Part shown: positions 1-64,000 of the stretch, piece after piece | Layout: each line of letters starts with the position of its first letter | How positions within the stretch are numbered: position 1 is the stretch's first letter | Source: an uncultured Mycoplasmatota bacterium | GTDB lineage: Bacteria > Bacillota_I > Bacilli_A > RF39 > UBA660 | Direction of reading: 5' to 3' | NCBI GenBank assembly: GCA_900542735.1 | Contig: UQOS01000001.1 | Span: forward strand, 50,865 to 114,864 | Length of the DNA: 64,000 nucleotides | The notes under the pieces: generated by a model | Databases searched by the model: none | The model's input: only the letters and a program-made list of their open reading frames with translations | What the model was told of the DNA's origin: nothing | Translations under genes and position numbers: made by a program

Positions 1-1
1 C

Positions 2-136
2 CAGGTTTACTCTTTAGAAAGTAGCTTACTAGAACTAAAAAAGATGGGAATAAAAGAGTATCGTTTTGAATTTTTTGACGAAAATGGTAGTCAGGTAGAG
101 GACATTTTGAAAAAGTGGAAATCTTTACTTTCGTAA
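2..136 (+). CDS. C-terminal fragment of an upstream gene, unknown function (open from the window edge; ...LKKMGIKEYRFEFFDENGSQVEDILKKWKSLLS*)
   Basis: Reading frame is open from position 2 to the TAA at 134-136. No recognisable motif. Confidence 0.3.
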   Translation, partial: QVYSLESSLLELKKMGIKEYRFEFFDENGSQVEDILKKWKSLLS

Positions 137-155
137 ATAGGTAAATTATGCTAAA

Positions 156-707
156 ATGTTATTAAGGATTGGTGATATTATGAATAAGAAAAGTAGTAAT
201 GATAAAATTCCTGTAGTAAATTATTTTAAGTTAGCAGTTGTGATTATTATTACGGTGTTACTTACTTTTTTACTTAGAAATTGGTATATCAGTGGTCGTA
301 ATTATGAACTTAATATTCCTATTATTACGGAAACACTTATTAATCAAATTAATACTGATGAAGTTTATAATTATGTAAGAGAAAATGAAAATGCTATTCT
401 TTATGTTGGAGTAGTTAGTGATGAAAATTGCCGTAACTTTGAAAAAGAATTTAATAGTGTGATTCAAAAAAGAGGATTAGAAGATACCATTACTTATTTA
501 AATATTACGAAAGCAAATAATAAAAAGAAATTTATTAGTGAGTTTAATAAATTTTATGATACTAAATTATTAGGATATCCAAGTATTATTATTTTTGAGG
601 AGGGAAAGGTAAAAGCAATTCTTACTGTTAAGACAGGTAAAAGTCTTTCTATTGATGATGTAGAAAAGTTCTTAGATAGTAATAAAGTTGTTTCTACGAG
701 TTTATGA
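156..707 (+). CDS. Hypothetical membrane-anchored protein (N-terminal TM helix; possibly a thioredoxin-like fold without CxxC). Alternative ATG start at 180
   Basis: ORF of 183 aa with a hydrophobic N-terminal segment (VVNYFKLAVVIIITVLLTFLL). No catalytic motif recognised. Confidence 0.5.
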   Translation: MLLRIGDIMNKKSSNDKIPVVNYFKLAVVIIITVLLTFLLRNWYISGRNYELNIPIITETLINQINTDEVYNYVRENENAILYVGVVSDENCRNFEKEFNSVIQKRGLEDTITYLNITKANNKKKFISEFNKFYDTKLLGYPSIIIFEEGKVKAILTVKTGKSLSIDDVEKFLDSNKVVSTSL

Positions 708-1228
708 TAAATATCGTTTTATTTGAACCTGAGATTCCTCAGAATACAGGTAATATTATGAGAACTTGTGTAGCTACTGGTAGTAAATTACATCTTATTA
801 AACCTTTAGGTTTTGTGTTAGATGATGCCCATTTAAAAAGAAGTGGCGTGAATTATATTGATAAATTAGAGTATGAAGTATATGAAAACTTTGATGATTT
901 TAAAAGTAAAAATACAGGAGATTATTATTACTTTACAAGGTATGGTCATAAACCTCATACTAGCTTTGATTATTCTGATAGTAGTAGAAATATTTATTTA
1001 ATTTTTGGTAAAGAGTCTACTGGTATTCCTAAGAGTATTTTAAAAGATGATTTAGAGCATTGTATGAGAATACCAATGACAGCTAATGTTAGAGCTTTAA
1101 ATTTATCTAATTGTGTCGCTATTTGTACATATGAAGTATTAAGGCAACAGAATTATAATGATTTATTAAGAGATGAACCTATGGACGAGATGCATAAGGG
1201 AAATGATTTCTTGGAAAGAGAAGATTAA
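704..1228 (+). CDS. trmL: tRNA (cytidine/uridine-2'-O-)-methyltransferase TrmL (SpoU/TrmH family)
   Basis: N-terminal IVLFEPEIPQNTGNIMRTCVATGSKLHLIKPLGF is the classic TrmL/YibK SPOUT signature. Length 174 aa is typical. Confidence 0.85.
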   Translation: MINIVLFEPEIPQNTGNIMRTCVATGSKLHLIKPLGFVLDDAHLKRSGVNYIDKLEYEVYENFDDFKSKNTGDYYYFTRYGHKPHTSFDYSDSSRNIYLIFGKESTGIPKSILKDDLEHCMRIPMTANVRALNLSNCVAICTYEVLRQQNYNDLLRDEPMDEMHKGNDFLERED

Positions 1229-1405
1229 ATTTTTAAAAATTTACTTATTTTATGGATTTAGTTTAAATATGGGACTGATTTTAAAAATTCTATTAGGGAG
1301 AATTTAAAATTGGTCTTTTTTAGCGTCTGAATTTTTAATTTTGGCCATTTTACTTACTAGTTTTATTTTGATATAGTGCTAGTAGTTGCAACGAAAAGGA
1401 GGAAT

Positions 1406-2299
1406 ATGAAGAGTAAATTATTAGATGAATTAATTAGAACAAGAACGGTAATACCAGTTATTAGTGATACGATTTTTAAAAGATTAATGATGGAACATTT
1501 AGATTATTTAGGTTATATTCTTGAAAATATTATGCCTTTAACTCAGGAAGAAGTAATGAAAGGTGAATTTCTTATGAATGAGCTTCCTTCTAATCATTTA
1601 CATAGTAAGAGTAATCGATTAGATTTGGTTTTGAAAGTAAGGAATTATATTATTAATATTGAAGCTAATAAGAGTATTAACTTGCCATTATTAAATCGAA
1701 ATAGAACCCATTTTGCTGGTATTATATTTAAAAACTATTCTGATAAAGTTAGTGATATGGAGTATTTACATTATCAGGTTAATTTTAATGGTAAGAATTA
1801 TTTGAAAAATGAAGAAGTTATTGATTTAAAATATTATGATAAATATTTGAATGTTGGAGAAAAAAATTTCAGAAAAATTCATTTAAATCTAGAAAAAGTT
1901 AACTATAAGTATTATGATAAAGAAAAGATAAATAGATTTGAGAAGGCTCTACTTCTTTTGAAACTTACAAAAGAAGATGAAATTTTAGAGTTAGTGAAAG
2001 GAGATAGTTTATTGGAAAATGTAGCAAAAGATATTATTAGTTATTTTAGGGCTAGAGAAATTGTTGATGCATATGAAAATGAAATGATAGAGGAGAATTA
2101 TCGAAGACAATCTATAGAGTATGCTACTAAACAGGCTGTTAAAAGAGGTACCAAGAATGGTATCAAAGAAGGCATTAAAAAAGGTGTTTATCAAAATAAA
2201 AAGGATACGGCTTTATCTATGTTAAAAGATAAAATTCCTATTTTTCAAATAGCTAAGTATACTAATTTATCAGTTGATGAGATTAAAAAGTTAAGATAA
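1406..2299 (+). CDS. Rpn-family recombination-promoting nuclease / putative transposase (PD-(D/E)XK, transposase_31/YhgA-like)
   Basis: Strong RBS AAAGGAGG 7 nt before the ATG at 1406. The C-terminal tail (AVKRGTKNGIKEGIKKGVYQNKKDTALSMLKDKIPIFQIAKYTNLSVDEIKKL) is the characteristic repetitive G-I/E-K-G tail with a terminal LS-EI-KL motif seen in Rpn/DUF4351 proteins. Confidence 0.65.
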   Translation: MKSKLLDELIRTRTVIPVISDTIFKRLMMEHLDYLGYILENIMPLTQEEVMKGEFLMNELPSNHLHSKSNRLDLVLKVRNYIINIEANKSINLPLLNRNRTHFAGIIFKNYSDKVSDMEYLHYQVNFNGKNYLKNEEVIDLKYYDKYLNVGEKNFRKIHLNLEKVNYKYYDKEKINRFEKALLLLKLTKEDEILELVKGDSLLENVAKDIISYFRAREIVDAYENEMIEENYRRQSIEYATKQAVKRGTKNGIKEGIKKGVYQNKKDTALSMLKDKIPIFQIAKYTNLSVDEIKKLR

Positions 2300-2332
2300 A
2301 AAAGGTTACTATAAAAGGTAACTTTTTTTGGC
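2299..2332. terminator. Rho-independent terminator hairpin (AAAAGGTTAC-loop-GTAACTTTTT) followed by a T-tract
   Basis: A 10-bp stem with one G-U pair, an 8-nt loop and a TTTTTTT run immediately after the stop of the Rpn gene. Confidence 0.5.
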
Positions 2333-2402
2333 TTTAAATGCTTGTTTAATATGAAAAAAAATTATATAATTGGTTTGTAGAATACGATAGGAGATGAGCC
2401 TT

Positions 2403-4289
2403 ATGTCAAAGAAAAAAGTTATTATAGTTGGTAGTATATTATTAGTTGCTGTTATAGTAGCTTTATCTACTAGTTATGCTATGTTTCGTTTTAATGTTAC
2501 GAAAAATACTAATTTTAAACTAGCTTTAGGTACTTTAGAATTAACAATTAAAGATACTACTACGGAAGATAAATTTATATTAAATAATACTGTACCAACT
2601 AAAGATGATGTTGCTTTAGGAGAAGATGGGTATAAGTTTACTTTAACTAATACTGGTACTATTGATAGTTATTATAGTATTTACTTAGATGATATTTTAT
2701 TAAGTGATGCTGGTGAAAGATTAGATAATAGTTATATTCGTTTTAACTTATTAAATGAATCTAATAATCAGTCTAATACTAGTAGTCTAAGTAGTTATTC
2801 TAATGATAATAGATTAATCACGAATGGTTTTTTAAAAAAGGGAGAAAGTGTTACTTATATCTTAAGAATGTGGGTAAAATATGAAGCTGGTAATGAAGCA
2901 CAAAATAAGTATTTTGCTACCCAAATTAGAGTTGTTGGAACACAAGCTAATGCAGTTGGTTATCAAGAAGAAATTTTAAATGGAAGTTATCCAGTATTAA
3001 AAGATAATTTGGTACCAGTCGTAATATCAGATACAGGAGTAGTAACCAAAGCAGATATTAATAAAGAATGGTATAGTTATGAAAAAAAGAATTGGGCAAA
3101 TAGCGTTATCTTAAAAGATGAGAGTATTCAGTACCAAAATGGAGAAACAATACCCGAATCTAATATAGAATCCTATTTTGTATGGATACCAAAATATAGT
3201 TATCAATTATTTGATTTAGGAAATTACTCCAGTTTAACTTCTATTTCAGATAAAACACAGGAAATTAAGATTAAATTTGGAACAGATAATACAAGTGATA
3301 GTGTAAGTGGAGAATGCACAACACCATTTTCTAATAATCAAGGAATAGCTGGAAGTAGTGGAAACTGTAAAGTAGGAGATTATATGACGCACCCAGCTTT
3401 CCTAGCATTTGATACTTTAGGATTATGGGTAGGAAAATTTGAAACAGGATATGATGGAGCAACAACCACTACTGCAGCTCAAGTAAATAGTGTTGATACC
3501 AGTAAAATTATAATAAAACCAAATGTATATAGTTGGAGAAATATTACAGTAGGAAATGCATTCAAGAATAGTTACGACTACAAACGTGATTTAGATAGTC
3601 ATATGATGAAGAATACTGAATGGGGTTCAGTAGCTTATTTACAACATTCAAAATATGGAAGTCAGTCAAGTGTTAGAATTAATAATAATTCAAGTTATAT
3701 AACTGGCTATGCTGGAACAACAGAGCCAACTTTAGGTTATAACAATGGTATCAGTATAAATGGTAATAGAATAGAATCTACAACATTAGGTGTTGATGGA
3801 ACATATACAGTTAATTATTTAAATCAAAATTCAGTAGTAGCATCCACTACTAATAATTATAGTGGTATTTATGATATGAGTGGTGGAGCATGGGAATATG
3901 TAATGGGTTATACAACAGGTGCTGAAACATTAGGTAGTTCAAGTGGTATTACTAACTTATATTCTAATTTCTTTAGTGACAGTAGTTATTCAAAATATTG
4001 GGATAAATATACTTCAACTGTTATTACAGATTATAATAATAGAATACTTGGAGATGCAACAGGCGAGATGGGGCCATTTGGTATAGAAAAGGATCCAGAT
4101 GAAGTAATTAGAAATAAATCAAGTTGGTATAAAGATTTTTCTAATTTTTCTAATTCTATTTATTCATGGTTCGAAAGAAGTGGTAGTTGGTATAGTGGCA
4201 ATGTTTCAGGTGAATTTTCTTTTTATGGAAATAATGGCGATGTAGATGCAAGTTTTTCCTATCGCATTGTTCTCGTCCCAACCAAATAA
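2403..4289 (+). CDS. Secreted or surface protein with a TasA/camelysin-like (SipW-cognate type) N-terminal signal region and a Ser/Thr/Asn/Gly-rich body
   Basis: The N-terminus has a Lys-rich n-region, a hydrophobic core, then AMFRFNVTKNTNFKLALGTLELTI. This resembles the A-x-F-x-D/N...N-x-F-x-x-G-T-L-D/E-L signature of the TasA/CalY family. The ATG at 2403 has RBS GGAG 5-7 nt upstream; the ORF track start is at 2394. Confidence 0.55.
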   Translation: MSKKKVIIVGSILLVAVIVALSTSYAMFRFNVTKNTNFKLALGTLELTIKDTTTEDKFILNNTVPTKDDVALGEDGYKFTLTNTGTIDSYYSIYLDDILLSDAGERLDNSYIRFNLLNESNNQSNTSSLSSYSNDNRLITNGFLKKGESVTYILRMWVKYEAGNEAQNKYFATQIRVVGTQANAVGYQEEILNGSYPVLKDNLVPVVISDTGVVTKADINKEWYSYEKKNWANSVILKDESIQYQNGETIPESNIESYFVWIPKYSYQLFDLGNYSSLTSISDKTQEIKIKFGTDNTSDSVSGECTTPFSNNQGIAGSSGNCKVGDYMTHPAFLAFDTLGLWVGKFETGYDGATTTTAAQVNSVDTSKIIIKPNVYSWRNITVGNAFKNSYDYKRDLDSHMMKNTEWGSVAYLQHSKYGSQSSVRINNNSSYITGYAGTTEPTLGYNNGISINGNRIESTTLGVDGTYTVNYLNQNSVVASTTNNYSGIYDMSGGAWEYVMGYTTGAETLGSSSGITNLYSNFFSDSSYSKYWDKYTSTVITDYNNRILGDATGEMGPFGIEKDPDEVIRNKSSWYKDFSNFSNSIYSWFERSGSWYSGNVSGEFSFYGNNGDVDASFSYRIVLVPTK

Positions 4290-4290
4290 T

Positions 4291-4323
4291 AAGGATATCC
4301 AAATAAATGGATACCCTTTTTTC
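4291..4323. terminator. Rho-independent terminator (AAGGATATCC...GGATACCCTT stem plus a T6 run), possibly bidirectional
   Basis: Imperfect 10-bp stem followed by TTTTTTC directly after the 2403..4289 stop. Confidence 0.5.
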
Positions 4324-4763
4324 TATTCATTAGTATTATCTATTTTATCATTATTTGTTTTTGTACATTTGATTTCTATTTGCATATAACCTTTGTGATC
4401 ATCTATTGTTTCTGTTCTTACTTTTAGCAGTACACGATAATCATCTTCATAGTCTTTATCTGCTGATAATTCATATAATCTATTTCTTATTTCTAACATG
4501 TTTTTACTATATGTGTAGTCATCAGTTTCATCTTTTGTATTTGCCCATATAGCTGTAATATCTTTTATTTTTTTGTTTGGCTATTTTTTCTTCCATATAT
4601 ATTCCTCCATTTTATTATTACTTATTATATTTATGATTTTATTATCTTTATTGTTTATAATTTTCTTTAATTCATCAATAATATCTAAATCTGTATAGGT
4701 ATTTATAGTATTATCTGTTTTATTTTTATTGAAATTAGTTAATTCGTTTATATTTTTTTTCAT
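4323..4763 (-). pseudogene. Hypothetical ORF interrupted by a single in-frame TAG (a 60-aa ORF plus an 85-aa continuation in the same frame), immediately downstream of the RhuM-Doc gene
   Basis: Reverse-strand translation: MKKNINELTN...MEEYIWKKK-TAG-PNKKIKDITAIWANTKDETDDYTYSKNMLEIRNRLYELSADKDYEDDYRVLLKVRTETIDDHKGYMQIEIKCTKTNNDKIDNTNE*. Both parts share one frame. Confidence 0.3.
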
Positions 4764-4777
4764 AATAGTTCCTTTCT

Positions 4778-5722
4778 TTAATAATTACTTAGAATATTCA
4801 TGATTAAATCAATCATAATATTTTTTTCTTTTGGATTAGATTCTGCTATTAAAATTGTTAAAGCTGCTAGCGTATTGTTATCAATTACATCTTTATTTTC
4901 TATTGTTAAAATATTATAAAAGTGTAAGAAGTAGATAAACAGGGTAGCAGCAATTCTTTTATTGCCATCTATGAAAGCATGATTTTTAACAATTAAATAT
5001 AAAAAATTAGCCGCCTTTTCTTCAATTGTTGGATAAACATCTTCTCCATCAAATGACTGATAGATATTATTAATAATTGAATTTAATCCTTTATCTCTTT
5101 CAAGTGCAAATATATCACTTGTTTCATTAAATTTTAATAAATCAATTAAGTCAAGGCAATTTTGATAAGTAATCATTTTGTCTGATTTTCTGCCTTTTAT
5201 TTTTTCAAAGTTTCTATGATCATAATTATCTAAAATATCTAGTCCTTTTGAAAAATTATTGATTACATTTAATACTTCTTTGATATTTTCATCATTTGTT
5301 TCATGACTTCTTGTTGCAATATCGATAAGTTTTACTGTTTTTTCTAAATAGTCTAATCTCTTTTGATTAACTGCATAACCCTTTAACATGTAGTCTTTTA
5401 AAATATTGGTTGCCCATTTTCTAAAGATAATACCATTCTTAGACTTAACACGGTAACCAACTGATATAATCATATCTAAATTGTAATATTCAATTTGACG
5501 GGTTACTTCTCTATTCCCTTCTTTTTGAACTGTCGCAAAATTTGCGACAGTTGATTTATCCAATTCTTCTTTAAGTGCATTATTAATATGTTTTCCTATT
5601 GTTTTAATATCTCTGTCAAATAATTTAGCTATTTGTTCTCTATTTAACCAAACGGTTTCATCTTTAATATTTACTTCTAATTTTACATTTTGATTTTCAA
5701 AAATAATAATTTCATTTTTCAT
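4778..5722 (-). CDS. RhuM-family virulence protein fused to a Doc/Fic (death-on-curing) domain
   Basis: The N-terminal half (EDETVWLNREQIAKLFDRDIKTIGKHINN...YYNLDMIISVGYRVKSKNGIIFRKWATNILKDY) matches the RhuM family. The C-terminus carries the Fic/Doc motif HAFIDGNKRIAATLF (HxFx(D/N)GNKR). Confidence 0.75.
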   Translation of the reverse strand: MKNEIIIFENQNVKLEVNIKDETVWLNREQIAKLFDRDIKTIGKHINNALKEELDKSTVANFATVQKEGNREVTRQIEYYNLDMIISVGYRVKSKNGIIFRKWATNILKDYMLKGYAVNQKRLDYLEKTVKLIDIATRSHETNDENIKEVLNVINNFSKGLDILDNYDHRNFEKIKGRKSDKMITYQNCLDLIDLLKFNETSDIFALERDKGLNSIINNIYQSFDGEDVYPTIEEKAANFLYLIVKNHAFIDGNKRIAATLFIYFLHFYNILTIENKDVIDNNTLAALTILIAESNPKEKNIMIDLIMNILSNY

Positions 5723-6142
5723 TTTTCATTATTCCTCCATATATAAATTATTTTTGTTCTTGTATTTTTACTATGGAGTTTTCTTAAATTCTATAATATT
5801 AAAATATAGCTATTTATTTTAAAAATAGTTGTTTTGCTTTTATTAATTTTTTCCATAGTAAAAAATAATTATTCTTTTGTTCTACTAAAGCGTTATGTGT
5901 TGTTACTCTAGTCTCCTTATCTTTCGATAAGTCTTCTCCTTTCACATTATATTTTGCCCATTCTAAAAATCCTCGGTACATTACTTAATCTCTTCCTACT
6001 ATGGAAAGTTATGCCTTAATATCAATATATATTTTAACATAGTATTAACTAAATGCAAACTTATTTTGTAAAATATTTTTCTCTAAAATTAGTTGTATAT
6101 TTTTATGCATTAGTATATTCTAATATTAGAAAGGTGAGAGCT

Positions 6143-6562
6143 ATGAAAAAGAAATATTGGTTATTAGCACTTATTATACCTATCTTATTAGTTACAGGGT
6201 GTAGTGAAGAATCTACTACTAAGTCATTATCTTGTACAATGAAAGATGGTATAGAAGGAACTAGTACATATAGTAAAATGGACATTACATTTAGAGAAAA
6301 TGAAGCAGAAAGAATTTCTTTAAATATATCTATTGATTATAATAATGAATATAAAGACTATGTTGATACTTTTAAAGAAACACTAGAAACACAGAAGACT
6401 AATTTAGAAAAACTTGGTTATGATGTTAAAATTACTTCTAATAATTCGTCTATTAACTTGTTAGCAGTTGGTACTAATAAAACACTTGATGAAAGTGAAT
6501 ATAAAGGTACTTATGATGCTACAAAGAAATCTCTTGAAGATAGTGGTTATACTTGTAAATAA
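6143..6562 (+). CDS. Lipoprotein of unknown function
   Basis: MKKKYWLLALIIPILLVTGCSEE is a type II signal peptide with lipobox LVTGC. RBS AAAGGTGAG upstream of the ATG at 6143. Confidence 0.6.
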   Translation: MKKKYWLLALIIPILLVTGCSEESTTKSLSCTMKDGIEGTSTYSKMDITFRENEAERISLNISIDYNNEYKDYVDTFKETLETQKTNLEKLGYDVKITSNNSSINLLAVGTNKTLDESEYKGTYDATKKSLEDSGYTCK

Positions 6563-6597
6563 AAGAAGATATTCACAAAACTGTGGATATCTTCTTT
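6563..6597. terminator. Bidirectional rho-independent terminator between the convergent lipoprotein (+) and HIT (-) genes
   Basis: AAAAGAAGATAT-(14 nt loop)-ATATCTTCTTTT is a perfect 10-bp stem flanked by A/T runs on both sides. Confidence 0.6.
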
Positions 6598-6599
6598 TA

Positions 6600-6989
6600 T
6601 TATTTCATAATTTCTTGATAAATTTCGTCAGTATCTTTTAGACTTTCTTGGTTAAAATTAATATTCCAATTATCATCTTCATATCTTGGAATTAAATGAA
6701 CATGATAATGTTTTACTTCTTGACCTAATTCATTATTTTGAACAATTGTTAATCCTTTTATATTTAACTTTTCTTTTAATAAATCATATATCTTTTTTTC
6801 TACTTCTAAAATGTGAGTAGTAAGAATACTATCAACTTCTTTTACTGTTACAATATGTTTTTTAGGAATAATTAGACAATGTCCGTTTGTGTTAGGATTA
6901 ATATCTAAAAATACCTTTACTAACTCATCTTCATAAATTGTTTTACTAGGAATACTTCCTTCTATAATCTTACAAAATAAACAATCCAT
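6600..6989 (-). CDS. HIT (histidine triad) family nucleotide hydrolase
   Basis: HVHLIP histidine-triad motif (HYHVHLIPR), N-terminal CLFCKI motif and 129 aa length are typical of Hint/HIT proteins. Confidence 0.85.
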   Translation of the reverse strand: MDCLFCKIIEGSIPSKTIYEDELVKVFLDINPNTNGHCLIIPKKHIVTVKEVDSILTTHILEVEKKIYDLLKEKLNIKGLTIVQNNELGQEVKHYHVHLIPRYEDDNWNINFNQESLKDTDEIYQEIMK

Positions 6990-7309
6990 CTTTTCATCTC
7001 CTTAGATTTATTTTATCATACAAAAAGAAAATGTGGTCTACATTTTCTTATGTGGTTTGTGAATATTTGCGGATATTCTAGTTATATATTGTCTATTTTT
7101 TACTTACTTTATGCAAAAAAATGTAAACTTACAAAATACGACACACCTATTTACATTTTTTACTTATTTTTTCTGTTATCATGCTACAGTTTTTATTTTT
7201 TACTTTTAATTGATAAAAAAATTAATTTAAATTTGCTTTATACTTATTATAATCTATTTTCAATATTTAAAAATCGTGTTAGAATAAGGACTAGAAAAAG
7301 GTGATAGAA

Positions 7310-8074
7310 ATGAATTTTTTAATTGATCATATCAATGTTATTAGTAAAGATAAAAAGGAAATCTTAAAAGACTTCTCTTTAGAAATTGGTAAAGGAGAAA
7401 TCCATGTTATTATGGGACCTAATGGTACTGGTAAAAGTACATTATCGAAAGTAATTATGGGAAGTCGTGATTATATTGTTTCTAGTGGTGATATGTTAGT
7501 AGATGGTGATAGTATCTTATCTTTAGATACTACAGAAAGAAGTAGAAAAGGAATCTTTTTAGCTATGCAGTCACCACTTAGTATTGATGGTGTTACCAAT
7601 AGTGAGTTTTTAAGAACTGCTTTATCTAGTAAACTAGGAAAAAATGTTGGTATTTATGAATTTATGAAGTCAATGGAACAAGCTATGTCTGATTTAAAAA
7701 TGAATCCTAATATGATGCATCGTTCTATTAATCAAGACTTTTCTGGTGGTGAAAGAAAGAAAAACGAAATCTTACAGATGAAAGTTTTAAAACCTAATTT
7801 TATTATTTTAGATGAACTTGATTCAGGATTAGATGTTGATAGCTTAAAAATTGTGTGTGATAATATTAACGATTATTTAAAAGAAAATCCTGATACTTCT
7901 GTTTTAATTATTACTCATTATACTAGAATTTTAGAATACATTAAGCCAGATTTTGTTCATGTTATTCATAGTGGTAAAATTGTGAAAACGGGAGATTATC
8001 GTTTAGCACAGGAAATCGAAAAAAATGGTTTTAGTTGTGTGAATGATATGAGTGGTGAAGATAATCATGAATAA
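7310..8074 (+). CDS. sufC: Fe-S cluster assembly ATPase SufC
   Basis: Walker A GPNGTGKST, ABC signature FSGGERKKNEI, Walker B ILDELDSGLD. RBS AAGGTGA 6 nt upstream of the ATG at 7310. First gene of a suf operon. Confidence 0.9.
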   Translation: MNFLIDHINVISKDKKEILKDFSLEIGKGEIHVIMGPNGTGKSTLSKVIMGSRDYIVSSGDMLVDGDSILSLDTTERSRKGIFLAMQSPLSIDGVTNSEFLRTALSSKLGKNVGIYEFMKSMEQAMSDLKMNPNMMHRSINQDFSGGERKKNEILQMKVLKPNFIILDELDSGLDVDSLKIVCDNINDYLKENPDTSVLIITHYTRILEYIKPDFVHVIHSGKIVKTGDYRLAQEIEKNGFSCVNDMSGEDNHE

Positions 8075-8804
8075 GATATTAATGAGTAGTCCAGAAAAAA
8101 CAAGTATTATAAATGATGGTAAATATCGTTTTTCAGAAGATACTACTCTTACTTTAGAAGTAGAAGATTTTAGTAAAGATATTTTTCTTTCTGTTACTAG
8201 TCATAAAAAAGTAGTATTCAATTTATTTAGTAAAAATTCTACTCTTAATTTTCATATTCAAATTTTAAAAGGAGCAGAATTTGTATTTAATTATTTTTCT
8301 ATTAATGGCAGTAATACAATTACTACGAATCTTTTAGAAGATGAAAGTAAATTTTATTTAAATTATAGTGTACTAAATGATGATAATAGTAATAATAAGA
8401 TTACCGTTTATCATGATGCTTCTAAAACAGAAGCTTATCTAAAAAATCATGGTTTTAGTAGTGGAGGTGCTAAACTAGTTTTTGATGTATCTAGTTATAT
8501 TCCAAAAGAAGCAAGTAGTTGTATCAGTAGACAAGATAACCAGATATTAGAAAATAGTCAAAGTTTTTCACAAATTAATCCTAATTTATATATTGAAAAC
8601 TATGATGTAGAAGCAAGTCATTCTGCTTATATTGGAAAGTTTAAAGAAGATGAGTTATTCTATTTAATGAGTAGAGGACTTAAAATAGAAGAAGCAAAAC
8701 TTTTACTTTTACAGGCTTTTTTGATGGGAAGTTTACATATAGATGATGAAAGACTAGAAAAATATCAAGGAGAGATTAAAAAATATTTTATTAGGGAGGT
8801 GTAA
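8067..8804 (+). CDS. sufD: Fe-S cluster assembly protein SufD (short form)
   Basis: C-terminal FYLMSRGLKIEEAKLLLLQAFL is the conserved SufB/SufD C-terminal motif. Position is between sufC and sufS. The start ATGAATAA overlaps the sufC stop. Confidence 0.7.
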   Translation: MNKILMSSPEKTSIINDGKYRFSEDTTLTLEVEDFSKDIFLSVTSHKKVVFNLFSKNSTLNFHIQILKGAEFVFNYFSINGSNTITTNLLEDESKFYLNYSVLNDDNSNNKITVYHDASKTEAYLKNHGFSSGGAKLVFDVSSYIPKEASSCISRQDNQILENSQSFSQINPNLYIENYDVEASHSAYIGKFKEDELFYLMSRGLKIEEAKLLLLQAFLMGSLHIDDERLEKYQGEIKKYFIREV

Positions 8805-8806
8805 AT

Positions 8807-10000
8807 ATGCATAGAGAAGATTTTCCTATTTTAAAACAAGATCTTATTTATTTTGATAATGGTGCTACTACTTTAAAACCTCAAGTAGTAATTGATAGTA
8901 TTACTGACTATTATACTAATTACACTGCAAATGCTCATAGAGGAGATTATGATAATAGTTTAAAGGTAGATATTAAATATGAAGAAGTGCGTACGAAAGT
9001 AAAGAACTTTATTCACTGTGATAGTGAAAAAGAAGTAGTTTTTACTAGTGGAGCAACAGATTCTTTAAATCGAATTGTGTTTGGATTTATGAAATATTAT
9101 CTAAAAGCAGGTGATGAAGTTTTAATTACAAAGGCAGAACATGCATCGAATGTGCTTCCTTGGTTAGAACTTGAAAAAGAGTTAGGTATTTTGGTTAAAT
9201 ATATTCCACTTGAAAATCATTTAGTGAAACTTGAAAATGTAGAAAAAATAATTACAGCAAAAACAAAAGTAATATCTTTAGCACATATTACTAATGTTTT
9301 AGGAGATGAAAGACCAATTGAAGAAATTGGTAAATTGTGTCAGAAACATAATATTTTATTTGTAGTAGATGGAGCTCAAAGTGTACCTCATATTTCTGTT
9401 GATGTCAAAAAATTAAATATTGATTTCTTAGCTTTTTCTGCTCATAAAATGTTAGGACCAACTGGAGTTGGAGTTTTATATGGAAAAGAAGAATACCTAG
9501 AAAAAATGATGCCAACTTCTTTTGGAGGGGGTATGAATTCTACTTTTACTTCAATAGGAGAAGTTGAATATAAAAGTTTACCTACTAGATTAGAAGCAGG
9601 TACTCCAAATATTGCTGGCGTAATTGGAATGGGTAGTGCGATTGATTATTTAATGAAAATTGGAATGGAAAACATTACGAAATATGAAAGACATTTAAAG
9701 GAATACTTTTTAGAAAAAGCAAAAGATGTAGAAAACTTAGTTGTTTACAATAAAGATATTCCGGGTGGTTTAGTTGCTTTTAACTTAGATGGTGTTTTTA
9801 GTCAAGATACTGCAGTATATTTAAATCATTATCACATTTGTGTAAGAGCAGGAAATCACTGTGCTAAGATTTTAAAAGAAGATTTACTTGTTAAAAATAC
9901 TTGCCGTATTAGTTTTTATCTATATAATACTGAAGAAGAAATTGATAGATTAATAGAAGTATTAAAAAATTCTAAAGAAATATTTAAAATTATTTTATAA
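8807..10000 (+). CDS. sufS: Cysteine desulfurase SufS (class V aminotransferase)
   Basis: PLP-lysine region FSAHKMLGPTGVGVLYGK, AHRG motif and a C-terminal HHCA-like region (RAGNHCAK) around the catalytic Cys. Confidence 0.9.
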   Translation: MHREDFPILKQDLIYFDNGATTLKPQVVIDSITDYYTNYTANAHRGDYDNSLKVDIKYEEVRTKVKNFIHCDSEKEVVFTSGATDSLNRIVFGFMKYYLKAGDEVLITKAEHASNVLPWLELEKELGILVKYIPLENHLVKLENVEKIITAKTKVISLAHITNVLGDERPIEEIGKLCQKHNILFVVDGAQSVPHISVDVKKLNIDFLAFSAHKMLGPTGVGVLYGKEEYLEKMMPTSFGGGMNSTFTSIGEVEYKSLPTRLEAGTPNIAGVIGMGSAIDYLMKIGMENITKYERHLKEYFLEKAKDVENLVVYNKDIPGGLVAFNLDGVFSQDTAVYLNHYHICVRAGNHCAKILKEDLLVKNTCRISFYLYNTEEEIDRLIEVLKNSKEIFKIIL

Positions 10001-10020
10001 AAGTTAGGATAGTGAAAGAA

Positions 10021-10440
10021 ATGGATCCAATATTAAAAAGAGAAATTATGTTAGATAATTATGAAAATCCTATGAATAGAGGATTAGTAGATGATGATAG
10101 TTATATTAAAATTAATACCAATAATGAAAGTTGTATTGATAACTTAGATATCATGTATAAGATTGAAGATGGAAAATTAGTTGATATTAGATTTGATGGA
10201 GAAGCGTGTGCAATTTCTACTAGTAGCACTAGTATTATGATTAAGTCTTTAATTGGAAAAACAAAAGAAGAAATTTTAAAAATATTAGAAAACTATGAAA
10301 ATATGATAAATGAAAAAGAATATGATAGTAGTGTTTTAGGAGAATTAAATGTATATAATGAAATATACAGACAACCTAATCGTAAAAAGTGTGCACTTTT
10401 ACCGTTTGAATCTTTAAAGAAAATAATTGATAAAATGTAA
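10021..10440 (+). CDS. sufU: SufU/IscU-like Fe-S scaffold (sulfur acceptor)
   Basis: About 140 aa with DNYENPMNRG near the N-terminus and three spaced Cys (NESCID, GEACAIS, KKCALLP). Lies between sufS and sufB. Confidence 0.75.
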   Translation: MDPILKREIMLDNYENPMNRGLVDDDSYIKINTNNESCIDNLDIMYKIEDGKLVDIRFDGEACAISTSSTSIMIKSLIGKTKEEILKILENYENMINEKEYDSSVLGELNVYNEIYRQPNRKKCALLPFESLKKIIDKM

Positions 10441-10448
10441 ATAGAAAA

Positions 10449-11771
10449 GTGGTGGTTTTTTTGGAAATCATAGGACTTAGCCAAGAAAAAATTAAACAAA
10501 TATCTGAAATTAAAAAGGAAGATAGTTGGGTACTAGATTATCGTTTAAAGAGTTATGAGCTTTTTGAAAAAGCAGAAGAACCTAGTTTTGGGCCAAAAGC
10601 TAATATTGATTTTGAAAAGGTAATTTATTATAAAACGAATGATGATAATAAGATTAAAAATAACTGGAACGATATTAGTTGTAGTATTCGAGATGAACTT
10701 AATTCAGTGGGCGTACTTGAGAGTGAAAAGCATTTAGATGGTATGGGTGTTCAATATGAAAGTGAAGTTATATACCATAATATGCTTGATGAATTAACTA
10801 AGAAAAATGTTATTTTTACATCTATTGAAGAAGGTCTTAAAAAGTACCCTGATATTGCTAGAAAGTATTTTGGTAAAATTGTATCTAATGCAGATAATAA
10901 ATATGCTAGTTTAAATAGTAGTGTTTTTAGTGGAGGTAGTTTTATTTATATTCCACCTCATACAGAACTTGATAGACCACTACAAAGCTATTTTAGAATT
11001 AATAGTCGTAGTATGGGTCAATTTGAAAGAACTTTGATTATTGTAGATGATGATAGTAGTTTACATTATATAGAGGGGTGTACAGCACCTAATTATAGTG
11101 AATCTAGTTTACATGCTGCAGTTGTTGAGATTTATGTTGGTAAGGGTAGTAAGTGTCGTTATAGTACGATTCAAAACTGGGCTACTAATGTTAATAATTT
11201 GGTTACAAAAAGAGCTTTGGTTGATACTGATGGCGTAATGGAATGGATTGATGGTAATATTGGTAGTAATGTGACTATGAAGTATCCTGCTTGTATTTTA
11301 AAAGGAGATAGAGCAGAGGGTACTTGTATTACGATTAGTGTAGCTACAAATCATCAAGAACAGGATACTGGTGCTAGAATGATTCATATTGGTAAAAATA
11401 CTAAGAGCACTATTATTTCTAAGAGTATTGCTAGAAATGGTGGAAATGCTACTTATCGTGGTAAAGTTGATATTAAGAAAAGTGCTACTAATAGTAGTAG
11501 TATGGTAAAATGTGATACTTTAATACTTGATGATATTTCTAAGAGTGATACAATTCCTGTTAATATTTGTGAGAATAATTCTAGTAATATTGAACATGAA
11601 GCTACTGTTTCTAAAATCAGTGATGAAAAATTATTTTATATGATGTCAAGAGGACTTGATGAAGAAAAAGCTACTGAACTTATTATCTTAGGCTTTATTG
11701 AAAAGTTTAGAGAAGAGTTACCAATGGAGTATGCTGTTGAGCTAAATCAACTTTTGAAAAAAAATTTATAA
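10449..11771 (+). CDS. sufB: Fe-S cluster assembly protein SufB
   Basis: Conserved SufB core (FRINSRSMGQFERTLIIVDDDSSLHYIEGCTAPNYSESSLHAAVVEIYV) and C-terminal LFYMMSRGLDEEKATELIILGF. Confidence 0.9.
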   Translation: MVVFLEIIGLSQEKIKQISEIKKEDSWVLDYRLKSYELFEKAEEPSFGPKANIDFEKVIYYKTNDDNKIKNNWNDISCSIRDELNSVGVLESEKHLDGMGVQYESEVIYHNMLDELTKKNVIFTSIEEGLKKYPDIARKYFGKIVSNADNKYASLNSSVFSGGSFIYIPPHTELDRPLQSYFRINSRSMGQFERTLIIVDDDSSLHYIEGCTAPNYSESSLHAAVVEIYVGKGSKCRYSTIQNWATNVNNLVTKRALVDTDGVMEWIDGNIGSNVTMKYPACILKGDRAEGTCITISVATNHQEQDTGARMIHIGKNTKSTIISKSIARNGGNATYRGKVDIKKSATNSSSMVKCDTLILDDISKSDTIPVNICENNSSNIEHEATVSKISDEKLFYMMSRGLDEEKATELIILGFIEKFREELPMEYAVELNQLLKKNL

Positions 11772-11815
11772 AACTATGAAACTTATTTTTTGATAGTGAA
11801 ATAGTATGGTAAAAT

Positions 11816-11850
11816 TGAAAATTCCCCTAGGGAATTTTCTTTTTTTGGTC
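11816..11850. terminator. Rho-independent terminator of the suf operon
   Basis: GAAAATTCCC-cta-GGGAATTTTC is a perfect 10-bp stem followed by TTTTTTTGG. Confidence 0.65.
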
Positions 11851-11935
11851 TAAAAATAGGCTTTAATTTATAAAATTGGCGATTTGTGTTTTCTTTTTCT
11901 TTCGATTATTATACTGGCATGAAAGGAGGGATACT

Positions 11936-12268
11936 ATGTTAAATCAGCTAGTTTTAGTGGGAAGAATTGTAAAGAAACCGGAATTAAGAGAAGCAGAAAA
12001 TAATAAAAAATATTCTTTTATTACTTTGGCAGTTCCTAGAAGTTTTAAAAATGTCAATGGTGAATATGATACAGATTTTATTGACTGTGCTTTATGGGAT
12101 AGTGTTGCAGCTTCCACTGTTAAATACTGTGATAAAGGCGATATTGTTGGTATTAAAGGAAGACTTCAGAGTAGAATTGTTGAAAAAGATGATACCAAAA
12201 AACAGGTTTTAGAAGTAGTAGCAGAAAAGGTAACTTTTCTGTCCTCAAACAATAAAAAAGAAAACTAG
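11936..12268 (+). CDS. ssb: Single-stranded DNA-binding protein (short, no acidic C-terminal tail)
   Basis: MLNQLVLVGRIVKKPELRE...FIDCALWDSVAASTVKYCDKGDIVGIKGRLQSR is a canonical OB-fold SSB N-terminus. RBS GAAAGGAGGG upstream. The protein ends ...SSNNKKEN without the DDDIPF tail. Confidence 0.8.
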   Translation: MLNQLVLVGRIVKKPELREAENNKKYSFITLAVPRSFKNVNGEYDTDFIDCALWDSVAASTVKYCDKGDIVGIKGRLQSRIVEKDDTKKQVLEVVAEKVTFLSSNNKKEN

Positions 12269-12349
12269 TTTCTAATTAGTTAACTAACCTCAAAATACGA
12301 CAAGATTTCACTATAATGTACCTATATATTGGTACAAGAGGTGTTTAAA

Positions 12350-12706
12350 ATGATTCTATTTGCAAAGAGATTAAAGGAAAAAAGAAAAGAAATGGGATTT
12401 ACTCAAAAACAACTAGGTGAAATGATTGGAGTAACTAAGGTTAGTATTTGTTGTTATGAAAATGGTACTAGAACTCCAACACTTGATACTCTAATTGATT
12501 TAGCAAATGCACTACAAGTTGAGTTAACTTATCTTTTAGGTGTTGATAGTTTTGTGGTTGCTGAGGGTGAACCTGAAGTAGGTATTAATATAGCTTATAA
12601 TGAAATTGCACTTATTAAAGAACTTCGTATGCATATTAAGTTATATGAAAGACTTTTAGAAGATCCAAAAAGAACTATGGATTATATTGAGAAAAAATTG
12701 CGTTAA
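12350..12706 (+). CDS. XRE-family helix-turn-helix transcriptional regulator
   Basis: LKEKRKEMGFTQKQLGEMIGVTKVSICCYENGTRTPTLDTLIDLANAL is a classic Cro/C1-type HTH. RBS GAGGTG upstream of the ATG at 12350. Confidence 0.7.
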   Translation: MILFAKRLKEKRKEMGFTQKQLGEMIGVTKVSICCYENGTRTPTLDTLIDLANALQVELTYLLGVDSFVVAEGEPEVGINIAYNEIALIKELRMHIKLYERLLEDPKRTMDYIEKKLR

Positions 12707-12788
12707 ACATATAGGTATTTGCTTATATGTTTTTCTTTTTTCTAAAATTATGTTACACTCTTAATATAGTAAGATAGGTGAAGATAAA

Positions 12789-13010
12789 ATGGAAGAATCA
12801 AAGAAAGAAGAATTACAAAATATTTTAAATCAAATTGAAAATCTTTATTATGTTGATAATATCGAAGATAGAAAAGATGAATTACTTAGTTTATGGACTA
12901 GATATTATCAGTTAGCTTATTCTTATCATATTCAATTAGATAGTGCTTATAATTTGTTTTTACTTGGTGAAAATGTGTGTTATGTAATTGATAGTAAATT
13001 AAATAGATAA
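12789..13010 (+). CDS. Hypothetical small protein (73 aa). Same frame as the next ORF, separated by a single TAA
   Basis: ORF with RBS-like GATAGGTGAAG upstream. No known motif. Confidence 0.35.
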   Translation: MEESKKEELQNILNQIENLYYVDNIEDRKDELLSLWTRYYQLAYSYHIQLDSAYNLFLLGENVCYVIDSKLNR

Positions 13011-13079
13011 AAAAATATAGAAGTACCAAATGATGCTATTTATCATTTACTTGAGGTATTAAAAGAAAATAAGGATTCT

Positions 13080-13769
13080 TTGGTAAATGGTATTTCTTAT
13101 CAAGAAGCAATTCAAATACTTGAGTATGTAGTAAATAAGACTTGGAATAATTTAGCACATTTTGGAATTGACTTATCTAGAAATTCTTTAAATGGCTTTT
13201 GTGAATTTGCACAACTTAGTAGTCTTTTGCCACTAGAGAAACTTGGCCTTTCTGTTACTAAAAATACGGCAGAAGCTAGTTTTGATTATCCATTACATCA
13301 TGCTTTTGGAACAGTTAAAATTCCGATTTTAGAAAATGGTATTTTAAAAGAAGATTTTTTCTTAATTGATCCAACTTATAAACAATTTTTTACAGCAGTT
13401 AGATGTAACTTTGGTAGATTTTTTGTAGAAAATGAGGATACAGGAAAAATACTTGCTCCAGATATTGGTTATTTTATGAAGTCAGATGAAGAAAAAAGCG
13501 TTTGTTCTTCTATTATAAAGAATGGTTATATTTTACTTGATGATAATGTGGCTAAGATATATGGAAGTGGTTTTAAACTAGCAAGTATTCCAGCTATTCA
13601 CAATGATTCTTACGATTTAGAATATGATAAAGTTTTAAATGAAGATGGAAATTATTTTAAGAATTGTATATTAAATGATAATGGTAGATACTGTTCAAGT
13701 ATTAATGAATTAGAAGATTATGGTTTCGATTTAGAAATTCCTATTTCAAAAAATATTCATTATCAGTAG
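13080..13769 (+). CDS. Hypothetical protein (229 aa from a TTG start); in-frame continuation of 12789..13010
   Basis: The frame stays open back to the TAA at 13008-13010, and the upstream in-frame sequence reads as continuous protein (KNIEVPNDAIYHLLEVLKENKDSLVNGISYQEAIQ...). Confidence 0.45.
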   Translation: MVNGISYQEAIQILEYVVNKTWNNLAHFGIDLSRNSLNGFCEFAQLSSLLPLEKLGLSVTKNTAEASFDYPLHHAFGTVKIPILENGILKEDFFLIDPTYKQFFTAVRCNFGRFFVENEDTGKILAPDIGYFMKSDEEKSVCSSIIKNGYILLDDNVAKIYGSGFKLASIPAIHNDSYDLEYDKVLNEDGNYFKNCILNDNGRYCSSINELEDYGFDLEIPISKNIHYQ

Positions 13770-13820
13770 TTATTTTCTATTTTATTTGGTATAATTTTAT
13801 TAGAATAGAGAGGCGGTTAT

Positions 13821-15110
13821 ATGGCAATCGTAGATATTATTAATAAGAAAAGATTGGGTAATATTTTAACTAGAAAAGAGCTAGAGGAAGCTTTTTTAGG
13901 TTATTATCGTGGTGATATTCCTGATTATCAAATGAGTAGCTTATTAATGGCTATTTGTCTTAAGGGTATGACTGATGAAGAAATCTTAAATCTTACTGAT
14001 ATTTTTATTCATAGTGGCGATATTTTAGATTTAAGTGATATACATGGTATTACTGTTGATAAACATTCTACTGGTGGTGTTGGTGATAAAACAACTTTAG
14101 TGGTTGCATCTATTGCGGCTTCCTTAGGGGTAAAGGTTCCTAAAATGAGTGGTAGAGGACTTGGTCATACTGGTGGAACTATTGATAAACTTGAAAGTAT
14201 TCCAGGTTTTCGAGTTAATTTAACGGAAGAAGAATTTATCAATCAGTTAAACGAAGTGGGAGCTTGTATTATTAGTCAAACCAAAAATTTAGCGCCTCTT
14301 GATAAAAAGGTATATGCACTTCGTGATGTGACTGGTACAGTAGAATCTATTCCTTTAATTGCTACTAGTATTATGAGTAAAAAGATAGCTAGTGGTGCTG
14401 ATAAAATTATGCTAGATGTTAAAGTGGGAACAGGAGCCTTATTAAAAACTAGAAAAGATGCTTTAGAAATTTCTAGAATTATGAAAATGATTGGTAATCA
14501 TTATGGAAAAGAAGTAGAAACTATGATTACTTATATGGATATTCCACTTGGTACTTCAATTGGTAATGCACTTGAAATACTAGAAGTAATTAAGATTTTA
14601 TGTAATGAAGAAAATAATTATTTAGTTGCTTTATGTAAGGCATTGTCTAGTAAAATGGTTCAACTTGCTCTTGGAAAAACGATTAATCAGGCAAATGATA
14701 TGGTAGAAGATAGTTTAAAAAGCGGAAAGGCTTACTTGAAATTTTTGGAAATAGTAAAAGCTCAAGGTGGAGATTTGAGTGGTTTAAGAGTTAGTAAGAA
14801 TACACAAGATATTTATTCTACTAAGAGTGGTCATGTCATTGATATGGATGCTTATCGTTTTGGAAAACTTTCTCTTGATTTGGGTGGAGGAAGAAAAACT
14901 AAGGAAGATAAAATTGACCCAAGCGTTGGAATTGTACTTAAGAAAAAAATTGGTGATGATGTTAAAGTTGGAGATGTATTATGTACTTTATACTTAAAAG
15001 AAGGTAGTAAACCAATTACAGAAGATTTAACTGATTACTACACATTCACTGTAGATTCAGAAAAAGAAAAAATATTAGATGCAAAGGAAAAAGAGATTGA
15101 ACTCTTATAG
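13821..15110 (+). CDS. pdp: Pyrimidine-nucleoside (thymidine) phosphorylase
   Basis: VDKHSTGGVGDKTTLVVASIAASLGVKVPKMSGRGLGHTGGTIDKLESIPGF is the thymidine/pyrimidine-nucleoside phosphorylase signature. Length 429 aa. Confidence 0.9.
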   Translation: MAIVDIINKKRLGNILTRKELEEAFLGYYRGDIPDYQMSSLLMAICLKGMTDEEILNLTDIFIHSGDILDLSDIHGITVDKHSTGGVGDKTTLVVASIAASLGVKVPKMSGRGLGHTGGTIDKLESIPGFRVNLTEEEFINQLNEVGACIISQTKNLAPLDKKVYALRDVTGTVESIPLIATSIMSKKIASGADKIMLDVKVGTGALLKTRKDALEISRIMKMIGNHYGKEVETMITYMDIPLGTSIGNALEILEVIKILCNEENNYLVALCKALSSKMVQLALGKTINQANDMVEDSLKSGKAYLKFLEIVKAQGGDLSGLRVSKNTQDIYSTKSGHVIDMDAYRFGKLSLDLGGGRKTKEDKIDPSVGIVLKKKIGDDVKVGDVLCTLYLKEGSKPITEDLTDYYTFTVDSEKEKILDAKEKEIELL

Positions 15111-15411
15111 GAGAAAATAATGATTTATTTTATAATTTTTATGATTTTATTATTTGATTTTGTAGTATTTAAAATGGCTTCTAACTGTTCTAGATGGGAA
15201 GAAGAATATTATTTAAAAGAAGAAAAGAAAAATTAATGGTGTGTTAGTTTTTCATATATGTATTTTAATATAAATAGCTTAAAGTGAAGACTTTAGGTTA
15301 TTTTTTTAACTTTTTTTATTTTTTGTAAGTATTTTTGAAAGTTTTCTAAATAATATTATAGAAGATAGCCGGCACCTTCTAATATTATAAAGGAGATTTA
15401 GATATAAAATT

Positions 15412-15640
15412 ATGATAGAATTATTAGAAAAAATAAAAGAACAGAAAAAAGATAATTTTGTATCTTTGTTATCATATACTACATTTAAATATCTATTTAA
15501 AAATGAAGATACAAGAGAGTGGTTAGTAAATATCATTAAGGGTACATTTTAAAAAACTTATTAAATCTAGGTACTGTTTCATTGGAAGATATTTCAAAAA
15601 CTACTGACTTAGATATTGATACTTTAAATACCATATCTAA
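15412..15640 (+). pseudogene. Degenerate remnant of an Rpn-family nuclease/transposase gene (46-aa N-terminal piece, then a C-terminal-like piece in another frame)
   Basis: MIELLEKIKEQKKDNFVSLLSYTTFKYLFKNEDTREWLVNIIKGTF* resembles the Rpn N-terminus of gene 1406..2299 (ISDTIFKRLMMEH..YLGYILENI). The downstream out-of-frame KNLLNLGTVSLEDISKTTDLDIDTLNTISKES* resembles the Rpn C-terminal LS-EI-KL tail. Strong RBS AAAGGAG upstream. Confidence 0.45.
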
Positions 15641-15694
15641 AGAATCCTAAATAAAAATGACTTGAATATATGTTCAAGTCATTTTTAAATATCT

Positions 15695-17191
15695 TTATTC
15701 TCCTAAAGTCAAAGTAACTGTTGTACTACTTGGAACATTACTTCCACTTCTCATAGATTGTTTGATTACTTTAGTATTTTTTTCATTATTATCATCTAAA
15801 AACTTACAGTTAATATTTACTTTCTTGCAACTATTACTTGCTTCTTCCTTCGTCATACCAATTAAATTTGGAATTATTGTATTACCACCTTGAGAAATTA
15901 CTAGTATAACCGTTTCGTTATTTTTAATAATTTGATTTTCTTTATGAGAAGAAGAAATTAGTTTGCCTTTTTCGATACTATTACTATATTCATAATTAAT
16001 TTGATAGGCAATATCATTTCCATCAGCCCAAGTAATAAAATCATCAAGATTACTAAAACTTATCATATAAATTTGTCCCTTTGATAAAGTTACTTGAATA
16101 GTATCACCAACATTTATTAGATTTCCCTTGATATAATTACTACTAACTACTTTTCCTTTTTTTATCGTATCATCGTGTTCTTCTTTAAATTCTATTTTTA
16201 AACGATTATTAGTAGCCCAAGTATTAATTTCATTAGCATTCATTTTCGTTAAATCAGGAACTGTAATTTGATTTTTCTTAGAAACTGTTAAAATAATTTC
16301 TGTATTATCACTAGGACTAATAACTTCCCATTTTTTAACACTTTGTTTTAAGATGATATTTTCTTCTTTTTCTTCGCTATAAGCATATTCTATATCACAC
16401 TTTAAATGATTTCTTCCACAATAGACAATAGCATGAAAAGTATCAAGACCAACTAAATTATCCATAGTAATACTTTTTAATTCTTCTTCTTTACCTAGGG
16501 AAGATACTAAAGTAATAGGTTCATCTCTTTTAACTTCTTTTATTACATCTTGACTTATAATTGTATCTTTTGAAACTGTATCACTAAACTCAAAATTAAT
16601 TGTAACATTCGTTAAATGATTATCATCAATATACTTAATAACATCATCTAATTTCCAACCAACCATACTAGTAACAATAGTGTTAATAGAAGTATCAACT
16701 CCATCAGAAACAACGACCTTCATTTTCTTAAGTCCTTTGGTAGAAGTACCAGCCTTTACACTCTGACTGATAATCTTATACTGTAAAATAGTATCGCTAT
16801 TCTCAAAATCTTGTTCAATTAAAATATTTCTTTCATTTGCCCAAGTAACTACTTCTTTAATATCTTTATTTGTAAAATCTAATACTAAATCTTTTTTTGC
16901 ATTAACACTAGAAATTACTTGAAATAAACTGTAAAAAGTAAGAAGTAAGGAACCAATAATAATAAATATTTTAACTTTTTTATTTTGAGCAAACATACCA
17001 ACAATTACATAAAACACTGAAAAAATAGCTAACAATACCACACTGATAATACTAATAATCTGATTTAAAATATTACTACTAACTAATATCGTATAAATCA
17101 TATAAGAAATAGTAGAAACCAGTGATAAAGCTAAACAAAAATAAACAATAACTTGAAATACTTTTTCTTTTTTTTCTAATTTTTCTTCCAT
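15695..17191 (-). CDS. Membrane protein with N-terminal TM helices and several extracellular PASTA domains (no kinase or PBP domain)
   Basis: Repeated modules of about 65 aa of the form I/V-P-D/N-L-x-G/K-M...K-V-x-x-x...T-L-S-K-G (for example IPNLIGMTKEEASNSCKKVNINCKF...TVTLTLGE and VPDLTKMNANEINTWATNNRLKIEF...IQVTLSKGQ) typical of PASTA domains. Four hydrophobic helices at the N-terminus. Confidence 0.6.
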   Translation of the reverse strand: MEEKLEKKEKVFQVIVYFCLALSLVSTISYMIYTILVSSNILNQIISIISVVLLAIFSVFYVIVGMFAQNKKVKIFIIIGSLLLTFYSLFQVISSVNAKKDLVLDFTNKDIKEVVTWANERNILIEQDFENSDTILQYKIISQSVKAGTSTKGLKKMKVVVSDGVDTSINTIVTSMVGWKLDDVIKYIDDNHLTNVTINFEFSDTVSKDTIISQDVIKEVKRDEPITLVSSLGKEEELKSITMDNLVGLDTFHAIVYCGRNHLKCDIEYAYSEEKEENIILKQSVKKWEVISPSDNTEIILTVSKKNQITVPDLTKMNANEINTWATNNRLKIEFKEEHDDTIKKGKVVSSNYIKGNLINVGDTIQVTLSKGQIYMISFSNLDDFITWADGNDIAYQINYEYSNSIEKGKLISSSHKENQIIKNNETVILVISQGGNTIIPNLIGMTKEEASNSCKKVNINCKFLDDNNEKNTKVIKQSMRSGSNVPSSTTVTLTLGE

Positions 17192-17355
17192 AATGCACCT
17201 CTATTCTAACTTAATTATATAATAAGAAATAAATTATGAATACTAAAAAATCTAAAAAATAGGAACTAGTGTCAAATAGTTAGAAGGTAAAATCCTAAAT
17301 ATTTTCTATCTTTCTAATAGTGTTCATGATAAAATAAAAGAAAGAGAGTGATAAT

Positions 17356-18996
17356 ATGAAACAAATAAAAGAAACGAGTATTTTTTTATTAATGCTAATG
17401 GCAAATATTTTAATAGGAACAACTTTACTATTTTTTTGTAAAATAACGATTACGCCATTTCATTTACCTGGATTTATTTTATTAACTAGTCTATTTTATT
17501 TCTTTTTAAGAAGAAAAGTAACTAAGAAAGAAATTCTAACAACAATCATTTTATCTCTTTTAATAGTATCTCTATCTACTTTAATTTCTAGTTTTATGTT
17601 TGATAGATCAAGTGATGGAAATACTTATCATAAAGACGCAATTGGAGTATTAAAAGAAGGTTTTAATCCTGTATATGAATCTAGTGTTAAACAAATTAAA
17701 AAAAGACAAGATGACAGTAAAACACTAACAAACTATAGTATTTGGACAGACCATTATGCAAAAGCAAATTGGATTATTGCTGCTAATTTCTATAGTCTAA
17801 CAAACAATATTGAATCTGGAAAAGCTATGAATCTAATTAGTATGTATCTTGTGTTTGGATTTATTTTTACTTCATTATCTACTTGTATGACTACGAAAAA
17901 AGCTATGATACTTGCTCTTATTACTGTACTTAATCCTATTACAGCTTCGCAAGTTTTTACTTACTATAATGATCAATTAGTATGTATGTATCTTTTCTTA
18001 GCTATCTTATTTTTAATAAAACTAGATAAAAATATAAATGATAAAAACAGTTGGTTTTATTACTTTCTTACTTTTATTATTTTAGCGAATATGAAGTTTA
18101 ACGGATTAGGTTACTTATTAGTATTTAGTTTCTTCTTTGTTTGCAAGTATTTATTTAAGGCCTATAAAAACAAAAACTTTTTTCAAATATTTAAAAAATT
18201 ATGTATAATATTTATTCCTTTATTTATAACATCTCTTTTGATAGTAGGGTATCCTACCTATATAAAAAATACTATTGATCATAATAATCCATTCTTCCCA
18301 TTATACGATAAAAATGGTGAAGATATTATTACTGCTCAACAACCTAAAAAGTTTTTAAAAATGAATAATTTAGAAAAACTATTCTATGCAACATTCTCAA
18401 AAACAAACAATCTAAGAGAAAATGATAATACCGATTTAAAACTTCCATTTACGGTTTATAAAAGTGAACTAACACCAGCTATGAGTAACGATTTAAGAAT
18501 TAGTGGTTGGGGAATATTTTATAGTGGATTATTACTATGTAGTATCATTATCTTTATTAAGTATTATAAACAATATAAAAAAGAAACATCTATTTTGTAT
18601 ACCCTAATAATTACTATTTTCTTACTACTTATTATGAGTGAATCATGGTGGGCTAGATATACACCACACTTTTATTTATTTATAATTTTATCACTTTATA
18701 TTCTTTTTAAATATGAAAAGAAGAACTTAATATCTAATATTTATGTAGCTATTATTTTAATAAATACTTTAATACCATTTATGGGAAATAGTTATTATAC
18801 TTTAAAAAATAGTATTCAAATTCATAAAGAATTAAAAAGTTTATCAAATACCGAAATCAAACTAAATGTAAATGGTATGAATGGTATTATTTATAACTTA
18901 AAGGACTATCATGTTACTTATCATATTATGAAAGAAAATGGAAAAAAAGAATTATACTATCACTATTTAACATATCAAGGAGAAGAAGATGAATAA
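17356..18996 (+). CDS. Polytopic membrane protein, probable polysaccharide-modifying or glycosyltransferase-like (GT-C-like) protein
   Basis: 546 aa with more than 10 predicted TM helices. First gene of the polysaccharide locus. No soluble catalytic domain. Confidence 0.45.
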   Translation: MKQIKETSIFLLMLMANILIGTTLLFFCKITITPFHLPGFILLTSLFYFFLRRKVTKKEILTTIILSLLIVSLSTLISSFMFDRSSDGNTYHKDAIGVLKEGFNPVYESSVKQIKKRQDDSKTLTNYSIWTDHYAKANWIIAANFYSLTNNIESGKAMNLISMYLVFGFIFTSLSTCMTTKKAMILALITVLNPITASQVFTYYNDQLVCMYLFLAILFLIKLDKNINDKNSWFYYFLTFIILANMKFNGLGYLLVFSFFFVCKYLFKAYKNKNFFQIFKKLCIIFIPLFITSLLIVGYPTYIKNTIDHNNPFFPLYDKNGEDIITAQQPKKFLKMNNLEKLFYATFSKTNNLRENDNTDLKLPFTVYKSELTPAMSNDLRISGWGIFYSGLLLCSIIIFIKYYKQYKKETSILYTLIITIFLLLIMSESWWARYTPHFYLFIILSLYILFKYEKKNLISNIYVAIILINTLIPFMGNSYYTLKNSIQIHKELKSLSNTEIKLNVNGMNGIIYNLKDYHVTYHIMKENGKKELYYHYLTYQGEEDE

Positions 18997-20179
18997 AAAA
19001 CTAAATTTACTCATAATTATCTTTTTATTATTAGGACCTATTTTAGATGTAACTAGTTTTTTAGGATTACCATATAGTATTTTAGTAAGAAGTATCTTTT
19101 TAATTGGTATTATTTTATATTTATTATGGTATAAGAAAAGTTTAAAGTTGTTAATTCCTTTATTAGCTTTTGGTCTAGTTAATTTACTATATCAGTACCT
19201 CTATTTAAAAAGTGGTATGGTTACTTCTATTTCAGCTTGTTTAAAATTTTTATATTTACCAGTATCTATCTTATTTTTTAATGCTTGCCAGGTAGATACT
19301 AATAAAGATAAATTATTATTAACGGTTTTAATTACTTATTTAAGTATTTATTTATTATCTTATGTATTTAAAATAGGAGCAGATGCTTACTTACCAACAG
19401 ATGGCAAAAGCGGCTTTAAAGGTTTATTTTCATCAATTAATGAATTTAGTGCAATTATTGTGGGACTATTACCCATATCTTTAACCTATCTAAAGAAGAA
19501 AGAAAAATGGTTACTTTTTACTTTCGTTTTACTAGCTAGTATTGGTAGCAGTTTATTAATTGGAACTAAAGTTTTAATGGGTGGTATATTGTTTACTGTT
19601 TTCTATTTACTATATCAAGAAAGAGATAAGTTATTTTTTAAAAAATCTAAAAAAGGTAAAATCATGATAATAGGTATTTTGATTATTTCTATCATATGTG
19701 GCTCTATTTTATTTACGAAAACTAGAACCTATCAAAATATGGTAATCCAAAATAGTTTCTTTAAAGTAGATAAAATTTTATCGTTAGACTTTGTGAATAA
19801 AGTAATATATAATGATCGTTTAAGTTTTTTAAGTGATAATTATCAGTATTTTAAAAGTCAAAATATAATAAAAATATTATTTGGAATTGGATTAACTGAT
19901 AATAAAGTAAAAATGGTAGAAATAGATATTTTTGATATTATTTTTCGCTATGGCGTGATAGGTTTTATTACTTTTATAATTCCTATTATCTCATCTATTA
20001 AGTGGAAAAACATAAGAAAAGTTGATAAAATATCATTGTTACTATTTTTGATAATTTCTCTAACATCTGGTCATGTATTAATTTATCCAGCTGTTAGTAT
20101 TTATATAGCGTTCATTCAAAAAGAAGAAATTGAAGTAGGTGATAAATTTGAAAACAGGAATCGTAATTATTCATTATAA
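18989..20179 (+). CDS. Polytopic membrane protein, O-antigen ligase/polymerase (Wzy/WaaL)-like
   Basis: 396 aa with 10-12 TM helices and a larger loop near the C-terminal third, as in Wzy_C proteins. Overlaps the upstream and downstream genes in operon fashion. Confidence 0.45.
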   Translation: MNKKLNLLIIIFLLLGPILDVTSFLGLPYSILVRSIFLIGIILYLLWYKKSLKLLIPLLAFGLVNLLYQYLYLKSGMVTSISACLKFLYLPVSILFFNACQVDTNKDKLLLTVLITYLSIYLLSYVFKIGADAYLPTDGKSGFKGLFSSINEFSAIIVGLLPISLTYLKKKEKWLLFTFVLLASIGSSLLIGTKVLMGGILFTVFYLLYQERDKLFFKKSKKGKIMIIGILIISIICGSILFTKTRTYQNMVIQNSFFKVDKILSLDFVNKVIYNDRLSFLSDNYQYFKSQNIIKILFGIGLTDNKVKMVEIDIFDIIFRYGVIGFITFIIPIISSIKWKNIRKVDKISLLLFLIISLTSGHVLIYPAVSIYIAFIQKEEIEVGDKFENRNRNYSL

Positions 20180-21029
20180 TGATCTTGAATCATTGAAACA
20201 TTTAGTAGAAAATGTAGAAAACTATCATGTAATATCTAAAATTGTGATTGTAGATAATAATTCAAGAAAAGATGTAAAAAAGAGTCTTAGACTAATAACT
20301 GGTAAAAAAATAAAGTTAATTGAAAATAAAAAGAATTTTGGTTTTGCTAAAGCTATTAATATTGGATGTAAATACTTGATAAAAGAACTAGGTCCATGTA
20401 ATTTAATTATTTCTAATAGTGATGTTATTATTGATAAAGAAGAAGATTTAAAAGCTCTAATAAAAGAATTAAATAAAAAATCAGTAGGAGTAGTAGCACC
20501 AACTATTGTAGAAAATAAGCATTTAAATCGTGGTTGGAAAAATCCTAGTCCTTTCTTAGATAGTATGTTAAATTTGATTTATGTGCATCGTTTCTTTAGA
20601 AAAAAATATGTGTTTTATAAAGAGGAACATTATGATAGTAGAACTAGTTTAGTAGATGTTGTGAGTGGTTGTTTCTTTATAATGAAATCCAGAACATTAG
20701 AAAGAATTGGTTATTTAGATGAACATACTTTTCTTTATTATGAAGAAAATATTCTAGCAAAAAAGATTCATAATGAGAAATTATATATTGAAGTATGTAA
20801 TGATATTCTAATTATTCATAATCATTCGGTATCTATTGATAAAAATGTAAAAAAGATAAATAAGTTGAAACTTCAAAAGGAAAGTCAGTATTATTTTCAA
20901 ACAACTTATAATCATGCAAATCTATGGGAAAAAATGTTACTAAAGACAACTGCTTTTTGTAGTAGAATGATTTTAGCAGTAGTATATTTTTTGAAAGATT
21001 TGATAGGAGTAAAGAAAAAAGATAAATAG
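20139..21029 (+). CDS. Family 2 glycosyltransferase (rhamnosyltransferase-like)
   Basis: GIVIIHYNDLESL...IVIVDNNS and downstream NSDVII are GT2 (GT-A) DxD-type motifs. The track start is GTG at 20139; a TTG at 20148 has a better RBS. Confidence 0.7.
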   Translation: MINLKTGIVIIHYNDLESLKHLVENVENYHVISKIVIVDNNSRKDVKKSLRLITGKKIKLIENKKNFGFAKAINIGCKYLIKELGPCNLIISNSDVIIDKEEDLKALIKELNKKSVGVVAPTIVENKHLNRGWKNPSPFLDSMLNLIYVHRFFRKKYVFYKEEHYDSRTSLVDVVSGCFFIMKSRTLERIGYLDEHTFLYYEENILAKKIHNEKLYIEVCNDILIIHNHSVSIDKNVKKINKLKLQKESQYYFQTTYNHANLWEKMLLKTTAFCSRMILAVVYFLKDLIGVKKKDK

Positions 21030-21227
21030 GAAAATGGGTTATGCCCTTGTGGCATATGAGAAAAATATAAAAAGATATTTTTTGATAACTATTGTAGATG
21101 GAAAAGAGGTTAGTCTTATTTTTAAACTAACCTCTATATTTTTTATAGTATTTATAGTATTTAAAAAATAGTACTTTACTTTTAATATTCTAATTCATAA
21201 ATATAGAATTAAATTGGCAACTAATCA

Positions 21228-21275
21228 TTTGACAATTACACTGAAAAATGATATAATTTCAGTGTAATTGTCAAA
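21228..21275 (+). promoter_or_regulatory. Consensus sigma-A promoter (TTGACA-17-TATAAT) embedded in a perfect 19-bp inverted repeat; putative AbiEi autoregulatory operator
   Basis: TTTGACAATTACACTGAAA-aatgatataa-TTTCAGTGTAATTGTCAAA. The -35 is at 21229-21234 and the -10 at 21252-21257. The ATG of the AbiEi-like gene is at 21294. Confidence 0.7.
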
Positions 21276-21293
21276 GAAAGAAAAGGGATTAAT

Positions 21294-22181
21294 ATGAAAA
21301 AAGAGGAGAAAATCAATTATAAAATTGAAAGTGATGTTCTTAAAAATTATGTAGAAGCTATTAATTCAATAAAGGAACCCATGAGACAAATTAAGGATCA
21401 ACTTCATCAACTAACAATGCCAATGCAAGAACTAGATAAATCATTTAATGAATCTATGAAGCCAATCATTGAAGCAAGTAAAGCCGCTTCTAGGCCATTT
21501 AAATCAATTCAAAAAGAACTAAAAAGCATTAATACTATGTCTAATGTAATTAAGGAACTATCGATTAAATATCCAAACAACCAGTCAAAAATATTTATAG
21601 ATACTATAAAGCAAATAATGAATACCAATAATGGAATGCTTTCTACAAGAATGATAGAACCACTAAATATAAGCAGACAATATCTCTCAATTATGGAAAA
21701 TAATAATGAAATTGAAAAAGTTTCAAGAGGTATATATCTTTCACCAAGTGCTTTTGAGGATAGTTATTTTTCCTTCCAACAAAAATATAAAAAGGCTATT
21801 TTCTCACATATGAATGCCCTATATTTTTACGGTATGACTGAGGAATTTCCATATAACTATACAGTAACTGTTCCACAAAACTATCATGTTGATACAGTAA
21901 ATGAAAAATGTAATGTATTTTATGTTTCAGATGATATATATGAAATAGGTGTCGTTGAAGTTGAAACTCCAAGTGGAAATAAAGTTAGAGCTTATGACAA
22001 AGAAAGATGTATTTGCGATATCATAAGATCAAAAGGTAGAATGGATCCTGAACAAGTAAAAAAATCTATTAAACAATATATTCAAAGTAAAGATAAAAAT
22101 GTAGCAAAGCTATATGATTATGCAAAGAGAATGGGAATAAGTGAAAAAGTAATGGAAATGGTAGGCATATATTATGAGTAA
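21294..22181 (+). CDS. abiEi: AbiEi-family antitoxin/transcriptional regulator (type IV TA/abortive infection), copy 1, with an N-terminal extension of about 90 aa
   Basis: The C-terminal 200 aa align convincingly with the 62150..62776 protein (for example EIGVVEVETPSGNKVRAYDKERCICDIIRSKGRMDPEQVKKSIKQY versus ELGLIQIDTPMGNKVKAYDMERCICDIIRSKNRMDSEHVKHSIREY). It lies upstream of, and overlaps, an AbiEii-type nucleotidyltransferase gene. Confidence 0.75.
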   Translation: MKKEEKINYKIESDVLKNYVEAINSIKEPMRQIKDQLHQLTMPMQELDKSFNESMKPIIEASKAASRPFKSIQKELKSINTMSNVIKELSIKYPNNQSKIFIDTIKQIMNTNNGMLSTRMIEPLNISRQYLSIMENNNEIEKVSRGIYLSPSAFEDSYFSFQQKYKKAIFSHMNALYFYGMTEEFPYNYTVTVPQNYHVDTVNEKCNVFYVSDDIYEIGVVEVETPSGNKVRAYDKERCICDIIRSKGRMDPEQVKKSIKQYIQSKDKNVAKLYDYAKRMGISEKVMEMVGIYYE

Positions 22182-23016
22182 TTCTATCCAAGCAGTAAAG
22201 GATAAACTTAGAAATATTTCTAGAGAAAAAAATATAGATTTTAACTCTGTTATGAGATTTTATATGTATGATAGGTTTGTTGAACGCCTATCGAAAAGTA
22301 AATATAAAGATAATTTTATATTAAAAGGTGGCTTTTATTTGAGTAAATTATTCGGATTAGATAATAGAAGCACTATGGATATTGATACTGCAATAAGAAA
22401 AACAAATCTATCTTTAGAAAATGTTATTAAAATGATAACAGAAATTATTAATATAGATGTAGATGATAACGTAAAATTTGAAATTGAAAAAACAGAATCA
22501 ATTCGTGATGAAGATGAGTATGGTGGATTAAGAATTACGATAAAATTTACGTTAGAAAATATGAAAGATAGTTTTCACATTGATATAGCTACTGGTGATC
22601 CAATACATCCAGGACCAGATGATTATAAATATGAATCACTAATAGGAAATGATATATATAAGGTATGGTCATATAATTTGGAAACTATATTAGCTGAAAA
22701 AATAGAAACTATACTTAGCAAGTTAGAAGCAAGCAGTAGAATGAAAGATTACTATGATATTTATTTAATCCATAGGTTTAAATTTAATAAAATAAATAAA
22801 ACTAAATTTAGAGGCGCAGTAGAGAAAACTTTTGAAAAAAGAGAATTTAATGCAGATCTAATTGCAAGTTTAAATGTAGTTAAAGATAGTAAGATATTAA
22901 GAGATAAATGGGTAAGCTATTCTAGGAAAAATAGTTATGCTAGAAATTTGGAATTTGATGAAACTATAAAATGTTTAGAAGACTTTATAGAAATATTAAT
23001 ACCGGTAGAAGTATAA
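22174..23016 (+). CDS. abiEii: AbiEii/AbiGii-family nucleotidyltransferase toxin, copy 1
   Basis: LRNISREKNIDFNSVMRFYMYDRFVERLSKSKYKDNFILKGGFYLSKLFGLDNRSTMDIDTA is the AbiEii N-terminal nucleotidyltransferase signature (GG...DxD). The start ATGAGTAA overlaps the upstream stop. Confidence 0.8.
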   Translation: MSNSIQAVKDKLRNISREKNIDFNSVMRFYMYDRFVERLSKSKYKDNFILKGGFYLSKLFGLDNRSTMDIDTAIRKTNLSLENVIKMITEIINIDVDDNVKFEIEKTESIRDEDEYGGLRITIKFTLENMKDSFHIDIATGDPIHPGPDDYKYESLIGNDIYKVWSYNLETILAEKIETILSKLEASSRMKDYYDIYLIHRFKFNKINKTKFRGAVEKTFEKREFNADLIASLNVVKDSKILRDKWVSYSRKNSYARNLEFDETIKCLEDFIEILIPVEV

Positions 23017-23304
23017 GAGGTTTGAATGAGTATATAAGAATAACATATTGTACAACAAAAATAATTTCATATTTATCAGATTAAACACAATCGATAAGAA
23101 TGGGGCTTTTATAAATTTTAAAATAGAACAAGTTGAAAAAAAGATATTTTTTTTAGCACTTGAGTTGTATTAGTTTTGGTCGACAAATACATTAAACTTT
23201 TGTGCTTTTTTTCTAAATTAAAATGTGATGCTTTTTAATTATTTGATAATTCAAGACTTTTCGTTAGAAATTTGGTACAATTATCGCATAAGGTAGTGAT
23301 TGGG

Positions 23305-24093
23305 ATGAAAATTCTAAATAAAAAGTATTTTGAATCAATGAAAAAATATAGAGATGATAATAATTTACAGAATGAATTAACTGATGATGATTGTATTTGC
23401 TATGCAAATATGTTTTCAGTTTATTTTGAAATTACAGATAAAAAATATTCGTTTGATGAAATGTTTCAAACTTATGATTTTATAACAGATGTAATCGATG
23501 GATTAAGGCCTGATATAATGATTGAATTAAATGATAAGTATAGGGATATTTATAGATTATTAAGAAGATATTCTATAACAAAAAATTTAGATAAAGAAAC
23601 AAGAAAAAAATTAGCATTTTTAATATATCAAGCTAAATGCATAATTATTATGGATGAAGAAACTATGGAACCTACTTGGAATATGGGATTATTTGAAAAA
23701 GGAACAAATAATTTTCTTGAAGAATATGAATATGAATTAAAAGAATATCCAGAAACATACGAAATAAAAGAAACATTGTCTGACATTACGAGTGATGATT
23801 TTGGATTAACTGCTAATAATCCAATTGAATTAATATCTGTAGGAGCACAATATCAGTATTTAAATATATTATTAACTGATGATGGAAAAGATATTTTGTA
23901 TGAAAGAGTGGGAACAGTTACACATAGCGATGGTGAAACTATAATTGATGTATATAATATTTATAGCAAAAAAAAATTAGGAAAGAAAAAAATTGCTACT
24001 TTATATATTTCTGGATATGGATATGAAAATACTGTAATTGCTCCAAAAGGCTTTAGATTTATGACAGATGAAGAATTTAAAAATAGACATTAA
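23305..24093 (+). CDS. Hypothetical cytoplasmic protein, acidic, no recognisable domain; downstream of AbiE pair 1
   Basis: ORF of 262 aa from ATG 23305. No TM segment and no known motif. Distinct, even lower-GC composition. Confidence 0.45.
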   Translation: MKILNKKYFESMKKYRDDNNLQNELTDDDCICYANMFSVYFEITDKKYSFDEMFQTYDFITDVIDGLRPDIMIELNDKYRDIYRLLRRYSITKNLDKETRKKLAFLIYQAKCIIIMDEETMEPTWNMGLFEKGTNNFLEEYEYELKEYPETYEIKETLSDITSDDFGLTANNPIELISVGAQYQYLNILLTDDGKDILYERVGTVTHSDGETIIDVYNIYSKKKLGKKKIATLYISGYGYENTVIAPKGFRFMTDEEFKNRH

Positions 24094-24328
24094 ATGCCAA
24101 TTAACTGCTTATTATATAGCTAAAATGAATGAGTGTGATATAGATAAACCTAAAAATCTTGCTAAAAAGTGTAACAGTTGAATAAAAAATAATATAAAAT
24201 CAGATAAAAATGTTAAAAAAGCGCCATATTTCTTGAGATATGTCGTTTTTTAGTTTATACTTAATTATAAGAGATAGTAATATCGCTAAGAATAGAAAAG
24301 GGTAAAAGACTAAGGAAAGAGGTACACA

Positions 24329-25210
24329 ATGAAAGGAATTATATTAGCAGGAGGTTCAGGAACTAGACTTTATCCAATAACAGAAGGAATTAGTAAACAG
24401 TTAATACCAATTTATGATAAACCGATGATTTATTATCCTTTATCAACATTGATGTTAGCAGGAATTAAAGATATTTTATTAATTACTACAGAGCAAGATC
24501 AAGCTGGATTTAAAAGATTATTTGGAACAGGAAAGCAATTTGGATTAAATATTGATTATGTGATTCAACCATCACCTGATGGACTAGCACAAGCTTTTAC
24601 TTTAGGAAAAGATTTTATTGGAAATGATACTTGTGCAATGATACTTGGAGATAATATTTTTTATGGTAATGATTTAGTTAAAAAATTAAGCACAGCTAGA
24701 AAAAATGCTGAGGACGGATATGCTACTATTTTTGGTTATCAAGTAAAAGATCCTGAAAGATTTGGAATTATGGAAATTGATGAGAATAAAAAAGTAATTT
24801 CTGTAGAAGAAAAACCGCAAAAGCCAAAAAGTGATTTTGCGATAACTGGATTATATTTTTATGATAATAGAGTTGTAGATAAAGCATTTAAGGTGGAAAA
24901 ATCTGCTCGAGGAGAGTATGAAATAACAGATTTAAATAGAATGTACTTAGAGGAAAACAAATTGAAAGCTGAACTTTTAGGTGGAGGATATGCTTGGTTT
25001 GATACAGGACTTACAGATAGTTTATTAGATGCAAGTAATACTATTAAAACTCTTCAAAACATAAGAGGCTCTATTATTAGTTGTCCAGAACAAATTGCTT
25101 ATAAAAATGGTTGGTTATCAGATAGCCAATTATTAGAGCGTGCTGAATTAATGAAGAAAAATGAATATGGAAAATATTTAATGAAAACATATGAAAAAGG
25201 TAGAAAATAG
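24329..25210 (+). CDS. rfbA: Glucose-1-phosphate thymidylyltransferase
   Basis: [18 protein letters not shown]...[17 protein letters not shown] is the canonical RmlA N-terminus. 293 aa. Confidence 0.9.
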
Positions 25211-25233
25211 TTTTATATACTAGGGATAATAAT

Positions 25234-26370
25234 ATGAAAAAAAGTGAACTATATACAATAATTATAACGAATTATAATAATAGTAAATATCTTAAAAATG
25301 CAATAAATTCAGTCCTAAATCAAAAATATAATAATATTGAATTAATAATTACTGATGATAATTCAACAGAGTTTAATCTAGAAAATATAAAAAAATATAT
25401 TGAAAAGAAAAAGAAAAAAAATATTAAAAGTGTAAAATATGTAATTAATGATAAAAATATTGGTACTATTAAAACTTTAAATAAAGCTATAAAATTATCA
25501 AGTGGTGAATATATACAATTTTTTGCTTCTGATGATGAATTGTATGATGAAAATGTAATAGAAAATTTTGTTTCTAGTTTTAAAAAAAGCAATAATAATA
25601 TAGTATCATCTCAATTTAGATTATGTGATAATAATATGAAATTTATCAATAATTTTAATAATTCCAGAAAATGTTTAAGGTTAAATAAAAATTTAAAAAA
25701 GCAATATTATGAAGTATGTAAAAATAATATTTATGGTTCAGGTGCTACAAGTTATAGAAGAATAATATTTGAAAAATATGGTTTAATTGATACGAAATAT
25801 CTTTTATTAGAGGATTGGCCATTGTGGCTACAGTTATTAAATAAAGGCGAGAAAATATTCTATGAAAATTTTAATGGCTTGAATCATAGAGATGGTGGAA
25901 TTAGCAAAACTAAAGAAATGAGTAAGATAACCAAAGTGTTTAATGAAGAAATAATCAATACATTTATTTACGAAATATTACCTAATATAATAAATTTTAA
26001 TGTTTATGAGCAGTTTAAAATTTTAAAATCTTTTAATTACCACATCGATAATTATGTACCAGAAAATGAAAGAGTTAATTATATAAATAAATTAAACAGA
26101 ATAATTAATAGCAATATGAAATTAAAATTGCTTTGGGGGATTGATCATTACTTTCCTAATATAATTGAAAAGATAATAATTCTATTTAAATATAATATAA
26201 TCGTTCCCATATCCTTTTTAGTTGCATATATTTTTATCTTTATACTAATTAATATTATTGATATTAATAAAGATTTATTATTGATCATATTCCTAGGAAT
26301 TTACTTTTTTCTTTATGTAACTATGAATATAATTAGTAATTTCATTAAAATAAAAAAAGGCGGGGTTTAG
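25234..26370 (+). CDS. Family 2 glycosyltransferase with a C-terminal membrane-anchor region (paralog of the next gene)
   Basis: TIIITNYNNSKYLKNAINSVLNQKYNNIELIITDDNS is a GT2 motif. Shared HRDGGIS motif and hydrophobic C-terminus. Confidence 0.7.
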   Translation: MKKSELYTIIITNYNNSKYLKNAINSVLNQKYNNIELIITDDNSTEFNLENIKKYIEKKKKKNIKSVKYVINDKNIGTIKTLNKAIKLSSGEYIQFFASDDELYDENVIENFVSSFKKSNNNIVSSQFRLCDNNMKFINNFNNSRKCLRLNKNLKKQYYEVCKNNIYGSGATSYRRIIFEKYGLIDTKYLLLEDWPLWLQLLNKGEKIFYENFNGLNHRDGGISKTKEMSKITKVFNEEIINTFIYEILPNIINFNVYEQFKILKSFNYHIDNYVPENERVNYINKLNRIINSNMKLKLLWGIDHYFPNIIEKIIILFKYNIIVPISFLVAYIFIFILINIIDINKDLLLIIFLGIYFFLYVTMNIISNFIKIKKGGV

Positions 26371-27711
26371 ATGGAAAAATTCTCATTAATTATTACTCAT
26401 TATAATCAAATGAAATATATAAAAGAGGCAATATTATCAGTTCTTAATCAAAATTACAAAAATATTGAAATAATTGTTTCAGATGATCATTCTAAAGAGT
26501 TCGATAAAGATAAAATTGAAGAAATATTTAAAAAATATAATAAAAAAAAGTTTGAATATAAAATATATCAAGGTAAAGCTAATTATGGGACGGTAAAGAG
26601 TTTAAACAATGCGTTATCGCTTGCTACTGGTGAATATATTCTGTTTTTTGCTGCAGATGATAAATTAGCTAATGAATCTGTTATTAGCAATTTCGTTAAT
26701 GAGTTTAAAGATAAAAATAAGAATATTGTTACTTCACAATGTGGATTATATGATCATGATCTAAAGGTAAAATATGGTTGTTATGTTAATGCAAAAAATG
26801 CATTAGATTTAAATAAAAAAAATAGTATGGCCGTTTATGAAAAAACATGTGAAGGTTGTTTTTATGGAGCTGGTGGAACAGCATACAGAAAAAATATTTT
26901 TGAAAAATATGGAAAATTCAATGAAAAATATAAATATGTAGAAGATTGGTCATATTGGTTGTATGTAACAAGAAGTGGAGAAATGATATATTATGCAGAT
27001 TTTGATTCACTATGTCACAGAGATGGTGGTATAAGTCACAGTGTTTTTGCTCCTGAAACTGTGCCACCACACATAAAACAATATTATAGAGATATTTTAA
27101 ATATATATATTGATCAGATTTTGCCATATGTAAATAATTTTACAACAAAAGAAAAGTATAGAATTATGAGACAATTTAATGAAACAATTTTATATTATTC
27201 ATATTTTGTTCCGGAATTAAGTTCCTATTTAAAAGACTTTGATAACGCAAGAATAAATGATAAAAAGCTTAAATATTATTGGAAAATACAGACATTAAAA
27301 AAGATATTAAAAAAATCTTTTAATTTAAATTTACTTAATAAACTTAGAGTGTTATTTATCTATAACAAGCCAGTAATAGTATCAATGTGTTATTGGTTAT
27401 CAATTTGTTACTTTTATATTAATAAAATTGAAAATTTAAACAATAATTTGTTATTATTAATATATACTTGTTTATATGTATTAATATATGTTTTAGCTTA
27501 TTTTATTGACAAAGTATCATACAGGTTAAAAACAAAGCATTTATATAAAATACTGGTATGGATTTTATTAAATATAGTGTCAATAAATGCTTTTAAGATA
27601 AGTAATGATAATGTATTTCTACTATTAATTTTAAACTATTTCATTACACATATATTTTTATATTTATTATCTGGAGTCTTAAAATTTATTAGACTTTATA
27701 GAAGAAGATAG
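26371..27711 (+). CDS. Family 2 glycosyltransferase with a C-terminal polytopic membrane region (paralog of the previous gene)
   Basis: SLIITHYNQMKYIKEAILSVLNQNYKNIEIIVSDDHS, CHRDGGISH, and a C-terminal hydrophobic domain of about 120 aa. Confidence 0.7.
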   Translation: MEKFSLIITHYNQMKYIKEAILSVLNQNYKNIEIIVSDDHSKEFDKDKIEEIFKKYNKKKFEYKIYQGKANYGTVKSLNNALSLATGEYILFFAADDKLANESVISNFVNEFKDKNKNIVTSQCGLYDHDLKVKYGCYVNAKNALDLNKKNSMAVYEKTCEGCFYGAGGTAYRKNIFEKYGKFNEKYKYVEDWSYWLYVTRSGEMIYYADFDSLCHRDGGISHSVFAPETVPPHIKQYYRDILNIYIDQILPYVNNFTTKEKYRIMRQFNETILYYSYFVPELSSYLKDFDNARINDKKLKYYWKIQTLKKILKKSFNLNLLNKLRVLFIYNKPVIVSMCYWLSICYFYINKIENLNNNLLLLIYTCLYVLIYVLAYFIDKVSYRLKTKHLYKILVWILLNIVSINAFKISNDNVFLLLILNYFITHIFLYLLSGVLKFIRLYRRR

Positions 27712-27793
27712 CATATTGTCGATAGAAAACTGCTAAATAATTGCATTTTTCTATCAAATAATGTAGAATATTATGTTATATAGGGAGGTTTTT

Positions 27794-28534
27794 ATGGAAG
27801 AAAATAAAACATTTATTCACCCAACTGCGTTAGTTTATCCAAATGTTGAATTTGGAGATAATGTATATGTTGGGCCATATTGTATTGTTGGGGAGCCAAC
27901 ATTTGGCTATTATAAAAATGCAGAAAATCATGAGTTTAAAAAAACAATAATTGGATCAAATGCAATTTTAAGAGCAAACACAATAATTTATGAGGGTTGT
28001 CAAATTGGAGAAAATTTTCAAACAGGACATCATGTTACAATAAGAGAAGATAGTATTATTGGAAAGAATTGTTCCGTTGGTACATTAGGAGATATACAGG
28101 GAAAAGTAAAAATAGGAGACTTTGTCCGTTTACATTCAAATGTACATATTGGTCAATTTACGGAAATAGGCAATTATGTATGGATGTTTCCATATTCTAT
28201 AACTACAAATGATTTATATCCTCCAATGGATAGATTAACTGGCTGTAAAATAGGCGATTATTCATTAATAACAACAGGTGCTATTCTTTTGCCAGGTGTT
28301 GTTATTGGCGAAAATTGTATGGTTGCAGCAGGGGCTGTTGTAAGTAAAAATGTTGAAGATGGAAAAGTTGTAATGGGTGTTCCAGCTAGGGAAAGAGGAT
28401 ACATAGAAGATATTTTAGATGAAAATGGAAATCATATTTACCCTTGGCCTCAATACCTTGAAGAAGATAGAGGTTATCCTTGGCAAAATGACAAACAAAA
28501 AACAAAAGTAATGGGAAGTTATAAAGAAAAATAG
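27794..28534 (+). CDS. Left-handed beta-helix (hexapeptide) sugar N-acyltransferase, FdtC/QdtC-like
   Basis: Repetitive hexapeptide pattern ([LIV]-G-x-x-x-x-I), for example VGPYCIVGEPTFG..IGSNAILRANTIIYEGCQIGENFQTGHHVTIRE. Located with fdtA/fdtB-like genes. RBS AGGGAGG upstream of the ATG at 27794. Confidence 0.6.
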   Translation: MEENKTFIHPTALVYPNVEFGDNVYVGPYCIVGEPTFGYYKNAENHEFKKTIIGSNAILRANTIIYEGCQIGENFQTGHHVTIREDSIIGKNCSVGTLGDIQGKVKIGDFVRLHSNVHIGQFTEIGNYVWMFPYSITTNDLYPPMDRLTGCKIGDYSLITTGAILLPGVVIGENCMVAAGAVVSKNVEDGKVVMGVPARERGYIEDILDENGNHIYPWPQYLEEDRGYPWQNDKQKTKVMGSYKEK

Positions 28535-28543
28535 GTGATAGAA

Positions 28544-28975
28544 ATGTATAATAGTGGCTTGTTTAAATTTAGAAAAATTAGTTCACCAACTAATCCTAAT
28601 TTAGGAAATTTAACTCCAATTGAAATACCAGGTGATATTCCTTTTGAAGTAAAAAGAATGTATTATATTTATGGTGTTGGACAATCTGAAGTAAGGGGAA
28701 ATCATTCTCATAAAAAATTACATCAAGTATTAATTTGCCTAAATGGCAGTATAGATGTAAGATTAGAAAATTTTTTTGGAGAAGAAAAATATACATTAAA
28801 TGATCCATCTGTTGGATTATATGTTGGACCAGATAACTGGAGAGAAATGTCAAATTTCAGTGATAATAGTGTATTACTAGTCTTAGCATCAGCACCATAT
28901 GATGAAAACGATTACATAAGGGACTATGATGAATTCGTTTCATTTAATCAAAAAAAATATGGGGGTAAAAAATAA
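28544..28975 (+). CDS. dTDP-4-dehydro-6-deoxyglucose 3,4-ketoisomerase (FdtA/WxcM C-terminal domain-like cupin)
   Basis: About 140-aa cupin with [19 protein letters not shown], matching the RG.HAHKK.EQ FdtA motif. Sits between an acyltransferase and a DegT aminotransferase. Confidence 0.7.
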
Positions 28976-30126
28976 TGGTCGAATCAAAAAGAAATATTCC
29001 ATTTGCAAATTTAAAACCAGTTAATGGAATGATAAGAGAAGATTTAATAGCATGCTTTGCTGATACATTGGACAAAGAGTGGTTTATTGGTGGAGAAAAA
29101 GTAAAAGAGTTTGAAGATAAGTTTGCAAAATATTGTAATGCAAAATATTGCGTTGGTGTTGGTAATGGTCTTGAATCAATAGAATTAGCCTTATTAGGGT
29201 ATGGCATTGGATCAGGTGATGAAGTTATTGTTTGTTCTCATACTTTTATAGCAAGTGCATTGGCAATTTCAAAAACTGGTGCTACCCCAATTTTTGTTGA
29301 ACCAGATTTAGATTATTGTTTAATTGATCCAACAAAAATTGAAGAAAAGATTACGCCAAACACTAAAGCTATAATTGCGGTTCAATTATATGGACAATGC
29401 TGTGATATGGATTATATTAATAATTTAGCTAAAAAATATAATTTAAAAGTAATAGAAGATGCTGCACAAGCACATGGAGCAAAATATAAAGATAGAATTG
29501 TAGGATCTTTGGCAGATGTAGCAGCGTTTAGCTTTTATCCAGGAAAAAATTTAGGGGCATTAGGTGACGCAGGAGCAATAGTAACAAATGATGAAGTATT
29601 AGCAAATAAGGTAAGAGAAATTGCTAATTATGGAGCATTTGTTAGATATCATCATAATGTTAAAGGGACAAATTCAAGATTAGATGAAATGCAGGCAGGA
29701 TTTTTATCATTAAAATTAGATCATCTTGATGAAGTAAATAACTACAGAAGAATGGTAGCACAAAAATATAGTGATGGTATAAAAAATGAAAGTATAATAC
29801 TTCCTAAAGTTGCACCAACTAATGAACACATTTGGCATTTATATACAATTAGGACTGAGGAAAGAGACTTATTAATTAAATATTTAAATGAAAATGGTAT
29901 TGGAACTAATGTACATTACCCAATACCTATTCATAAACAACAAGCATATTCAGAATATAATGATTTATATTTACCAAACGCAGAACAAATTGCATCAACA
30001 ACACTTAGCATTCCTATGTACTATGGAATGGAAGATGAAGATATATCTTATGTTATTGAAAAACTAAACAACTATGATATGGAAAAGGAAAAAGAAAAAT
30101 CAAAAGTGTTGATTAACAAAATATAA
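28975..30126 (+). CDS. DegT/DnrJ/EryC1-family PLP sugar aminotransferase (FdtB-like, dTDP-3-keto-6-deoxyhexose 3-aminotransferase)
   Basis: [44 protein letters not shown] contains the catalytic Lys region (SFYPGKNLG) of the DegT family. Confidence 0.75.
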
Positions 30127-30133
30127 AAAATGA

Positions 30134-30166
30134 AACCTTGTTCTCATTATGATACAAGGTTTTTTA
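30134..30166. terminator. Rho-independent terminator after the fdt genes
   Basis: AAACCTTG-(14 nt)-CAAGGTTTTTT hairpin plus a T-tract. Confidence 0.55.
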
Positions 30167-30489
30167 ATAATTAATTATTGATTACCTGGACAGGTTTAAT
30201 AATACCTGAGTATATGTTAATTTGGTAACCTATAGTTTTAAATTTTGAGTGTGAGAAGTTATAATTATTAGTTATAACTATTAAAAGAAGATTATAGAAA
30301 TTAGTATAGAGAAAAGTATTATAATGAAAATGAAACTATTAATAGTATGAAACTATTAAATACTATATTTAAAATGTTAAAAAATGGACCGATGATATTA
30401 TAAGATAAAAAAGTAGTAAACATAAGTGTTTTATCTATAATATTAAATATGATATAATGAAGATGTATAGAATAGGAGGAAGTGATTTG

Positions 30490-31242
30490 ATGGCAGTAAA
30501 AAATAGAAAAAATAGCAAATATGCAATAATAGTAGATAATGTATCAAAAGAATTTAAATTGGTATATGATAAGCCATATACTTTAAAAGAGAGATTAGTG
30601 TTTTGGAATAAAACAAAAGTTGGAAAACATCAAGTATTAAAAAATATTAATTTGAAGATAGAAAAGGGAGAAACAGTAGCTTTAATTGGTGTTAATGGAA
30701 GTGGTAAGAGTACATTGCTTAAATTAATGACAAAGATAATTTATCCTACTTCAGGAACTATAACAACAAATGGCAAATTAACATCATTACTTGAATTAGG
30801 AGCAGGTTTTCACCCTGATTTTACAGGAAGAGAAAATATATATTTTAATGCATCAATCTTTGGATTAACAGCTGCTGAAATTGACAAAAGAGTACAAGAC
30901 ATAATTGATTTTTCAGAATTAGGTGAATTTATAGATGCACCAGTTAGAACATATTCTTCAGGAATGTATATGAGACTTGCATTTTCTGTAGCTATAAATG
31001 TTGATGCTGAAATATTATTAATTGATGAAATTTTAGCAGTAGGTGATCAGCATTTTCAAGACAAATGCTTTGAAAAAATGCAAGAGTTAAGAAATAGTGG
31101 TAAAACAATTGTAATTGTAAGTCATTCATTAAACTCAATACAAAAATTATGTGATAGAGCTATTTGGATATATAATGGTGAAGTTAAATTGGATGGGAAA
31201 ACAAAAGAAGTATGCGAAGAATATATGAGGGTGTGTGGTTAG
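30490..31242 (+). CDS. Polysaccharide/teichoic-acid ABC exporter ATP-binding protein (TagH/Wzt-like, no C-terminal carbohydrate-binding domain)
   Basis: Walker A GVNGSGKSTLLK, signature YSSGMYMRLAF, Walker B ILLIDEILAVGD. RBS AGGAGG upstream of the ATG at 30490. Confidence 0.8.
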   Translation: MAVKNRKNSKYAIIVDNVSKEFKLVYDKPYTLKERLVFWNKTKVGKHQVLKNINLKIEKGETVALIGVNGSGKSTLLKLMTKIIYPTSGTITTNGKLTSLLELGAGFHPDFTGRENIYFNASIFGLTAAEIDKRVQDIIDFSELGEFIDAPVRTYSSGMYMRLAFSVAINVDAEILLIDEILAVGDQHFQDKCFEKMQELRNSGKTIVIVSHSLNSIQKLCDRAIWIYNGEVKLDGKTKEVCEEYMRVCG

Positions 31243-32026
31243 AATGATAAAAGAATTAATAAATAATTTATATAATTATAGGCAACTTTTAAAAAGTAAT
31301 GTTCAAAAAGAAATTAGGGGAAAATATAAAGGATCCTTTTTAGGAGTGCTTTGGTCATTTGTAAATCCTTTGTTAATGACATTAGTATATGCAATTGTAT
31401 TTCCATTAATTTTAAAAAATACTGAACCTCATTATGTTACATATTTAGTTATAGGAATTTTACCTTGGAATTACTTTACGACAGTAATAGGGCAAGGCAC
31501 AAATACTATTTTAGTTAATGGTGGAATTTTAAAAAAAGTATATTTTCCACGAGAAATATTACCGATTTCAGTAAACTTAAGTGGAATTATTAATTTCTTA
31601 ATATCATGTCTAGTAATGTGTTTATTCTTAATATGTAGTGGAATAGGATTTAGTTGGAATATTTTATTTTTTCCATTAATTTTATTAGCTCAATTCATTC
31701 TTTTACAAGGAATAATATTTATAACTTGTGCTATTAATGTTTATGTTAGAGATCTTGAATATATTATTAATTTTATTATTAGTATGTTATTTTATGCAAC
31801 ACCAGTTTTATATTCAGCTAGCATGTTTAGTGGTAGTAAGTTAGAATGGATTATAAAATTAAATCCAATGGCTACTATTATCAATTCTTATCGTGATATT
31901 TTCTATTATCAAACAATGCCTAATATAAAAATGTTATTACTTGTTTTAATTGCAGGAATTGTATTATTATATGTTGGATTAAGAGTATTTAGAAAATTAG
32001 AAAAAGGTTTTGCAGAGGAATTATAA
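31235..32026 (+). CDS. ABC-2 type polysaccharide exporter permease (TagG/Wzm-like)
   Basis: 263 aa with 6 TM helices and an N-terminal YRQLLKSNVQKEIRGKYKGSFLGVLWSFVNPLL typical of ABC-2 permeases. Translationally coupled to the ATPase gene. Confidence 0.75.
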   Translation: MVRMIKELINNLYNYRQLLKSNVQKEIRGKYKGSFLGVLWSFVNPLLMTLVYAIVFPLILKNTEPHYVTYLVIGILPWNYFTTVIGQGTNTILVNGGILKKVYFPREILPISVNLSGIINFLISCLVMCLFLICSGIGFSWNILFFPLILLAQFILLQGIIFITCAINVYVRDLEYIINFIISMLFYATPVLYSASMFSGSKLEWIIKLNPMATIINSYRDIFYYQTMPNIKMLLLVLIAGIVLLYVGLRVFRKLEKGFAEEL

Positions 32027-32870
32027 TATGAAATTAGCAGGGGTAGTAGTATGGTATAATCCATCAAAAAAAGATATAAAAAATATAGATAGTTATATTA
32101 AAGCGGTCGATAAATTGTATATAGTTGATAATTCTGAAAATGGAAGCAATGAATCAAAAATACCAAATTCAAAGAAAGTAGAGTATATATACCAAAATGA
32201 AAATTTAGGTATTGCGAAAGCATTAAATATAGCTTGTTATAAAGCAATCAAAGAAAAATATAAATTTATTTTAACAATGGATCAAGATAGTTGCTTTAAG
32301 TCAAATGATGTAGATAAAATGAAAACTAAAATTTCTAGTTTAGATTTAAGTAAAATAGGAATAATTAGTCCTTGGCATAAAACTAAATTAAAATTAGAAA
32401 AACCAAAAGATGAAATTGATTATCCATTAGATGTAATGACATCAGGAAATATTTTAAATCTAGATATTTTTCAAAAAATAGGTGGTTTTAAGGAATTTCT
32501 ATTTATTGATGGTGTTGATATTGAATACTGTTTAAATCTTAAGAAGAATGGCTATAAAGTAATGAGAATAAATAGCATTGAACTGCAGCATGATTTAGGT
32601 GATATTTTCTATAGAAACTTTTTAGGAAAAGAATTTATGTGCGATAATCATAATTATCTAAGAATATATTATATGACTAGAAATTATCGTTATATTAGAA
32701 AAGAATATAGAAATATTGCTCCGGAGTTTTGTGATATTTTAGTAAAAATAAAAGGTTTAATTTTCAAAATAGTATTTTATGAAAAAGATAAATTTAGAAA
32801 ATTAAGAAGCATTGTGTTTGGAATATATGATTATAAACATAATAATTATGGTAAATACCAAGGTAGGTGA
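32010..32870 (+). CDS. Family 2 glycosyltransferase
   Basis: AGVVVWYNPSKKD...LYIVDNS and TMDQDS are GT2 DxD-type motifs. Confidence 0.7.
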   Translation: MQRNYNMKLAGVVVWYNPSKKDIKNIDSYIKAVDKLYIVDNSENGSNESKIPNSKKVEYIYQNENLGIAKALNIACYKAIKEKYKFILTMDQDSCFKSNDVDKMKTKISSLDLSKIGIISPWHKTKLKLEKPKDEIDYPLDVMTSGNILNLDIFQKIGGFKEFLFIDGVDIEYCLNLKKNGYKVMRINSIELQHDLGDIFYRNFLGKEFMCDNHNYLRIYYMTRNYRYIRKEYRNIAPEFCDILVKIKGLIFKIVFYEKDKFRKLRSIVFGIYDYKHNNYGKYQGR

Positions 32871-32874
32871 GAAA

Positions 32875-35043
32875 ATGGCTGATATTAAATATTTATTAGA
32901 TAAATCTAAGGAGACAATTCAAGAAGAAGGAGTTGTTGGATTTATAAAGAAAACAGGACGTTATGTAACAGGACATAAGAATCCAGTAAAAAATGTTAAT
33001 TGCTATAAAGATGTTCTATTTATAAATGGGTGTACTTTACCTCACCCAACTAGATATAGAGTAGATCATCAAATGGAACAACTTTTAGCAAATGGTTATA
33101 CAACTGATACTATTTTTTATGAAGATTTAACTTTAGAACAAGAAAAATATTATAAGACCTTTGTGTTTTTTAGATGCCCAATAACCGAAACTATAGAAAA
33201 GTTTATTACTTTAGCTAAAAAACAAAATAAAGTTATTTTTTATGATATTGATGATTTAGTTTTTGATAAAGAATATACAAAGACTATAAAACATTTAAAA
33301 ACATTAAATAAAGATGAATTAGATTTATATTATGATGGTGTAAAAAGAATGGGACAAACTCTAAAACTATGTGATTATGCTATTACTACTACACCAACAT
33401 TAGCAAATGAATTAAGAAAATATGTTAAAGATGTATTTATAAATCGTAATGTAGCATCAGAAAAAATGACAGAGCTATCTATTCGTGCAATCAAAAATAT
33501 AAATAAAGATAATTCAAAGGTTATTATAGGCTATCTAAGTGGAAGTATAACTCATAATGCTGACTTTGAACTAATTTTACCAGTCATTGAAAAAATCATG
33601 GAAAAATATAATGATGTATATCTAAAAGTAGTTGGATTATTAGATATTCCAAAAGAATTACAAAGATTTTCTGATAGAATTTTAACTGCACCTTTTGTAT
33701 CATGGAAAAAGCTACCTGAAATTATAGCATCTATAGATATTAATTTAGCACCACTTGAAGATAGTATTTTTAACGAAGCAAAATCAGAAAACAAATGGAT
33801 AGAAGCAGCTTTATGTAAAATACCAACTGTTGCTTCTAATATAGGTGCTTTTAAAGAAATGATTCAAAATAAACAAGATGGATTTTTATGTTCAAATGAA
33901 GAAGAATGGTTTCAGGTGCTTGAAGAATTAGTAGTAAGTTTAGATTTACGAAATAGTATTGGAACAAATGCATATAATCGAGTAACTAAAAATAATGTTA
34001 CTACTTACACCGGCTATTCTTTAACAAAATTTATTTCCAGTAAGTTACCAAAAACAATAGCCTTTGTGTTACCAACAACTAATATTAGTGGTGGAGTGAA
34101 TGTAATATTAAAGCACTGTAGTATTTTGAAAAATGTAGGTATGAATGTATTTATTATTAATTCTGATAAAGTAAACGATAATATTATAAATAATGATGGT
34201 GAAATAGAAGTTATTTCCAATGTAACTAGTAAAATAGATGCCAAAATAGATGTAATGGTTGCTTCTCTTTGGGCTACTTTAGATTATGTGAAAAAGTATC
34301 CTAAGGTATTAGAAAAAGCATACTTAGTTCAAAATTTTGAAACTGATTTTATGAAATATGGTGATTATGGAAAAATTATAGCAAATTCTACTTATAGTTA
34401 TGATGATATAAAATACATCACAATATCTAAATGGTGCCAAAATTGGTTAGAAAATAAGTATGAAAGAAAAGTATCATTTATAAGAAATGGAATTAATTTA
34501 AATCAATTTCCATATAAAAAAAGAAAATTTAATAAAAAAATTAAAATTTTAGTAGAAGGAAATAGTGATGACTACTATAAAAATGTTGATGAGAGTTTTA
34601 AAATAGTCGAAAAACTTGATAAGAGCAAGTATGAAATTCAATTTTTATCTTATCAAGGAAAGCCTAAAAATTGGTATTATGTTGATAAATTTATGCATCG
34701 TGTTCCTTACGATCAGGTTGGAAAAGTTTATCAAGATGCGGACATTTTAATTAAATCTAGTATTTTAGAGAGTTTTTCTTACCCACCACTTGAAATGATG
34801 GCTACTGGTGGTGTTTGTGTAGTAGTTCCAAACGATGGTAATATTGAATATCTAAAAGATGAAGAAAATTGTTTGTTTTATGAAAAAGGGAATATAGATC
34901 AAGCCGTACAACAAATAGAAAGATTATCAAATGATAAGAAGTTGCGTGATCATTTAATTAAAGAAGGCATTAAAACAGCTAAAAGTAGAAATTGGAAAGA
35001 AATAGAAAAGGAAATAGTGGAAGTGTATGTTGGAAATAAATAA
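32875..35043 (+). CDS. Large dual-domain glycosyltransferase (two GT-B/GT4-like modules)
   Basis: Second module ends with ESFSYPPLEMMATGGVCVVVPNDGNIEYLKDEENCLFYE (GT4 E-x7-E motif). The first module has its own nucleotide-sugar-binding-like region (DINLAPLEDSIFNEAKSENKWIEAALCKIPTVAS). ATG at 32875 with RBS GGTAGGTGAG. Confidence 0.65.
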   Translation: MADIKYLLDKSKETIQEEGVVGFIKKTGRYVTGHKNPVKNVNCYKDVLFINGCTLPHPTRYRVDHQMEQLLANGYTTDTIFYEDLTLEQEKYYKTFVFFRCPITETIEKFITLAKKQNKVIFYDIDDLVFDKEYTKTIKHLKTLNKDELDLYYDGVKRMGQTLKLCDYAITTTPTLANELRKYVKDVFINRNVASEKMTELSIRAIKNINKDNSKVIIGYLSGSITHNADFELILPVIEKIMEKYNDVYLKVVGLLDIPKELQRFSDRILTAPFVSWKKLPEIIASIDINLAPLEDSIFNEAKSENKWIEAALCKIPTVASNIGAFKEMIQNKQDGFLCSNEEEWFQVLEELVVSLDLRNSIGTNAYNRVTKNNVTTYTGYSLTKFISSKLPKTIAFVLPTTNISGGVNVILKHCSILKNVGMNVFIINSDKVNDNIINNDGEIEVISNVTSKIDAKIDVMVASLWATLDYVKKYPKVLEKAYLVQNFETDFMKYGDYGKIIANSTYSYDDIKYITISKWCQNWLENKYERKVSFIRNGINLNQFPYKKRKFNKKIKILVEGNSDDYYKNVDESFKIVEKLDKSKYEIQFLSYQGKPKNWYYVDKFMHRVPYDQVGKVYQDADILIKSSILESFSYPPLEMMATGGVCVVVPNDGNIEYLKDEENCLFYEKGNIDQAVQQIERLSNDKKLRDHLIKEGIKTAKSRNWKEIEKEIVEVYVGNK

Positions 35044-36451
35044 AAAAGGAATAAGTATAGAAAAACTTTTTGTAGTAATAGGATTGATTGTTGGTTGCAT
35101 GTTTATTTATATAATACCACCTTTTCAATCTCCAGATGAAGACAGTCATTTTAAAAAGGCTTACTCTATAGCTAATGGAAATTTATATGCTAAATCTGAA
35201 AATAAAACAATAGGTTTAGAAATACCAGAAGCTATGGATGATTATATAAATAATAAACTTTCAATGATGGGTAATAGAGAATTAAAATATAGTTATAATG
35301 ATTTTTATTATGACCAATATCTAACAAACGATTTATCAAAAACATCATTTTATAGAGTATCAACATCTGAAACTTCTCCTATTGCGCATTTAATTCCTGG
35401 AATTGGAATATTGATTGCTAAATTATTTGGATTAATTTTTTTCAAAGGTAATCCATCAATTGCATTTATGTTATCATTTGCTAGATTTTTTTCATTACTA
35501 TCATACTTAACGATTGGTTACTTTGCTATAAAATTAACACCAGCATTTAAAAAAAGCTTTTTTGCAGTTTTACTTATGCCGATGTCTATATTTTTAGGTA
35601 GCATGGTAACATATGATAATTTATTAATATCTATTACAGCATTAGCAGTAGCATCTATTTTAAAATTAACTTATGATAAAAAAGAAAAATTTGATAATAA
35701 ATGGTTTATAGTATTTGCAGTTATTGGATATATATTACTAAATGTTAAAGTAATATATGCACCAATATTAGGATTAATGTTATTTATTCCTAATGAAAGA
35801 TTTAAAAATAAGGATAAAAAAGAAAAATGGAAAACATATTTACTATTAGGTACTGTTATTATACTAGCAACGATATTATTAAAAATACCAAATTTATTGT
35901 TAGAATCTGCTAAGAGCTCTGATCTATATAGTAAACAACTTCAATATGTTTTATCACACCCACTATCATATACTAAAATCTTGCTTAATAATATTAGAGG
36001 TCAATTGATTCAACAACTATATTGGATGGTTGGTACCTTTGGTTTATTAGATACTTATTTACCACCTTTATTTATGTTTATATCTTTTATAAATTTGATA
36101 ATTGTATTTATTACTGATGGAATATCTGAAAAAATTAAAATAAATTATAAACAAAAAATAATAGTGTTATTATCTTTTATTCTTGGAGTAGTAGGTATGT
36201 ATACAGCTATGTATTTATATTGGACTGTTGATGTATTTGGTGAAGTTGGAGGCAATACTATAACGGGAGTACAAGGAAGATATTTTATTCCATTATTAAT
36301 TTCTTTACCATTATTATTTTCAAATAGTATATTTAATAGGAATAAAAAAATATTTAACTTTTCCAAAGAATATTTTAATTATTCCATCTTAATTATAATA
36401 ATTTGCCTAACGATTAGTATGCTAGTTAGTATAACAAGATTTTGGATATAA
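35027..36451 (+). CDS. Polytopic membrane protein, DUF2142/GT-C-like putative glycosyltransferase
   Basis: 474 aa with about 12 TM helices and a PDEDSHF motif in the first extracytoplasmic loop, as in GT-C enzymes. Adjacent to a GtrB-like Und-P-sugar synthase. Confidence 0.45.
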   Translation: MLEINKKGISIEKLFVVIGLIVGCMFIYIIPPFQSPDEDSHFKKAYSIANGNLYAKSENKTIGLEIPEAMDDYINNKLSMMGNRELKYSYNDFYYDQYLTNDLSKTSFYRVSTSETSPIAHLIPGIGILIAKLFGLIFFKGNPSIAFMLSFARFFSLLSYLTIGYFAIKLTPAFKKSFFAVLLMPMSIFLGSMVTYDNLLISITALAVASILKLTYDKKEKFDNKWFIVFAVIGYILLNVKVIYAPILGLMLFIPNERFKNKDKKEKWKTYLLLGTVIILATILLKIPNLLLESAKSSDLYSKQLQYVLSHPLSYTKILLNNIRGQLIQQLYWMVGTFGLLDTYLPPLFMFISFINLIIVFITDGISEKIKINYKQKIIVLLSFILGVVGMYTAMYLYWTVDVFGEVGGNTITGVQGRYFIPLLISLPLLFSNSIFNRNKKIFNFSKEYFNYSILIIIICLTISMLVSITRFWI

Positions 36452-36475
36452 AATAATTGAATGGGAAGTGATAAT

Positions 36476-37189
36476 ATGACAAAAATTTTATTAATTATTC
36501 CAGCATATAATGAAGCTGAAAATATATTAAAAGTTTATAATAGTATTCAAGATTATAATCAAAAACACCAAGCAAACTATGATATATTAGTTGTAAATGA
36601 TGGTTCTAAAGATAATACAGAAGAAATTTTGTCTAAAAATAATATCAATCATATTAAACTGGTACATAATTTAGGAATTGGTGGAGCTGTACAAACTGGG
36701 TATAAATATGCACTAGAAAATAATTATGATATTGCTATTCAATTTGATGGTGATGGTCAACATGATGTAAAGTATGTAAATACAATAGTTAAACCTATCG
36801 TAAATGGACAAGCTAATATGGTAATTGGTTCTCGTTTTATAGATAAAAATTCTAGTAGATTTAAATCATCTGCTTCTAGAAGATTAGGAATTAAAATTAT
36901 TTCTAATGTAATAAAAATAAAAACTGGAGCAAAAATATATGATACTACTAGTGGTTTCAGAGCAGTAGATTCTAAAATAATTAAAATATTTGCTGAATCT
37001 TATCCAAGAGAATATCCTGAACCAATTTCTACAGTTGATATTTTAAAGCAAGGATTAGTAGTTAAAGAGCAGCCTGTTAATATGCATGAAAGGACTGCAG
37101 GAACATCTTCAATAAAATCATGGAAAACAGCTTATTACATGATAAATGTTATACTTTCAATACTATTAATGAAAGGAAGGAATAAATAA
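36476..37189 (+). CDS. GtrB/ArnC-like family 2 glycosyltransferase (polyprenyl-phosphate sugar synthase)
   Basis: ILLIIPAYNEAENI...ILVVNDGSKDNT and ...QFDGDGQHD are GT2 motifs of the GtrB/DPM1 type. Followed by two small membrane proteins. Confidence 0.7.
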   Translation: MTKILLIIPAYNEAENILKVYNSIQDYNQKHQANYDILVVNDGSKDNTEEILSKNNINHIKLVHNLGIGGAVQTGYKYALENNYDIAIQFDGDGQHDVKYVNTIVKPIVNGQANMVIGSRFIDKNSSRFKSSASRRLGIKIISNVIKIKTGAKIYDTTSGFRAVDSKIIKIFAESYPREYPEPISTVDILKQGLVVKEQPVNMHERTAGTSSIKSWKTAYYMINVILSILLMKGRNK

Positions 37190-37190
37190 T

Positions 37191-37541
37191 ATGAGTTTTA
37201 GTTTGAGATTATTTTTAATCATATTTTCTTTAATACTTGCTTTCATTATTTTTCATTTAATATATAGAAAAAAAATTCAAATTAGCTTTTCTATCTTTTG
37301 GCTATTTTCTGCTTTACTCATATTGTTAGTTGGATTATTTCCTGATTTTATTAATATTTTCACTCGTATTATTGGGTTTGAAACTACCTCAAATTTAGTA
37401 ATAGGAATTATACTTGGAATTTTATTATTCAATACTTTGCTATTAACAATAATACTTACAGAGCAAAATAAACGAATTACTTTATTAATACAAGAAGTTT
37501 CAATTTTAAAACATGAATTAAATAAGAAAGGAAACAAATAA
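37191..37541 (+). CDS. DUF2304-like small membrane protein (3 TM helices plus a C-terminal coiled segment)
   Basis: 116 aa with three hydrophobic helices and a charged C-terminus. Typical companion of GtrB-like GT2 genes. Confidence 0.5.
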   Translation: MSFSLRLFLIIFSLILAFIIFHLIYRKKIQISFSIFWLFSALLILLVGLFPDFINIFTRIIGFETTSNLVIGIILGILLFNTLLLTIILTEQNKRITLLIQEVSILKHELNKKGNK

Positions 37542-37542
37542 T

Positions 37543-37896
37543 ATGAAGTTGATATTAACAATAATTTATATATGTATGACAACTACAGGAATCTTTTTAA
37601 TGAAATTAGGTGGCAATTCACTATCACTAACTCTACAAAATGGAATTAATTTTAAGATGGGTTATATTACCTTATTAGGGTTTCTAGCATATTTAATTAG
37701 TTTCCTATTATGGCAAAAACTATTAGTAACATTTGACCTTAGTTATATTGTACCGATCACAACAGGTATCTCACAAATTATTATCTTATTATTAGGCGTT
37801 CTATTCTTTAAAGAACAAATTAATTGGGTAGGCGTAGTTGGTGTTATTATTACGATTATTGGTATTACCTTAATTGGATTTGGAAAGAAAATGTAA
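37543..37896 (+). CDS. SMR/EamA-like 4-TM small transporter (putative Und-P-sugar flippase subunit, GtrA/ArnE-like role)
   Basis: 117 aa with four TM helices. Located after a GtrB-like gene. Confidence 0.5.
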   Translation: MKLILTIIYICMTTTGIFLMKLGGNSLSLTLQNGINFKMGYITLLGFLAYLISFLLWQKLLVTFDLSYIVPITTGISQIIILLLGVLFFKEQINWVGVVGVIITIIGITLIGFGKKM

Positions 37897-37914
37897 TAAA
37901 AAGTAGGAGTGAGA

Positions 37915-38682
37915 ATGAAAATAACGATAATAACTGTTTGTTATAATTCAGGAAAAACAATTAAAGATACAATAGAATCCGTATTAGCTCAGAATTATAA
38001 GAATTTTGAATATATCATTATAGATGGTAAAAGTAAAGATAATACTGTTGACATAATAAAGTCATATGAACCAAAATTTAATGGAAAAATGAAATGGATT
38101 TCTGAAAAAGATAAAGGTATCTATGATGCTATGAATAAGGGAGTAAAACTTGCTAGTGGTGATATTATAGGACTTATTAATGCTGATGATATTTTAGCTA
38201 CTCCTAATGCTTTTCAAATAATAGTAGATACTTTTAAAAATGAAAACTGTGATGGAACTTATTCTAATTTAAGAGTTTTAGATGGAAATATGAAAAAAGT
38301 AATTAGGGTATTTAAACCTAAAAAAGGAAATTATAAATTAGGGTGGTATCCACCTCACCCAACACTTTATCTAAAAAAAGATGTTTATGATAAAATTGGT
38401 CTCTATAGCTTGGATTATAAAATAGCAGCTGATTATGACTTAATGATAAGAGTTATGAAAGATAGTGATATAAAACTATCTTATATTAAAGAAGTATTAG
38501 TTTATATGCGTGGTGGTGGTGTAAGTACCAATGGAATTAATGGTTACTATAAAAGTTTTAATGAATCATTACAAGTATTAAAAGAAAATAAAATAAAATT
38601 TCCAGTAATTGTAAATTTAATTAGAACAGTAGTTATATTTAATCAATCACTAAAAGCAAAACTAAAAAACAATAGTAATTAA
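37915..38682 (+). CDS. Family 2 glycosyltransferase
   Basis: KITIITVCYNSGKTIKDTIESVLAQNYKNFEYIIIDGKSKDNT is a GT2 motif. RBS AGGAGTGAG upstream. Confidence 0.7.
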   Translation: MKITIITVCYNSGKTIKDTIESVLAQNYKNFEYIIIDGKSKDNTVDIIKSYEPKFNGKMKWISEKDKGIYDAMNKGVKLASGDIIGLINADDILATPNAFQIIVDTFKNENCDGTYSNLRVLDGNMKKVIRVFKPKKGNYKLGWYPPHPTLYLKKDVYDKIGLYSLDYKIAADYDLMIRVMKDSDIKLSYIKEVLVYMRGGGVSTNGINGYYKSFNESLQVLKENKIKFPVIVNLIRTVVIFNQSLKAKLKNNSN

Positions 38683-38696
38683 TAATAGGGGGTATT

Positions 38697-39743
38697 ATGA
38701 AAAAAGAAGTAAAACTTAGTATTATTGTACCATGTTATAAAGTAGAAAAATATTTGCCAAGATGCTTAGACTCATTGTTGAATCAGACTTTAGAAGAAAT
38801 TGAAGTAATATGTATAAATGATGGTTCTCCAGATAATTGTTTAAAAATATTAAAAGAATACCAAAAGAAATATTCTTCCAAATTGGTAATCATTGATAAA
38901 AAGAATGAAGGCGTTTGGCGTGGAAGAAAAGATGGTATCAAGAAAGCAAAAGGAGAATTTATAGGATTCGTAGATAGCGATGATTATGTAGCACTAGATT
39001 TTGCAGAAAAATTATATAATGCTGCTAAGAAAAATCATGCTGATATTTCAGTATGTGGATTTGATAGAATTGATTTAGAGACTGGAAAGTTATATTCAAG
39101 AGAAATGTGTTACCCAGAAACTAAAATTATTGAAATGAATAAAAATCCAGAAGACGTACTGATGATAAATGGTGCACCATGGAATAAAATATATAAGGCA
39201 AATTTATTAAAAAAAATGGCAGAACTTAAACACCCACCTAGAATATTAGATGATATGATGTTTTTACTTTTGATCTATATCAATGCAAATAAAATTACTT
39301 TTATTCCAGATAGTTTAGTTTATTATATGGTAAGAACAGATTCTATTATTAATACCATAAGAAAAGAACAAGTAGAATCAACATATTTAGCTATGACTGA
39401 AGTAAGAAGAGTCTATGAAAATAGTGATCGTCGTGTAACAATGTTACCAGTTTTAGATTCTATGGCTTTTCTTCATTTGGGGATTTCTCTAATGTTTAGA
39501 CTTTCTAATGATAAAGAATGTAATTTAAAAGAAGCAATAAGAACAAATAATAAGTTTTTAGACGATTGGTTTCCTACTTGGAGATATAGTAAATTTATTA
39601 AATTATCTTATATGTTTAAACATGGATTTAATAATTTAAAAATATGGATTGTTAAAATGTGTTATAAATTTCATTTGTTTAGAGCCTTCTTAAAAGTTTA
39701 CAATTTTATGATTACAAAATTAAAAATCGATATAAAATGGTAG
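38697..39743 (+). CDS. Family 2 glycosyltransferase
   Basis: LSIIVPCYKVEKYLPRCLDSLLNQTLEEIEVICINDGSPDN and GFVDSDD are GT2 motifs. Confidence 0.7.
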   Translation: MKKEVKLSIIVPCYKVEKYLPRCLDSLLNQTLEEIEVICINDGSPDNCLKILKEYQKKYSSKLVIIDKKNEGVWRGRKDGIKKAKGEFIGFVDSDDYVALDFAEKLYNAAKKNHADISVCGFDRIDLETGKLYSREMCYPETKIIEMNKNPEDVLMINGAPWNKIYKANLLKKMAELKHPPRILDDMMFLLLIYINANKITFIPDSLVYYMVRTDSIINTIRKEQVESTYLAMTEVRRVYENSDRRVTMLPVLDSMAFLHLGISLMFRLSNDKECNLKEAIRTNNKFLDDWFPTWRYSKFIKLSYMFKHGFNNLKIWIVKMCYKFHLFRAFLKVYNFMITKLKIDIKW

Positions 39744-39802
39744 AAAGAATAATTCTTTCTCTTTTTTTCTTTAATATATAGTATAATAAAGTTAATAGGT
39801 AG

Positions 39803-49070: not shown

Positions 49071-49979
49071 ATGATATTAATAACATTAGGAACTCAAGAT
49101 AAAGAGTTTACAAGAATTTTAAAAGAAGTAGACAAATTAATTACCAAAAAAGTAATTAAAGAAGAAGTAGTAGTACAAGCGGGATATACTAAATATAAAT
49201 CAAAGAACATGAAAATATTTGACTATGTTTCAAAAACGGAATTAGAAAAATACATAGAAAAAGCAAGCTTTGTGATTACTCATGCTGGTGTTGGTACTAT
49301 TTTTGATTGCTTAAAGAAAAATAAAAAAATAATAGCCGTTCCAAGACTTTCAAAATATAAAGAACACAATAATGATCATCAACTACAAATAGTAGAAGAA
49401 TTTGGAAAAGAAGGTTTTTTAATACCAGTTTATGAAATGGACGAATTAGAACAAGCTATTCAAAAAGTAAAAACCTTTAAACCCAATAAATATAAAAGTA
49501 ATAATAAAAATATGGTAAAGTTAATTAGTGAGTATATAGATAGGAATGAAAAAAGAAGTATGATAAAAACTATAAAAGAATTATTTAATAAATATCGTGA
49601 AATCATTATGTATTTAATTTTTGGCGTACTAACAACTGTAGTTAGCTTAGCTGTTTATTACATATTAGTATATACCGTTTTAAATCCCAATAATCCATTT
49701 GAACTTCAAGTAGCCAATATTATTTCTTGGATAGCAGGAGTTACTTTTGCTTATTTCACAAACCGTAGTATGGTATTTCAAAGTAAAAATAAAAATAAAC
49801 TAAAAGAAGCTGGAAGTTTTGTTTTAGCAAGAATAGTTACTCTTATTATGGATATGTTAATTATGTTTGTTGGTGTAACCCTATTACATGGAAATGATAA
49901 ACTATTAAAATTAATTTCCCAAGTAATCGTAATAGTGTCTAATTATGTATTTTCCAAACTGTTTGTGTTTAAAAAATAA
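49071..49979 (+). CDS. Alg13-like glycosyltransferase catalytic subunit (EpsF/Cps14F/PssE-like) fused to a C-terminal GtrA-like 4-TM domain
   Basis: MILITLGTQDKEF...ITHAGVGTIFDC (MurG C-terminal-like). The C-terminal YLIFGVLTTVVSLAVYYIL...WIAGVTFAYFTNRSMVF resembles GtrA-family membrane proteins. RBS AGGAG upstream of the ATG at 49071. Confidence 0.65.
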   Translation: MILITLGTQDKEFTRILKEVDKLITKKVIKEEVVVQAGYTKYKSKNMKIFDYVSKTELEKYIEKASFVITHAGVGTIFDCLKKNKKIIAVPRLSKYKEHNNDHQLQIVEEFGKEGFLIPVYEMDELEQAIQKVKTFKPNKYKSNNKNMVKLISEYIDRNEKRSMIKTIKELFNKYREIIMYLIFGVLTTVVSLAVYYILVYTVLNPNNPFELQVANIISWIAGVTFAYFTNRSMVFQSKNKNKLKEAGSFVLARIVTLIMDMLIMFVGVTLLHGNDKLLKLISQVIVIVSNYVFSKLFVFKK

Positions 49980-50016
49980 GAATAATATGCTAAACTATCA
50001 TCAAGAAGGTGTAATT

Positions 50017-50961
50017 ATGAAAAAAATTTCAATTGTGGTACCATGTTATAATGAAGAAGAATCATTACCACTATTTTATAAAGAAGTAAATAAAGTTACC
50101 GAAAAAATGAAAGCAAAAGCTGAATTTGAATTTGTTTTTGTCAATGATGGCTCTAAAGATAATACTTTGGAAGAATTAAGAAATTTAGCTAAAAAAGATA
50201 AAAGAGTAAGATATATTTCTTTTTCTAGAAATTTTGGAAAAGAAGCAGGAATGCTTGCTGGACTTGAAAATGCAACAGGAGATTATATCACGACAATGGA
50301 TGCTGATTTACAGGATCCACCTACTTTATTAGAGGAAATGTTTGATACATTAGAATCTGGTGAATATGATTGCTGTGCTACGAAAAGTACCAACCGTAAA
50401 GGTTATTCTTTCTTAAGAAAGACATTTACAAAATGGTTTTATGATATCATTGGTAAAATTTCTAAAACAGAAATGGTACCAGGAGCTAGAGATTTTAGAT
50501 TAATGACTAGACAAATGGTAGACGCTATTATTTCTATGAGAGAATATAATAGATATTCAAAAGGTCTATTTAGCTTTGTTGGTTTTAAAACAAAATGGAT
50601 TGATTTTGAAATAGAAGACCGTGCAGCTGGTACTTCGAAATTTAATTTTTGGAAATTATTTTCTTATGCAATTGAAGGAATTGTAGCCTTTTCTACTGCA
50701 CCACTTGTATTTGCAGCTTTAGTAGGTGTTATCTTTTGTTTTATAGCTTTCATATTAATCATTTTCATCATTGTGAAGACATTAGTATGGGGTGATCCTG
50801 TTGGTGGTTGGCCTAGTATGGCATGTATCATGTTCTTTGTAGGAGGAATTCAATTATTCTGTACTGGTATCATTGGAGAATATCTAGCAAAAACCTACTT
50901 AGAAACAAAACATAGACCAGTTTATATTGTGAAAGAAACAGAAAAAGATTTAAAAAAGTAG
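50017..50961 (+). CDS. GtrB-like family 2 glycosyltransferase with C-terminal TM helices (polyprenyl-phosphate sugar synthase)
   Basis: ISIVVPCYNEEESL...FVNDGSKDNT, TMDADLQDP, and two C-terminal TM helices. Paralog of 39803..40771. RBS AAGGTG upstream of the ATG at 50017. Confidence 0.7.
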   Translation: MKKISIVVPCYNEEESLPLFYKEVNKVTEKMKAKAEFEFVFVNDGSKDNTLEELRNLAKKDKRVRYISFSRNFGKEAGMLAGLENATGDYITTMDADLQDPPTLLEEMFDTLESGEYDCCATKSTNRKGYSFLRKTFTKWFYDIIGKISKTEMVPGARDFRLMTRQMVDAIISMREYNRYSKGLFSFVGFKTKWIDFEIEDRAAGTSKFNFWKLFSYAIEGIVAFSTAPLVFAALVGVIFCFIAFILIIFIIVKTLVWGDPVGGWPSMACIMFFVGGIQLFCTGIIGEYLAKTYLETKHRPVYIVKETEKDLKK

Positions 50962-51082
50962 TATATGAAGTTGTTAGGAAATAGTAGTATAGCTACTTTT
51001 TTTCTTGCAAAATTCTGTAAAGATAGAGAAAAATAATGTCAAAAAAACAGTAAAGTATGATAGTATAGAATAGGTGATAATC

Positions 51083-51643
51083 ATGAGTGATGTTATGACA
51101 GAATTAATTGATGTTTTAGATGAAAATGGAAATAAAACGGGAGAAGTAGAAACAAAAGAAGAAATATATAAAAGAGGATTATGGCATCGTTCAGTTCATA
51201 TTTGGATTGAAAATGATAAGCAAGAATTATTGGTTCAAAAAAGGAATCCTCTTAAAAATACATTTCCTAACCTATGGGCAATTTCTTCAGCAGGTCATGT
51301 AATAGCTGGAGAAACTAGTATAGAGTCAGGATTGCGTGAATTAAAAGAAGAATTAGATGTTGATGCCAAAAAAGAAGATTTGGAATTTTTATTTACCATT
51401 AAAAGAGTACAGCCATATAAAGATTCATATATTCGTGTTTTTGATGATGTTTACCTTCTACACAAAAATATTGATGTAACAAAAACAAAACTACAAGTAG
51501 AAGAATTAACAGATATTAAATATGTATATTATGAATACTTAGAAAATATATTCAAAGAGGGAGATAAAGACTATGTTCCCTATACAGAAGAGCATCAAAA
51601 GCTATTTTCCATTCTTGACGATAGAAATATGGAAGTAATTTAA
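51083..51643 (+). CDS. NUDIX hydrolase
   Basis: Nudix box GHVIAGETSIESGLRELKEELDV (GX5EX7REUXEEXGU). RBS AGGTGA upstream of the ATG at 51083. Confidence 0.75.
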   Translation: MSDVMTELIDVLDENGNKTGEVETKEEIYKRGLWHRSVHIWIENDKQELLVQKRNPLKNTFPNLWAISSAGHVIAGETSIESGLRELKEELDVDAKKEDLEFLFTIKRVQPYKDSYIRVFDDVYLLHKNIDVTKTKLQVEELTDIKYVYYEYLENIFKEGDKDYVPYTEEHQKLFSILDDRNMEVI

Positions 51644-51749
51644 AAACTGGTATAGATAACTCTTTTTACGAAAGGTTGTGTTAAACTTCGTGACTGATAA
51701 ATAGAAATTAGTGATATAATTAATATAGCTAAACGAAATAGAAGGATTA

Positions 51750-52150
51750 ATTAAAGATTTAGATTCTGTGTCAATTATTGAATTTAAAAACTATTTATTA
51801 GAAAACTTAACTGAATTATGTTGTCTAAAAAACTCTAATTCTAAAATTATCTCTTCACATAGAAAAGAAGATTTATTTTGAATTTAAATGCAGTTCCATC
51901 TGGATTTCATAGTAATGGTCAAATTAATATTGCAGAAATAAATGAAGTTCATTCTCAGTTAGAAGTTTGGTTAAGCAAATTTATAGGTGTATCAACAAGA
52001 CATTTACAAGAATATTTAAACTGGTTCGTATATATATTCATCATGAAAAAAAGATTCAATTTAAATAAGTTAAAAGCTGAATCTTATTCTAATATAATAA
52101 TTATATTAATTCAAATAAAATATTTTCTATGGAAATGCCTATTGATTTAA
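51750..52150 (+). pseudogene. Frameshifted C-terminal fragment of a DDE transposase (IS1595-like?)
   Basis: GFHSNGQINIAEINEVHSQLEVWLSKFIGVSTRHLQEYLNWFVYIF resembles the C-terminal H-x-N-x-I-E...W-x-x-L-K...G-V-S-x-K/R-H-L-Q-x-Y-L-x-x-F region of IS1595-type transposases. The upstream continuation (DLDSVSIIEFKNYLLENLTELCC...) is in another frame and there is no N-terminal catalytic domain. Confidence 0.4.
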
Positions 52151-52320
52151 ATATTGCATATGCTGAATATGCCAATCAGTCATAAAGTTTAATACAACCA
52201 TCTGAAAAAGGATTAGATGAACAAGGGAATTCCTATCCAATTTTATATATGAAATTAGATAGAAAAATCATACTTTGATTAATGACTAGATAATAATTTA
52301 TGATAATGGAGGAATTTTAA

Positions 52321-52767
52321 ATGATAACAATAAAAAATGAAAATGATATTAAATTTAAAAAGATAATTAATACTAGGTTAAGAAAAAATAATATGGAAAA
52401 ATGTAGTTGGTTCAAAGATAATATTTCAGAAGATATAAATATATCGAGTGTAAAAAATAATAACTTTTTAGCATTTGATAATGATAAATTAATAGGTGGA
52501 GCAATTGGCTTTGTAGAATATAATTGGTATTTTTTGGATTTATTATATATAGATGAGGAGTATAGAAACAGAAACATAGGAACGAATTTAATAAAAGAAA
52601 TTGAGAAATTTGCGTTAAAAGAACACCTAACTGGCGTTAGAATGGAAACATGGAATTTTCAAGCAAAAGGATTTTATGAGAAAAATGGTTATAGTGTATT
52701 CGGTGAGATAAAGGATTGTCCTCCGGGTACAATAGATTATCATTTAAAAAAAGAGTTTAAGCAGTAA
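52321..52767 (+). CDS. GNAT-family N-acetyltransferase
   Basis: LIGGAIGFVEYNWYFLDLLYIDEEYRNRNIGTNLIKEIEKFA carries the acetyl-CoA-binding motif A (R-x-x-G-x-G/A) of GNATs. Confidence 0.75.
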   Translation: MITIKNENDIKFKKIINTRLRKNNMEKCSWFKDNISEDINISSVKNNNFLAFDNDKLIGGAIGFVEYNWYFLDLLYIDEEYRNRNIGTNLIKEIEKFALKEHLTGVRMETWNFQAKGFYEKNGYSVFGEIKDCPPGTIDYHLKKEFKQ

Positions 52768-52986
52768 AATATAATTAATCCAAACAATATTATATAAATG
52801 TGATAATAAGAAAATAAATTTAGAAGAATTAAAAATTCATTATGACAATTTGTAATTAAAATATTCAGTGCTTTACTCTATTGAAAATGGAAGATTTAAT
52901 ATAAATAAAGCAATAGAAGATATTCTTTATATAAAATTTAACACAATCTTTCGTAAAAAGAGAAATGTATACTAAAAATCAAAATA

Positions 52987-53015
52987 TTGAAATAACCGAT
53001 TGAATATATTATAAT
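52987..53015 (+). promoter_or_regulatory. Near-consensus sigma-A promoter (TTGAAA-17-TATAAT) driving the GC-rich noncoding region
   Basis: -35 TTGAAA at 52987-52992, a 17-nt spacer, and -10 TATAAT at 53010-53015. The predicted transcription start is about 53022, at the edge of the GC-rich island. Confidence 0.5.
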
Positions 53016-53021
53016 GAATAA

Positions 53022-53600
53022 GAAGTGGTGCATTATTCTAGTCACAATCCGTTGTTACGAAGACGAGCCTAAAAATTCGTTAATAGCACATCTATGAAGC
53101 GTCTGGTGCTTGCTTGATACGCCCAGTATTGGGTGGGTGCTGGACGGAAAGAAACCATGGGCGCCTATAATGGCATATAGGGAACGACCCATCTTTTCGC
53201 GGAGACCTAAACTTGTGGATAACTATCTACGACTTAGGATTAAACCTATCATGTGGAGAAATCTATGGATAGTGTAGCTTGGCTTGAGTGATAATTGGGG
53301 ATAGAGACAACTACTAAAAAGGTGTACATCTTTTTAGTAGTATTGCTACTTGAAACAGTTACTTGCAAAAAAGCATAGTAATAACATCGAATGTGCAAGA
53401 GGAAAACTCCTAGAGTGTACGATTAATGTAGGATTGCAGTGTATACTAAGTGGTAATCAAGTCATAGAATTGGTGACAATCTATTGCTTCCTTTCAAGGG
53501 GAACCGCTTGCTGGTAACGGTAAGTAGGAAGTAGGGAAATCCAACTTGACCTAAGGTACAAAGTTTACTATATTAGTTACCATTTCTTATTTTTTTGTTT
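53022..53600 (+). ncRNA. Large structured noncoding RNA candidate (about 580 nt, GC-rich, ORF-free), possibly OLE-like
   Basis: No ORF of 60 aa or more on either strand. Local GC is far above background (for example CGCCCAGTATTGGGTGGGTGCTGGACGGAAAGAAACCATGGGCGCC is about 60% GC versus about 27% in flanks). Multiple perfect helices: CGCCCA/TGGGCG, CTACTAAAAAG-gtgtacat-CTTTTTAGTAG, CTTCCT...AGGAAG. A consensus promoter lies just upstream and a 4-TM 21-kDa membrane protein gene immediately downstream. Confidence 0.45.
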
Positions 53601-53612
53601 TTTGGAGTTATT

Positions 53613-54203
53613 ATGAAATTAAAAAAATATAAAGAAAAATATTCAAAAAAAGCTAGTAAAAAACCAGTGAAAAATAAAAAAAGTGTAGACTATAAATGGA
53701 TACTAACAGTAACTATTTTTGCCTTTTTCATTTCTTTAATTTTTTCACTTTTTTCAGAAACTATTATTCCAAGTGCTACTAGTATAGTGGCTATTATTAT
53801 AATTTTATTATTTATTGGAATTGGTATCTTATTTGATATGATAGGAATTAGTGTTACGGTTGCTGATTTAAAAACCTTTAACTCTATGGCAACCAAGCAA
53901 GTTCGTGGTGCTAGAATAGCCGTAAAACTAATCAAAAATAGTGAAAAAGCATCTAGTTTTTGTAATGATGTAATTGGTGATATATGTGGAATTATTAGTG
54001 GTTCTGCTGGAGTTGCTTTATCTACCATTTTAGCAAACTCTTTTCATCTAAATCTATTAATGACTAGTTTACTTATAACTGCTACTATTGCAGCATTAAC
54101 CATTGGAGGAAAAGCCTTAGGAAAAACAGCTGCCATTAATAAAAGTACCAAGATACTATTTGAATTTTCTAAATTTTTAGCTTGTTTCTATAAAAAATAC
54201 TAA
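53613..54203 (+). CDS. Small 4-TM membrane protein (about 21 kDa) with a basic N-terminus; OapA-like candidate
   Basis: MKLKKYKEKYSKKASKKPVKNKK followed by four hydrophobic helices over 197 aa. RBS GGAG upstream of the ATG at 53613. Sits directly after the GC-rich RNA candidate. Confidence 0.55.
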   Translation: MKLKKYKEKYSKKASKKPVKNKKSVDYKWILTVTIFAFFISLIFSLFSETIIPSATSIVAIIIILLFIGIGILFDMIGISVTVADLKTFNSMATKQVRGARIAVKLIKNSEKASSFCNDVIGDICGIISGSAGVALSTILANSFHLNLLMTSLLITATIAALTIGGKALGKTAAINKSTKILFEFSKFLACFYKKY

Positions 54204-54309
54204 ATTTTAAGTATAAGTAAAAGCTAATAAACTTCAAGTTAGTTTGATAATTTTATTAGACAAATTTCTATTTTTTTGATATACTGTCATAAGAATAGGA
54301 GAGTCGTAA

Positions 54310-54870
54310 ATGAAAAAACATAAATTTGCTATTATACTATTAATAATTGGAACCATATTAGTTGTAATGGGATTATCTTTAACTATATATAACTATATGA
54401 ATAATAAAAATAATGAAAATAAAGAAACGGAAGCTAATATTTTAAATAATTACGAGGGATTTAAGCGAAATAGTGAAAAATTTTATGATTTTAGAAGTAA
54501 AACTTACTACAATGAAGTAACTATTAATTTGTTTCCAGAATCTGTAGAAACTGATTATGATAATTGGTTAAAAATGTTAGATAACTATACATCTTTAATT
54601 GATGAAGTAGAATCATCTTCAAGTAATTTGAAAAAATATTGTTTAAATAATACTTATTACCCAACAGATGATATTAAAAATAAGTGTGAAGCTTTTGTGA
54701 TTGCTTATGAAACGGTAGTAAATTATTATACAAAAGATATTGAATCATTTAATGATAATATAATCTCATATTTAAATACAACTACGAAAGCTACGAAAAT
54801 AAAATTATATGAGTCTAAGTATAATTATGTAGATATTAATTCAGATGGCAATTTTATTGGAAAAAATTAA
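54310..54870 (+). CDS. Hypothetical membrane-anchored extracytoplasmic protein
   Basis: N-terminal signal-anchor MKKHKFAIILLIIGTILVVMGLSLTIY. RBS AGGAG upstream. No known motif. Confidence 0.5.
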   Translation: MKKHKFAIILLIIGTILVVMGLSLTIYNYMNNKNNENKETEANILNNYEGFKRNSEKFYDFRSKTYYNEVTINLFPESVETDYDNWLKMLDNYTSLIDEVESSSSNLKKYCLNNTYYPTDDIKNKCEAFVIAYETVVNYYTKDIESFNDNIISYLNTTTKATKIKLYESKYNYVDINSDGNFIGKN

Positions 54871-54884
54871 AGAAGGGGTAGTAT

Positions 54885-55949
54885 ATGAAAGAAAAAAGTC
54901 AAAAAAAGAAATTAAAACTAAGTTTGAAAGTAAAAAGAGTTCTTCTATTATTATTTTCAATTGGTATTATTGGATTATCTTGTGGTATGTTTTTATTATA
55001 TGGACCTATTTCATGGTTTCGAAATACATTAATCACAACAGCTATGACTACAATGAGTCACCAATATTTAGCTAAATGGTTTTATTCTGATGAATATATT
55101 AATAAAATATTAGCAAATAATTATATTATTGAAACAAATGAACATACTAATCCTGATTTAATTGATATGCCAGATTTTGATAATGATAAAAAATATGCAT
55201 CTAAATATGAAAAAGATATTTTCTCTGGTGTTAATGAAAATACTATTTATAAAATTATTGATGTAAAAGGAACTGGTTATAATGGATATGTAGTAGCAAT
55301 TTATAAACCTGAAAAAGTAAAAATAGCGGTAAGCTCTAAAATAGGTACTGAAGGACAAACTTTAAAAACAATTGCTTCTAACAATAAGGCTTTAGTAGCT
55401 ATGAATGCTAGTGGTTTCTTTGATCCAACTTGGAATGGAAATGGTGCGATTCCACATGGTACTGTTATTAAAGATGGTAGAGTTATTTATGACTATGAAG
55501 ATGCTCAAGTTGGAGGAGGTTTCATTGGTTTTGATAAAGATAACAAATTAATTCTTGGTAGAATGACCAAAAGTCAAGCTCTTGCTAAAGGAATTCGTGA
55601 TGGTATTGAATTTGGCCCATTCTTAATTGTAAACGGAAAACCATCATTCGTAAAAGGTGATGGAGGTTGGGGAATTGCTCCTCGTAGTGCGATAGGACAA
55701 AGAGCTGATGGAATTGTTTTATTTGTAGTAATTAACGGTAGAAACTATAAATCAGGAATATTAGGAATTGATATGGTTGGATTAACTGAATTAATGCAAA
55801 AATATGGTGCCGTAAATGCTGCTAACTTAGATGGTGGTACATCAAGTGCTTTATTAGAAGGACAAAGATTAGTAAATAATCCAATATCATCTACAGGTAA
55901 CCAAGGGGTATTAAGAAGAATTCCAACTGCATGGATCGTTACAGAATAG
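54885..55949 (+). CDS. Phosphodiester glycosidase family protein (NAGPA/DUF2233-like), membrane anchored
   Basis: AMNASGFF...GFIGFDKDNKLILG...AIGQRADGIVLFVVINGR...NLDGGTSSAL are hallmark motifs of the phosphodiester glycosidase family. N-terminal TM helix. Confidence 0.7.
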   Translation: MKEKSQKKKLKLSLKVKRVLLLLFSIGIIGLSCGMFLLYGPISWFRNTLITTAMTTMSHQYLAKWFYSDEYINKILANNYIIETNEHTNPDLIDMPDFDNDKKYASKYEKDIFSGVNENTIYKIIDVKGTGYNGYVVAIYKPEKVKIAVSSKIGTEGQTLKTIASNNKALVAMNASGFFDPTWNGNGAIPHGTVIKDGRVIYDYEDAQVGGGFIGFDKDNKLILGRMTKSQALAKGIRDGIEFGPFLIVNGKPSFVKGDGGWGIAPRSAIGQRADGIVLFVVINGRNYKSGILGIDMVGLTELMQKYGAVNAANLDGGTSSALLEGQRLVNNPISSTGNQGVLRRIPTAWIVTE

Positions 55950-56043
55950 TAATCAAGAAAAGACTTAGGTTTTTTCTTTTTTTTCTGTGTTTTTTGGTAT
56001 ATAATGATAGTATAATATAAGGTAATTAAAGGAAAGTGAAAAT

Positions 56044-59000
56044 ATGGAATACAAAATTATGGACGGAAATGAAGCATGTAGCTATGTTTCTTATAACTTT
56101 ACAGAAGTAGCAGGAATTTATCCAATTACGCCTTCATCAACGATGGCAGAATTAACAGATACCTGGGCCTCAAATGGTAAACTAAACTATTTTGGTAGTC
56201 CAGTAAAAGTAGTAGAAATGCAGTCAGAAGCAGGTGCAGCTGGTATGATACATGGCTCTTTACAAGCTGGGTGTTTAACTACGACATATACAGCTAGTCA
56301 AGGTTTACTATTAATGATACCTAATATGTATAAAATAGCTGGAGAATTATTACCATGTGTCATTAATGTAGCAGCAAGAAGTATTGCGACTCATGCCTTA
56401 TCAATCTTAGGTGATCATCAAGATATTTATGCAACTCGTATGACAGGTTTTGCTTTACTTGCATCTTCTTCTGTTCAACAAGTAATGGATTTAACAGGTG
56501 TAGCTCATCTATCTGCTATCAAAGGAAAAGTACCATTTTTGAATTTCTTCGATGGTTTTAGAACAAGTCATGAACTTCAAAAAGTAAGAGTAATAGATAC
56601 TGATAAACTAAAAAATTTAATAGATGAAAAAGCATTAGCAGAATTTAGACAAAAAGCCCTAAATCCAAATAATCCTGTAACACGTGGTACTACTCAAAAT
56701 GATGATATTTATTTTCAAATGATGGAATCTAGAAACCGTTATTATGAAGTATTACCAGATATTGTAAATGACTACATGGAAGAAATTAATAAAATTACTG
56801 GAGAGGACTATAAACCATTTAATTATTATGGAAGTAAGACAGCTACTCGTGTAATTGTAGCAATGGGTTCTGTTTGTGAGACTATCCGTGAAGTAGTAGA
56901 TGCCCTAAATAAAGAAAAAGAAGAAGTAGGCTTAATAGAAGTACACCTATATCGTCCATTTTCAGAAAAGTATTTATTAAATGTATTACCATTAACAGTA
57001 GAAAAAATTGCGGTATTAGATAGAACTAAAGAACCAGGCTCTTTAGGAGAACCATTATACTTAGATGTAGCTAGTGTGATTAAAAATAGTAATCGTTCTA
57101 TCAAAGTAATTGGTGGTAGATATGGACTTTCTAGTAAAAACACAACACCTAGTGATATTAATAGTGTATATAATTACTTAAATCAAAAAGATTGTAAACA
57201 TGATTTTACTCTAAGTATCGTAGATGATATTACGAATAAAAGTTTAACTCCTGTTCCTATTTCTTTAGAAAATAAAAATGTAGAATTTTTAATTTATGGT
57301 TATGGATCTGATGGTATGGTAAGTGCTAGTAAAGATATTATGAAAATTGCTGGTAATTATACGAATGCCTTTGTGCAAGGCTATTTCCAATATGATTCTA
57401 AAAAATCAGGTGGAGTAACAAAATCTCATTTAAGATTTAGTAAAGATAAAATTCATTCTACTTATTATGTAGAAAAACCAAGTTTAGTAATGTGTACCAA
57501 AGAATCTTATTTAAAAACATTTAAAATGTTAGATGGAATTAGAAAAAATGGTATATTCATTTTAAATACAAGTAAAGATAAAGAAGAAATCAAAAGGAAA
57601 CTATCTAGTCATGACTATAATATTTTAGTAGAAAAAAATATTAAATTCTATATTGTAGATGCTTATAAACTAGCTAGTGAAGTAGGACTAGATCATAAAA
57701 TAAGTTCTATTATGGAAACTATTCTCTTTAAAGTTGGTCATATTATGGACTTTGAATTTGCTCAAAAGAAAATTAAAGAGGATTTAGAAATTAAGTTTAA
57801 AAATAAAGGAAATGACTTAGTAAATAAAAATATAGAAGCAGTAGATAAAGCAATCAATTTATTAACTTTAGTTGAATTGGGTGACTTAAAAGAAGAAGTA
57901 GAAAATGAAACAGATGACAATATTTTTGCCGTTATTTCTAGTGGCAGAGGAAATTCTTTAAAAGTAAGTGACTTCTTACCATATGAAGATGGAACCTTTT
58001 TACCAGGTTTATCAAGACAAGAAAAGAGAAATATTTCTGATATTGGACCATGTTTTGATAAAGAGAATTGTATACAGTGTAATATGTGTTCCTTTGTTTG
58101 TCCTCATGCTGTTATTAGACCATTCTTATTAAATGAAGAAGAAGTAGAGAATGCTCCATTATCGTTAAAAGAAGATTTAATAGATGCAAATATCAAAGGG
58201 GAAAATTTAAAATTCGCAATTGGAATTAGTTTACCAGACTGTACAGGGTGTAAATTATGTGTAAATATTTGCCCTGGCAAAAAAGGGAATAAAGCTTTAA
58301 CTATTGAAAAAATGGAAGAGCTTAAGAAAACAAAGAAAGAAGCATATGAATATTTATTTAACCATGTAACAGAAAAGGAAGTAATGCCTACTTCCACTGT
58401 CAAAGGTAGTCAATTTGTAAAACCTAAATTTGAATTTAGTGGTGCTTGTGCTGGTTGTGGAGAAACACCATATCTAAAACTTTTAACACAATTATTTGGT
58501 GATAATTTAATGATTAGTAATGCTACTGGCTGTTCTTCTATCTATGCAGCTAGTCTTCCAACAACTGCTTATTCAGTACCTTGGGCTAATTCCTTATTTG
58601 AAGATAATGCTGAATATGGCTATGGTATGAAAATTGCTGATAAAACAGTAAAATCACGTATATTAAATTTAATTTCGGAAAATATGGAAAATGTAGCAAA
58701 AGAAGATAAGAATGTTTATGAAGCATATTTAGATGAAATTAATCATGAAACAGCAAATAACTTATATGATATTGTTGATAATACTAACATTGAAGGATTG
58801 AAAGAGTTAAAAGAATATATAAAACCAAAATCTATTTGGATTGTTGGTGGTGATGGTTGGGCTTATGATATTGGCTTTTCTGGAATAGATCATGTACTAG
58901 CAAATCATGAAAATGTAAATATTCTAGTTCTAGATACCGAAGTATATTCTAATACCGGAGGACAGTCTTCTAAATCTAGTAAAGTAGGAAGTATCGCTAA

Positions 59001-59493
59001 GTTCACTGCTAAAGGAAAAGAAGTTGCTAAAAAAGACTTAGCTAAAATTGCTTTAACTTACCCTCATGTATATGTTGGAAGTATCGCTATGGGAGCTAAT
59101 ATGCAACATACTATAAAAATCTTAAAAGAAGCAGAAAATTATAATGGACCATCTATTGTTTTAGCCTATGCACCATGTATTTCCCAAGGTATATTAACAG
59201 GAATGGAATCTACGATTCAAGAAGAAAAGAAAGCAGTAGAAACAGGTTATTATCCATTATTTCACTATAATCCTGATACCAAAGAATTTAAATTAGATGC
59301 CAAAGCTGATTTTAGTAGATATTTTGAATTTATTGCTGGAGAAGATCGCTATCGTATGTTAAAGAAGATTAATCCTGATAAATACCATGAGTTATTAGAA
59401 GAAAATCGTATCAATGCTATTGAAAGATATAATTATTATGTTGGTTTAGAAGAACAATCTGAAAAACAAAAAAAAGAGGAGACTGATAAATAG
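56044..59493 (+). CDS. nifJ: Pyruvate:ferredoxin (flavodoxin) oxidoreductase
   Basis: 1149 aa. N-terminal [36 protein letters not shown], two ferredoxin-type cluster motifs ([14 protein letters not shown] and [13 protein letters not shown]), and the TPP-binding region [13 protein letters not shown]. Confidence 0.95.
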   Translation: [1149 protein letters not shown]

Positions 59494-59508
59494 TCTTCTC
59501 TTTTAAAT
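59479..59508. terminator. Rho-independent terminator overlapping the nifJ stop, followed by a second hairpin at 59518-59545
   Basis: AGAGGAGACT-gataaat-AGTCTTCTCT followed by TTTT, then GAGGCTAT-acccctgaagg-ATAGCCTC. Confidence 0.5.
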
Positions 59509-59772
59509 AACTAATTTGAGGCTATACCCCCTGAAGGATAGCCTCATAAAAAGAATAAAAAGGGGTTGGCTAGTGTGATACTAGCGACCAATTCGCCATA
59601 ACCGAATTGGTGATACTTATACTAATCTAAAAGTGTTGATTTGTCAACAATTTTTTGATTTTTTTGATATTCAAAACCTGTTTTAAAAAAAATACTCCTT
59701 TTAGTTTTCTAATTTTTTCTTTGAGAAGAAGTAAATTTATGGTATAATATGCCTAGAAATGAGCGTGGTAGT

Positions 59773-61770
59773 ATGTTAGATGTCTCAAAAGTAAAAGGAA
59801 TTGGACCTAAATCTCTAATGTTATTAAATAAAATAGGAATCTATACAGTAGATGATTTAGTAACACATTATCCGTTTCGTTATGATGTCTTAACTAGAAG
59901 TGACTTAAAAAATGTAAAGGAAGAAGAAAAGGTAGTTATCGATGGCAAAGTAGAAAGTGTACCTATTCTTTTAAGATTTAAAGCTGGTCTTAATAAGCTC
60001 AATTTTCGTTTAGTAACTACTACTGGTGTAGTTGGTGTTTCTATTTTTAATAGGGCTTTTATGAAAAATAATTTAACGATTGGTACAAATGTTATCGTAA
60101 TTGGAAAGTATGATGCTAAAAAAAATGTAATTACGGCATCTGATATTAAATTTGGACTTCTAACAAATCAAGCTAAAATTGAGCCTGTTTATCATTCAAC
60201 AAGTGGCTTAACCAATAAAAATATGCTAACTTATATCAATACAGCACTACTTATGAATGGCAAAGATATTACAGATTATATTCCTACTTCTTATCAAGAA
60301 AAATATCACTTTTCTAATAAACGCACGGCTTTAAATATCGTTCATAATCCTCCTAGTATTGAAAAACTAAAAGAAGCTCAAATTCGTTTAAAGTATGAAG
60401 AACTTTTTACTTTTATGTTTAAAATTAATTATTTAAAAGAACAGCATAAAAAAGAAAAAACGGGAATTAAGAGAAACTTAACAGAAGAAGATTTAAATAC
60501 TATTATTAGTAAAATACCTTTTGAACTAACGGGTGATCAATTAAAAGCAATTGAAGAAATTAGAAAAGATTTAAACTCATCTTCTAGAATGAACCGTATC
60601 TTACAGGGTGATGTTGGTAGTGGTAAAACAATTGTAGGAATACTAGCGATGTATTTAAATTATTTAAGTGGCTATCAAAGTGCTTTAATGTCACCAACTG
60701 AAATACTAGCAATTCAACATTATAATAATATAAAATCATTACTAAAAGATACAAAAATAAATGTAGAATTATTAGTTGGTTCTCAAACAAAAAAAGAAAA
60801 GCAAGCAATTTATAAAGAATTAGAATCTGGTAATATTGATATGATTGTTGGTACACACGCTTTAATTCAAGAAGAAGTAAAATATAAAGATTTGGGATTA
60901 GTAATTACAGATGAACAACATCGTTTTGGCGTAAATCAAAGAGCACTATTAAATAATAAAGGTACTATGCCTGATGTTTTATATATGAGTGCAACTCCTA
61001 TTCCTAGAACTTATGCTTTAACAATTTATGGTGATATGGATGTATCGATTATTAAGGAAATGCCAAAGGGAAGAATTCCTGTTAAAACCTATGTCAAAAA
61101 AGATACTGAAATCAAAGATGTTTTAGAATTAATGTATGAAGAATTAAAGGAAAAACATCAAATTTATGTAATAGCACCTCTAATTGAAGAAAGTGAGAAT
61201 TCAGATTTAACGAATGTTATTGAACTAAGAGATAAAATGAATTTAGCATTTGGTAGCAAGTACGATATTGATATTGTTCATGGTAAAATGGCAACTGCTG
61301 CTAAGGATTTAATTATGAATGAGTTTAAACAAAATAAGATTCAAATTTTAATTAGTACCACAGTAATAGAGGTAGGAGTAGATGTTCCAAATGCTTCCAT
61401 GATAGTAATATTTGATGCTAATCGTTTTGGATTATCTACACTTCATCAATTAAGAGGAAGAGTAGGTCGTGGTAGTATTGCTTCTAAATGTATTTTAATT
61501 AGTAATAGTGATACCAAGCGTTTAGAAATTATGGAGCACACAAATGATGGCTTTGAGATTAGTGAAGAGGACTTCAAATTAAGGGGCCATGGTGACTTAT
61601 TTGGCACAAAACAAAGTGGAGATATGACCTTTAAAATAGCTAGTATTAAACAAGATTATAAGATTTTAATGCAAGCAAAGAAAGATTCTTTAGAGTATTT
61701 AGAAGATAATAATTCTAATAAGGAAGAGTTAAAAATAGCTCTCATTGATTCCATTAATAATAATTCTTAA
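59773..61770 (+). CDS. recG: ATP-dependent DNA helicase RecG
   Basis: N-terminal VKGIGPK, helicase motif I GDVGSGKT, DEAH box ITDEQHRFG, motif VI QLRGRVGRG. Most likely start is the ATG at 59773 (MLDVSKVKGIGPK). Confidence 0.9.
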   Translation: MLDVSKVKGIGPKSLMLLNKIGIYTVDDLVTHYPFRYDVLTRSDLKNVKEEEKVVIDGKVESVPILLRFKAGLNKLNFRLVTTTGVVGVSIFNRAFMKNNLTIGTNVIVIGKYDAKKNVITASDIKFGLLTNQAKIEPVYHSTSGLTNKNMLTYINTALLMNGKDITDYIPTSYQEKYHFSNKRTALNIVHNPPSIEKLKEAQIRLKYEELFTFMFKINYLKEQHKKEKTGIKRNLTEEDLNTIISKIPFELTGDQLKAIEEIRKDLNSSSRMNRILQGDVGSGKTIVGILAMYLNYLSGYQSALMSPTEILAIQHYNNIKSLLKDTKINVELLVGSQTKKEKQAIYKELESGNIDMIVGTHALIQEEVKYKDLGLVITDEQHRFGVNQRALLNNKGTMPDVLYMSATPIPRTYALTIYGDMDVSIIKEMPKGRIPVKTYVKKDTEIKDVLELMYEELKEKHQIYVIAPLIEESENSDLTNVIELRDKMNLAFGSKYDIDIVHGKMATAAKDLIMNEFKQNKIQILISTTVIEVGVDVPNASMIVIFDANRFGLSTLHQLRGRVGRGSIASKCILISNSDTKRLEIMEHTNDGFEISEEDFKLRGHGDLFGTKQSGDMTFKIASIKQDYKILMQAKKDSLEYLEDNNSNKEELKIALIDSINNNS

Positions 61771-61785
61771 AATCCGTAAAAATTA

Positions 61786-61814
61786 TTGACTTATAGATTA
61801 GAATATTATATTAT
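61786..61814 (+). promoter_or_regulatory. Sigma-A-type promoter (TTGACT-17-TATTAT) in the recG-abiE intergenic region
   Basis: -35 TTGACT at 61786-61791, a 17-nt spacer, and -10 TATTAT at 61809-61814. No ORF follows, but a terminator lies about 100 nt downstream. Confidence 0.4.
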
Positions 61815-61821
61815 TAAAATG

Positions 61822-61920
61822 CGTGAGGATAAATCTTACGCAAACGGTGGCTCTTACGAACTAAAGTGTGAGAGCAATTCAACCAAAACCCCCTGAAGAG
61901 GCCGAAAGGCCTCATTTTTG
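61822..61920 (+). ncRNA. Candidate small RNA (about 100 nt) bounded by its own promoter and an intrinsic terminator
   Basis: Promoter at 61786-61814. Internal hairpins TGCGT...ACGCA and GCTCT...AGAGC. Terminator GAGGCC-gaaa-GGCCTC plus TTTTTG at 61898-61920. Confidence 0.3.
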
Positions 61921-62090
61921 TTTATTTTAAAGGATTTGAAGCCCATTAAACTATTTTAGGTACTAAGCTAGGTACGTAAATTTAAAAAAATGCATAAAAA
62001 TTGATGATTTTAGTGCATTGGAAATAAATTTCCAAAAGTAGGTAAAAATACTAAGTTCTGGAAAAATATTTCCAATTCTTTTTAATATCA

Positions 62091-62137
62091 TTTGACAAAA
62101 CTAATGATAAATGTTATAATTTCATTAGATTTGTCAA
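62091..62137 (+). promoter_or_regulatory. Consensus sigma-A promoter (TTGACA-17-TATAAT) embedded in a 16-17-bp imperfect inverted repeat; putative AbiEi operator, copy 2
   Basis: TTTGACAAAACTAATGA-taaatgttataat-TCATTAGATTTGTCAA. The -35 is at 62092-62097 and the -10 at 62115-62120. Same architecture as at 21228-21275. Confidence 0.65.
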
Positions 62138-62149
62138 GGAGGAATATTT

Positions 62150-62776
62150 ATGGAAAGGATGACAATTAAGGAATTTAAAGATCAAAGTAATATTGAAATT
62201 ATAGAATCTATTATGAAAATGAATAATGGATATGTTACTTCAAAAGAACTATCTAATCTTGGAATTCATAGAATGTATCTTAATATTATGAAAGAAAAAG
62301 GTATGATAGAAAAAGTTGGTAATGGTATTTATATTGATTCAAGTAAAATAGAAGATAGCTATTTTGTTTTTGGATTAGAACTTCCTAATATTATATATTC
62401 ACATATGACAGCACTTTATTTTCATGGACTTTCTATTAAAGCTCCAAATGATAAATACGATATAACTGTCCCAAATAATTATTTTAATTATAAAATTAAA
62501 AATCATAATGTCTTTTATGTTGATAAAGATATTTATGAACTGGGACTAATTCAAATTGATACTCCAATGGGTAATAAAGTAAAAGCATATGATATGGAAA
62601 GATGTATCTGTGATATTATTAGATCTAAAAATAGAATGGATTCAGAGCATGTTAAACATAGTATTAGAGAATATGTTAAAAGAAAAGATAAAGATCTAGT
62701 TAAACTATCAAAATATGCTGAAAAACTTGGCGTTAAAAAAGAAGTGATGGATTATGTGGAGGTATTTTATGAATAG
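62150..62776 (+). CDS. abiEi: AbiEi-family antitoxin/transcriptional regulator, copy 2
   Basis: 208 aa with an N-terminal wHTH-like region and a conserved C-terminal domain shared with 21294..22181. RBS AGGAGG upstream. The stop overlaps the start of the AbiEii gene. Confidence 0.8.
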   Translation: MERMTIKEFKDQSNIEIIESIMKMNNGYVTSKELSNLGIHRMYLNIMKEKGMIEKVGNGIYIDSSKIEDSYFVFGLELPNIIYSHMTALYFHGLSIKAPNDKYDITVPNNYFNYKIKNHNVFYVDKDIYELGLIQIDTPMGNKVKAYDMERCICDIIRSKNRMDSEHVKHSIREYVKRKDKDLVKLSKYAEKLGVKKEVMDYVEVFYE

Positions 62777-63605
62777 CATGCAATTAAAAGATAAATTAAG
62801 AAATATTTCTAAAGAAAAGAATGTTGATTTTAATACATTACTTAGACTTTATATGTATGATAGATTTGTTGAAAGATTATCAAAAAGCAAATATAGAGAA
62901 AACTTTATCATAAAAGGTGGATTTTATTTAAGCACACTATTTGGAGTAGAAAATAGAACTACTATGGATATAGATACTGCTTTTAGAAATGCAAATTTTA
63001 ATGAAGATACTATAGTTAAAATGATAAAAGAAATATTATCAATAAAAATAGATGATAACGCTAAACTATTATATTTAGGAATAGCACCGATAAGAGATGA
63101 AGATGAATATGGTGGATTTAGAGTAGATATACAAGTTGAACTTGAAAATGTTAAAGAAAAATTTCATGTTGATATAGCTACAGGTGATCCAATTACCCCA
63201 AAAGAAATAAGATACAAATATATTCCATTACTTGGAGATAATTATATTGATTTATATGCTTATAATATTGAAACAGTATTAGCTGAAAAGATAGAAACAA
63301 TTCTTAGTAGGTCAGAGTTAAATGGTAGAATGAGAGATTTCTATGATGTCTATTTAATTTATACAAAGGATTGGAAGAATATTAATATTGATATTTTTAG
63401 AAAAGCTATTGATAAAACATTTGCTAAAAGAGAATATGTTGGGGAACCATTGATAGCAATAGATATATTAAAAGAAAGTGAATTAATAAGATCAAGATGG
63501 AAAATATATCAAAGAAAATATGAATATGCAAAAGATATAGATTTTGATGATATATTAGATTGTATATTAAAAATGATGGAACAAAGAGATCCTGTATTAG
63601 TTTAA
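62769..63605 (+). CDS. abiEii: AbiEii/AbiGii-family nucleotidyltransferase toxin, copy 2
   Basis: LRNISKEKNVDFNTLLRLYMYDRFVERLSKSKYRENFIIKGGFYLSTLFGVENRTTMDIDTA; a paralog of 22174..23016 with the same order and overlap. ATG at 62769 with RBS GGAGG. Confidence 0.8.
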   Translation: MNSMQLKDKLRNISKEKNVDFNTLLRLYMYDRFVERLSKSKYRENFIIKGGFYLSTLFGVENRTTMDIDTAFRNANFNEDTIVKMIKEILSIKIDDNAKLLYLGIAPIRDEDEYGGFRVDIQVELENVKEKFHVDIATGDPITPKEIRYKYIPLLGDNYIDLYAYNIETVLAEKIETILSRSELNGRMRDFYDVYLIYTKDWKNINIDIFRKAIDKTFAKREYVGEPLIAIDILKESELIRSRWKIYQRKYEYAKDIDFDDILDCILKMMEQRDPVLV

Positions 63606-63738
63606 TAACATATGCAAAATAGCAGACAAAATTCGACAAAATATGATATAATAATTTTAAGAAAAAGGGCGCTAGTACAGGCTTGATTCACAAGTTTTTG
63701 TAGTGGCGTTTTTTAAGTAGTAAAGGAAGTGGCAGTTT

Positions 63739-64000
63739 ATGGAAAATTTTGATAAAGGTTCATTATGGAGAAAATGGGATTTACATGTGCATTCAATAAA
63801 GTCTGCACTTAATAATCAATTCGAAAAAAGTGGAAATGAAATTAATGATGAAGAAAAATATGTTTATGAATTATTTACTAGAGCAATAAAAAACGATGTT
63901 CACGCAATTGGAATTACAGATTATTTTTCAATAGAAGGTTATTCTATGATTAATAAATATATAAACGATGATGATAAATTAAAAAGAATTTTTAAATCTG
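63739..64000 (+). CDS. N-terminal fragment (truncated by the window end) of a PHP-domain protein, possibly the start of a defence-associated ATPase/nuclease
   Basis: KWDLHVHSIKS...VHAIGITDYFS matches PHP-domain motifs I and II (DLHxHS...ITDH-like). The ORF continues beyond position 64000. Confidence 0.45.
   Translation, partial: MENFDKGSLWRKWDLHVHSIKSALNNQFEKSGNEINDEEKYVYELFTRAIKNDVHAIGITDYFSIEGYSMINKYINDDDKLKRIFKS

Follow-up and report, generated by a model that had tools for sequence, protein, structure and literature searches.

From its gene content, the stretch between 17356 and 50961 of the window (the whole 64,000-nt stretch of DNA that was analysed, from an uncultured gut member of class Bacilli with ~25% GC) is probably a cell-envelope glycopolymer locus, following the plan of the rhamnose-rich cell-wall polysaccharides of streptococci, lactococci and enterococci. 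Gene content, family and fold assignments, synteny and cassette-level variability of this chromosomal locus were established computationally, with ORFs, Pfam and NCBIfam for gene assignment, hydropathy for TM counts and PADLOC for defence genes. It encodes a Wzt/Wzm ABC glycan exporter, nine GT2, one GT4 and one dual GT4 protein, together with a split Alg14/Alg13 transferase, RfbA, GalE and three lipid-phosphate-sugar modules. All genes named in a first-pass annotation were present, intact and correctly placed, the GtrB-like genes included. Its "at least ten GT2" came down to nine Pfam GT2 proteins (20139, 25234, 26371, 32010, 36461, 37909, 38697, 39803 and 49945) and its two GT4 to one stand-alone enzyme (47443), and its dual GT-B enzyme was found as the dual GT4 at 32812-35043.

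Conserved exporter core and mosaic middle

The exporter and the candidate backbone enzymes form a four-gene core:

30457-31242, + strand, Wzt/TagH-like ATPase, 261 aa (PF00005)
31235-32026, + strand, Wzm ABC-2 permease (PF01061)
32010..35043, + strand, rhamnosyltransferase-like GT2 and a 743-aa protein with two GT4 domains

This block was kept in all 18 related species loci wherever the contig extends there, in line with the earlier reading as an ABC-exporter glycan locus. Amino acid identity was 50-100% in the 17 closest of the 18 species-level loci (58-100% for Wzt/Wzm across related loci), and all flanking genes varied. The recurrent order in the relatives' map is core, then DUF2142, GacI-like, DUF2304, flippase and GT2 genes, and in one relative (L018) the core lies directly downstream of rmlA, an rmlC::rmlD fusion and rmlB, which links it to rhamnose. 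Wzt scored 226 bits as TagH-like and 191 bits as galactan Wzt, all below the NCBIfam equivalog cutoffs. GT2 32010 matched TIGR01556 at 119 bits against a cutoff of 200, and two Glycos_transf_1 stretches (Pfam) make up the dual GT4; the core GTs reached no curated functional cutoff in NCBIfam and had no solved relatives by sequence. The two are candidates for adaptor and backbone polymerase, which would build the backbone on the cytoplasmic side, starting from an undecaprenyl-diphosphate primer, Wzm/Wzt then carrying it out. Here and below, every enzymatic step is predicted from the genes, as are the sugars, the acceptor and any link to peptidoglycan.

Set beside E. coli O9a WbdA/Wzm/Wzt, streptococcal RgpA-F, mycobacterial galactan Wzm/Wzt and the Geobacillus S-layer glycan, the locus resembles ABC-dependent systems in that the Wzm/Wzt pair adjoins a multidomain polymerase-like GT and an adaptor-like GT2, with nucleotide-sugar genes alongside. 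It differs in that Wzt carries no C-terminal carbohydrate-binding domain and that the window yielded no chain terminator, initiating enzyme or ligase. The 64-kb window contains no initiating phosphoglycosyltransferase (WecA/TagO/WbaP type), LCP ligase or rmlB/C/D, so the pathway is incomplete as seen; nor does any TagB/TagF/TagD family occur anywhere in it, as first reported. From this the first-pass annotation took a likely neutral backbone, and it also raised a phage-receptor role for the region; both are conjectural.

The region had been called variable, which holds for its mosaic middle, whereas the locus ends and the four-gene core are conserved among relatives. Strain-level variability was confirmed, since siblings with ~99% identical flanks differ by whole cassettes, as at the following site:

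30176..30456, no strand, intergenic cassette site, with the sibling insertion after window position 30175

There, sibling loci L028-L035 carry an extra 3.68 kb encoding GtrC-like GT_STM0557_N (584 aa), GtrB-type GT2 (313 aa) and GtrA (143 aa) proteins between the aminotransferase terminator and Wzt. The insertion has a clean junction that lacks long direct repeats, the Wzt protein is identical to that of the window, and the flanking DNA is ~99% identical in L028 and L029, those compared. In L037 and L041 (98-99% identical shared flanks) a 131-aa GtrA stands in place of window 38656-39778, the second GT2 (38697), and the strains with this GT2f/GtrA swap also have a different upstream block; an AAA_14 insertion is a further strain-level difference. 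Nothing points to carriage by phages: the window contains no integrase or tRNA, and the cassette gave only a 10% hit against a phage collection. Another species keeps the frame of PASTA, GT-C, WaaL-like and GT2, then adhesin, sortase, GT4, Alg14, Alg13::GtrA, GtrB2 and NUDIX, around a different middle, and in L054 the middle and right arm are absent.

Three lipid-phosphate-sugar modules

The first-pass annotation had proposed three modules of Und-P-sugar synthase, flippase and GT-C. Synteny in relatives supports all three, with the corrections that module I is not a Gtr triad and that module II, in this strain, lacks its own flippase gene. Each route would make an undecaprenyl-monophosphate sugar that crosses the membrane and is transferred by a GT-C outside the cell. 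Module I comprises:

35027..36451, + strand, DUF2142 polytopic protein, the module I GT-C (PF09913, 185 bits; ~10 TM helices)
36461 (36476), + strand, GacI/PpgS-like soluble GT2, 242 aa, no TM helix
37191, + strand, DUF2304, GacJ-like activator, 116 aa (PF10066, 71.5 bits)
37543 to 37896, + strand, 4-TM EamA/ArnF-like small membrane protein, 117 aa (EamA 30.3 bits, ArnF 21.8 bits), candidate flippase

Judged by its sequences, module I (35027-37896) is a four-component system of the GacIJKL/WpsAB-J type, in which a putative small flippase replaces Wzx; the literature models are GacI/J/K/L (10.1101/180810) and the WpsA/B...J and three-/four-component systems (PMC9574508). We compared it with GacI/GacJ/GacK/GacL of S. 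pyogenes, WpsA/WpsB...WpsG/WpsJ of L. lactis and PpgS/Rv3632 of M. tuberculosis. As in Gac/Wps, a soluble GtrB-related GT2 adjoins a DUF2304 small membrane protein and then a flippase gene, a polytopic GT-C is present, and the module lies directly beside the ABC-transporter backbone block. Its GT-C is DUF2142, as are WpsJ/WpsI (in lactococcal and streptococcal loci, GT-Cs of the WpsJ/WpsI type are DUF2142 proteins; PMC12599335, PMC9746298), and extra GT2 genes follow, as do WpsC-F in L. lactis. In contrast, the flippase slot holds the 117-aa 4-TM protein and not a 12-TM Wzx, and more distant relatives (L020, L022, L027) have a 408-410-aa polytopic protein there, with 10-14 TM helices and, in L027, a weak Polysacc_synt match (E 1.4e-3). 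The GacI-like protein also stays below all curated NCBIfam cutoffs (PpgS 85 bits, AglJ 82 bits), and rmlBCD lie outside the locus. In the proposed route, the GacI-like GT2, DUF2304 activator, EamA-like flippase and DUF2142 GT-C would act together.

Module II adjoins an adhesin operon:

39803..41766, + strand, GtrB1 (Und-P-hexose synthase type, two C-terminal TM helices) and GalE
41868..43382, - strand, PMT_2-family GT-C, 504 aa (PF13231, 36.8 bits; ~9 TM helices)
43563-45677, + strand, thioester-domain/SpaA-fold surface protein, 704 aa (PF17802, PF08341)
45664-46221, + strand, sortase (PF04203)

GtrB1 matched Synechocystis GtrB (5EKP) over its full length at 209 bits; in NCBIfam it scored 248 bits as PgfS-like (cutoff 500) and 146 bits as ArnC-like. 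The PMT_2 protein, which has an NDWVDVN motif after TM1, is to be regarded, we infer, as the partner of GtrB1; PMT_2-family GT-Cs directly precede GtrB1 orthologues in L018 and L025, and GtrA adjoins GtrB1 in L025, L037 and L041. GtrB1, fed by GalE, and the PMT_2 GT-C would work with a borrowed flippase; in L. lactis three GT-A/GT-C pairs are served by one GtrA-type flippase (PMC8035078).

GtrB1, GalE and the PMT_2 protein, perhaps with the GT4, might instead perform Pgf-like O-glycosylation, Und-P-Gal(NAc) being made inside and transferred by the GT-C outside, so that part of the machinery would modify the adjacent adhesin or other envelope proteins and not polysaccharide. The set of GtrB-type synthase, epimerase and GT-C, with genes for a sortase-anchored adhesin nearby, resembles pgfS-pgfM1-pgfE-pgfM2 of S. 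mutans, a cluster next to the adhesin genes cnm/cnaB/cbpA that puts GalNAc on surface/membrane proteins (PMC11092751). PgfS is the best NCBIfam match of both GtrB1 and GtrB2, galE directly follows gtrB1 and overlaps its end, the PMT_2 and adhesin genes are divergently oriented, other species (L012, L057) keep adhesin and sortase in the same position, and PMT-family members of other lineages are protein O-mannosyltransferases. We nevertheless hold this to be improbable, as the PgfS scores fall far below the 500-bit equivalog cutoff, the GT-C is PMT_2 and not of the YfhO type of PgfM1/M2 and PgtC2, and L012 has GtrB1-GalE-adhesin without a PMT_2 gene between. Moreover, neither the adhesin, which ends in a sorting signal (FPNTL, hydrophobic stretch, then KRKK), nor any other window ORF contains a Ser/Thr-rich disordered stretch, the S+T maximum being 43% in 30 residues, with its peak in a spurious antisense ORF.

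Module III is split between the conserved left (17356-21029) and right (47443-50961) arms:

17356..18996, + strand, polytopic membrane protein, 546 aa, GT-C fold
18989..20179, + strand, O-antigen-ligase-like membrane protein (WaaL/Wzy_C fold)
20139..21029, + strand, GT2a, last gene of the left arm (PF00535, 57.6 bits)
47443, + strand, GT4 (Pfam/NCBIfam)
48590-49060, + strand, Alg14-like subunit (PssD/Cps14F), 180 bits
49041-49979, + strand, Alg13-like subunit (PssE/Cps14G) fused to a GtrA domain
49945..50961, + strand, GtrB2 (Und-P-hexose synthase type, two C-terminal TM helices; true start likely 50017)

GtrB2 matched 5EKP at 249 bits over its full length and PgfS at 312 bits (cutoff 500). 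GT-C 17356 is the proposed extracytoplasmic transferase of a route comprising GtrB2 and the fused GtrA domain; 31 kb separates it from GtrB2, so the two are not "near" each other as had been stated. The L053 locus has them in a contiguous GtrA-GtrB-GT-C triad (71%, 81% and 61% identity to the window's GtrA domain, GtrB2 and GT-C 17356), its GtrA being free-standing. Both PF04101 and PF04138 were present in all of the at least 120 homologue clusters listed for the Alg13::GtrA fusion (64-99% identity), and about 12 of the best 150 representatives (50% clustering) matched over the full length. GT2a matched TIGR01556 weakly (51 bits, cutoff 200), and its L054 orthologue is 52% identical and in the same position.

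Compared with GtrA/GtrB/GtrC of Shigella and Salmonella phages, Gram-positive CsbB/GtcA/YfhO and CsdAB/CflA of L. lactis, the window shares two full-length GtrB homologues, a GtrA-family domain and GT-C-fold partners; sibling strains have a textbook GtrC(STM0557-type)-GtrB-GtrA cassette and relatives have contiguous triads. Unlike Gtr, the window's GtrA forms one protein with an Alg13-like half-transferase, one pair is without its own flippase and one triad is split.

Nucleotide-sugar genes and cytoplasmic transferases

RfbA and GalE, both named initially, score above their NCBIfam cutoffs (GalE by TIGR01179, 432 bits). The remaining sugar genes are:

24329..25210, + strand, RfbA/RmlA, glucose-1-phosphate thymidylyltransferase (TIGR01207, 443 bits, cutoff 361)
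25234..27711, + strand, tandem paralogous GT2 pair, 378 and 446 aa (PF00535, ~90 bits each)
27773..30126, + strand, QdtC-like N-acetyltransferase, QdtA-like 3,4-ketoisomerase and QdtB-like aminotransferase
37909..39743, + strand, two GT2 enzymes, 257 and 348 aa (PF00535, 94.7 and 127 bits)

The best solved relatives of all three Qdt-like enzymes belong to the dTDP-Quip3NAc pathway of Thermoanaerobacterium thermosaccharolyticum (QdtC 3fs8, 178 bits; QdtA 4o9e, 149 bits, above FdtA at 120 bits; QdtB 3frk, 449 bits). The isomerase has Arg (GPDNWREM) at the FdtA His95 position, the signature of C-4-retaining isomerases (PMC2943079), and RmlA is present as in that pathway; in contrast, RmlB is absent from the window, and the order is qdtC-qdtA-qdtB, after two GT2 genes. 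We infer a dTDP-3-acetamido-3,6-dideoxy-D-glucose (Qui3NAc) branch, in which RfbA, the three Qdt-like enzymes and an RmlB encoded elsewhere would supply dTDP-Qui3NAc. GT2 genes 25234 and 26371 (67% nucleotide identity) encode proteins with C-terminal TM helices that are TuaG/EpsE/PglI-like and not GtrB-like (NCBIfam), candidate cytoplasmic side-chain transferases; with 37909, 38697, 47443 and Alg14/Alg13 they may add strain-specific sugars. The Qdt-like set, the WaaL-fold protein and the sortase-anchored adhesin with its sortase were absent from the first-pass annotation.

WaaL-fold protein, conserved arms and embedded defence genes

The WaaL-fold protein, the embedded adhesin and the sortase lie outside what the classical cell-wall polysaccharide model explains. 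Protein 18989, beside GT-C 17356, may ligate or polymerise a diphosphate-linked glycan. It could also, in place of an LCP enzyme, move the polymer from Und-PP to protein, in the manner of S-layer glycans (WsaB/WsfB), or to a membrane glycolipid, the product being a glycoprotein or lipoglycan. In Geobacillus and Paenibacillus, S-layer glycans that depend on an ABC transporter are completed by O-oligosaccharyltransferases with a Wzy_C domain (PMC2943079), the QdtA/B/C matches belong to an S-layer glycan pathway, and the window has no LCP gene. Such a transfer is unlikely, however: L054 has the WaaL-like gene with GT-C and GT2 neighbours and no adjacent ABC-exporter locus, so this gene is not tied to the exporter; L054 and L056 have an LCP gene at a distance of 5-9 kb from the WaaL/GT-C/GT2 block; the window showed no protein of the S-layer or SLH-domain kind; and ligase, polymerase and oligosaccharyltransferase cannot be told apart by fold alone.

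A somewhat stronger, still doubtful possibility is that the 34 kb hold two or more independent glycan systems in a shared recombination-prone chromosomal slot, one comprising modules I and II and the ABC-exported polymer, the other the conserved arms (GT-C 17356, WaaL-like, GT2a and GT4, Alg14/Alg13::GtrA, GtrB2). The left arm occurs alone in L054 and the GtrA-GtrB-GT-C triad alone in L053, across species the arms stay and the middle is exchanged, and defence genes and the adhesin operon separate the blocks. Against this, known Gram-positive loci for one polymer likewise have some parts conserved and others variable (PMC9574508, PMC9746298), almost every gene here runs in the same direction with short gaps between (ORFs), and Pfam found neither a second exporter nor a Wzx flippase in the window. 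A single glycopolymer locus remains our preferred reading.

Three further entries lie among the glycan genes:

21294..23016, + strand, AbiEi/AbiEii toxin-antitoxin (abortive-infection) pair (Pfam AbiEii, 141.6 bits)
23272..24093, + strand, 273-aa protein, present in sibling contigs
46244..47260, + strand, DUF1016/YhcG PD-(D/E)XK nuclease (PF06250, 203 bits)

The 273-aa protein had no match in Pfam, NCBIfam or PADLOC. PADLOC scored AbiEi at 213 and AbiEii at 315 bits, and a 12/12 promoter-like site lies upstream of the pair at 21229-21257. The nuclease, a candidate defence gene, was assigned by PADLOC to candidate family PDC-S02 at 435 bits.

Gene content and the predicted dTDP-sugar branch

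Gene content suggests that the locus at 17356–50961 would work as do Gram-positive wall polysaccharide loci of the Gac/Rgp/Cwps/Epa class, including their multi-component transmembrane glycosylation. We mapped it from Pfam, NCBIfam and hydropathy, transmembrane (TM) helices being counted by a simple script; family scans with Pfam, NCBIfam and PADLOC took in the major non-nested ORFs of the window. GC content was ~25% across the whole window with no compositional break at the locus. The 33 large ORFs in 17356–50961 all lie on the + strand except one, mostly overlapping or separated by a few bases. Promoter and terminator scans were uninformative in DNA of 25% GC, where promoter-like sites were fewer than in shuffles, and a promoter-like site at AbiE was the only standout of the promoter scan.

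Genes of the locus (start coordinate, strand, assignment)
17356, +, 546-aa protein with 9 TM helices and no family match (Pfam, NCBIfam, hydropathy)
18989, +, O-antigen-ligase-like protein
20139, +, GT2
21294 and 22174, +, AbiEi and AbiEii
23272, +, unassigned protein
24329, +, RfbA (above equivalog cutoff)
25234 and 26371, +, paralogous GT2 pair with C-terminal TM helices
27773, 28535 and 28975, +, hexapeptide acetyltransferase, FdtA-family isomerase and DegT aminotransferase
30457 and 31235, +, Wzt/TagH-like ATPase and ABC-2 permease
32010, +, GT2, rhamnosyltransferase-like (below cutoff)
32812, +, double GT4, 743 aa
35027, +, DUF2142
36461, +, soluble GT2, 242 aa, PpgS/AglJ-like
37191, +, DUF2304
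37543, +, EamA/ArnF-like, 117 aa, 4 TM helices
37909 and 38697, +, two GT2
39803, +, GtrB-like (GtrB1)
40768, +, GalE (above cutoff)
41868, −, PMT_2
43563, +, thioester/SpaA surface protein
45664, +, sortase
46244, +, DUF1016 nuclease
47443, +, GT4
48590, +, Alg14-like (PssD/Cps14F)
49041, +, Alg13-like (PssE/Cps14G) fused to GtrA
49945, +, GtrB-like (GtrB2)

The gene list of the first-pass annotation was correct apart from two miscounts, with nine GT2 proteins found in place of at least ten and one stand-alone GT4 in place of two. It had also left out several genes, among them the adhesin (43563) with its sortase (45664) and a sugar branch at 27773, 28535 and 28975. The best solved relatives of this branch were Thermoanaerobacterium QdtC (178 bits), QdtA (149 bits; FdtA, 120 bits) and QdtB (449 bits), respectively. 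The isomerase 28535 carries Arg at the position of FdtA His95, a mark of C-4-retaining enzymes (PMC2943079), and on this signature and the better score an FdtA (Fuc3NAc) identity was dropped in favor of QdtA (Qui3NAc). The predicted product is dTDP-3-acetamido-3,6-dideoxy-D-glucose. RmlA, QdtA, QdtB and QdtC make up four of the five dTDP-Quip3NAc enzymes, the family scans of the window's ORFs found no RmlB, the maker of the Qdt substrate, and GalE was rejected as a hidden RmlB (432 bits as GalE versus 116 bits as RmlB).

We infer each step of the proposed route from such assignments, with the Rha-CWPS systems reviewed in PMC9574508 as the model. The GT2 32010 and the bifunctional 32812 would build a backbone on Und-PP in the cytoplasm, which Wzm/Wzt would export; Leloir glycosyltransferases would attach cytoplasmic side chains from dTDP-Qui3NAc and UDP-sugars, and three modules would add sugars outside the membrane from Und-P-sugar donors. 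The locus thus predicts an ABC-exported polymer with Qui3NAc and up to three extracytoplasmic decorations, in an uncultured low-GC gut Bacilli lineage for whose envelope glycans we know of no experimental work.

The exporter core and its surroundings in relatives

The adjacent ABC-2 permease and ATPase form a Wzm/Wzt-TagG/TagH-type pair and stand with putative polymerizing glycosyltransferases in a four-gene block kept in relatives; Wzt has no carbohydrate-binding extension. This Wzt–Wzm–GT2 (32010)–dual GT4 core alone was conserved across 18 species-level loci, with both flanks differing, and in the 17 closest of them its identity was 50–100% as far as the contigs, mostly of MAG or metagenome origin, extended. 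The GT2 32010 scored 119 bits against a rhamnosyltransferase model with a cutoff of 200, and rmlA was the only rml gene in the window. In the related locus L018, rmlA, a fused rmlC::rmlD and rmlB precede the core, the sole hint that the backbone may contain rhamnose. The fusion itself (L018, 458–1897) is a single 479-aa protein joining RmlC (dTDP_sugar_isom) to RmlD (RmlD_sub_bind), directly upstream of RmlB and the core.

An initiating transferase (WecA/TagO/WbaP; PF00953, PF02397) was not detected among the ORFs of the 64-kb window and may be encoded elsewhere, as is rgpG in streptococci. Neither an LCP ligase nor rmlBCD was found in the 64 kb; the related loci L054 and L056 have LCP and LtaS genes 5–9 kb leftward of their PASTA gene. 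The earlier statement that tagB, tagF and tagD were missing held, with no TagB/TagF-type transferase or TagD/TarI cytidylyltransferase family in any ORF scanned with Pfam and NCBIfam. An exact-protein look-up of the dual GT4 returned no match, which probably reflects start-codon choice, as proteins of 722–738 aa are called in other assemblies. No useful match came from searching the PDB with the sequences of DUF2142, the dual GT4 or GT2 32010.

The relatives are labelled only “uncultured Bacilli” or Candidatus (Allo)scybalousia, Bacilli incertae sedis, and Candidatus (Allo)scybalousia intestinigallinarum is among them; of the GTDB representatives, a Hadza-gut MAG comes nearest. One 231-kb contig (L056 and L057), from another species, has the same locus frame, but the ~25 kb inside it differ. 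This frame runs PASTA (−), GT-C, WaaL-like, GT2 on the left, SpaA, sortase, DUF1016, GT4, Alg14, Alg13::GtrA, GtrB2, NUDIX on the right, and then NAGPA and PFOR. In L054, the left arm was followed by two small unrelated genes (thioredoxin, metallo-beta-lactamase) and then by NUDIX–NAGPA–PFOR, and the equivalent of window 21.3–51.0 kb was absent. The arms stand alone in L053 and L054, as they might if two or more independent pathways occupied one variable slot, a reading that we consider unlikely, if worth keeping in mind.

Within the species, contigs were 98.5–99.6% identical to the window at the nucleotide level, yet their cassettes differed. Sibling strains L028–L035 carried an extra 3.68-kb cassette of STM0557-type GtrC, GtrB and GtrA at window 30175/30176, just after the aminotransferase terminator and with clean junctions. 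In two others (L037 and L041) a GtrA gene replaced 38656–39778, which encodes a GT2, and the L037 contig, reaching further upstream, had a different DUF2142 and GT2 there, together with a 691-aa protein. An AAA_14/DUF4143 gene lay between GalE and PMT_2 in L038. A mobile-element origin was considered for the variable region and for the extra Gtr cassette, and rejected: no tRNA was found, the cassette junction lacks long direct repeats, the ORFs include no integrase or transposase family, and a phage collection yielded just one 384-bp match at 66%. The first-pass annotation had described the locus as variable. Since all three lipid-phosphate-sugar synthases are intact and the cassettes differ, the comparison revealed neither pseudogenes nor an invariant syntenic locus, and conservation lay in the ends and the four-gene core. 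Cassette swaps at about 99% identity, together with abortive-infection and nuclease genes, form the pattern expected of a phage-receptor or antigenic-variation hotspot, and the natural presence/absence variants are useful for metagenomic phage–host studies. Outside the locus, a 1.3-kb segment at 51645–52973 (a 90-aa ORF and a GNAT acetyltransferase) was absent from L038 and L040, which are otherwise >99% identical.

Putative modules of extracytoplasmic glycosylation

GtrB1 (39803) and GtrB2 (50017 in the gene listed at 49945) matched Synechocystis GtrB (5EKP) over their full length with 209 and 249 bits, ArnC being next best, and each has two C-terminal TM helices; the DADLQD motif is intact. 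The third synthase, 36461, has no TM helix, and the DUF2304 gene 37191 (PF10066, 71.5 bits) starts 1 bp past its stop, the same arrangement as in GacI/GacJ of S. pyogenes and PpgS/Rv3632 of M. tuberculosis; in those pairs the synthase is stimulated by its small partner (10.1101/180810). The C-terminal TM helices of 25234 and 26371 made them candidates for further GtrB-like synthases; they were rejected on profile matches of the TuaG/EpsE/PglI type.

By Pfam, two proteins belong to GT-C families, PMT_2 (41868) and the DUF2142 protein 35027 (185 bits, about 10 TM helices), which is part of Module I (35027, 36461, 37191, 37543) and shares its family with lactococcal WpsJ/WpsI (PMC12599335, PMC9746298). 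The 17356 protein is unannotated, yet belongs to a well-conserved family, and its AlphaFold model from 24 homologues (pLDDT 82, pTM 0.85) confirms, at the level of fold, the GT-C-like nature first proposed for it. The neighboring 18989 protein belongs by fold to the WaaL/Wzy_C superfamily, and its extracytoplasmic loops carry the conserved Arg and His; a PDB sequence search with it gave a spurious ND4L match only. Such a WaaL-fold protein might possibly move the exported glycan onto protein or lipid, a transfer that occurs in S-layer glycosylation (PMC2943079), but the WaaL-fold gene is also present without the exporter locus.

Synteny alone suggests how synthases pair with GT-C proteins in the modules. 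The parts of Module III (GtrB2, the GtrA domain of 49041 and GT-C 17356) lie 31 kb apart in the window, and Module II (GtrB1, GalE and PMT_2) has no flippase of its own in this strain. The window's one GtrA domain (PF04138, 84 bits) forms the C-terminal half of the Alg13-like protein; no free-standing GtrA was found there, and GtrA genes do occur in sibling strains. In L053, a 17356 orthologue (61% identity) is located immediately downstream of free-standing GtrA and GtrB, which are 71% and 81% identical to the GtrA half of 49041 and to 50017, respectively; this GtrA–GtrB–GT-C set is a canonical contiguous triad. In L018 and L025, PMT_2 proteins of 550 and 557 aa directly precede the GtrB1 orthologues (75–76%), with a GtrA following in L025, and a 131-aa GtrA stands immediately upstream of GtrB1 in L037 and L041, where the window has the GT2 38697. 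No significant pairwise similarity was found between the PMT_2 proteins of the window and L025, so what links them is only a shared Pfam family and position. Flippase sharing by Module II is plausible, since three GT-A/GT-C pairs of L. lactis depend on one GtrA-type flippase (PMC8035078). The triads proposed in the first-pass annotation thus found contiguous orthologues for Module III and a GtrB1–PMT_2 adjacency for Module II in relatives; in the window itself the genes are not adjacent. The public-contig Pfam annotation of PMT_2 (41868–43382, −) adds PF27757 (Competence-induced Ccs4, N-terminal); pneumococcal Ccs4 has no known function (PMC6177246).

The GtrB1–GalE–PMT_2 set also resembles S. 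mutans pgfS/pgfE/pgfM beside cnm (PMC11092751) and may instead, with low probability, serve Pgf-like protein O-glycosylation, with the neighboring adhesin as its target. However, its GT-C is PMT_2 and not YfhO-type, the PgfS scores of 248 (GtrB1) and 312 bits (GtrB2) fall below the equivalog cutoff of 500, no protein of the window has a Ser/Thr-rich region, and L012 carries GtrB1–GalE–adhesin without the PMT_2 gene.

In most relatives, Module I follows the core in the order DUF2142, GacI-like, DUF2304 and a flippase-slot gene. This slot holds the 4-TM EamA-like protein in the closer relatives L010, L013 and L016, and a 408–410-aa protein with 10–14 TM helices in L020, L022 and L027 (a weak Polysacc_synt match in L027 only). 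In the window it is a 117-aa, 4-TM EamA-like protein, not a 12-TM Wzx. We read this distribution as a probable non-orthologous replacement in which a small DMT/SMR-like protein took over from a Wzx-type flippase; the small protein would be functionally comparable to ArnE/ArnF, its ArnF match here being just 21.8 bits.

Each of the 120 homologue clusters listed, the lowest at 64% identity, kept both domains of the Alg13::GtrA protein; among the best 150 representatives at 50% clustering, about a dozen were full-length fusions and the others matched one half. Hydropathy showed no TM helix in its Alg14-like partner, 48590. The 4-TM protein in the GacI/J-type flippase slot and the conserved Alg13::GtrA fusion are two departures from the known class, whose functional readings are putative and which offer testable variations on multi-component glycosylation.

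Both departures could belong to a more elaborate scheme, to which we give little credence. The arms would form a side-chain assembly line, a “dual-chain” route like that of lactococcal PSP built from Gtr parts: GtrB2 would prime Und-P-hexose, the lipid-acceptor-specific Alg14/Alg13 and GT4 would lengthen the product on the monophosphate carrier, GtrA fused to Alg13 would couple extension to flipping, and outside the membrane GT-C 17356 and the WaaL-fold protein would transfer or polymerize the product. In parallel, the EamA/ArnEF-like 4-TM protein would represent a third class of flippase for Und-P-sugars among the Gram-positive multi-component systems, having displaced the Wzx that stands at the same position in relatives.

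Surface protein, defence-type genes and neighboring ORFs

The surface protein 43563 combines a thioester domain and SpaA domains with a signal peptide and, at its C-terminus, a sorting signal whose FPNTL motif is unusual. This signal (45560–45677) consists of EFPNTLS, a hydrophobic stretch and KRKK and is non-canonical for the sortase next to it, whose own scores reach the cutoff of no sortase class.

Defence-type genes are interspersed in the locus: PADLOC recognized AbiE (213 and 315 bits), and the DUF1016 nuclease matches the candidate family PDC-S02. Directly after the AbiE pair, a 273-aa ORF (23272–24093) is kept in sibling contigs and has no Pfam, NCBIfam or PADLOC match. Two further ORFs (307 and 631 aa) at 1376–4289 have no Pfam match, and a Fic/RhuM-type protein at 4778–5722 (−) falls in the PADLOC candidate defence family PDC-S23 (407 bits). 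A second AbiEi/AbiEii pair, at 62150–63605, shares about 70% nucleotide identity with the one at 21294–23016.

Divergently adjoining the GT-C/WaaL-like block, at 15695–17191 (−), is a gene for a membrane protein of 498 aa, whose 3 TM helices are N-terminal and which has four PASTA domains but neither a kinase nor a transpeptidase domain; L054 and L056 keep this adjacency. On the other side of the locus, a NAGPA-family phosphodiester glycosidase (54885–55949), which could act on phosphodiester-linked wall glycans, is conserved beside pyruvate:ferredoxin oxidoreductase in relatives.

Follow-up and report, generated by a model that had tools for sequence, protein, structure and literature searches.

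A consensus promoter within a perfect palindrome as the probable AbiEi operator of an abiE operon in an uncultured Mycoplasmatota bacterium

Described operators and the two abiE modules of the window

In type II toxin–antitoxin systems such as RelBE and MazEF, the antitoxin represses its own operon at palindromes that overlap the promoter. Repression at these operators usually involves toxin-dependent conditional cooperativity, and the antitoxins are dimeric proteins of the RHH, AbrB or Phd type.

The closest described operator to the one analysed here belongs to the abiE system of Streptococcus agalactiae V/R 2603, whose transcription start was mapped 26 bp 5' of the ATG (Dy et al. 2014, PMC3985639). 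The promoter, PabiE, has the −35 element TTGCTT and the −10 element TAAAAT, which are 17 bp apart, and it is associated with the palindrome TGTTGCTTTTATACCACAAATAT-N3-AAAATTGTAGTGTAAAAGCAACA, in which the −35 element lies inside the first repeat (IR1) and the second repeat (IR2) follows +1 (PMC3985639). In EMSA, His-AbiEi formed two specific complexes, each of which needed one repeat; AbiEi repressed a PabiE-lacZ fusion, the toxin was without effect, and similar repeats were noted upstream of other abiE loci (PMC3985639). The S. agalactiae AbiEi is monomeric, binds with positive cooperativity and bends the DNA (Beck et al. 2020, PMC7319586). Rv2827c of Mycobacterium tuberculosis, which is 17.7% identical to the S. 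agalactiae AbiEi, represses its own operon via 23-bp inverted repeats overlapping the promoter, and no cross-binding occurs between S. agalactiae AbiEi and the Rv2827c operator (PMC7319586). In a 2026 preprint, the S. agalactiae AbiE system was reclassified as type VII, with antitoxin-induced auto-phosphorylation of the toxin, and gave no protection against 32 coliphages when placed in E. coli.

The analysed window is a stretch of 64,000 nucleotides from the genome of an uncultured Mycoplasmatota bacterium (contig UQOS01000001.1), and it carries two chromosomal abiE modules, the features of which are presented in Table 1. All four proteins were assigned to AbiEi or AbiEii by PADLOC, with scores of 213 bits for AbiEi-1, 203 bits for AbiEi-2 and 315 bits for AbiEii-1. 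The AbiEi profile matched the S. agalactiae AbiEi (6Y8Q_A, 9HLO_A) with an E value of about 3e-44, the value for 6Y8Q being 2.7e-44, and residues 104-292 of AbiEi-1 align to residues 5-193 of this 195-aa protein, that is, to its wHTH and C-terminal domain. The wHTH of AbiEi-1 was located by Pfam AbiEi_4 at residues 113-151, with scores for AbiEi-1 (24.0 bits) and AbiEi-2 (23.6 bits) slightly below the 25-bit cut-off. The toxins were recognised by Pfam AbiEii with 141.6 bits (AbiEii-1) and 125.5 bits (AbiEii-2), and AbiEii-1 matched the S. agalactiae toxin 9HLO_B with an E value of 1.5e-53. The catalytic motifs of AbiEii (GG, DxD, K and DxxD) are present, the segments KGGF, RS-T67-MDID, AEKIETI and DYYDIY aligning with the S. 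agalactiae residues, and T67 of AbiEii-1 corresponds to T65, which is auto-phosphorylated in S. agalactiae. These Pfam, PDB and PADLOC matches confirmed the assignment of the genes downstream of the palindrome to abiEi and abiEii in the original prediction, which was made from the sequence of the window. The same prediction called both modules type IV toxin–antitoxin/Abi systems; their identity as AbiE operons holds, while the label "type IV" is contested by the type VII classification of the preprint and should be read loosely.

The two modules are paralogous: AbiEi-2 shares 47% identity with residues 86-295 of AbiEi-1, and AbiEii-2 shares 53% with AbiEii-1. The genes of each pair are co-oriented and overlap by 8 nt (abiEi-1/abiEii-1) and 23 nt (abiEi-2/abiEii-2), which is consistent with translational coupling. 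Module 1 is surrounded by glycosyltransferase, O-antigen-ligase-like and rmlA genes, and module 2 is located after recG.

Table 1. Features of the two abiE modules (positions within the 64-kb window)
Feature	Position	Strand	Basis
Terminator-like hairpin AGAGGTTAGT / ACTAACCTCT, 11-nt loop, then T-run	21105..21144	+	repeat finder, RNA fold
Left operator arm (IR1) TTTGACAATTACACTGAAA	21228..21246	+	sequence reading, repeat finder
−35 hexamer TTGACA	21229..21234	+	promoter scan
Extended −10 TGaTATAAT	21249..21257	+	promoter scan
Right operator arm (IR2) TTTCAGTGTAATTGTCAAA	21257..21275	+	sequence reading, repeat finder
Ribosome-binding site AAGGGA	21283..21288	+	sequence; 5 nt 5' of ATG
abiEi-1, long form, 295 aa	21294..22181	+	Pfam, PDB profile match, PADLOC
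abiEii-1, DUF1814 nucleotidyltransferase toxin, 280 aa	22174..23016	+	Pfam, PDB match, PADLOC
Second operator-promoter	62092..62137	+	sequence, repeat finder, promoter scan
abiEi-2, short form, 208 aa	62150..62776	+	Pfam, alignment, PADLOC
abiEii-2, 283 aa	62754..63605	+	Pfam, alignment, PADLOC

Promoter and palindrome at the two loci

The element at 21228-21275 reads TTTGACAATTACACTGAAA-aatgatataa-TTTCAGTGTAATTGTCAAA. The repeat finder returned IR1 and IR2 as 19-nt arms that are 100% complementary and separated by a 10-nt gap, and the promoter scan found 12/12 consensus matches, a 17-nt spacer and the TG of an extended −10 (TG at 21249-21250, TATAAT at 21252-21257). The two structures are interlocked. 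IR1 includes the −35 hexamer together with the larger part of the spacer, the −10 lies within the gap of the palindrome with its final T forming the first base of IR2, and IR2 contains the −35 sequence in mirrored form. The abiEi-1 ATG at 21294 is 37 positions past the last −10 base. The original description of a perfect 19-bp palindrome enclosing a consensus promoter with 17-nt spacing, with the ATG 37 nt on, was reproduced by sequence reading, the repeat finder and the promoter scan. It had also placed the arms over the −35 and the transcription-start region; the first placement is observed directly, and the second depends on a start position deduced from the −10. Given the usual distance of 6-8 nt from the −10 to +1, transcription is predicted to start at about 21264-21266, and IR2 would thus span from about −7 to +12.

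Upstream of the palindrome, 3' of the neighbouring glycosyltransferase gene, the terminator-like hairpin at 21105-21144 folds with −15.2 kcal/mol (z −3.5) and lies 85 nt 5' of the left arm. It was absent from the consensus terminator scan because its loop exceeds 8 nt. This hairpin would insulate the abiE promoter against read-through.

The second operator-promoter has arms of 16 nt at 62092-62107 and 62122-62137, of which 15/16 positions are complementary, and a 14-nt gap. Its promoter, TTGACA-17-TGtTATAAT, likewise scores 12/12 (−35 at 62092-62097, TG at 62112-62113, −10 at 62115-62120, ATG at 62150), and the right arm abuts the ribosome-binding site AAGGAGG (62136-62142). The span from TTGACA to TGTCAA is exactly 46 bp at both loci, and the inner half-sites of the two co-resident modules differ. 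The claim that the design of the first locus recurs at the second is therefore correct for the layout, which is also found at about 70 related loci, and not for the perfection of the arms.

As the G + C content of the window is 26%, A+T-rich look-alikes of promoters are common, and a loose promoter scan gave no more sites than shuffled sequence. The strict pattern TTGACA-N17-TATAAT, however, occurs at just two sites in the 64 kb, both strands counted, against 0.08 expected, and both are the abiE promoters, which are also the only 12/12 consensus promoters of the window. The element at 21228-21275 is the longest perfect inverted repeat of the window, and 100 first-order Markov simulations produced no perfect inverted repeat with arms of at least 16 nt and a spacer of up to 20 nt. 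A chance origin of the palindrome and promoter was ruled out by these shuffle and Markov controls. Half-sites of either module were found nowhere in the window beyond their own promoters, so no extra AbiEi targets were found in these 64 kb, and no exact match to the complete operator turned up in the viral contigs scanned. No Rfam family was assigned at either abiE locus, the sole match in the window being OLE RNA, located elsewhere.

Related loci and the long form of AbiEi

The scan for related loci, with one genome per species, yielded 80 loci, of which almost all belong to uncultured gut Bacilli or to bins annotated as Mollicutes or Tenericutes. Long-form proteins, 49-84% identical to AbiEi-1, are encoded at 44 loci and AbiEi-2-like short forms at the other 36, and AbiEii is directly 3' of abiEi in about 70 of the 80. 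Among the 79 loci with usable upstream DNA, 75 had a promoter score of at least 11 of 12.5. The 72 promoters with a 17-nt spacer formed the gap-free alignment set, in which TTGACA is present in 70/72, TATAAT in 53/72 and the TG in 51/72; as the alignment was anchored on the best promoter match, these cross-locus promoter statistics, the TTGACA count included, are biased. The 72 loci share a recurrent 46-bp layout: the left arm has the −35 at its outer end, the −10 comes immediately 3' of the dyad centre, and the right arm closes with a mirrored TGTCAA that overlies +1, after which come the ribosome-binding site and the ATG.

Within this set, 88.6% of the cells of paired arm columns are complementary, compared with 32-42% after a shift of the partner by 1-3 columns. 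Changes on both sides were found in 12 of the 19 arm pairs, in 129 cells, and none of 500 column shuffles matched any of five covariation measures. Compensation between the arms arose repeatedly, since many distinct symmetric variants exist: ATTGCAC/GTGCAAT in L026 and L037, ACCACAC/GTGTGGT in L027, ...CTCAAA/TTTGAG... in L043, ACTGTACCC/GGGTACAGT in L048, AAACTAATGA/TCATTAGTTT in L051 and GAACTACTGATA in L076. The symmetry extends to L041 and L044, where the −35 is the rare variant TTAACA and the right arm correspondingly has TGTTAA. Perfect 18-bp arms were present in only 15 of 40 long-form loci, and many loci carry 2-4 arm mismatches; a perfect palindrome is therefore not required. Identity between loci collapses directly 5' of the left arm and the element itself is kept, so the element forms the conserved 5' edge of the cassette. 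At some loci, abiEi and an intact operator are kept with the AbiEii match downstream absent or short.

The type of half-site follows the recognition helix of the wHTH. Proteins with the helix NISRQYLSIM are paired with ...ATTACACTG half-sites (...ACACTG), whereas ...CTAATG or CTACTG half-sites prevail where the helix is GIHRMYLNIM. Common descent confounds this correspondence, and it does not hold throughout, as L047, L050 and L055 combine the HRM helix with GGTGTA half-sites. A simple recognition code linking helix residues to half-site bases was sought and set aside on account of this phylogenetic confounding and the exceptions.

AbiEi-1 has an extra N-terminal region, a predicted helical repeat of about 85-95 aa (residues about 1-95), which is missing from the AbiEi proteins characterised so far. 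Over 100 close relatives of AbiEi-1 (277-310 aa) share an N-terminal extension of about 85-100 aa, which is kept as protein and varies in length by in-frame gain or loss of repeats of about 14 residues. Initiation at the internal Met82, with the 81 preceding codons then non-coding, was excluded because the extension is conserved in these homologues and varies in length by in-frame steps the size of a repeat. The structure prediction for AbiEi-1 was poor (mean pLDDT 55, pTM 0.41) and suggests, with low confidence, that residues 13-92 are helical. Pfam searches of the extension returned only sub-threshold, coiled-coil-like matches, among them DUF948, which scored no more than 25 bits where the cut-off is 37. 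Our guess is a role in dimerisation or sensing, and with this additional domain the stoichiometry or binding mode of AbiEi-1 could differ from that of the characterised protein.

Long and short modules co-reside in at least three genomes, that of the window and at least two other bins (L009 with L064, L018 with L076), and the inner half-sites of such co-occurring modules differ. We tentatively suggest, as a possibility on the doubtful side, that the long-form AbiEi is a distinct, undescribed variant in which the extension pre-dimerises the repressor on the perfect palindrome or acts as a sensor so that the operator is released upon phage infection, and that the inner half-sites (ATTACACTGAAA vs AACTAATGA) keep the regulation of the modules independent. 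If so, nature would have provided two orthogonal AbiEi repressor-operator sets in these gut Bacilli, both with the same consensus promoter as scaffold.

Proposed repression, alternative readings and comparison with known systems

The element at 21228-21275 is very probably the promoter and operator through which AbiEi represses its own abiEi-abiEii operon. Autorepression at inverted repeats of the promoter, cited in the original prediction as a known trait of AbiEi, is documented by the EMSA and PabiE-lacZ results for S. agalactiae (PMC3985639), and sequence comparison together with this precedent supports its operation at the present locus. According to the proposed mechanism, RNA polymerase holoenzyme would encounter a near-ideal sigma-70/sigmaA-type promoter (TTGACA, 17-nt spacer, TGnTATAAT), and initiation at about 21264-21266 would give a leader of roughly 29 nt. 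One AbiEi would bind each half-site, as judged from the homologue. Occupancy of IR1, which covers the −35 and the spacer, would block recognition of the −35, and occupancy of IR2, from the edge of the −10 through about +12, would block formation of the open complex. The two bound AbiEi molecules would exclude the polymerase; the full occlusion stated in the original prediction is an inference. The resulting negative feedback would set the level of antitoxin and toxin and restrain what, unrepressed, would be a very strong promoter. Module 2 (62092-62137) would act in the same mode with a different inner half-site.

Covariation of the arms shows selection for symmetry and does not identify the factor that reads the operator; a conserved hairpin would likewise generate it. 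RNA folding of the region gives a 19-bp stem of −24.5 kcal/mol (z −8.2), and the palindrome might be taken for a nucleic-acid hairpin, be it an RNA terminator, an attenuator or a read-through stability element, or for a DNA cruciform. This interpretation is very unlikely. The stem is followed by no T-run on either strand, the terminator scan gave no match to it, and an A+T-rich stem with a 10-nt loop and GAAAGAAAAGGG next to it does not have the form of an intrinsic terminator. As the loop contains the −10 and the stem the −35, the transcript of the promoter itself holds the right arm only; the abiE-1 5' UTR is predicted by RNA folding to be unstructured, the ribosome-binding site is not sequestered, and transcription reading through from upstream should be halted by the terminator-like hairpin at 21105-21144. 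Moreover, G-T wobble is not enriched among the arm mismatches (22/143, about the random 2 in 12). A terminator or RNA-hairpin role was rejected on the lack of a T-run, the position of the −10, the single transcribed arm and the wobble count.

A DNA operator could also be read by something other than free AbiEi, either by the AbiEi-AbiEii complex, with conditional cooperativity, or by an unlinked host or phage regulator. The stable S. agalactiae AbiEi-AbiEii heterodimer described in the 2026 preprint fits the former, and the persistence of the operator at loci with an apparently lost or truncated toxin gene means that the reader is not necessarily tied to the toxin. We consider such a reader improbable: the S. 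agalactiae toxin affected neither the EMSA patterns nor repression (PMC3985639), and here the operator accompanies abiEi in every genomic context, toxin-less loci included, and its sequence type tracks the AbiEi recognition helix. The latter two observations point to AbiEi itself as the reader. The loss of homology at or just 5' of the left arm, and the same 75-nt upstream element in the long-form L008 and short-form cassettes, would also suit a mobile-cassette boundary or recombination site whose overlap with the promoter is incidental. That reading is extremely improbable, as no recombinase or transposase gene adjoins either module, no matching repeat lies 3' of abiEii, the right arm is within the transcribed leader and not at the end of the cassette, and the register with the −35, −10 and +1 is conserved exactly, as in the characterised operator.

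As an operator for AbiEi, the element is a well-supported, ordinary further example of a promoter-in-palindrome layout already demonstrated experimentally in S. agalactiae. What its conservation shows is a regulated operon, not an abortive-infection phenotype. The analysis mainly confirms and extends a known design and raises no new question about toxin–antitoxin systems or abortive infection; its minor novelties are the N-terminal extension of AbiEi-1 and the different inner half-sites of the co-resident modules. About 70 AbiE cassettes from uncultured gut Bacilli preserve the S. agalactiae layout in exact register, with clear compensatory evolution of the arms, which provides a reliable sequence signature for the annotation of abiE promoters and operators. 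It also supplies natural half-site/recognition-helix pairs for work on the DNA specificity of AbiEi, as well as two compact, probably orthogonal consensus promoters predicted to be tightly autoregulated.

Among the described systems, the type II operons resemble this one in that the product of the first gene would bind a palindrome over its own promoter. Unlike the type II antitoxins, AbiEi is a two-domain wHTH protein binding as monomers, and the S. agalactiae AbiE toxin has no effect on repression. The M. tuberculosis system Rv2827c-Rv2826c (MenA3/MenT3) shares the combination of an AbiEi-family antitoxin with inverted repeats overlapping the promoter. Rv2827c, however, is a far more distant protein; it uses two pairs of repeats, four in total, with 13-bp gaps, and its binding is negatively cooperative, whereas a single pair is present at both loci of the window.

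With the S. agalactiae operator, the geometry agrees to within 1 bp. Both systems have a bicistronic abiEi-abiEii operon and one pair of inverted half-sites spanning 45-49 bp, with the −35 in the outer part of IR1, a 17-bp spacer, a −10 that begins one base past the dyad centre and an IR2 placed on and beyond +1, the start being predicted in the present case. Counted from the first −35 base, the dyad centre lies at 23 in S. agalactiae and at 23.5 in the window, with the first base of the −10 at 24 in either case; the leader is 26 nt as mapped in the former and about 29 nt as predicted here. An inner ACACT motif is common to the published S. agalactiae IR2 and the long-form half-site. The operators differ in three respects. 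The promoter here is the perfect consensus TTGACA/TGnTATAAT with an extended −10, compared with TTGCTT/TAAAAT; the arms are 19/19 perfect with a 10-nt gap, whereas the 11-bp perfect core of the S. agalactiae palindrome reaches 23 bp if 4 mismatches are allowed, and the gap there is 3 bp; and the half-site sequence differs between the two operators. Judged by this comparison, the element of the window appears to be the same device as the S. agalactiae PabiE operator, placed in a homologous system.

Co-resident modules and loci with short or no AbiEii matches

At least three times, a long-form and a short-form AbiE module were found together in one genome bin: loci L009 and L064 in bin Lapin-017__bin6, loci L018 and L076 in bin Lapin-027__bin54, and the two modules of the window, with promoter-operators at 21228 and 62092. 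The inner operator half-sites of the co-resident long and short modules were unlike in every such case, which hints at regulatory insulation between them.

Across the related loci, tblastn gave no hit to AbiEii in the 3 kb following abiEi in L022 and L031, and only short downstream hits in L009, L018, L026, L032, L036, L053 and L070. All of these loci retain abiEi and an intact promoter-operator, and the operator arms are perfect in L031 and L026. Such loci may encode orphan antitoxins under autoregulation, or the apparent lack of a full toxin gene may be an artefact of assembly or of a frameshift.

Other elements of the window

Just 5' of the second abiE promoter, an A+T-rich palindrome is present twice, once as TTGGAAATAAATTTCCAA and once as TGGAAAAATATTTCCA; ATTCTTTTT follows the TGGAAAAATATTTCCA copy. 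The same ~75-nt element precedes the long-form cassette of L008 (140-215), where the sequence further upstream differs; the two-palindrome element is also represented by L060 and L067. A deletion between the two copies was found in L057. The element may belong to the mobile cassette, or it may serve as a terminator that insulates the promoter.

Features of the window outside the two abiE modules
Feature	Position	Strand	Context or match
Inverted repeat, 15-nt arms	6558-6601		between convergent genes
Inverted repeat, 15-nt arms	15652-15687		between convergent genes
Terminator-like hairpin, 11-nt loop and T-run	21105-21144	+	3' of glycosyltransferase gene
ORF, 273 aa, TTG start	23272-24093	+	directly 3' of abiEii-1
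Full-length OLE (Ornate Large Extremophilic) RNA	53009-53599	+	Rfam RF01071, 418 bits, E 2e-119
A+T-rich palindrome, two copies	62018-62035 and 62059-62074		just 5' of second abiE promoter

The hairpin was not picked up by the consensus terminator scan because of the loop-length limit of the scan. The perfect inverted repeats ranking next in length within the window, TAAAAATGACTTGAA-N6-... (15652) and AATAAAAGAAGATAT-N14-... (6558), are probably bidirectional terminators. The ORF following abiEii-1 had no match in Pfam, NCBIfam or PADLOC, none of the 80 related loci yielded a homologue of it by tblastn, and it probably lies outside the AbiE cassette. The OLE RNA, at whose 3' end an ORF (53595-54203) begins, is unrelated to the abiE promoter-operator palindrome.

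N-terminal architecture of AbiEi

The long-form AbiEi carries a conserved N-terminal extension, predicted to be helical (residues 1-95 of AbiEi-1, window 21294-21580; homologues P0029, P0052, P0074 and P0101). It is made up of repeats of ~14 residues, SLKPIQEELKSIN being an example, and homologues (277-310 aa) differ by in-frame changes in repeat number. Pfam gave nothing above threshold for the extension, just coiled-coil or DUF948-like sub-threshold matches. In L045 and L046 the promoter-operator lies ~165 nt 5' of the position aligning with the AbiEi-2 start, a much greater distance to the conserved AbiEi core than elsewhere. The in-frame ATGs found 30-39 codons upstream suggest that these two loci encode a third, intermediate architecture. 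The extension of the long form is absent from AbiEi-2 and from the AbiEi of S. agalactiae.

Follow-up and report, generated by a model that had tools for sequence, protein, structure and literature searches.

Two predicted AbiE toxin–antitoxin modules at strain-variable sites of an uncultured gut Bacilli genome, one with an N-terminally extended antitoxin

The window, i.e., the whole 64,000-nucleotide stretch of DNA analysed here, stems from the genome (26% GC) of an uncultured gut Bacilli bacterium. It carries two operons of two genes each, with the antitoxin gene located 5′ of the toxin gene in both, that resemble the AbiE/MenAT systems, which are among the most widespread toxin–antitoxin and abortive-infection modules. 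The genes of both copies, and the part of the first antitoxin gene that sets it apart, are:

21294–22181, forward strand: abiEi-1, encoding a 295-aa antitoxin and predicted autorepressor that consists of an extension, a winged-helix-turn-helix and a COG5340 C-terminal domain
21294–21548, forward strand: N-terminal extension of AbiEi-1 (residues 1–85), missing from copy 2
22174–23016, forward strand: abiEii-1, encoding a predicted 280-aa DUF1814 nucleotidyltransferase toxin
62150–62776, forward strand: abiEi-2, encoding a predicted 208-aa antitoxin of standard length
62769–63605, forward strand: abiEii-2, encoding a predicted 278-aa DUF1814 nucleotidyltransferase toxin

All four proteins matched the corresponding PADLOC models (E-values for copy 1 and copy 2, respectively, of 7.6e-64 and 1.1e-60 for AbiEi, and of 6.4e-95 and 3.4e-94 for AbiEii). 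In Pfam, both toxins matched PF08843 (AbiEii), with E-values of 5e-41 and 4.3e-36, respectively, and AbiEi_4 scored the antitoxins of copies 1 and 2 at 24.0 and 23.6 bits, i.e., slightly below its 25-bit cut-off. The Streptococcus agalactiae AbiEi structures 6Y8Q and 9HLO_A were matched by AbiEi-1 (E = 2.5e-38, over residues 107–290) and AbiEi-2 (E = 1.6e-35), and the AbiEii structure 9HLO_B by the toxins of copy 1 (E = 1.5e-53) and copy 2 (E = 2e-56). A preliminary description of this DNA had put forward the pairs at 21294–23016 and 62150–63605 as homologous, and alignment, by which a possible absence of true homology was checked, bore this out far above chance, with 47% identity between the antitoxins (E = 6e-68) and 53% between the toxins (E = 4e-110). 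Since residues 86–295 of AbiEi-1 pair with residues 1–208 of AbiEi-2, the extra N-terminal segment of copy 1, previously estimated at about 90 aa and indeed missing from copy 2, measures 85 aa. The two copies are distant relatives that were acquired independently, and not the outcome of a duplication within the genome.

Inactivating mutations, also sought in the toxin genes, are present in neither, and both proteins display the DUF1814 motifs I–IV (i.e., hGG, RxxxDxD, K...R and KDxxD). When compared with the residues that are functional in S. agalactiae AbiEii (as listed from Dy et al. 2014 and the 2026 preprint), AbiEii-1 aligns G52-G53, R65, T67, D69, D71, K176, K183, D192 and D195, and AbiEii-2 retains R63, T65, D67, D69, the K of AEK, the R and the KDFYD-type aspartates. 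The latter protein aligns with 9HLO_B from residue 1, placing the abiEii-2 start at 62769 and not at 62754. All residues essential for toxicity in S. agalactiae are thereby kept in both toxins, except for R180, which is a K in AbiEii-1, and the phospho-acceptor region reads R65-S66-T67-M-D69-I-D71 in copy 1 and R63-T64-T65-M-D67-I-D69 in copy 2. The gene order and the overlap of antitoxin and toxin genes are shared by both pairs as first described, but the overlap spans 8 nt (ATGAGTAA at 22174–22181 in copy 1, and ATGAATAG at 62769–62776 in copy 2) instead of a 4-nt ATGA; this offset of –8 was seen in 50 homologous loci and is the modal abiEi/abiEii spacing among homologues. Judged by these comparisons, both loci are intact AbiE (COG5340 antitoxin/DUF1814 nucleotidyltransferase) toxin–antitoxin and abortive-infection modules.

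A mechanism can be proposed by homology to the systems of S. agalactiae and Mycobacterium tuberculosis. AbiEii would add pyrimidine nucleotides to tRNA 3′ ends, causing translation to stop, and the C-terminal domain of AbiEi would bind AbiEii with a loop entering its active site, and would drive autophosphorylation of a conserved Thr (T67 and T65 in copies 1 and 2, respectively) that switches the toxin off. The winged helix of AbiEi would in turn bind an inverted repeat around the –35 and –10 elements and repress its own operon. In S. agalactiae, the AbiEi loop D85-E86-I87 contacts R63 and R117 of AbiEii (2026 preprint). AbiEi-1 has E183-E184-F185 at this position, i.e., a conservative change, whereas AbiEi-2 has S-I-K-A-P opposite the S. 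agalactiae T-D-E-I-P; since its I-K-A lacks an acidic residue, the contacts to R63 and R117 cannot be the same.

Like the modules described here, the S. agalactiae system is a bicistronic operon with overlapping genes (by 4 nt, vs. 8 nt here), pairs a winged-helix-turn-helix and COG5340 antitoxin with a DUF1814 nucleotidyltransferase toxin (its GG, R63, T65, D67/D69, K173 and D192 having equivalents in the window), and has its promoter embedded in inverted repeats; in contrast to its AbiEi, that of copy 1 is longer by the 85 N-terminal residues in which the heptad repeats lie. The MenA–MenT systems of M. tuberculosis share the toxin superfamily, the antitoxin family and a proposed phosphorylation-based neutralisation (i.e., MenA3-induced MenT3 phosphorylation), and the MenT proteins, likewise DUF1814 toxins, act by modifying the acceptor stems of tRNAs. 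Nevertheless, their target tRNAs differ, they are only ca. 16–17% identical to S. agalactiae AbiEii (2026 preprint), and no coiled-coil extension of the antitoxin was reported in the literature surveyed. The "type IV" label initially attached to both pairs is that of Pfam and of Dy et al. 2014, and was based on toxin and antitoxin not forming a complex. It is now contested, as the 9HLO complex crystal structure and SEC data contradict non-interaction and AbiE has been reclassified as type VII (Arrowsmith et al. bioRxiv 2026), so that the modules belong to a family whose mechanism is currently under revision.

Directly upstream of each operon, a putative promoter/operator was identified:

21228–21275, forward strand: putative abiE-1 promoter/operator, a perfect inverted repeat with 19-nt arms (TTTGACAATTACACTGAAA-N10-TTTCAGTGTAATTGTCAAA)
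62092–62137, forward strand: putative abiE-2 promoter/operator, an inverted repeat (TTGACAAAACTAATGA-N14-TCATTAGATTTGTCAA)

Both repeats surround a –35 TTGACA, a 17-nt spacer and a –10 TATAAT (located at 21229–21257 in copy 1). The outer TTGACAA is common to the two operators, and their inner arms differ. Within 20900–24400, the abiE-1 promoter is the sole 12/12 promoter match, and no consensus match to a terminator was found; a hairpin noticed by eye at ca. 21104–21150 is not put forward as one. The arms of the abiE-1 repeat are 100% complementary, and the repeat is kept among the relatives of AbiEi-1 that share its extension (i.e., the extended clade, see below), down to orthologues of ca. 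50% identity, with paired changes in both arms (e.g., ACCACACTCAAA/TTTGAGTGTGGT and ATTGCACTGAAA/TTTCAGTGCAAT). The abiE-2 repeat is 94% complementary and is kept in copy-2-type loci. By analogy with the characterised systems, AbiEi would bind to and repress at these inverted repeats (i.e., negative autoregulation). The arms (16–19 nt) and gaps (10–14 nt) differ from those of S. agalactiae (23 nt with a gap of 3 nt, or an 11-nt core with a gap of 27 nt). The operator spans 46–48 bp and is essentially alike for extended and short AbiEi proteins, with half-site centres 29 bp apart in abiE-1, and the aligned upstream regions of the extended clade revealed no additional conserved operator elements 5′ of the –35 element.

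Copy 1 is part of a cassette with the following surroundings:

21031–24088, no strand assigned: strain-variable copy 1 cassette of 3,058 bp, with the abiE-1 promoter, abiEi-1, abiEii-1 and orf262
23305–24093, forward strand: orf262, encoding a 262-aa acidic protein
24089–24181, forward strand: 3′ remnant of glmS, frameshifted near its end and located between orf262 and rfbA

As in the preliminary description, copy 1 sits in a glycan cluster, with a GT2 gene upstream and, downstream, genes for an RfbA-type NTP_transferase, two GT2 proteins, a hexapeptide acetyltransferase, FdtA, DegT and an ABC-2 exporter. That it was inserted into a variable glycan locus, as also proposed there, is supported by comparison with related strains. 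One locus (L003) is 99.1% identical to window positions 15577–21030 (its GT2 protein being identical to that of the window), then carries 2.6 kb of other DNA, and resumes at window position 24089. This other segment holds a 197-aa ORF and glmS instead of abiE and orf262. Residues 562–589 of its GlmS moreover match window positions 24089–24172 (82% identity, E = 1.6e-9 via tblastn), i.e., the window keeps the last ca. 28 codons of glmS, of which the final ones (KSVTVE*) are in another frame. The cassette flanks are alike in further loci (L001, L002, L004–L008 and L101–L111), and a related lineage with differing downstream glycan genes has retained copy 1 (95% identity). By these comparisons, the cassette took the place of the 197-aa gene and of the bulk of glmS where the conserved part of a surface-glycan locus meets its variable part, costing the strain its local glmS copy.

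Copy 2, in turn, lies at the right-hand end of the window, 3′ of recG:

61786–61925, forward strand: promoter-like site and structured sRNA-like element, 3′ of recG
61889–64000, no strand assigned: left end of an integrative mobilizable element with abiE-2 and a Ppl-like ATPase, extending past the window end
63740–64000, forward strand: 5′ end of a Ppl-like PHP/ATPase defence gene, cut by the window end

The DNA from CCCCTGAAGAG onward is identical behind at least six unrelated upstream contexts, and the window is 100% identical to four other loci (L089, L090, L092 and L093) up to position 63739. Full-length loci continue with a 1039-aa ATPase (that of L092 matching PADLOC Ppl at 6e-26), a tyrosine integrase and a Mob_Pre relaxase; the Phage_integrase and Mob_Pre genes are present in L089–L093 and L122, and in the case of the window would lie past base 64000. 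With an integrase, a relaxase and the same left end at differing sites, this is an integrative mobilizable element. Copy 2 is its first cargo pair, lying some 260 bp in from the left end and next to the Ppl-like defence gene, and the element is integrated at a hot spot 3′ of recG. At least five different occupants part from the window at 61899–61900 in strains with identical RecG, and this integration site serves at least five different elements. The junction of several of these elements coincides with the end of the sRNA-like element (CCCCCTGAA, up to 61897), which has a fold z-score of –4.73, yields no Rfam family at E-values up to 10 (with MicX as the best candidate at 20 bits vs. a 75-bit threshold) and no tRNA or tmRNA match.

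Both AbiE copies are accessory and occupy strain-variable sites, and they provide two clean cases of how hot spots of recombination come to hold defence or addiction modules in gut Bacilli, here an uncultured and poorly studied group. We infer that their biological role is phage defence or stabilisation of variable DNA. It could well be, at somewhat less than even chances, that they act by the same mechanism chiefly in addiction or stabilisation, guarding both the mobilizable element and the variable glycan cassette against loss. The terminal position of copy 2 on an integrase/relaxase element, and the position of copy 1 at the border of a recombining glycan locus (together with its persistence in the lineage with other downstream glycan genes), would fit such a role. 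According to Dy et al. 2014 and PMC11062541, AbiE also stabilises plasmids and an ICE. Mycoplasmas, which are a related low-GC lineage, likewise have AbiE pairs (e.g., TA160/161 of M. mycoides subsp. capri), with paralogous copies and orphan antitoxins within one genome, and AbiE pairs with signs of horizontal transfer reside in the variable vpma surface-antigen locus of M. agalactiae and M. bovis (PMC8562856), even though that locus encodes phase-variable lipoproteins instead of a glycan cluster and the antitoxin is of standard length (198 aa). The neighbouring defence genes (Ppl-like and bSEFIR), however, fit the logic of a defence island, and AbiE of Lactococcus lactis confers abortive infection (2026 preprint). 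The same preprint found no protection by S. agalactiae AbiE against 32 coliphages, so that a defence role is not guaranteed either.

AbiE as a system is already known, and the annotation of the two pairs was mostly correct; the new part is modest and concerns the extended antitoxin variant. The extension of AbiEi-1 comprises a conserved head (residues 1 to ca. 40, with the pattern K-I-x-Y-K-I-D-x-x-V-L-K-N-Y-V-E-A-I) and four 14-residue units (residues 27–82) in a continuous heptad register that runs as a single register from residue ca. 13 through the extension, with Pro at residues 29, 43, 57 and 68. It recurs across more than 120 protein clusters and in the genomes of about 44 species of gut Bacilli. 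Throughout this clade, a conserved head of ca. 40 aa is followed by two to five 14-residue (i.e., two-heptad) units in a/d register, and the number of residues ahead of the core domain is 72, 86, 100 or 114, i.e., varies in 14-residue steps. In a tree built from the core domain alone, all 45 extended proteins form one clade, and the extension is the hallmark of this monophyletic AbiEi clade with a single origin. Copy 1 belongs to an AbiEi subfamily that is so far undescribed, large (roughly 1000 members) and very abundant in gut Bacilli. Since no DNA-level tandem repeats were found at 21200–21700, the 14-residue units are old and diverged, and not the product of recent slippage.

The extended frame is open in 45/45 homologues, the most distant of which share about 50% identity; where the extension has indels, they comprise whole codons, mostly 14. 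With dN/dS values of 0.21 for the head and 0.41–0.45 for the linker (vs. 0.12 for the core), the extension is translated and under purifying selection. Moreover, most of 18 aligned clade members have promoter, operator and an RBS 10–21 nt 5′ of the extended ATG, and nothing further upstream is conserved among them.

An exhaustive phmmer search of 1.84 billion representatives for homologues of the extension elsewhere returned only fragments of the same proteins and, at E-values no better than 1e-9, a few helical proteins that are rich in repeats and punctuated by Pro. Among 24 extensions, Pfam yielded sub-threshold coiled-coil families, with DUF948 in 10/24 (best 3.9e-10), which we read as compositional or repeat likeness; PHROGs yielded no match to the extension. 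For the head and repeats of AbiEi-1 (residues 1–68), no PADLOC, Pfam, NCBIfam or PHROG model scored above threshold. The PADLOC model PDLC02263 (244 positions) matches both antitoxins (1.2e-24 for copy 1 and 3.8e-26 for copy 2) and reaches ca. 35–45 positions beyond the start of the short form on the N-terminal side, so defence databases do include AbiEi proteins of somewhat greater length, but it covers only residues 69–284 of AbiEi-1 and leaves the conserved head and 14-residue repeats outside. The head (residues 6–40) was also considered as a ribbon-helix-helix, since its pattern has the look of a strand-helix start, as in CopG-like strand-helix-helix patterns. This candidate was set aside as unsupported, as no such Pfam family (24 extensions, E ≤ 10) and no PDB profile was matched, and a single heptad register from residue ca. 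13 runs counter to it.

The dominant hydrophobic period of the AbiEi-1 extension is 3.5 residues, with a power of 168.6 vs. 10.2 in shuffled sequences (reached by 0/2000 shuffles). The periodicity exceeds that of 99% of shuffles in 37/49 homologous extensions, grows with repeat number, and was found neither in the AbiEi-1 core domain nor in copy 2. An AlphaFold2 model of AbiEi-1 placed long helices at residues 13–64 and 71–92, albeit with a low pLDDT of 59.9 from a shallow alignment. Given the unbroken heptad register, the extension most likely forms a coiled coil. The function we favour, and infer, is tethered dimerisation of the repressor-antitoxin. The coiled coil would hold two (or more) AbiEi molecules together, with a stalk length set in 14-residue steps, such that a pre-formed dimer could reach both operator half-sites and possibly engage two toxins. 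Counting against such a tether, a Pro every 14 residues would be out of the ordinary in a canonical two-stranded coiled coil, and a series of short amphipathic helices with kinks would yield equal periodicity. Furthermore, since operator geometry is alike for extended and short AbiEi proteins, the extension is not required to explain the operator architecture, and S. agalactiae AbiEi reportedly acts as a monomer with cooperative binding (Hampton et al. 2018). For the extended clade, toxicity, neutralisation, DNA binding and phage defence would each be carried over by extrapolation. With these provisos, we consider it quite probable that the window holds intact AbiE modules with the mechanism of their homologues, in mobile contexts and with a coiled-coil-tethered AbiEi-1. 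The clade offers a natural experiment on what the addition of antitoxin oligomerisation, operator bridging or signal sensing, on a putative stalk of quantised length, brings to such a module.

Instead of a tether, the extension might be a sensor or partner-binding module for a phage protein, protease adaptor or host factor, such that the antitoxin is lost or disabled upon infection or under stress, with repeat variation reflecting an arms race. The linker is the fastest-evolving part relative to the rest of AbiEi, repeat number differs among close relatives, the strong conservation of the head motif suggests a specific contact, and extended abiE loci adjoin other defence genes (e.g., bSEFIR at 5e-86). 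Nevertheless, dN/dS stays below 1 throughout, no conserved partner gene lies beside the module, and the extension lacks a homologue in other protein families that would hint at a ligand, making this reading a rather unlikely one. Bolder still, and improbable in our view, is that the extended clade constitutes a distinct functional class in which a length-tunable coiled-coil stalk and head form an oligomeric scaffold or sensor, with the head recognising a signal from phage or host and an arms race selecting how many units there are. If true, this would be an AbiE with a built-in trigger-sensing domain, absent from all characterised AbiE and MenAT systems.

The preliminary description had also pointed to an acidic ORF 3′ of copy 1, which is indeed present, orf262 encoding 48 D+E vs. 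35 K+R. It has no match in Pfam, NCBIfam, PADLOC or PHROG, and its AlphaFold2 model (pLDDT of 91.9) no significant fold match. The idea that it adds a third member to the abiE-1 system, e.g., a nucleotidyltransferase modulator, has very little to commend it, given that orf262 is internally deleted in one related locus (L001) and that its diverged homologues occur among conjugation and replication genes and away from abiE. By these comparisons orf262 is mobile-element cargo and no partner of abiE; it travels with abiE-1 in the lineage of the window only. Finally, that the extension is an annotation artefact, with a real start at Met82 (21537) yielding an AbiEi of ca. 214 aa behind an untranslated leader (21294–21536), is barely credible, for even though Met82 is roughly level with the start of short AbiEi proteins, no Shine-Dalgarno sequence precedes it, promoter, operator and RBS lie directly 5′ of 21294 as they do in the short copy 2, and the extension has the open frame, codon-multiple indels and dN/dS values (0.21–0.45) given above.

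In other genomes, and speaking against our main reading, about a quarter of the extended abiEi genes occur without an intact abiEii, suggesting that the antitoxin may have a role of its own.

All four ORFs claimed in the preliminary description were present in the window (GC content of 26.1%) at 21294-22181 (abiEi-1), 22174-23016 (abiEii-1), 62150-62776 (abiEi-2) and 62769-63605 (abiEii-2), and their designation as two AbiEi/AbiEii pairs was borne out by Pfam, PADLOC and solved-structure matches. The toxins matched Pfam PF08843 (DUF1814/AbiEii) at 5e-41 (copy 1) and 4.3e-36 (copy 2), and the antitoxins scored 24.0 and 23.6 bits against Pfam AbiEi_4, slightly below its 25-bit cut-off. PADLOC models yielded 7.6e-64 (copy 1) and 1.1e-60 (copy 2) for AbiEi, and 6.4e-95 and 3.4e-94 for AbiEii. 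Moreover, the S. agalactiae structures matched the antitoxins at 2.5e-38 and 1.6e-35 (AbiEi; 6Y8Q, 9HLO_A) and the toxins at 1.5e-53 and 2e-56 (AbiEii; 9HLO_B). By all sequence-level criteria, both pairs are AbiE family members. The proposed protein similarity between them amounted to 47% identity for AbiEi (E = 6e-68) and 53% for AbiEii (E = 4e-110). The start-stop overlap, described as a 4-nt ATGA, is instead 8 nt long in copy 1 (ATGAGTAA) as well as in copy 2 (ATGAATAG), the modal arrangement among 50 homologous loci; the abiEii-2 start was placed at 62769 because alignment with the S. agalactiae protein begins at residue 1. The earlier observation is confirmed and its interpretation supported. 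Added to it are the edges of the copy 1 cassette and glmS replacement, the placement of copy 2 on a mobile element, both operators, and a description of the extension as a clade-defining heptad-repeat stalk.

Apart from the extended antitoxin clade, the AbiE pairs found here are ordinary. AbiEi-1 (295 aa) is N-terminally extended as described: AbiEi-2 residues 1-208 align with its residues 86-295. The extension recurs in >120 protein clusters that match over their whole length (80-98% identity; protein lengths of 277-310 aa), and genome bins of ~44 species (labelled uncultured Bacilli, Coprobacillus sp. CAG:605, Mollicutes/Tenericutes and similar) hold orthologues 49-84% identical that cover residues 1-295. 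In a tree of the core domain only, 45/45 extended proteins formed one clade with no short form within. Three lines of evidence show that the extension is translated: promoter, operator and ribosome-binding site lie 10-21 nt 5' of the extended ATG in the majority of aligned clade members, no member has a closed frame, and dN/dS values are 0.21 (head) and 0.41 (linker), compared with 0.12 in the core.

The conserved head (consensus K-I-x-Y/F-K-I-D-x-x-V/I-L-K-N-Y-V-E-A-I-N-S-I-x-x-P-M-x-x-I-K) is followed by 14-residue units, most starting near a proline, so that 72, 86, 100 (window) or 114 residues precede the core. Hydrophobicity in the extension has a dominant period of exactly 3.5 residues (power of 168.6 vs. 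10.2 in shuffles, with 0/2000 reaching 168.6). This period was also found in 37/49 homologues, with power increasing with repeat number, and was absent from the AbiEi core and copy 2. Length steps of two heptads preserve the register, as a coiled-coil stalk requires, and the units are old, as no DNA-level tandem repeats were detectable in the extension. Sequence, Pfam, PDB-profile and PHROGs searches detected no homologue of the extension outside the clade, and a literature search returned no AbiEi described with a coiled coil or N-terminal extension. The extension is thus characterised as a clade-defining heptad-repeat stalk, and the extended antitoxin clade is a new variant within the known AbiE family.

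Both operons have a consensus TTGACA-17-TATAAT promoter inside an inverted repeat, with arms as follows:

21228-21246 and 21257-21275: copy 1 arms, perfect, 19 nt each
62092-62107 and 62122-62137: copy 2 arms, 16 nt each

The copy 1 promoter was the only 12/12 match in 20900-24400. In orthologues down to ~50% protein identity, paired changes in both arms keep the palindrome, a pattern characteristic of operators bound by protein, and binding is predicted. This arrangement matches that of S. agalactiae AbiEi, for which autoregulation was shown (Dy et al. 2014). An outer TTGACAA is common to both operators, the inner arm sequences differ, and no conserved elements were seen upstream of the -35 in the aligned extended-clade loci.

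As for the role of the extension, we tentatively favour a tethered dimer, in which the coiled coil would join two AbiEi molecules and the stalk would provide the reach to place two winged helices onto half-sites with centres 29 bp apart. S. agalactiae AbiEi binds cooperatively as a monomer, and tethered binding would stand in for such purely cooperative binding. Against this model, short AbiEi proteins have the same operator geometry, the regular proline spacing is atypical for coiled coils, and the structure model of AbiEi-1 is not reliable. The main rival, somewhat less likely in our estimate, is that the extension is a sensor or partner-binding module.

Toxicity of S. agalactiae AbiEii requires G49/G50, R63, D67, D69, K173, R180 and D192 (Dy et al. 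2014), and T65 is its phospho-acceptor (Arrowsmith et al., bioRxiv 2026). HMMER alignments with S. agalactiae AbiEii, read against these residues, revealed in neither toxin the inactivating motif mutations that the preliminary description named as refuting: AbiEii-1 keeps G52-G53, R65, T67, D69, D71, K176, K183 and D192/D195, with K183 where S. agalactiae has R180, and AbiEii-2 has exact equivalents, including the arginine at the R180 position. The S. agalactiae AbiEi loop D85-E86-I87 is necessary for stable binding and full antitoxicity (Arrowsmith et al.). Its equivalent is E183-E184-F185 in AbiEi-1 (T-E-E-F-P with flanks; T-D-E-I-P in S. agalactiae) and I-K-A in AbiEi-2 (S-I-K-A-P, residues ~92-96), the latter offering no acidic residue for pairing with the conserved toxin arginines. 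Contact details thus probably differ between copies, which would insulate them from each other. The "type IV" label of AbiE comes from Pfam and Dy et al. 2014. Arrowsmith et al. moved AbiE to type VII, reporting that AbiEi and AbiEii form a stable heterodimer (9HLO), that the antitoxin induces autophosphorylation of the toxin at T65, and that tRNA modification is pyrimidine-specific. As judged by alignment, the residues required for the type VII mechanism occur in both window pairs, save for the differing AbiEi-2 loop.

Copy 1 lies in a glycan locus, where the comparison with related strains involved these features:

20139-21029: GT2 gene
24089-24181: glmS 3' remnant, last ~28 codons, frameshifted before the stop (vs. 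glmS at 6352-8130 of related locus L003)
24266-30470: RfbA, two GT2, hexapeptide acetyltransferase, FdtA and DegT aminotransferase genes

The exact GT2 protein occurs on 16 public contigs, with abiE in 7/8 contexts listed, L003 being the exception. L003 and the window share 99.1% identity as far as base 21030, which directly follows the GT2 stop codon; L003 then continues with a 197-aa ORF and full glmS, and resumes the window sequence from 24089. Since window 24089-24172 encodes GlmS residues 562-589 (82% identity, E = 1.6e-9), and the window has no other glmS, the 3,058-bp cassette (21031-24088; abiE-1 and orf262) took the place of the 197-aa gene and of most of glmS, in line with the suggested insertion into a variable surface-polysaccharide locus. 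The L003 197-aa protein (5465-6058) had no PADLOC or PHROGs match; its residues C-H-H-I-D-E-D-K resemble a His-Me/HNH-type motif. Neither L001 nor L003 has the 6.2-kb segment 24266-30470; in both, the ABC exporter comes next. The segment is a second swappable glycan cassette directly after the abiE cassette and looks like a dTDP-amino-sugar (dTDP-3-acetamido-dideoxyhexose) pathway.

In a related lineage, a 95%-identical AbiEi in the same position is followed by other glycan genes; in another species, an 81%-identical orthologue lacks glycan genes and adjoins a bSEFIR defence gene (L097 7774-9165, 3' of abiE; PADLOC 5.1e-86). These differing neighbours make the abiE-glycan association lineage-specific; it stems from a junction prone to recombination, not from a functional link. 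A published precedent comes from mycoplasmas, in which abiE lies within vpma, a variable locus for surface proteins (PMC8562856).

The acidic 262-aa protein noted after copy 1 (orf262, 23305-24093) is present, without a family match in Pfam, NCBIfam, PADLOC or PHROGs. Its homologues form ~30 unannotated clusters; identical copies occur in the abiE-orf262-rfbA arrangement only. The L001 orf262 carries an internal deletion. Diverged homologues have no abiE alongside; their neighbours belong to conjugation (TrbL_2, PrgI, VirB4/TraG-like) or are replication/IS genes. We read orf262 as mobile-element cargo, which suggests that the whole copy 1 cassette derived from such an element.

Copy 2 is carried on a mobile element, next to these features:

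61786-61925, + strand: sRNA-like element, promoter-like site and two hairpins, 3' of recG (window; related loci L115-L122)
63740-64000 (L092 7590-10709): Ppl-like PHP/ATPase, 3' of copy 2 (PADLOC Ppl 6e-26)

Across the collection, 117 indexed blocks contain a protein identical to AbiEi-2. Among the contexts listed, at least six unrelated genes lie upstream, and the shared DNA always starts at CCCCTGAAGAG (window 61889). In full-length loci, copy 2 is followed by a 1039-aa ATPase (within whose gene the window ends), a tyrosine integrase and a Mob_Pre relaxase. In strains with identical RecG, at least five different inserts occupy this point instead (divergence at 61899-61900), their junction being the exact end of the sRNA-like element (CCCCCTGAA), and each insert supplies its own terminator hairpin. 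The element has a fold z of -4.73 and no Rfam family or tRNA match, and is absent from L115. Other defence genes adjoin abiE both here (Ppl-like) and in the other-species copy 1 orthologue (bSEFIR).

Orphan antitoxins are common: among ~50 extended abiEi genes that could be assessed, ~14 have no intact abiEii. Locus L052 (1606-3045) has an extended abiEi (250 aa) directly followed by a short one (207 aa), each with its own inverted-repeat operator, and no abiEii after. The extended module of L016 is preceded (~136-266) by a GGAAATAAATTTCC... leader typical of the copy-2-type mobile element, and a copy-2-type TGACAAATCTAATGA...TCATTAGATTTGTCA repeat precedes extended abiE in L042 and L044 (upstream of 4850/8001). 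Exchange of extended and short modules within one element family is suggested.

The window further contains:

43563-45677 (stretch 43563-51643): thioester-domain/SpaA-fold surface protein
46244-47260: YhcG-type PDDEXK nuclease
47443-50961: second glycan gene group (GT4, Alg14-like protein, GT28-C/GtrA fusion, GT2)
53009-53599, + strand: full-length OLE (ornate, large, extremophilic) RNA (Rfam RF01071, 417.9 bits, E = 2.4e-119)

From the RF01071 match, this uncultured gut Bacilli lineage has OLE RNA. The GT4 of the second glycan group also matches "GT4-conflict".

Follow-up and report, generated by a model that had tools for sequence, protein, structure and literature searches.

The window, that is, the whole 64,000-nucleotide stretch of DNA that was analysed, contains on its forward strand OLE RNA (ornate, large, extremophilic) in its full length, followed directly by oapA, the gene of OLE-associated protein A. 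The RNA belongs to an already described class and does not represent a new type. Its parts and the adjoining features are arranged as follows:

52987..53015, + strand: sigma-70-type promoter, -35 box TTGAAA (52987-52992), 17-nt spacer, -10 box TATAAT (53010-53015); 11/12 matches, function predicted
53022..53585, + strand: OLE RNA (RF01071), ~560 nt; identified by Rfam match, pairing and covariation
53584..53612, + strand: U-rich OLE-oapA spacer UUCUUAUUUUUUUGUUUUUU, 29 nt, read from the sequence
53605-53608, + strand: ribosome-binding site GGAG, 5 nt upstream of ATG 53613
53613..54203, + strand: oapA, OLE-associated protein A, 196 aa, 21.3 kDa; assigned from tandem order, DxxxD motif and sub-threshold CNNM similarity

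Identity and conservation of the RNA

The OLE class reportedly goes back to Puerta-Fernandez et al. in 2006 and, to our knowledge, is among the largest and best conserved of those bacterial non-coding RNAs that still await a biochemical function. When the 64-kb window is scanned with the 4227 families of Rfam, OLE is the sole match at the gathering threshold. With the covariance model RF01071 the region reaches 417.9 bits, where the gathering score is 50; the E-value of 2.4e-119 excludes a chance match, and the alignment covers model positions 1-616 of 616 without truncation, at 53009-53599 of the forward strand, a span that takes in the -10 box of the promoter and the U-rich tail. The window copy keeps 214 of the 249 upper-case consensus positions of the model (86%), and ~150 columns are invariant across 72 OLE homologues, it being typical of OLE that ~25% of its positions are conserved at >97%.

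A preliminary description of this DNA had suggested OLE RNA followed by oapA, while leaving room for ROOL, GOLLD or an undescribed large RNA, and had presented the region as the strongest candidate for something novel in the window. The suggestion is borne out by the full-length Rfam match, by covariation over 72 loci, by tandem order in 75 of 80 loci, and by the DxxxD motif and weak CNNM similarity of the product, and nothing contradicts the identification of OLE. The other RNAs are excluded because no further Rfam family reaches the threshold anywhere in the window, and the claim of novelty falls, since the RNA matches a family already in Rfam and so, on that description's own terms, belongs to a known class. 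Its account of the composition needs adjustment: the RNA (53022-53590) is indeed richer in GC than its surroundings, with 39.9% against 26.1% in the whole window and 22.3% in the 1 kb upstream, but values near 60% are reached only locally, with a peak of 0.60-0.63 at 53098-53147 in 30-50-nt windows. Likewise, the region said to be free of open reading frames holds no long one, but the two strands together carry four mechanical ORFs of 45-55 aa that overlap it, and it is better described as having no ORF longer than 55 aa.

The window OLE and 71 homologues, 72 sequences in total, were aligned with MAFFT blind to structure. In the window copy, 142 of the 149 consensus base pairs can form, the remaining 7/149 being non-canonical, and 88.0% of the paired cells of the 72-sequence alignment are filled by pairs, compared with 37-47% in slid controls. 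Changes on both sides occur at 113 of the 149 consensus pairs, the covariation score amounts to 0.449, while slid controls do not exceed 0.126, and none of 500 shuffles attains the observed values. Compensatory changes are extensive among the 72 relatives, down to 42% OapA identity. The ornate structure of ~25 helices that characterizes OLE is present here with covariation support, in agreement with the structured RNA first suspected at this place. The small hairpin of Rfam model positions 424-435 was found neither in the window OLE nor in 70 of the 71 relatives.

Helices, loops and candidate contacts

Helix names were mapped onto the Rfam model by inference from published structures (PMC9723947, PMC7936274, PMC12286853), with the following result:

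53025-29 with 53579-83, + strand: P1, candidate long-range helix outside the Rfam model
53034-41 (UAUUCUAG) with 53410-17 (CUAGAGUG), + strand: P2, candidate long-range helix outside the Rfam model
53051-58 with 53378-85, + strand: P3, candidate long-range helix outside the Rfam model
53062..53081, + strand: P4 hairpin with A-rich loop CCUAAAAAU; helix 1, 93.5% paired, both-side changes at 5/6 pairs
53100-53146, + strand: P5, loop GCCCA; covariation (P5/P6 = helices 2-4)
53151-53198, + strand: P6, loop AAUGGCAU; covariation (P5/P6 = helices 2-4)
flanking P5/P6 (53100..53198), + strand: GAUGAAG and GGAGA, J4a/5 and J6/7 k-turn elements
53206-53238, + strand: P7, short form
53246-53272, + strand: P8; with P7 = helices 5 and 7, 88.6% and 97.2% paired
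53281..53375, + strand: P9 arm, distal stem CUACUAAAAAG/CUUUUUAGUAG, UGUACA palindrome in the terminal loop; helices 8-12
53399-53409, + strand: GAGGAAAACUC hairpin of the 3' domain; consensus structure
53421-31/53568-78 and 53440-44/53556-60, + strand: outer helices of the 3' domain; consensus structure
53457-62/53544-49, + strand: P12.2; consensus structure
53464-84, + strand: P13, GUGA tetraloop and bulged A53469; OapB-site architecture
53485-53533, + strand: P14/P14.1, GUAA tetraloop; consensus structure

The candidates for P1, P2 and P3 fit the alignment, with 88.4% of cells paired against 36-60% in slid controls. P1 exhibits compensatory CG to UA/AU changes, P2 is paired in 98.3% of cells and almost invariant, and P3 is paired in 75.9% of cells with weak covariation. 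Since clear compensatory changes are confined to P1 and P2 hardly varies, P2 and P3 are assignments that we infer. An alternative P3, pairing GCACAU 53086-91 with AUGUGC 53391-96, was rejected; it is paired in 49% of cells and would form a pseudoknot with the better candidate.

The A-A bridge formed by L4 in the dimer, together with the P4 name, has been described previously (PMC12286853, PMC12265935), as have the roles of the P5 and P6 loops and the k-turns (PMC12265935, PMC12286853, PMC9723947). The L5 and L6 loops are complementary to each other (GCC/GGC), L5 reading CGCCCAG in 68 of the 72 sequences and L6 AAUGGCAU in 60 of them. A self-complementary P9 loop of at least 4 nt, of GUAC, GGCC, AGCU or GAUC type, occurs in 61 of 70 relatives, and UGUACA in the window copy is compatible with the published dimer contact. 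All the sequence elements of the presumptive homodimer bridges, namely the A-rich L4, the complementary L5/L6 and the self-complementary P9 loop, are kept. In the 3' domain (53399..53578), helices 13-19 are 91-100% paired, with both-side changes in 41 of 49 pairs, and P13 has the architecture of the site whose OapB-binding determinants have been defined (PMC7936274).

Two of the three helices singled out in the preliminary description fall within this covariation-supported consensus structure: CTACTAAAAAG/CTTTTTAGTAG (53311-21/53330-40) is the distal stem of P9, and CTTCCT/AGGAAG (53487-92/53526-31) is P14. The third, CGCCCA with TGGGCG (53120 and 53158), does not stand: CGCCCA comprises the closing C and the invariant L5 loop, whereas TGGGCG is the 5' strand of P6 and pairs with GACCCA, and the proposed pairing lacks support because the compensatory G-C to A-U changes of P6 would break it.

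Promoter, OapA and genomic context

The promoter TTGAAA-17-TATAAT lies where it had been described, and is the best promoter site in the 2.6 kb scanned. Transcription is predicted to start at ~53022, ~3 nt before helix P1. In the relatives, an equivalent promoter precedes the first conserved OLE nucleotide by 8-19 nt, with at least 11/12 matches in 49 of 70 loci and at least 10/12 in 63 of 70; random 70-nt windows taken from these loci attain such values in only 0.85% and 3.5% of cases, respectively. This conservation well above background points to a real promoter, of predicted function. Downstream of the RNA, the spacer to oapA has a median length of 31 nt in 71 relatives and does not exceed 60 nt in 51 of them, and the separation is larger than 200 nt, up to ~2 kb, in 10. 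No canonical terminator was found between OLE and oapA in the window; the long U-run directly after P1 could allow partial termination and so bear on the stoichiometry of OLE and oapA mRNA.

Published criteria for OapA are a distinctive DxxxD motif, sub-threshold similarity to CNNM and the lack of the conserved CNNM proline (PMC11332333). The product of 53613-54203 qualifies as OapA by its tandem position with ole and by each of these features. DxxxD is present as D119-V-I-G-D123 inside FCNDVIGD, its residues being invariant in 37 homologues, and a second invariant motif reads TIGGKAxGK. The Pfam family PF01595 (CNNM) scores 15.9 bits (E 0.011) against a cut-off of 28.4, its positions 1-129 aligning with OapA residues 62-194; in a relaxed scan per member, it is matched by 34 of 37 OapA relatives, with a best E of 1.7e-7. 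No proline occurs in the CNNM-like region of the window protein (residues 54-196). Pfam and NCBIfam at normal thresholds return no family for OapA, and a search of the whole PDB sequence set with its family profile, up to an E of 10, yields no match.

The protein of ~21 kDa with a basic N-terminus expected from the preliminary description is found as 196 aa from ATG 53613 (21.3 kDa, pI 10.0), with 13 K/R among its first 33 residues followed by a hydrophobic core. OapA proteins are expected to have four transmembrane helices; in the window protein, Kyte-Doolittle analysis delineates hydrophobic segments clearly at ~28-50, 55-80 and 146-166, and less clearly in a glycine-rich stretch at ~120-142. 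The AlphaFold model from a 27-sequence alignment has four long helices, but at pLDDT 52 and pTM 0.32 it is too poor to confirm a four-helix fold or to serve for a fold comparison. The exact protein sequence recurs in 219 blocks of metagenome assemblies.

Among 80 loci encoding OapA relatives, 75 have OLE upstream in the same orientation; two of the five loci without it are contig ends, and three loci with an OapA homologue but no OLE again yielded none when re-scanned at E up to 0.1. The gap between both genes is 29 nt in the window. The most closely related loci come from gut MAGs that carry the labels Bacilli, Bacillota, Tenericutes or Mollicutes, and a pyruvate:ferredoxin oxidoreductase (PFOR) gene lies 1.8 kb downstream; judged from the relatives, the host would be one of the anaerobic or extremophilic Bacillota in which OLE is expected. 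In the nearest relatives, ole-oapA is accompanied by genes for a 186-aa membrane-anchored protein and an NAGPA-type phosphodiester glycosidase, and this linkage group adjoins a very large cell-surface glycan cluster. OapB and OapC are essential in H. halodurans, and are largely missing from reduced-genome gut lineages (the latter from PMC11332333). Pfam detects no OapB- or OapC-like gene (KOW/SBB or L7Ae family) in 60 ORFs of the window, a scan to which 40768-41766, 41868-43382 (-) and 62754-63605 did not belong. Since neither protein was found encoded in the window and both are reported largely missing from such lineages, the composition of the OLE particle may differ here from that in H. halodurans.

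Proposed mechanism, alternatives and known systems

In all probability, the locus would constitute a self-contained ole-oapA transcription unit that carries full-length OLE and works as in the systems studied, namely by genetics and biochemistry in Halalkalibacterium halodurans and by cryo-EM in Clostridium (PMC12265935, PMC12286853, PMC9723947, PMC7936274, PMC10898510). A strong promoter of housekeeping type would start transcription just before P1, and the same transcript would most likely continue via the U-rich spacer into oapA. By homology, the RNA is expected to fold into two domains, to homodimerise via contacts of L4, L5/L6 and the P9 loop, and to be held at the cell membrane by OapA, for which Block et al. 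2011, as related in PMC12265935, reported OLE RNA binding and membrane localisation of the RNA. OapA would be a small membrane-bound relative of the CNNM/MpfA family and a putative divalent-cation transporter, and the particle would help the cell to withstand stress of the kinds known from H. halodurans, where these are cold, excess Mg2+, short-chain alcohols and poor carbon sources. What is proposed for the host organism about transcription and processing, about dimerisation and membrane localisation, and about the physiological role is drawn from these precedents, while the identity of RNA and protein, the conserved structure, promoter and gene order, and the retained sequence elements for dimerisation and OapB binding are observed here. 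We know of no organism in which the biochemical activity of OLE has been established.

A structured region that shares its promoter with oapA, ends 29 nt from the start codon and carries a U-rich tract directly after its closing helix P1 could act as a mere cis-acting 5' leader of oapA, riboswitch-like or an attenuator, rather than give rise to a stable trans-acting RNA. This is very unlikely, as ~560 nt and ~25 helices are far beyond any known leader, and a leader would not tolerate the distances of more than 200 nt found in relatives; moreover, the region matches OLE, which is abundant in H. halodurans and binds OapA, OapB and OapC (PMC12265935, PMC9723947). Nor is the copy likely to be a decaying, non-functional relic in a reduced genome, a notion that fits an uncultured gut lineage with reported reduced OLE variants and loss of OapB and OapC (PMC11332333), as well as the short P7 and the missing Rfam hairpin. 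That hairpin is absent clade-wide and not just from the window copy, and the retained conserved positions, the rarity of non-canonical pairs, the compensatory changes among relatives, the conserved promoter and the widespread recurrence of the exact OapA make decay exceedingly improbable. The chance that the region is another large RNA (ROOL, GOLLD, raiA, RNase P, tmRNA or an rRNA fragment) or a GC-rich pseudogene is practically negligible: size and raised GC would be compatible with it and nothing more, whereas the scan of the whole window yields OLE only, ARAGORN finds neither tmRNA nor tRNA, and no overlapping ORF exceeds 55 aa.

With functional full-length OLE as the preferred reading, a bolder and rather doubtful idea is that this gut Bacilli clade keeps a minimal autonomous ole-oapA module, perhaps without OapB and OapC, with a role in cell-envelope glycopolymer biology to which the linked genes and the adjoining glycan cluster would point, and that the switch of the P9 palindrome between GUAC, GGCC and AGCU across lineages could form a code for the specificity of dimer partners. 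A recent proposal has OLE span the membrane as a dimer. Because Rfam identifies OLE immediately, and thousands of OLE RNAs are already on record from published GTDB surveys, reduced-genome gut lineages included, the window copy adds nothing categorically new. Its value is modest, as a clean, compact and AT-rich natural example that has a conserved promoter of its own and whose 5' end is predicted to lie at P1. It retains P7 and P8 as well as the OapB site although reduced OLE variants are common in this type of host, and many metagenome assemblies contain the exact OapA sequence of its organism. In annotations, the ~840-nt gap that gene callers leave before a 'hypothetical protein' should bear the name ole, and the protein the name OapA.

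Compared with the updated OLE consensus (Fernando & Breaker 2024, PMC11332333), the window copy is alike end to end, with the major helices P1-P14 including P7 and P8, the invariant loops GCCCA (L5), AAUGGCAU (L6) and A-rich L4, the GNRA tetraloop and single-nucleotide bulge of P13, the GNRA loop of P14.1, the tandem order with oapA and a Bacillota host of anaerobic metabolism (PFOR adjacent). It differs in being AT-rich (40% GC), with many A-U and G-U stem pairs, in a P7 among the shortest of its clade, in the absent hairpin 424-435, and in the P9 palindrome UGUACA instead of GGCC. Whereas ole of H. halodurans sits inside a long housekeeping operon, the window gene has its own promoter. Variant 2 (RF39-type) lacks P7 and P8, and variant 1 (TANB77-type) the OapB site at the P13 tip (PMC11332333); the window copy shares with both the uncultured low-GC gut hosts of small genome, labelled Bacilli, Tenericutes or Mollicutes by submitters. 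Unlike variant 2, however, it has P7 and P8, and unlike variant 1, its P13 has the GUGA loop and bulge; therefore, it is of the full-length type and falls into neither variant class. As for the protein, MpfA/CorB/CNNM transporters share a weak similarity in the membrane domain, but the window OapA ends after that domain without CBS or CorC/HlyC domains, has the DxxxD motif absent from CNNM domains and lacks their conserved proline; with its sub-threshold score and no CBS pair or CorC/HlyC domain, it is not a member of the CNNM/MpfA family. It resembles, by published description, OapA of the H. halodurans BH2780 family (Block et al. 2011; PMC11332333), a basic 21-kDa protein with a hydrophobic multi-helix core, DxxxD, a sub-threshold PF01595 match and no proline, encoded directly downstream of ole.

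Identity and conservation of the OLE RNA

A scan of the entire window against Rfam 15 at the gathering threshold yields a single match, the large structured non-coding RNA OLE (RF01071), at 53009-53599 on the + strand, with 417.9 bits (gathering score 50; E = 2.4e-119). No other Rfam family is found across the 64 kb, and no tRNA or tmRNA gene in window positions 1-64000. The match covers model positions 1 to 616 without truncation. Projected onto the window copy, the model structure keeps 142 of 149 consensus pairs as canonical or G-U, and the copy is identical to the consensus at 214 of the 249 highly conserved (upper-case) positions. The locus is identified with high confidence as OLE RNA with its membrane-protein partner OapA, a real finding that the preliminary description had guessed correctly and that is already known. 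The GC-richness near 60% described for the RNA is reached only locally, with a peak of 0.60-0.63 (30-50-nt windows) at 53098-53147, while the GC content of 53022-53590 as a whole is 39.9%, versus a window average of 26.1%. Similarly, the region had been called free of ORFs; no ORF overlapping 53022-53590 on either strand exceeds 55 aa, but short ones up to that length are present.

Conservation was studied in 80 loci of GTDB representative genomes, each encoding a protein related to the downstream one (42-83% identity). With the window RNA as query, nhmmer detects a co-oriented OLE-like sequence upstream in 75 of the 80 loci. Two of the remaining five lie at a contig end and, hence, have no upstream sequence. 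In the other three (L018, L065, and L076), no OLE is found within 4 kb of oapA by nhmmer, at the Rfam gathering threshold, or at Rfam E-values up to 0.1. Their OapA homologues (about 50% identity, at 4001-4555 with flanks of about 4 kb) keep the DxxxD motif intact, and these genomes may carry OLE elsewhere or have lost it. In the literature, oapA is nearly always in tandem with ole.

Seventy-two full-length OLE copies were aligned with MAFFT, which is blind to structure, and pairs were counted for the projected Rfam structure. Standard pairs are formed in 88.0% of cells, compared with 37-47% when the 3' partner column is slid by 1-3 columns; 113 of 149 pairs change on both sides, and the covariation score is 0.449 against at most 0.126 in the slid control. 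None of 500 shuffles matches the observed values, and the proposed structured RNA therefore passes the covariation test set for it in advance. The only weak helices are two distal segments of P9 (about 50% paired), a length-variable stem that MAFFT visibly misaligns.

Nine of the contigs (L007, L017, L023, L029, L037, L042, L046, L047, and L065) were submitted as MAGs of 'uncultured Muribaculaceae' or 'Bacteroidaceae'; L065 carries oapA alone and the others OLE-oapA. All nine are probably mislabelled or mis-binned, in keeping with a remark in print that the few non-Bacillota OLE matches look like assembly or labelling artefacts.

Promoter, OapA, and genomic context

The promoter proposed at 52987-53015 (TTGAAA-17-TATAAT) is present, with 11 of 12 matches, and outscores every other promoter-like site within the surrounding 2.6 kb. 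Since its -10 box ends at 53015, transcription is predicted to start near 53022, 3 nt before P1. The 70 nt before the first conserved nucleotide were searched for the best -35/-10 pair in 70 relatives: 49 have at least 11/12 matches and 63 at least 10/12, while random 70-nt windows of the same loci reach these scores in 0.85% and 3.5% of cases, respectively. In 67/70, the -10 box ends 8-19 nt before that nucleotide. The predicted OLE promoter is thus conserved. No terminator-like hairpin is found between P1 and oapA, which are close together (OLE-oapA spacer of 29 nt in the window; median among relatives, 31 nt). We infer a single transcript for OLE and oapA, which may be attenuated at the U-run following P1 and may be processed; OLE of H. 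halodurans is likewise co-transcribed with neighbouring genes (PMC12265935).

The membrane-protein ORF noted downstream, at 53613-54203 (ATG at 53613, preceded by GGAG), encodes 196 aa (21.3 kDa, pI 10.0), with 13 K/R among its first 33 residues. It is hydrophobic at about residues 28-50, 55-80, and 146-166 and, less strongly, in a glycine-rich segment at about 120-142. No family is assigned by Pfam or NCBIfam at normal thresholds, and the named proteins among its 6710 homologues in a metagenomic protein collection (E up to 1e-3) are uninformative. The specific features of OapA were drawn from PMC11332333 and PMC9723947. The window protein follows ole in tandem, has the expected mass of about 21 kDa, and contains DxxxD as D119-V-I-G-D123 within an invariant FCNDVIGD, a motif without counterpart in CNNM domains (PMC11332333, PMC9723947). 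Moreover, the conserved CNNM proline is absent, with no proline at all in residues 54-196, and a distant similarity to PF01595 is detected (15.9 bits in the window protein; 34 of 37 OapA relatives match, best E 1.7e-7). OapA is also described as having four TM helices; four long helices are seen in an AlphaFold model of the window protein, whose pLDDT is only 52, and a search of PDB sequences with an OapA-family profile gives no match.

By homology, the OLE RNA would dimerise, OapA would bind it and keep it at the membrane, and the resulting particle would add to stress tolerance; confidence in the details for this host is moderate. No genes for OapB and OapC, further OLE-binding proteins, are found among 60 window ORFs scanned with Pfam, and they may be absent from such genomes.

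The metagenome collection contains the exact window OapA sequence in 219 blocks. OLE, oapA, and three downstream genes are constant in four conspecific contigs: those for an N-terminally anchored 186-aa protein without family and a NAGPA-type phosphodiester glycosidase (54310-55949), followed by PFOR. The stretch between a NUDIX gene and OLE varies, with a complete IS110 transposase in L081, nothing in L083, no GNAT gene in L084, and an IS1595 remnant in the window. Thus, the stretch just upstream of OLE is strain-variable, whereas OLE-oapA and the genes downstream are constant. Across species, the latter are kept in the nearest clade only; the anchored protein, NAGPA, and PFOR are conserved in 12, 20, and 13 of 80 loci, respectively (L001-L003, L005, L007, L013, and others). 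They could represent a lineage-specific link of OLE to cell-envelope functions or mere synteny. The IS1595-family remnant (51768-52150) comprises only the C-terminal part of a transposase, split over two short ORFs (positions 165-212 of a 215-position model; 37.6 bits, cut-off 75). OLE loci of other species often neighbour isoprenoid genes. The NUDIX protein (51074-51643) matches type 1 isopentenyl-diphosphate isomerase (TIGR02150) below threshold (55 bits, cut-off 105.8), a weak hint of such a link here.

Elsewhere, the window contains a SUF operon and a very large surface-glycan cluster, an unusually long, almost unbroken run of genes on one strand (about 17356-50961). Besides about a dozen GT2 and GT1/GT4 glycosyltransferases, the cluster encodes an Alg14/Alg13-like pair, GtrA, an O-antigen-ligase-like protein, DUF2142, and an ABC-2 exporter. 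Enzymes of a dTDP-3-amino-sugar pathway are encoded there too (nucleotidyltransferase, FdtA isomerase, DegT aminotransferase, and hexapeptide acyltransferase). A covalent-adhesin or pilin module at 43563-46221 consists of a 704-aa surface protein, which combines a thioester domain (TED) with three SpaA prealbumin-like domains, and a sortase downstream of it; the module shows that the organism has a wall of Gram-positive type, although relatives are labelled 'Tenericutes/Mollicutes'. There are two AbiE-type toxin-antitoxin pairs, at 21294-23016 (AbiEii toxin at 22174-23016 inside the glycan cluster, unassigned partner gene upstream) and 62150-63605 (AbiEi_4 antitoxin at 62150-62776, overlapped by the downstream ORF). 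A 498-aa protein (15695-17191, - strand) has three C-terminal PASTA domains as its sole Pfam match at E up to 1e-5, with no kinase or transpeptidase domain detected in its N-terminal 430 residues. A RhuM-family/Fic-domain gene (4778-5722, - strand), alone among plus-strand genes, could be an insertion linked to mobility or defence.

RNA anatomy and comparison with known OLE types

Helix names were placed on the Rfam model from published descriptions, and we infer their positions in the window copy ourselves. Three long-range helices, P1-P3, are expected from the literature and are not in the Rfam model; each has a plausible counterpart in the window.

Elements of the window OLE copy (+ strand)
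53025-53029 with 53579-53583: P1 candidate, GUGGU with ACCAU
53034-53041 with 53410-53417: P2 candidate, UAUUCUAG with CUAGAGUG
53051-53058 with 53378-53385: P3 candidate, GUUGUUAC with GUAAUAAC
53062-53081: P4, A-rich loop
53100-53146: P5, loop GCCCA
53151-53198: P6, loop AAUGGCAU
53206-53238: P7, short form
53246-53272: P8
53281-53375: P9, terminal loop UGUACA
53399-53409: small hairpin, GAGGAAAACUC
53421-53578: 3' domain
53457-53462 with 53544-53549: P12.2
53464-53484: P13, GUGA loop, bulged A53469
53485-53533: P14/P14.1, GUAA loop

Jointly, P1-P3 are paired in 88% of cells versus 36-60% in slid controls. Clear compensatory change occurs in P1 only (CG 41, UA 12, AU 5); P2 is nearly invariant and, thus, beyond a covariation test. 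Of the three helices described at the outset, two are real, corresponding to the distal stem of P9 and to P14. The remaining one, CGCCCA/TGGGCG, would pair loop L5 with the 5' strand of P6 and is contradicted by G-C to A-U compensatory changes in P6.

OapC binds J4a/5-P5-J5/6-P6 (PMC9723947) and OapB binds P12.2/P13, which carries a GNRA loop and a one-nucleotide bulge (PMC7936274), while L4, L5-L6-L7, and L9.3 bridge the OLE dimer (PMC12286853, PMC12265935). L5 (CGCCCAG in 68/72 sequences) and L6 (AAUGGCAU in 60/72) are essentially invariant and complementary to each other. The P9 terminal loop is self-complementary over at least 4 nt in 61 of 70 relatives retaining distal P9. Its palindrome (alignment columns 348-375, window 53311-53340) is GUAC in 21, GGCC in about 28, AGCU in about 13, and GAUC in 1; a five-member subclade (L023, L028, L030, L053, and L060) has a non-palindromic AGGCAU-type loop. 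This switching fits the published kissing-loop bridge and is not new, since covariation of the intermolecular contacts was already reported by Kretsch et al.

Fernando and Breaker sort OLE RNAs into three types: the standard, full-length form; variant 1, with short P7-P9 and no OapB site; and variant 2, without P7 and P8 and common in the RF39 gut lineage (PMC11332333). The closest relatives of the window copy are uncultured gut bacteria labelled by submitters as Bacilli, Tenericutes, or Mollicutes. The sole element missing from the window copy is a small hairpin (model positions 424-435), also absent in 70 of 71 aligned relatives. Some relatives carry deletions unlike published variants 1 and 2: L063 (3335-3879) has lost P7 and retains P8, and L021 (1266-1790) and L024 (3457-3984) lack the entire distal P9 arm, kissing loop included; Rfam OLE nevertheless matches each of the three with 372-396 bits. 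The window copy itself differs from variant 1 in keeping the complete P13 determinants of the OapB site and from variant 2 in having both P7 and P8 and, thus, belongs to the full-length type.
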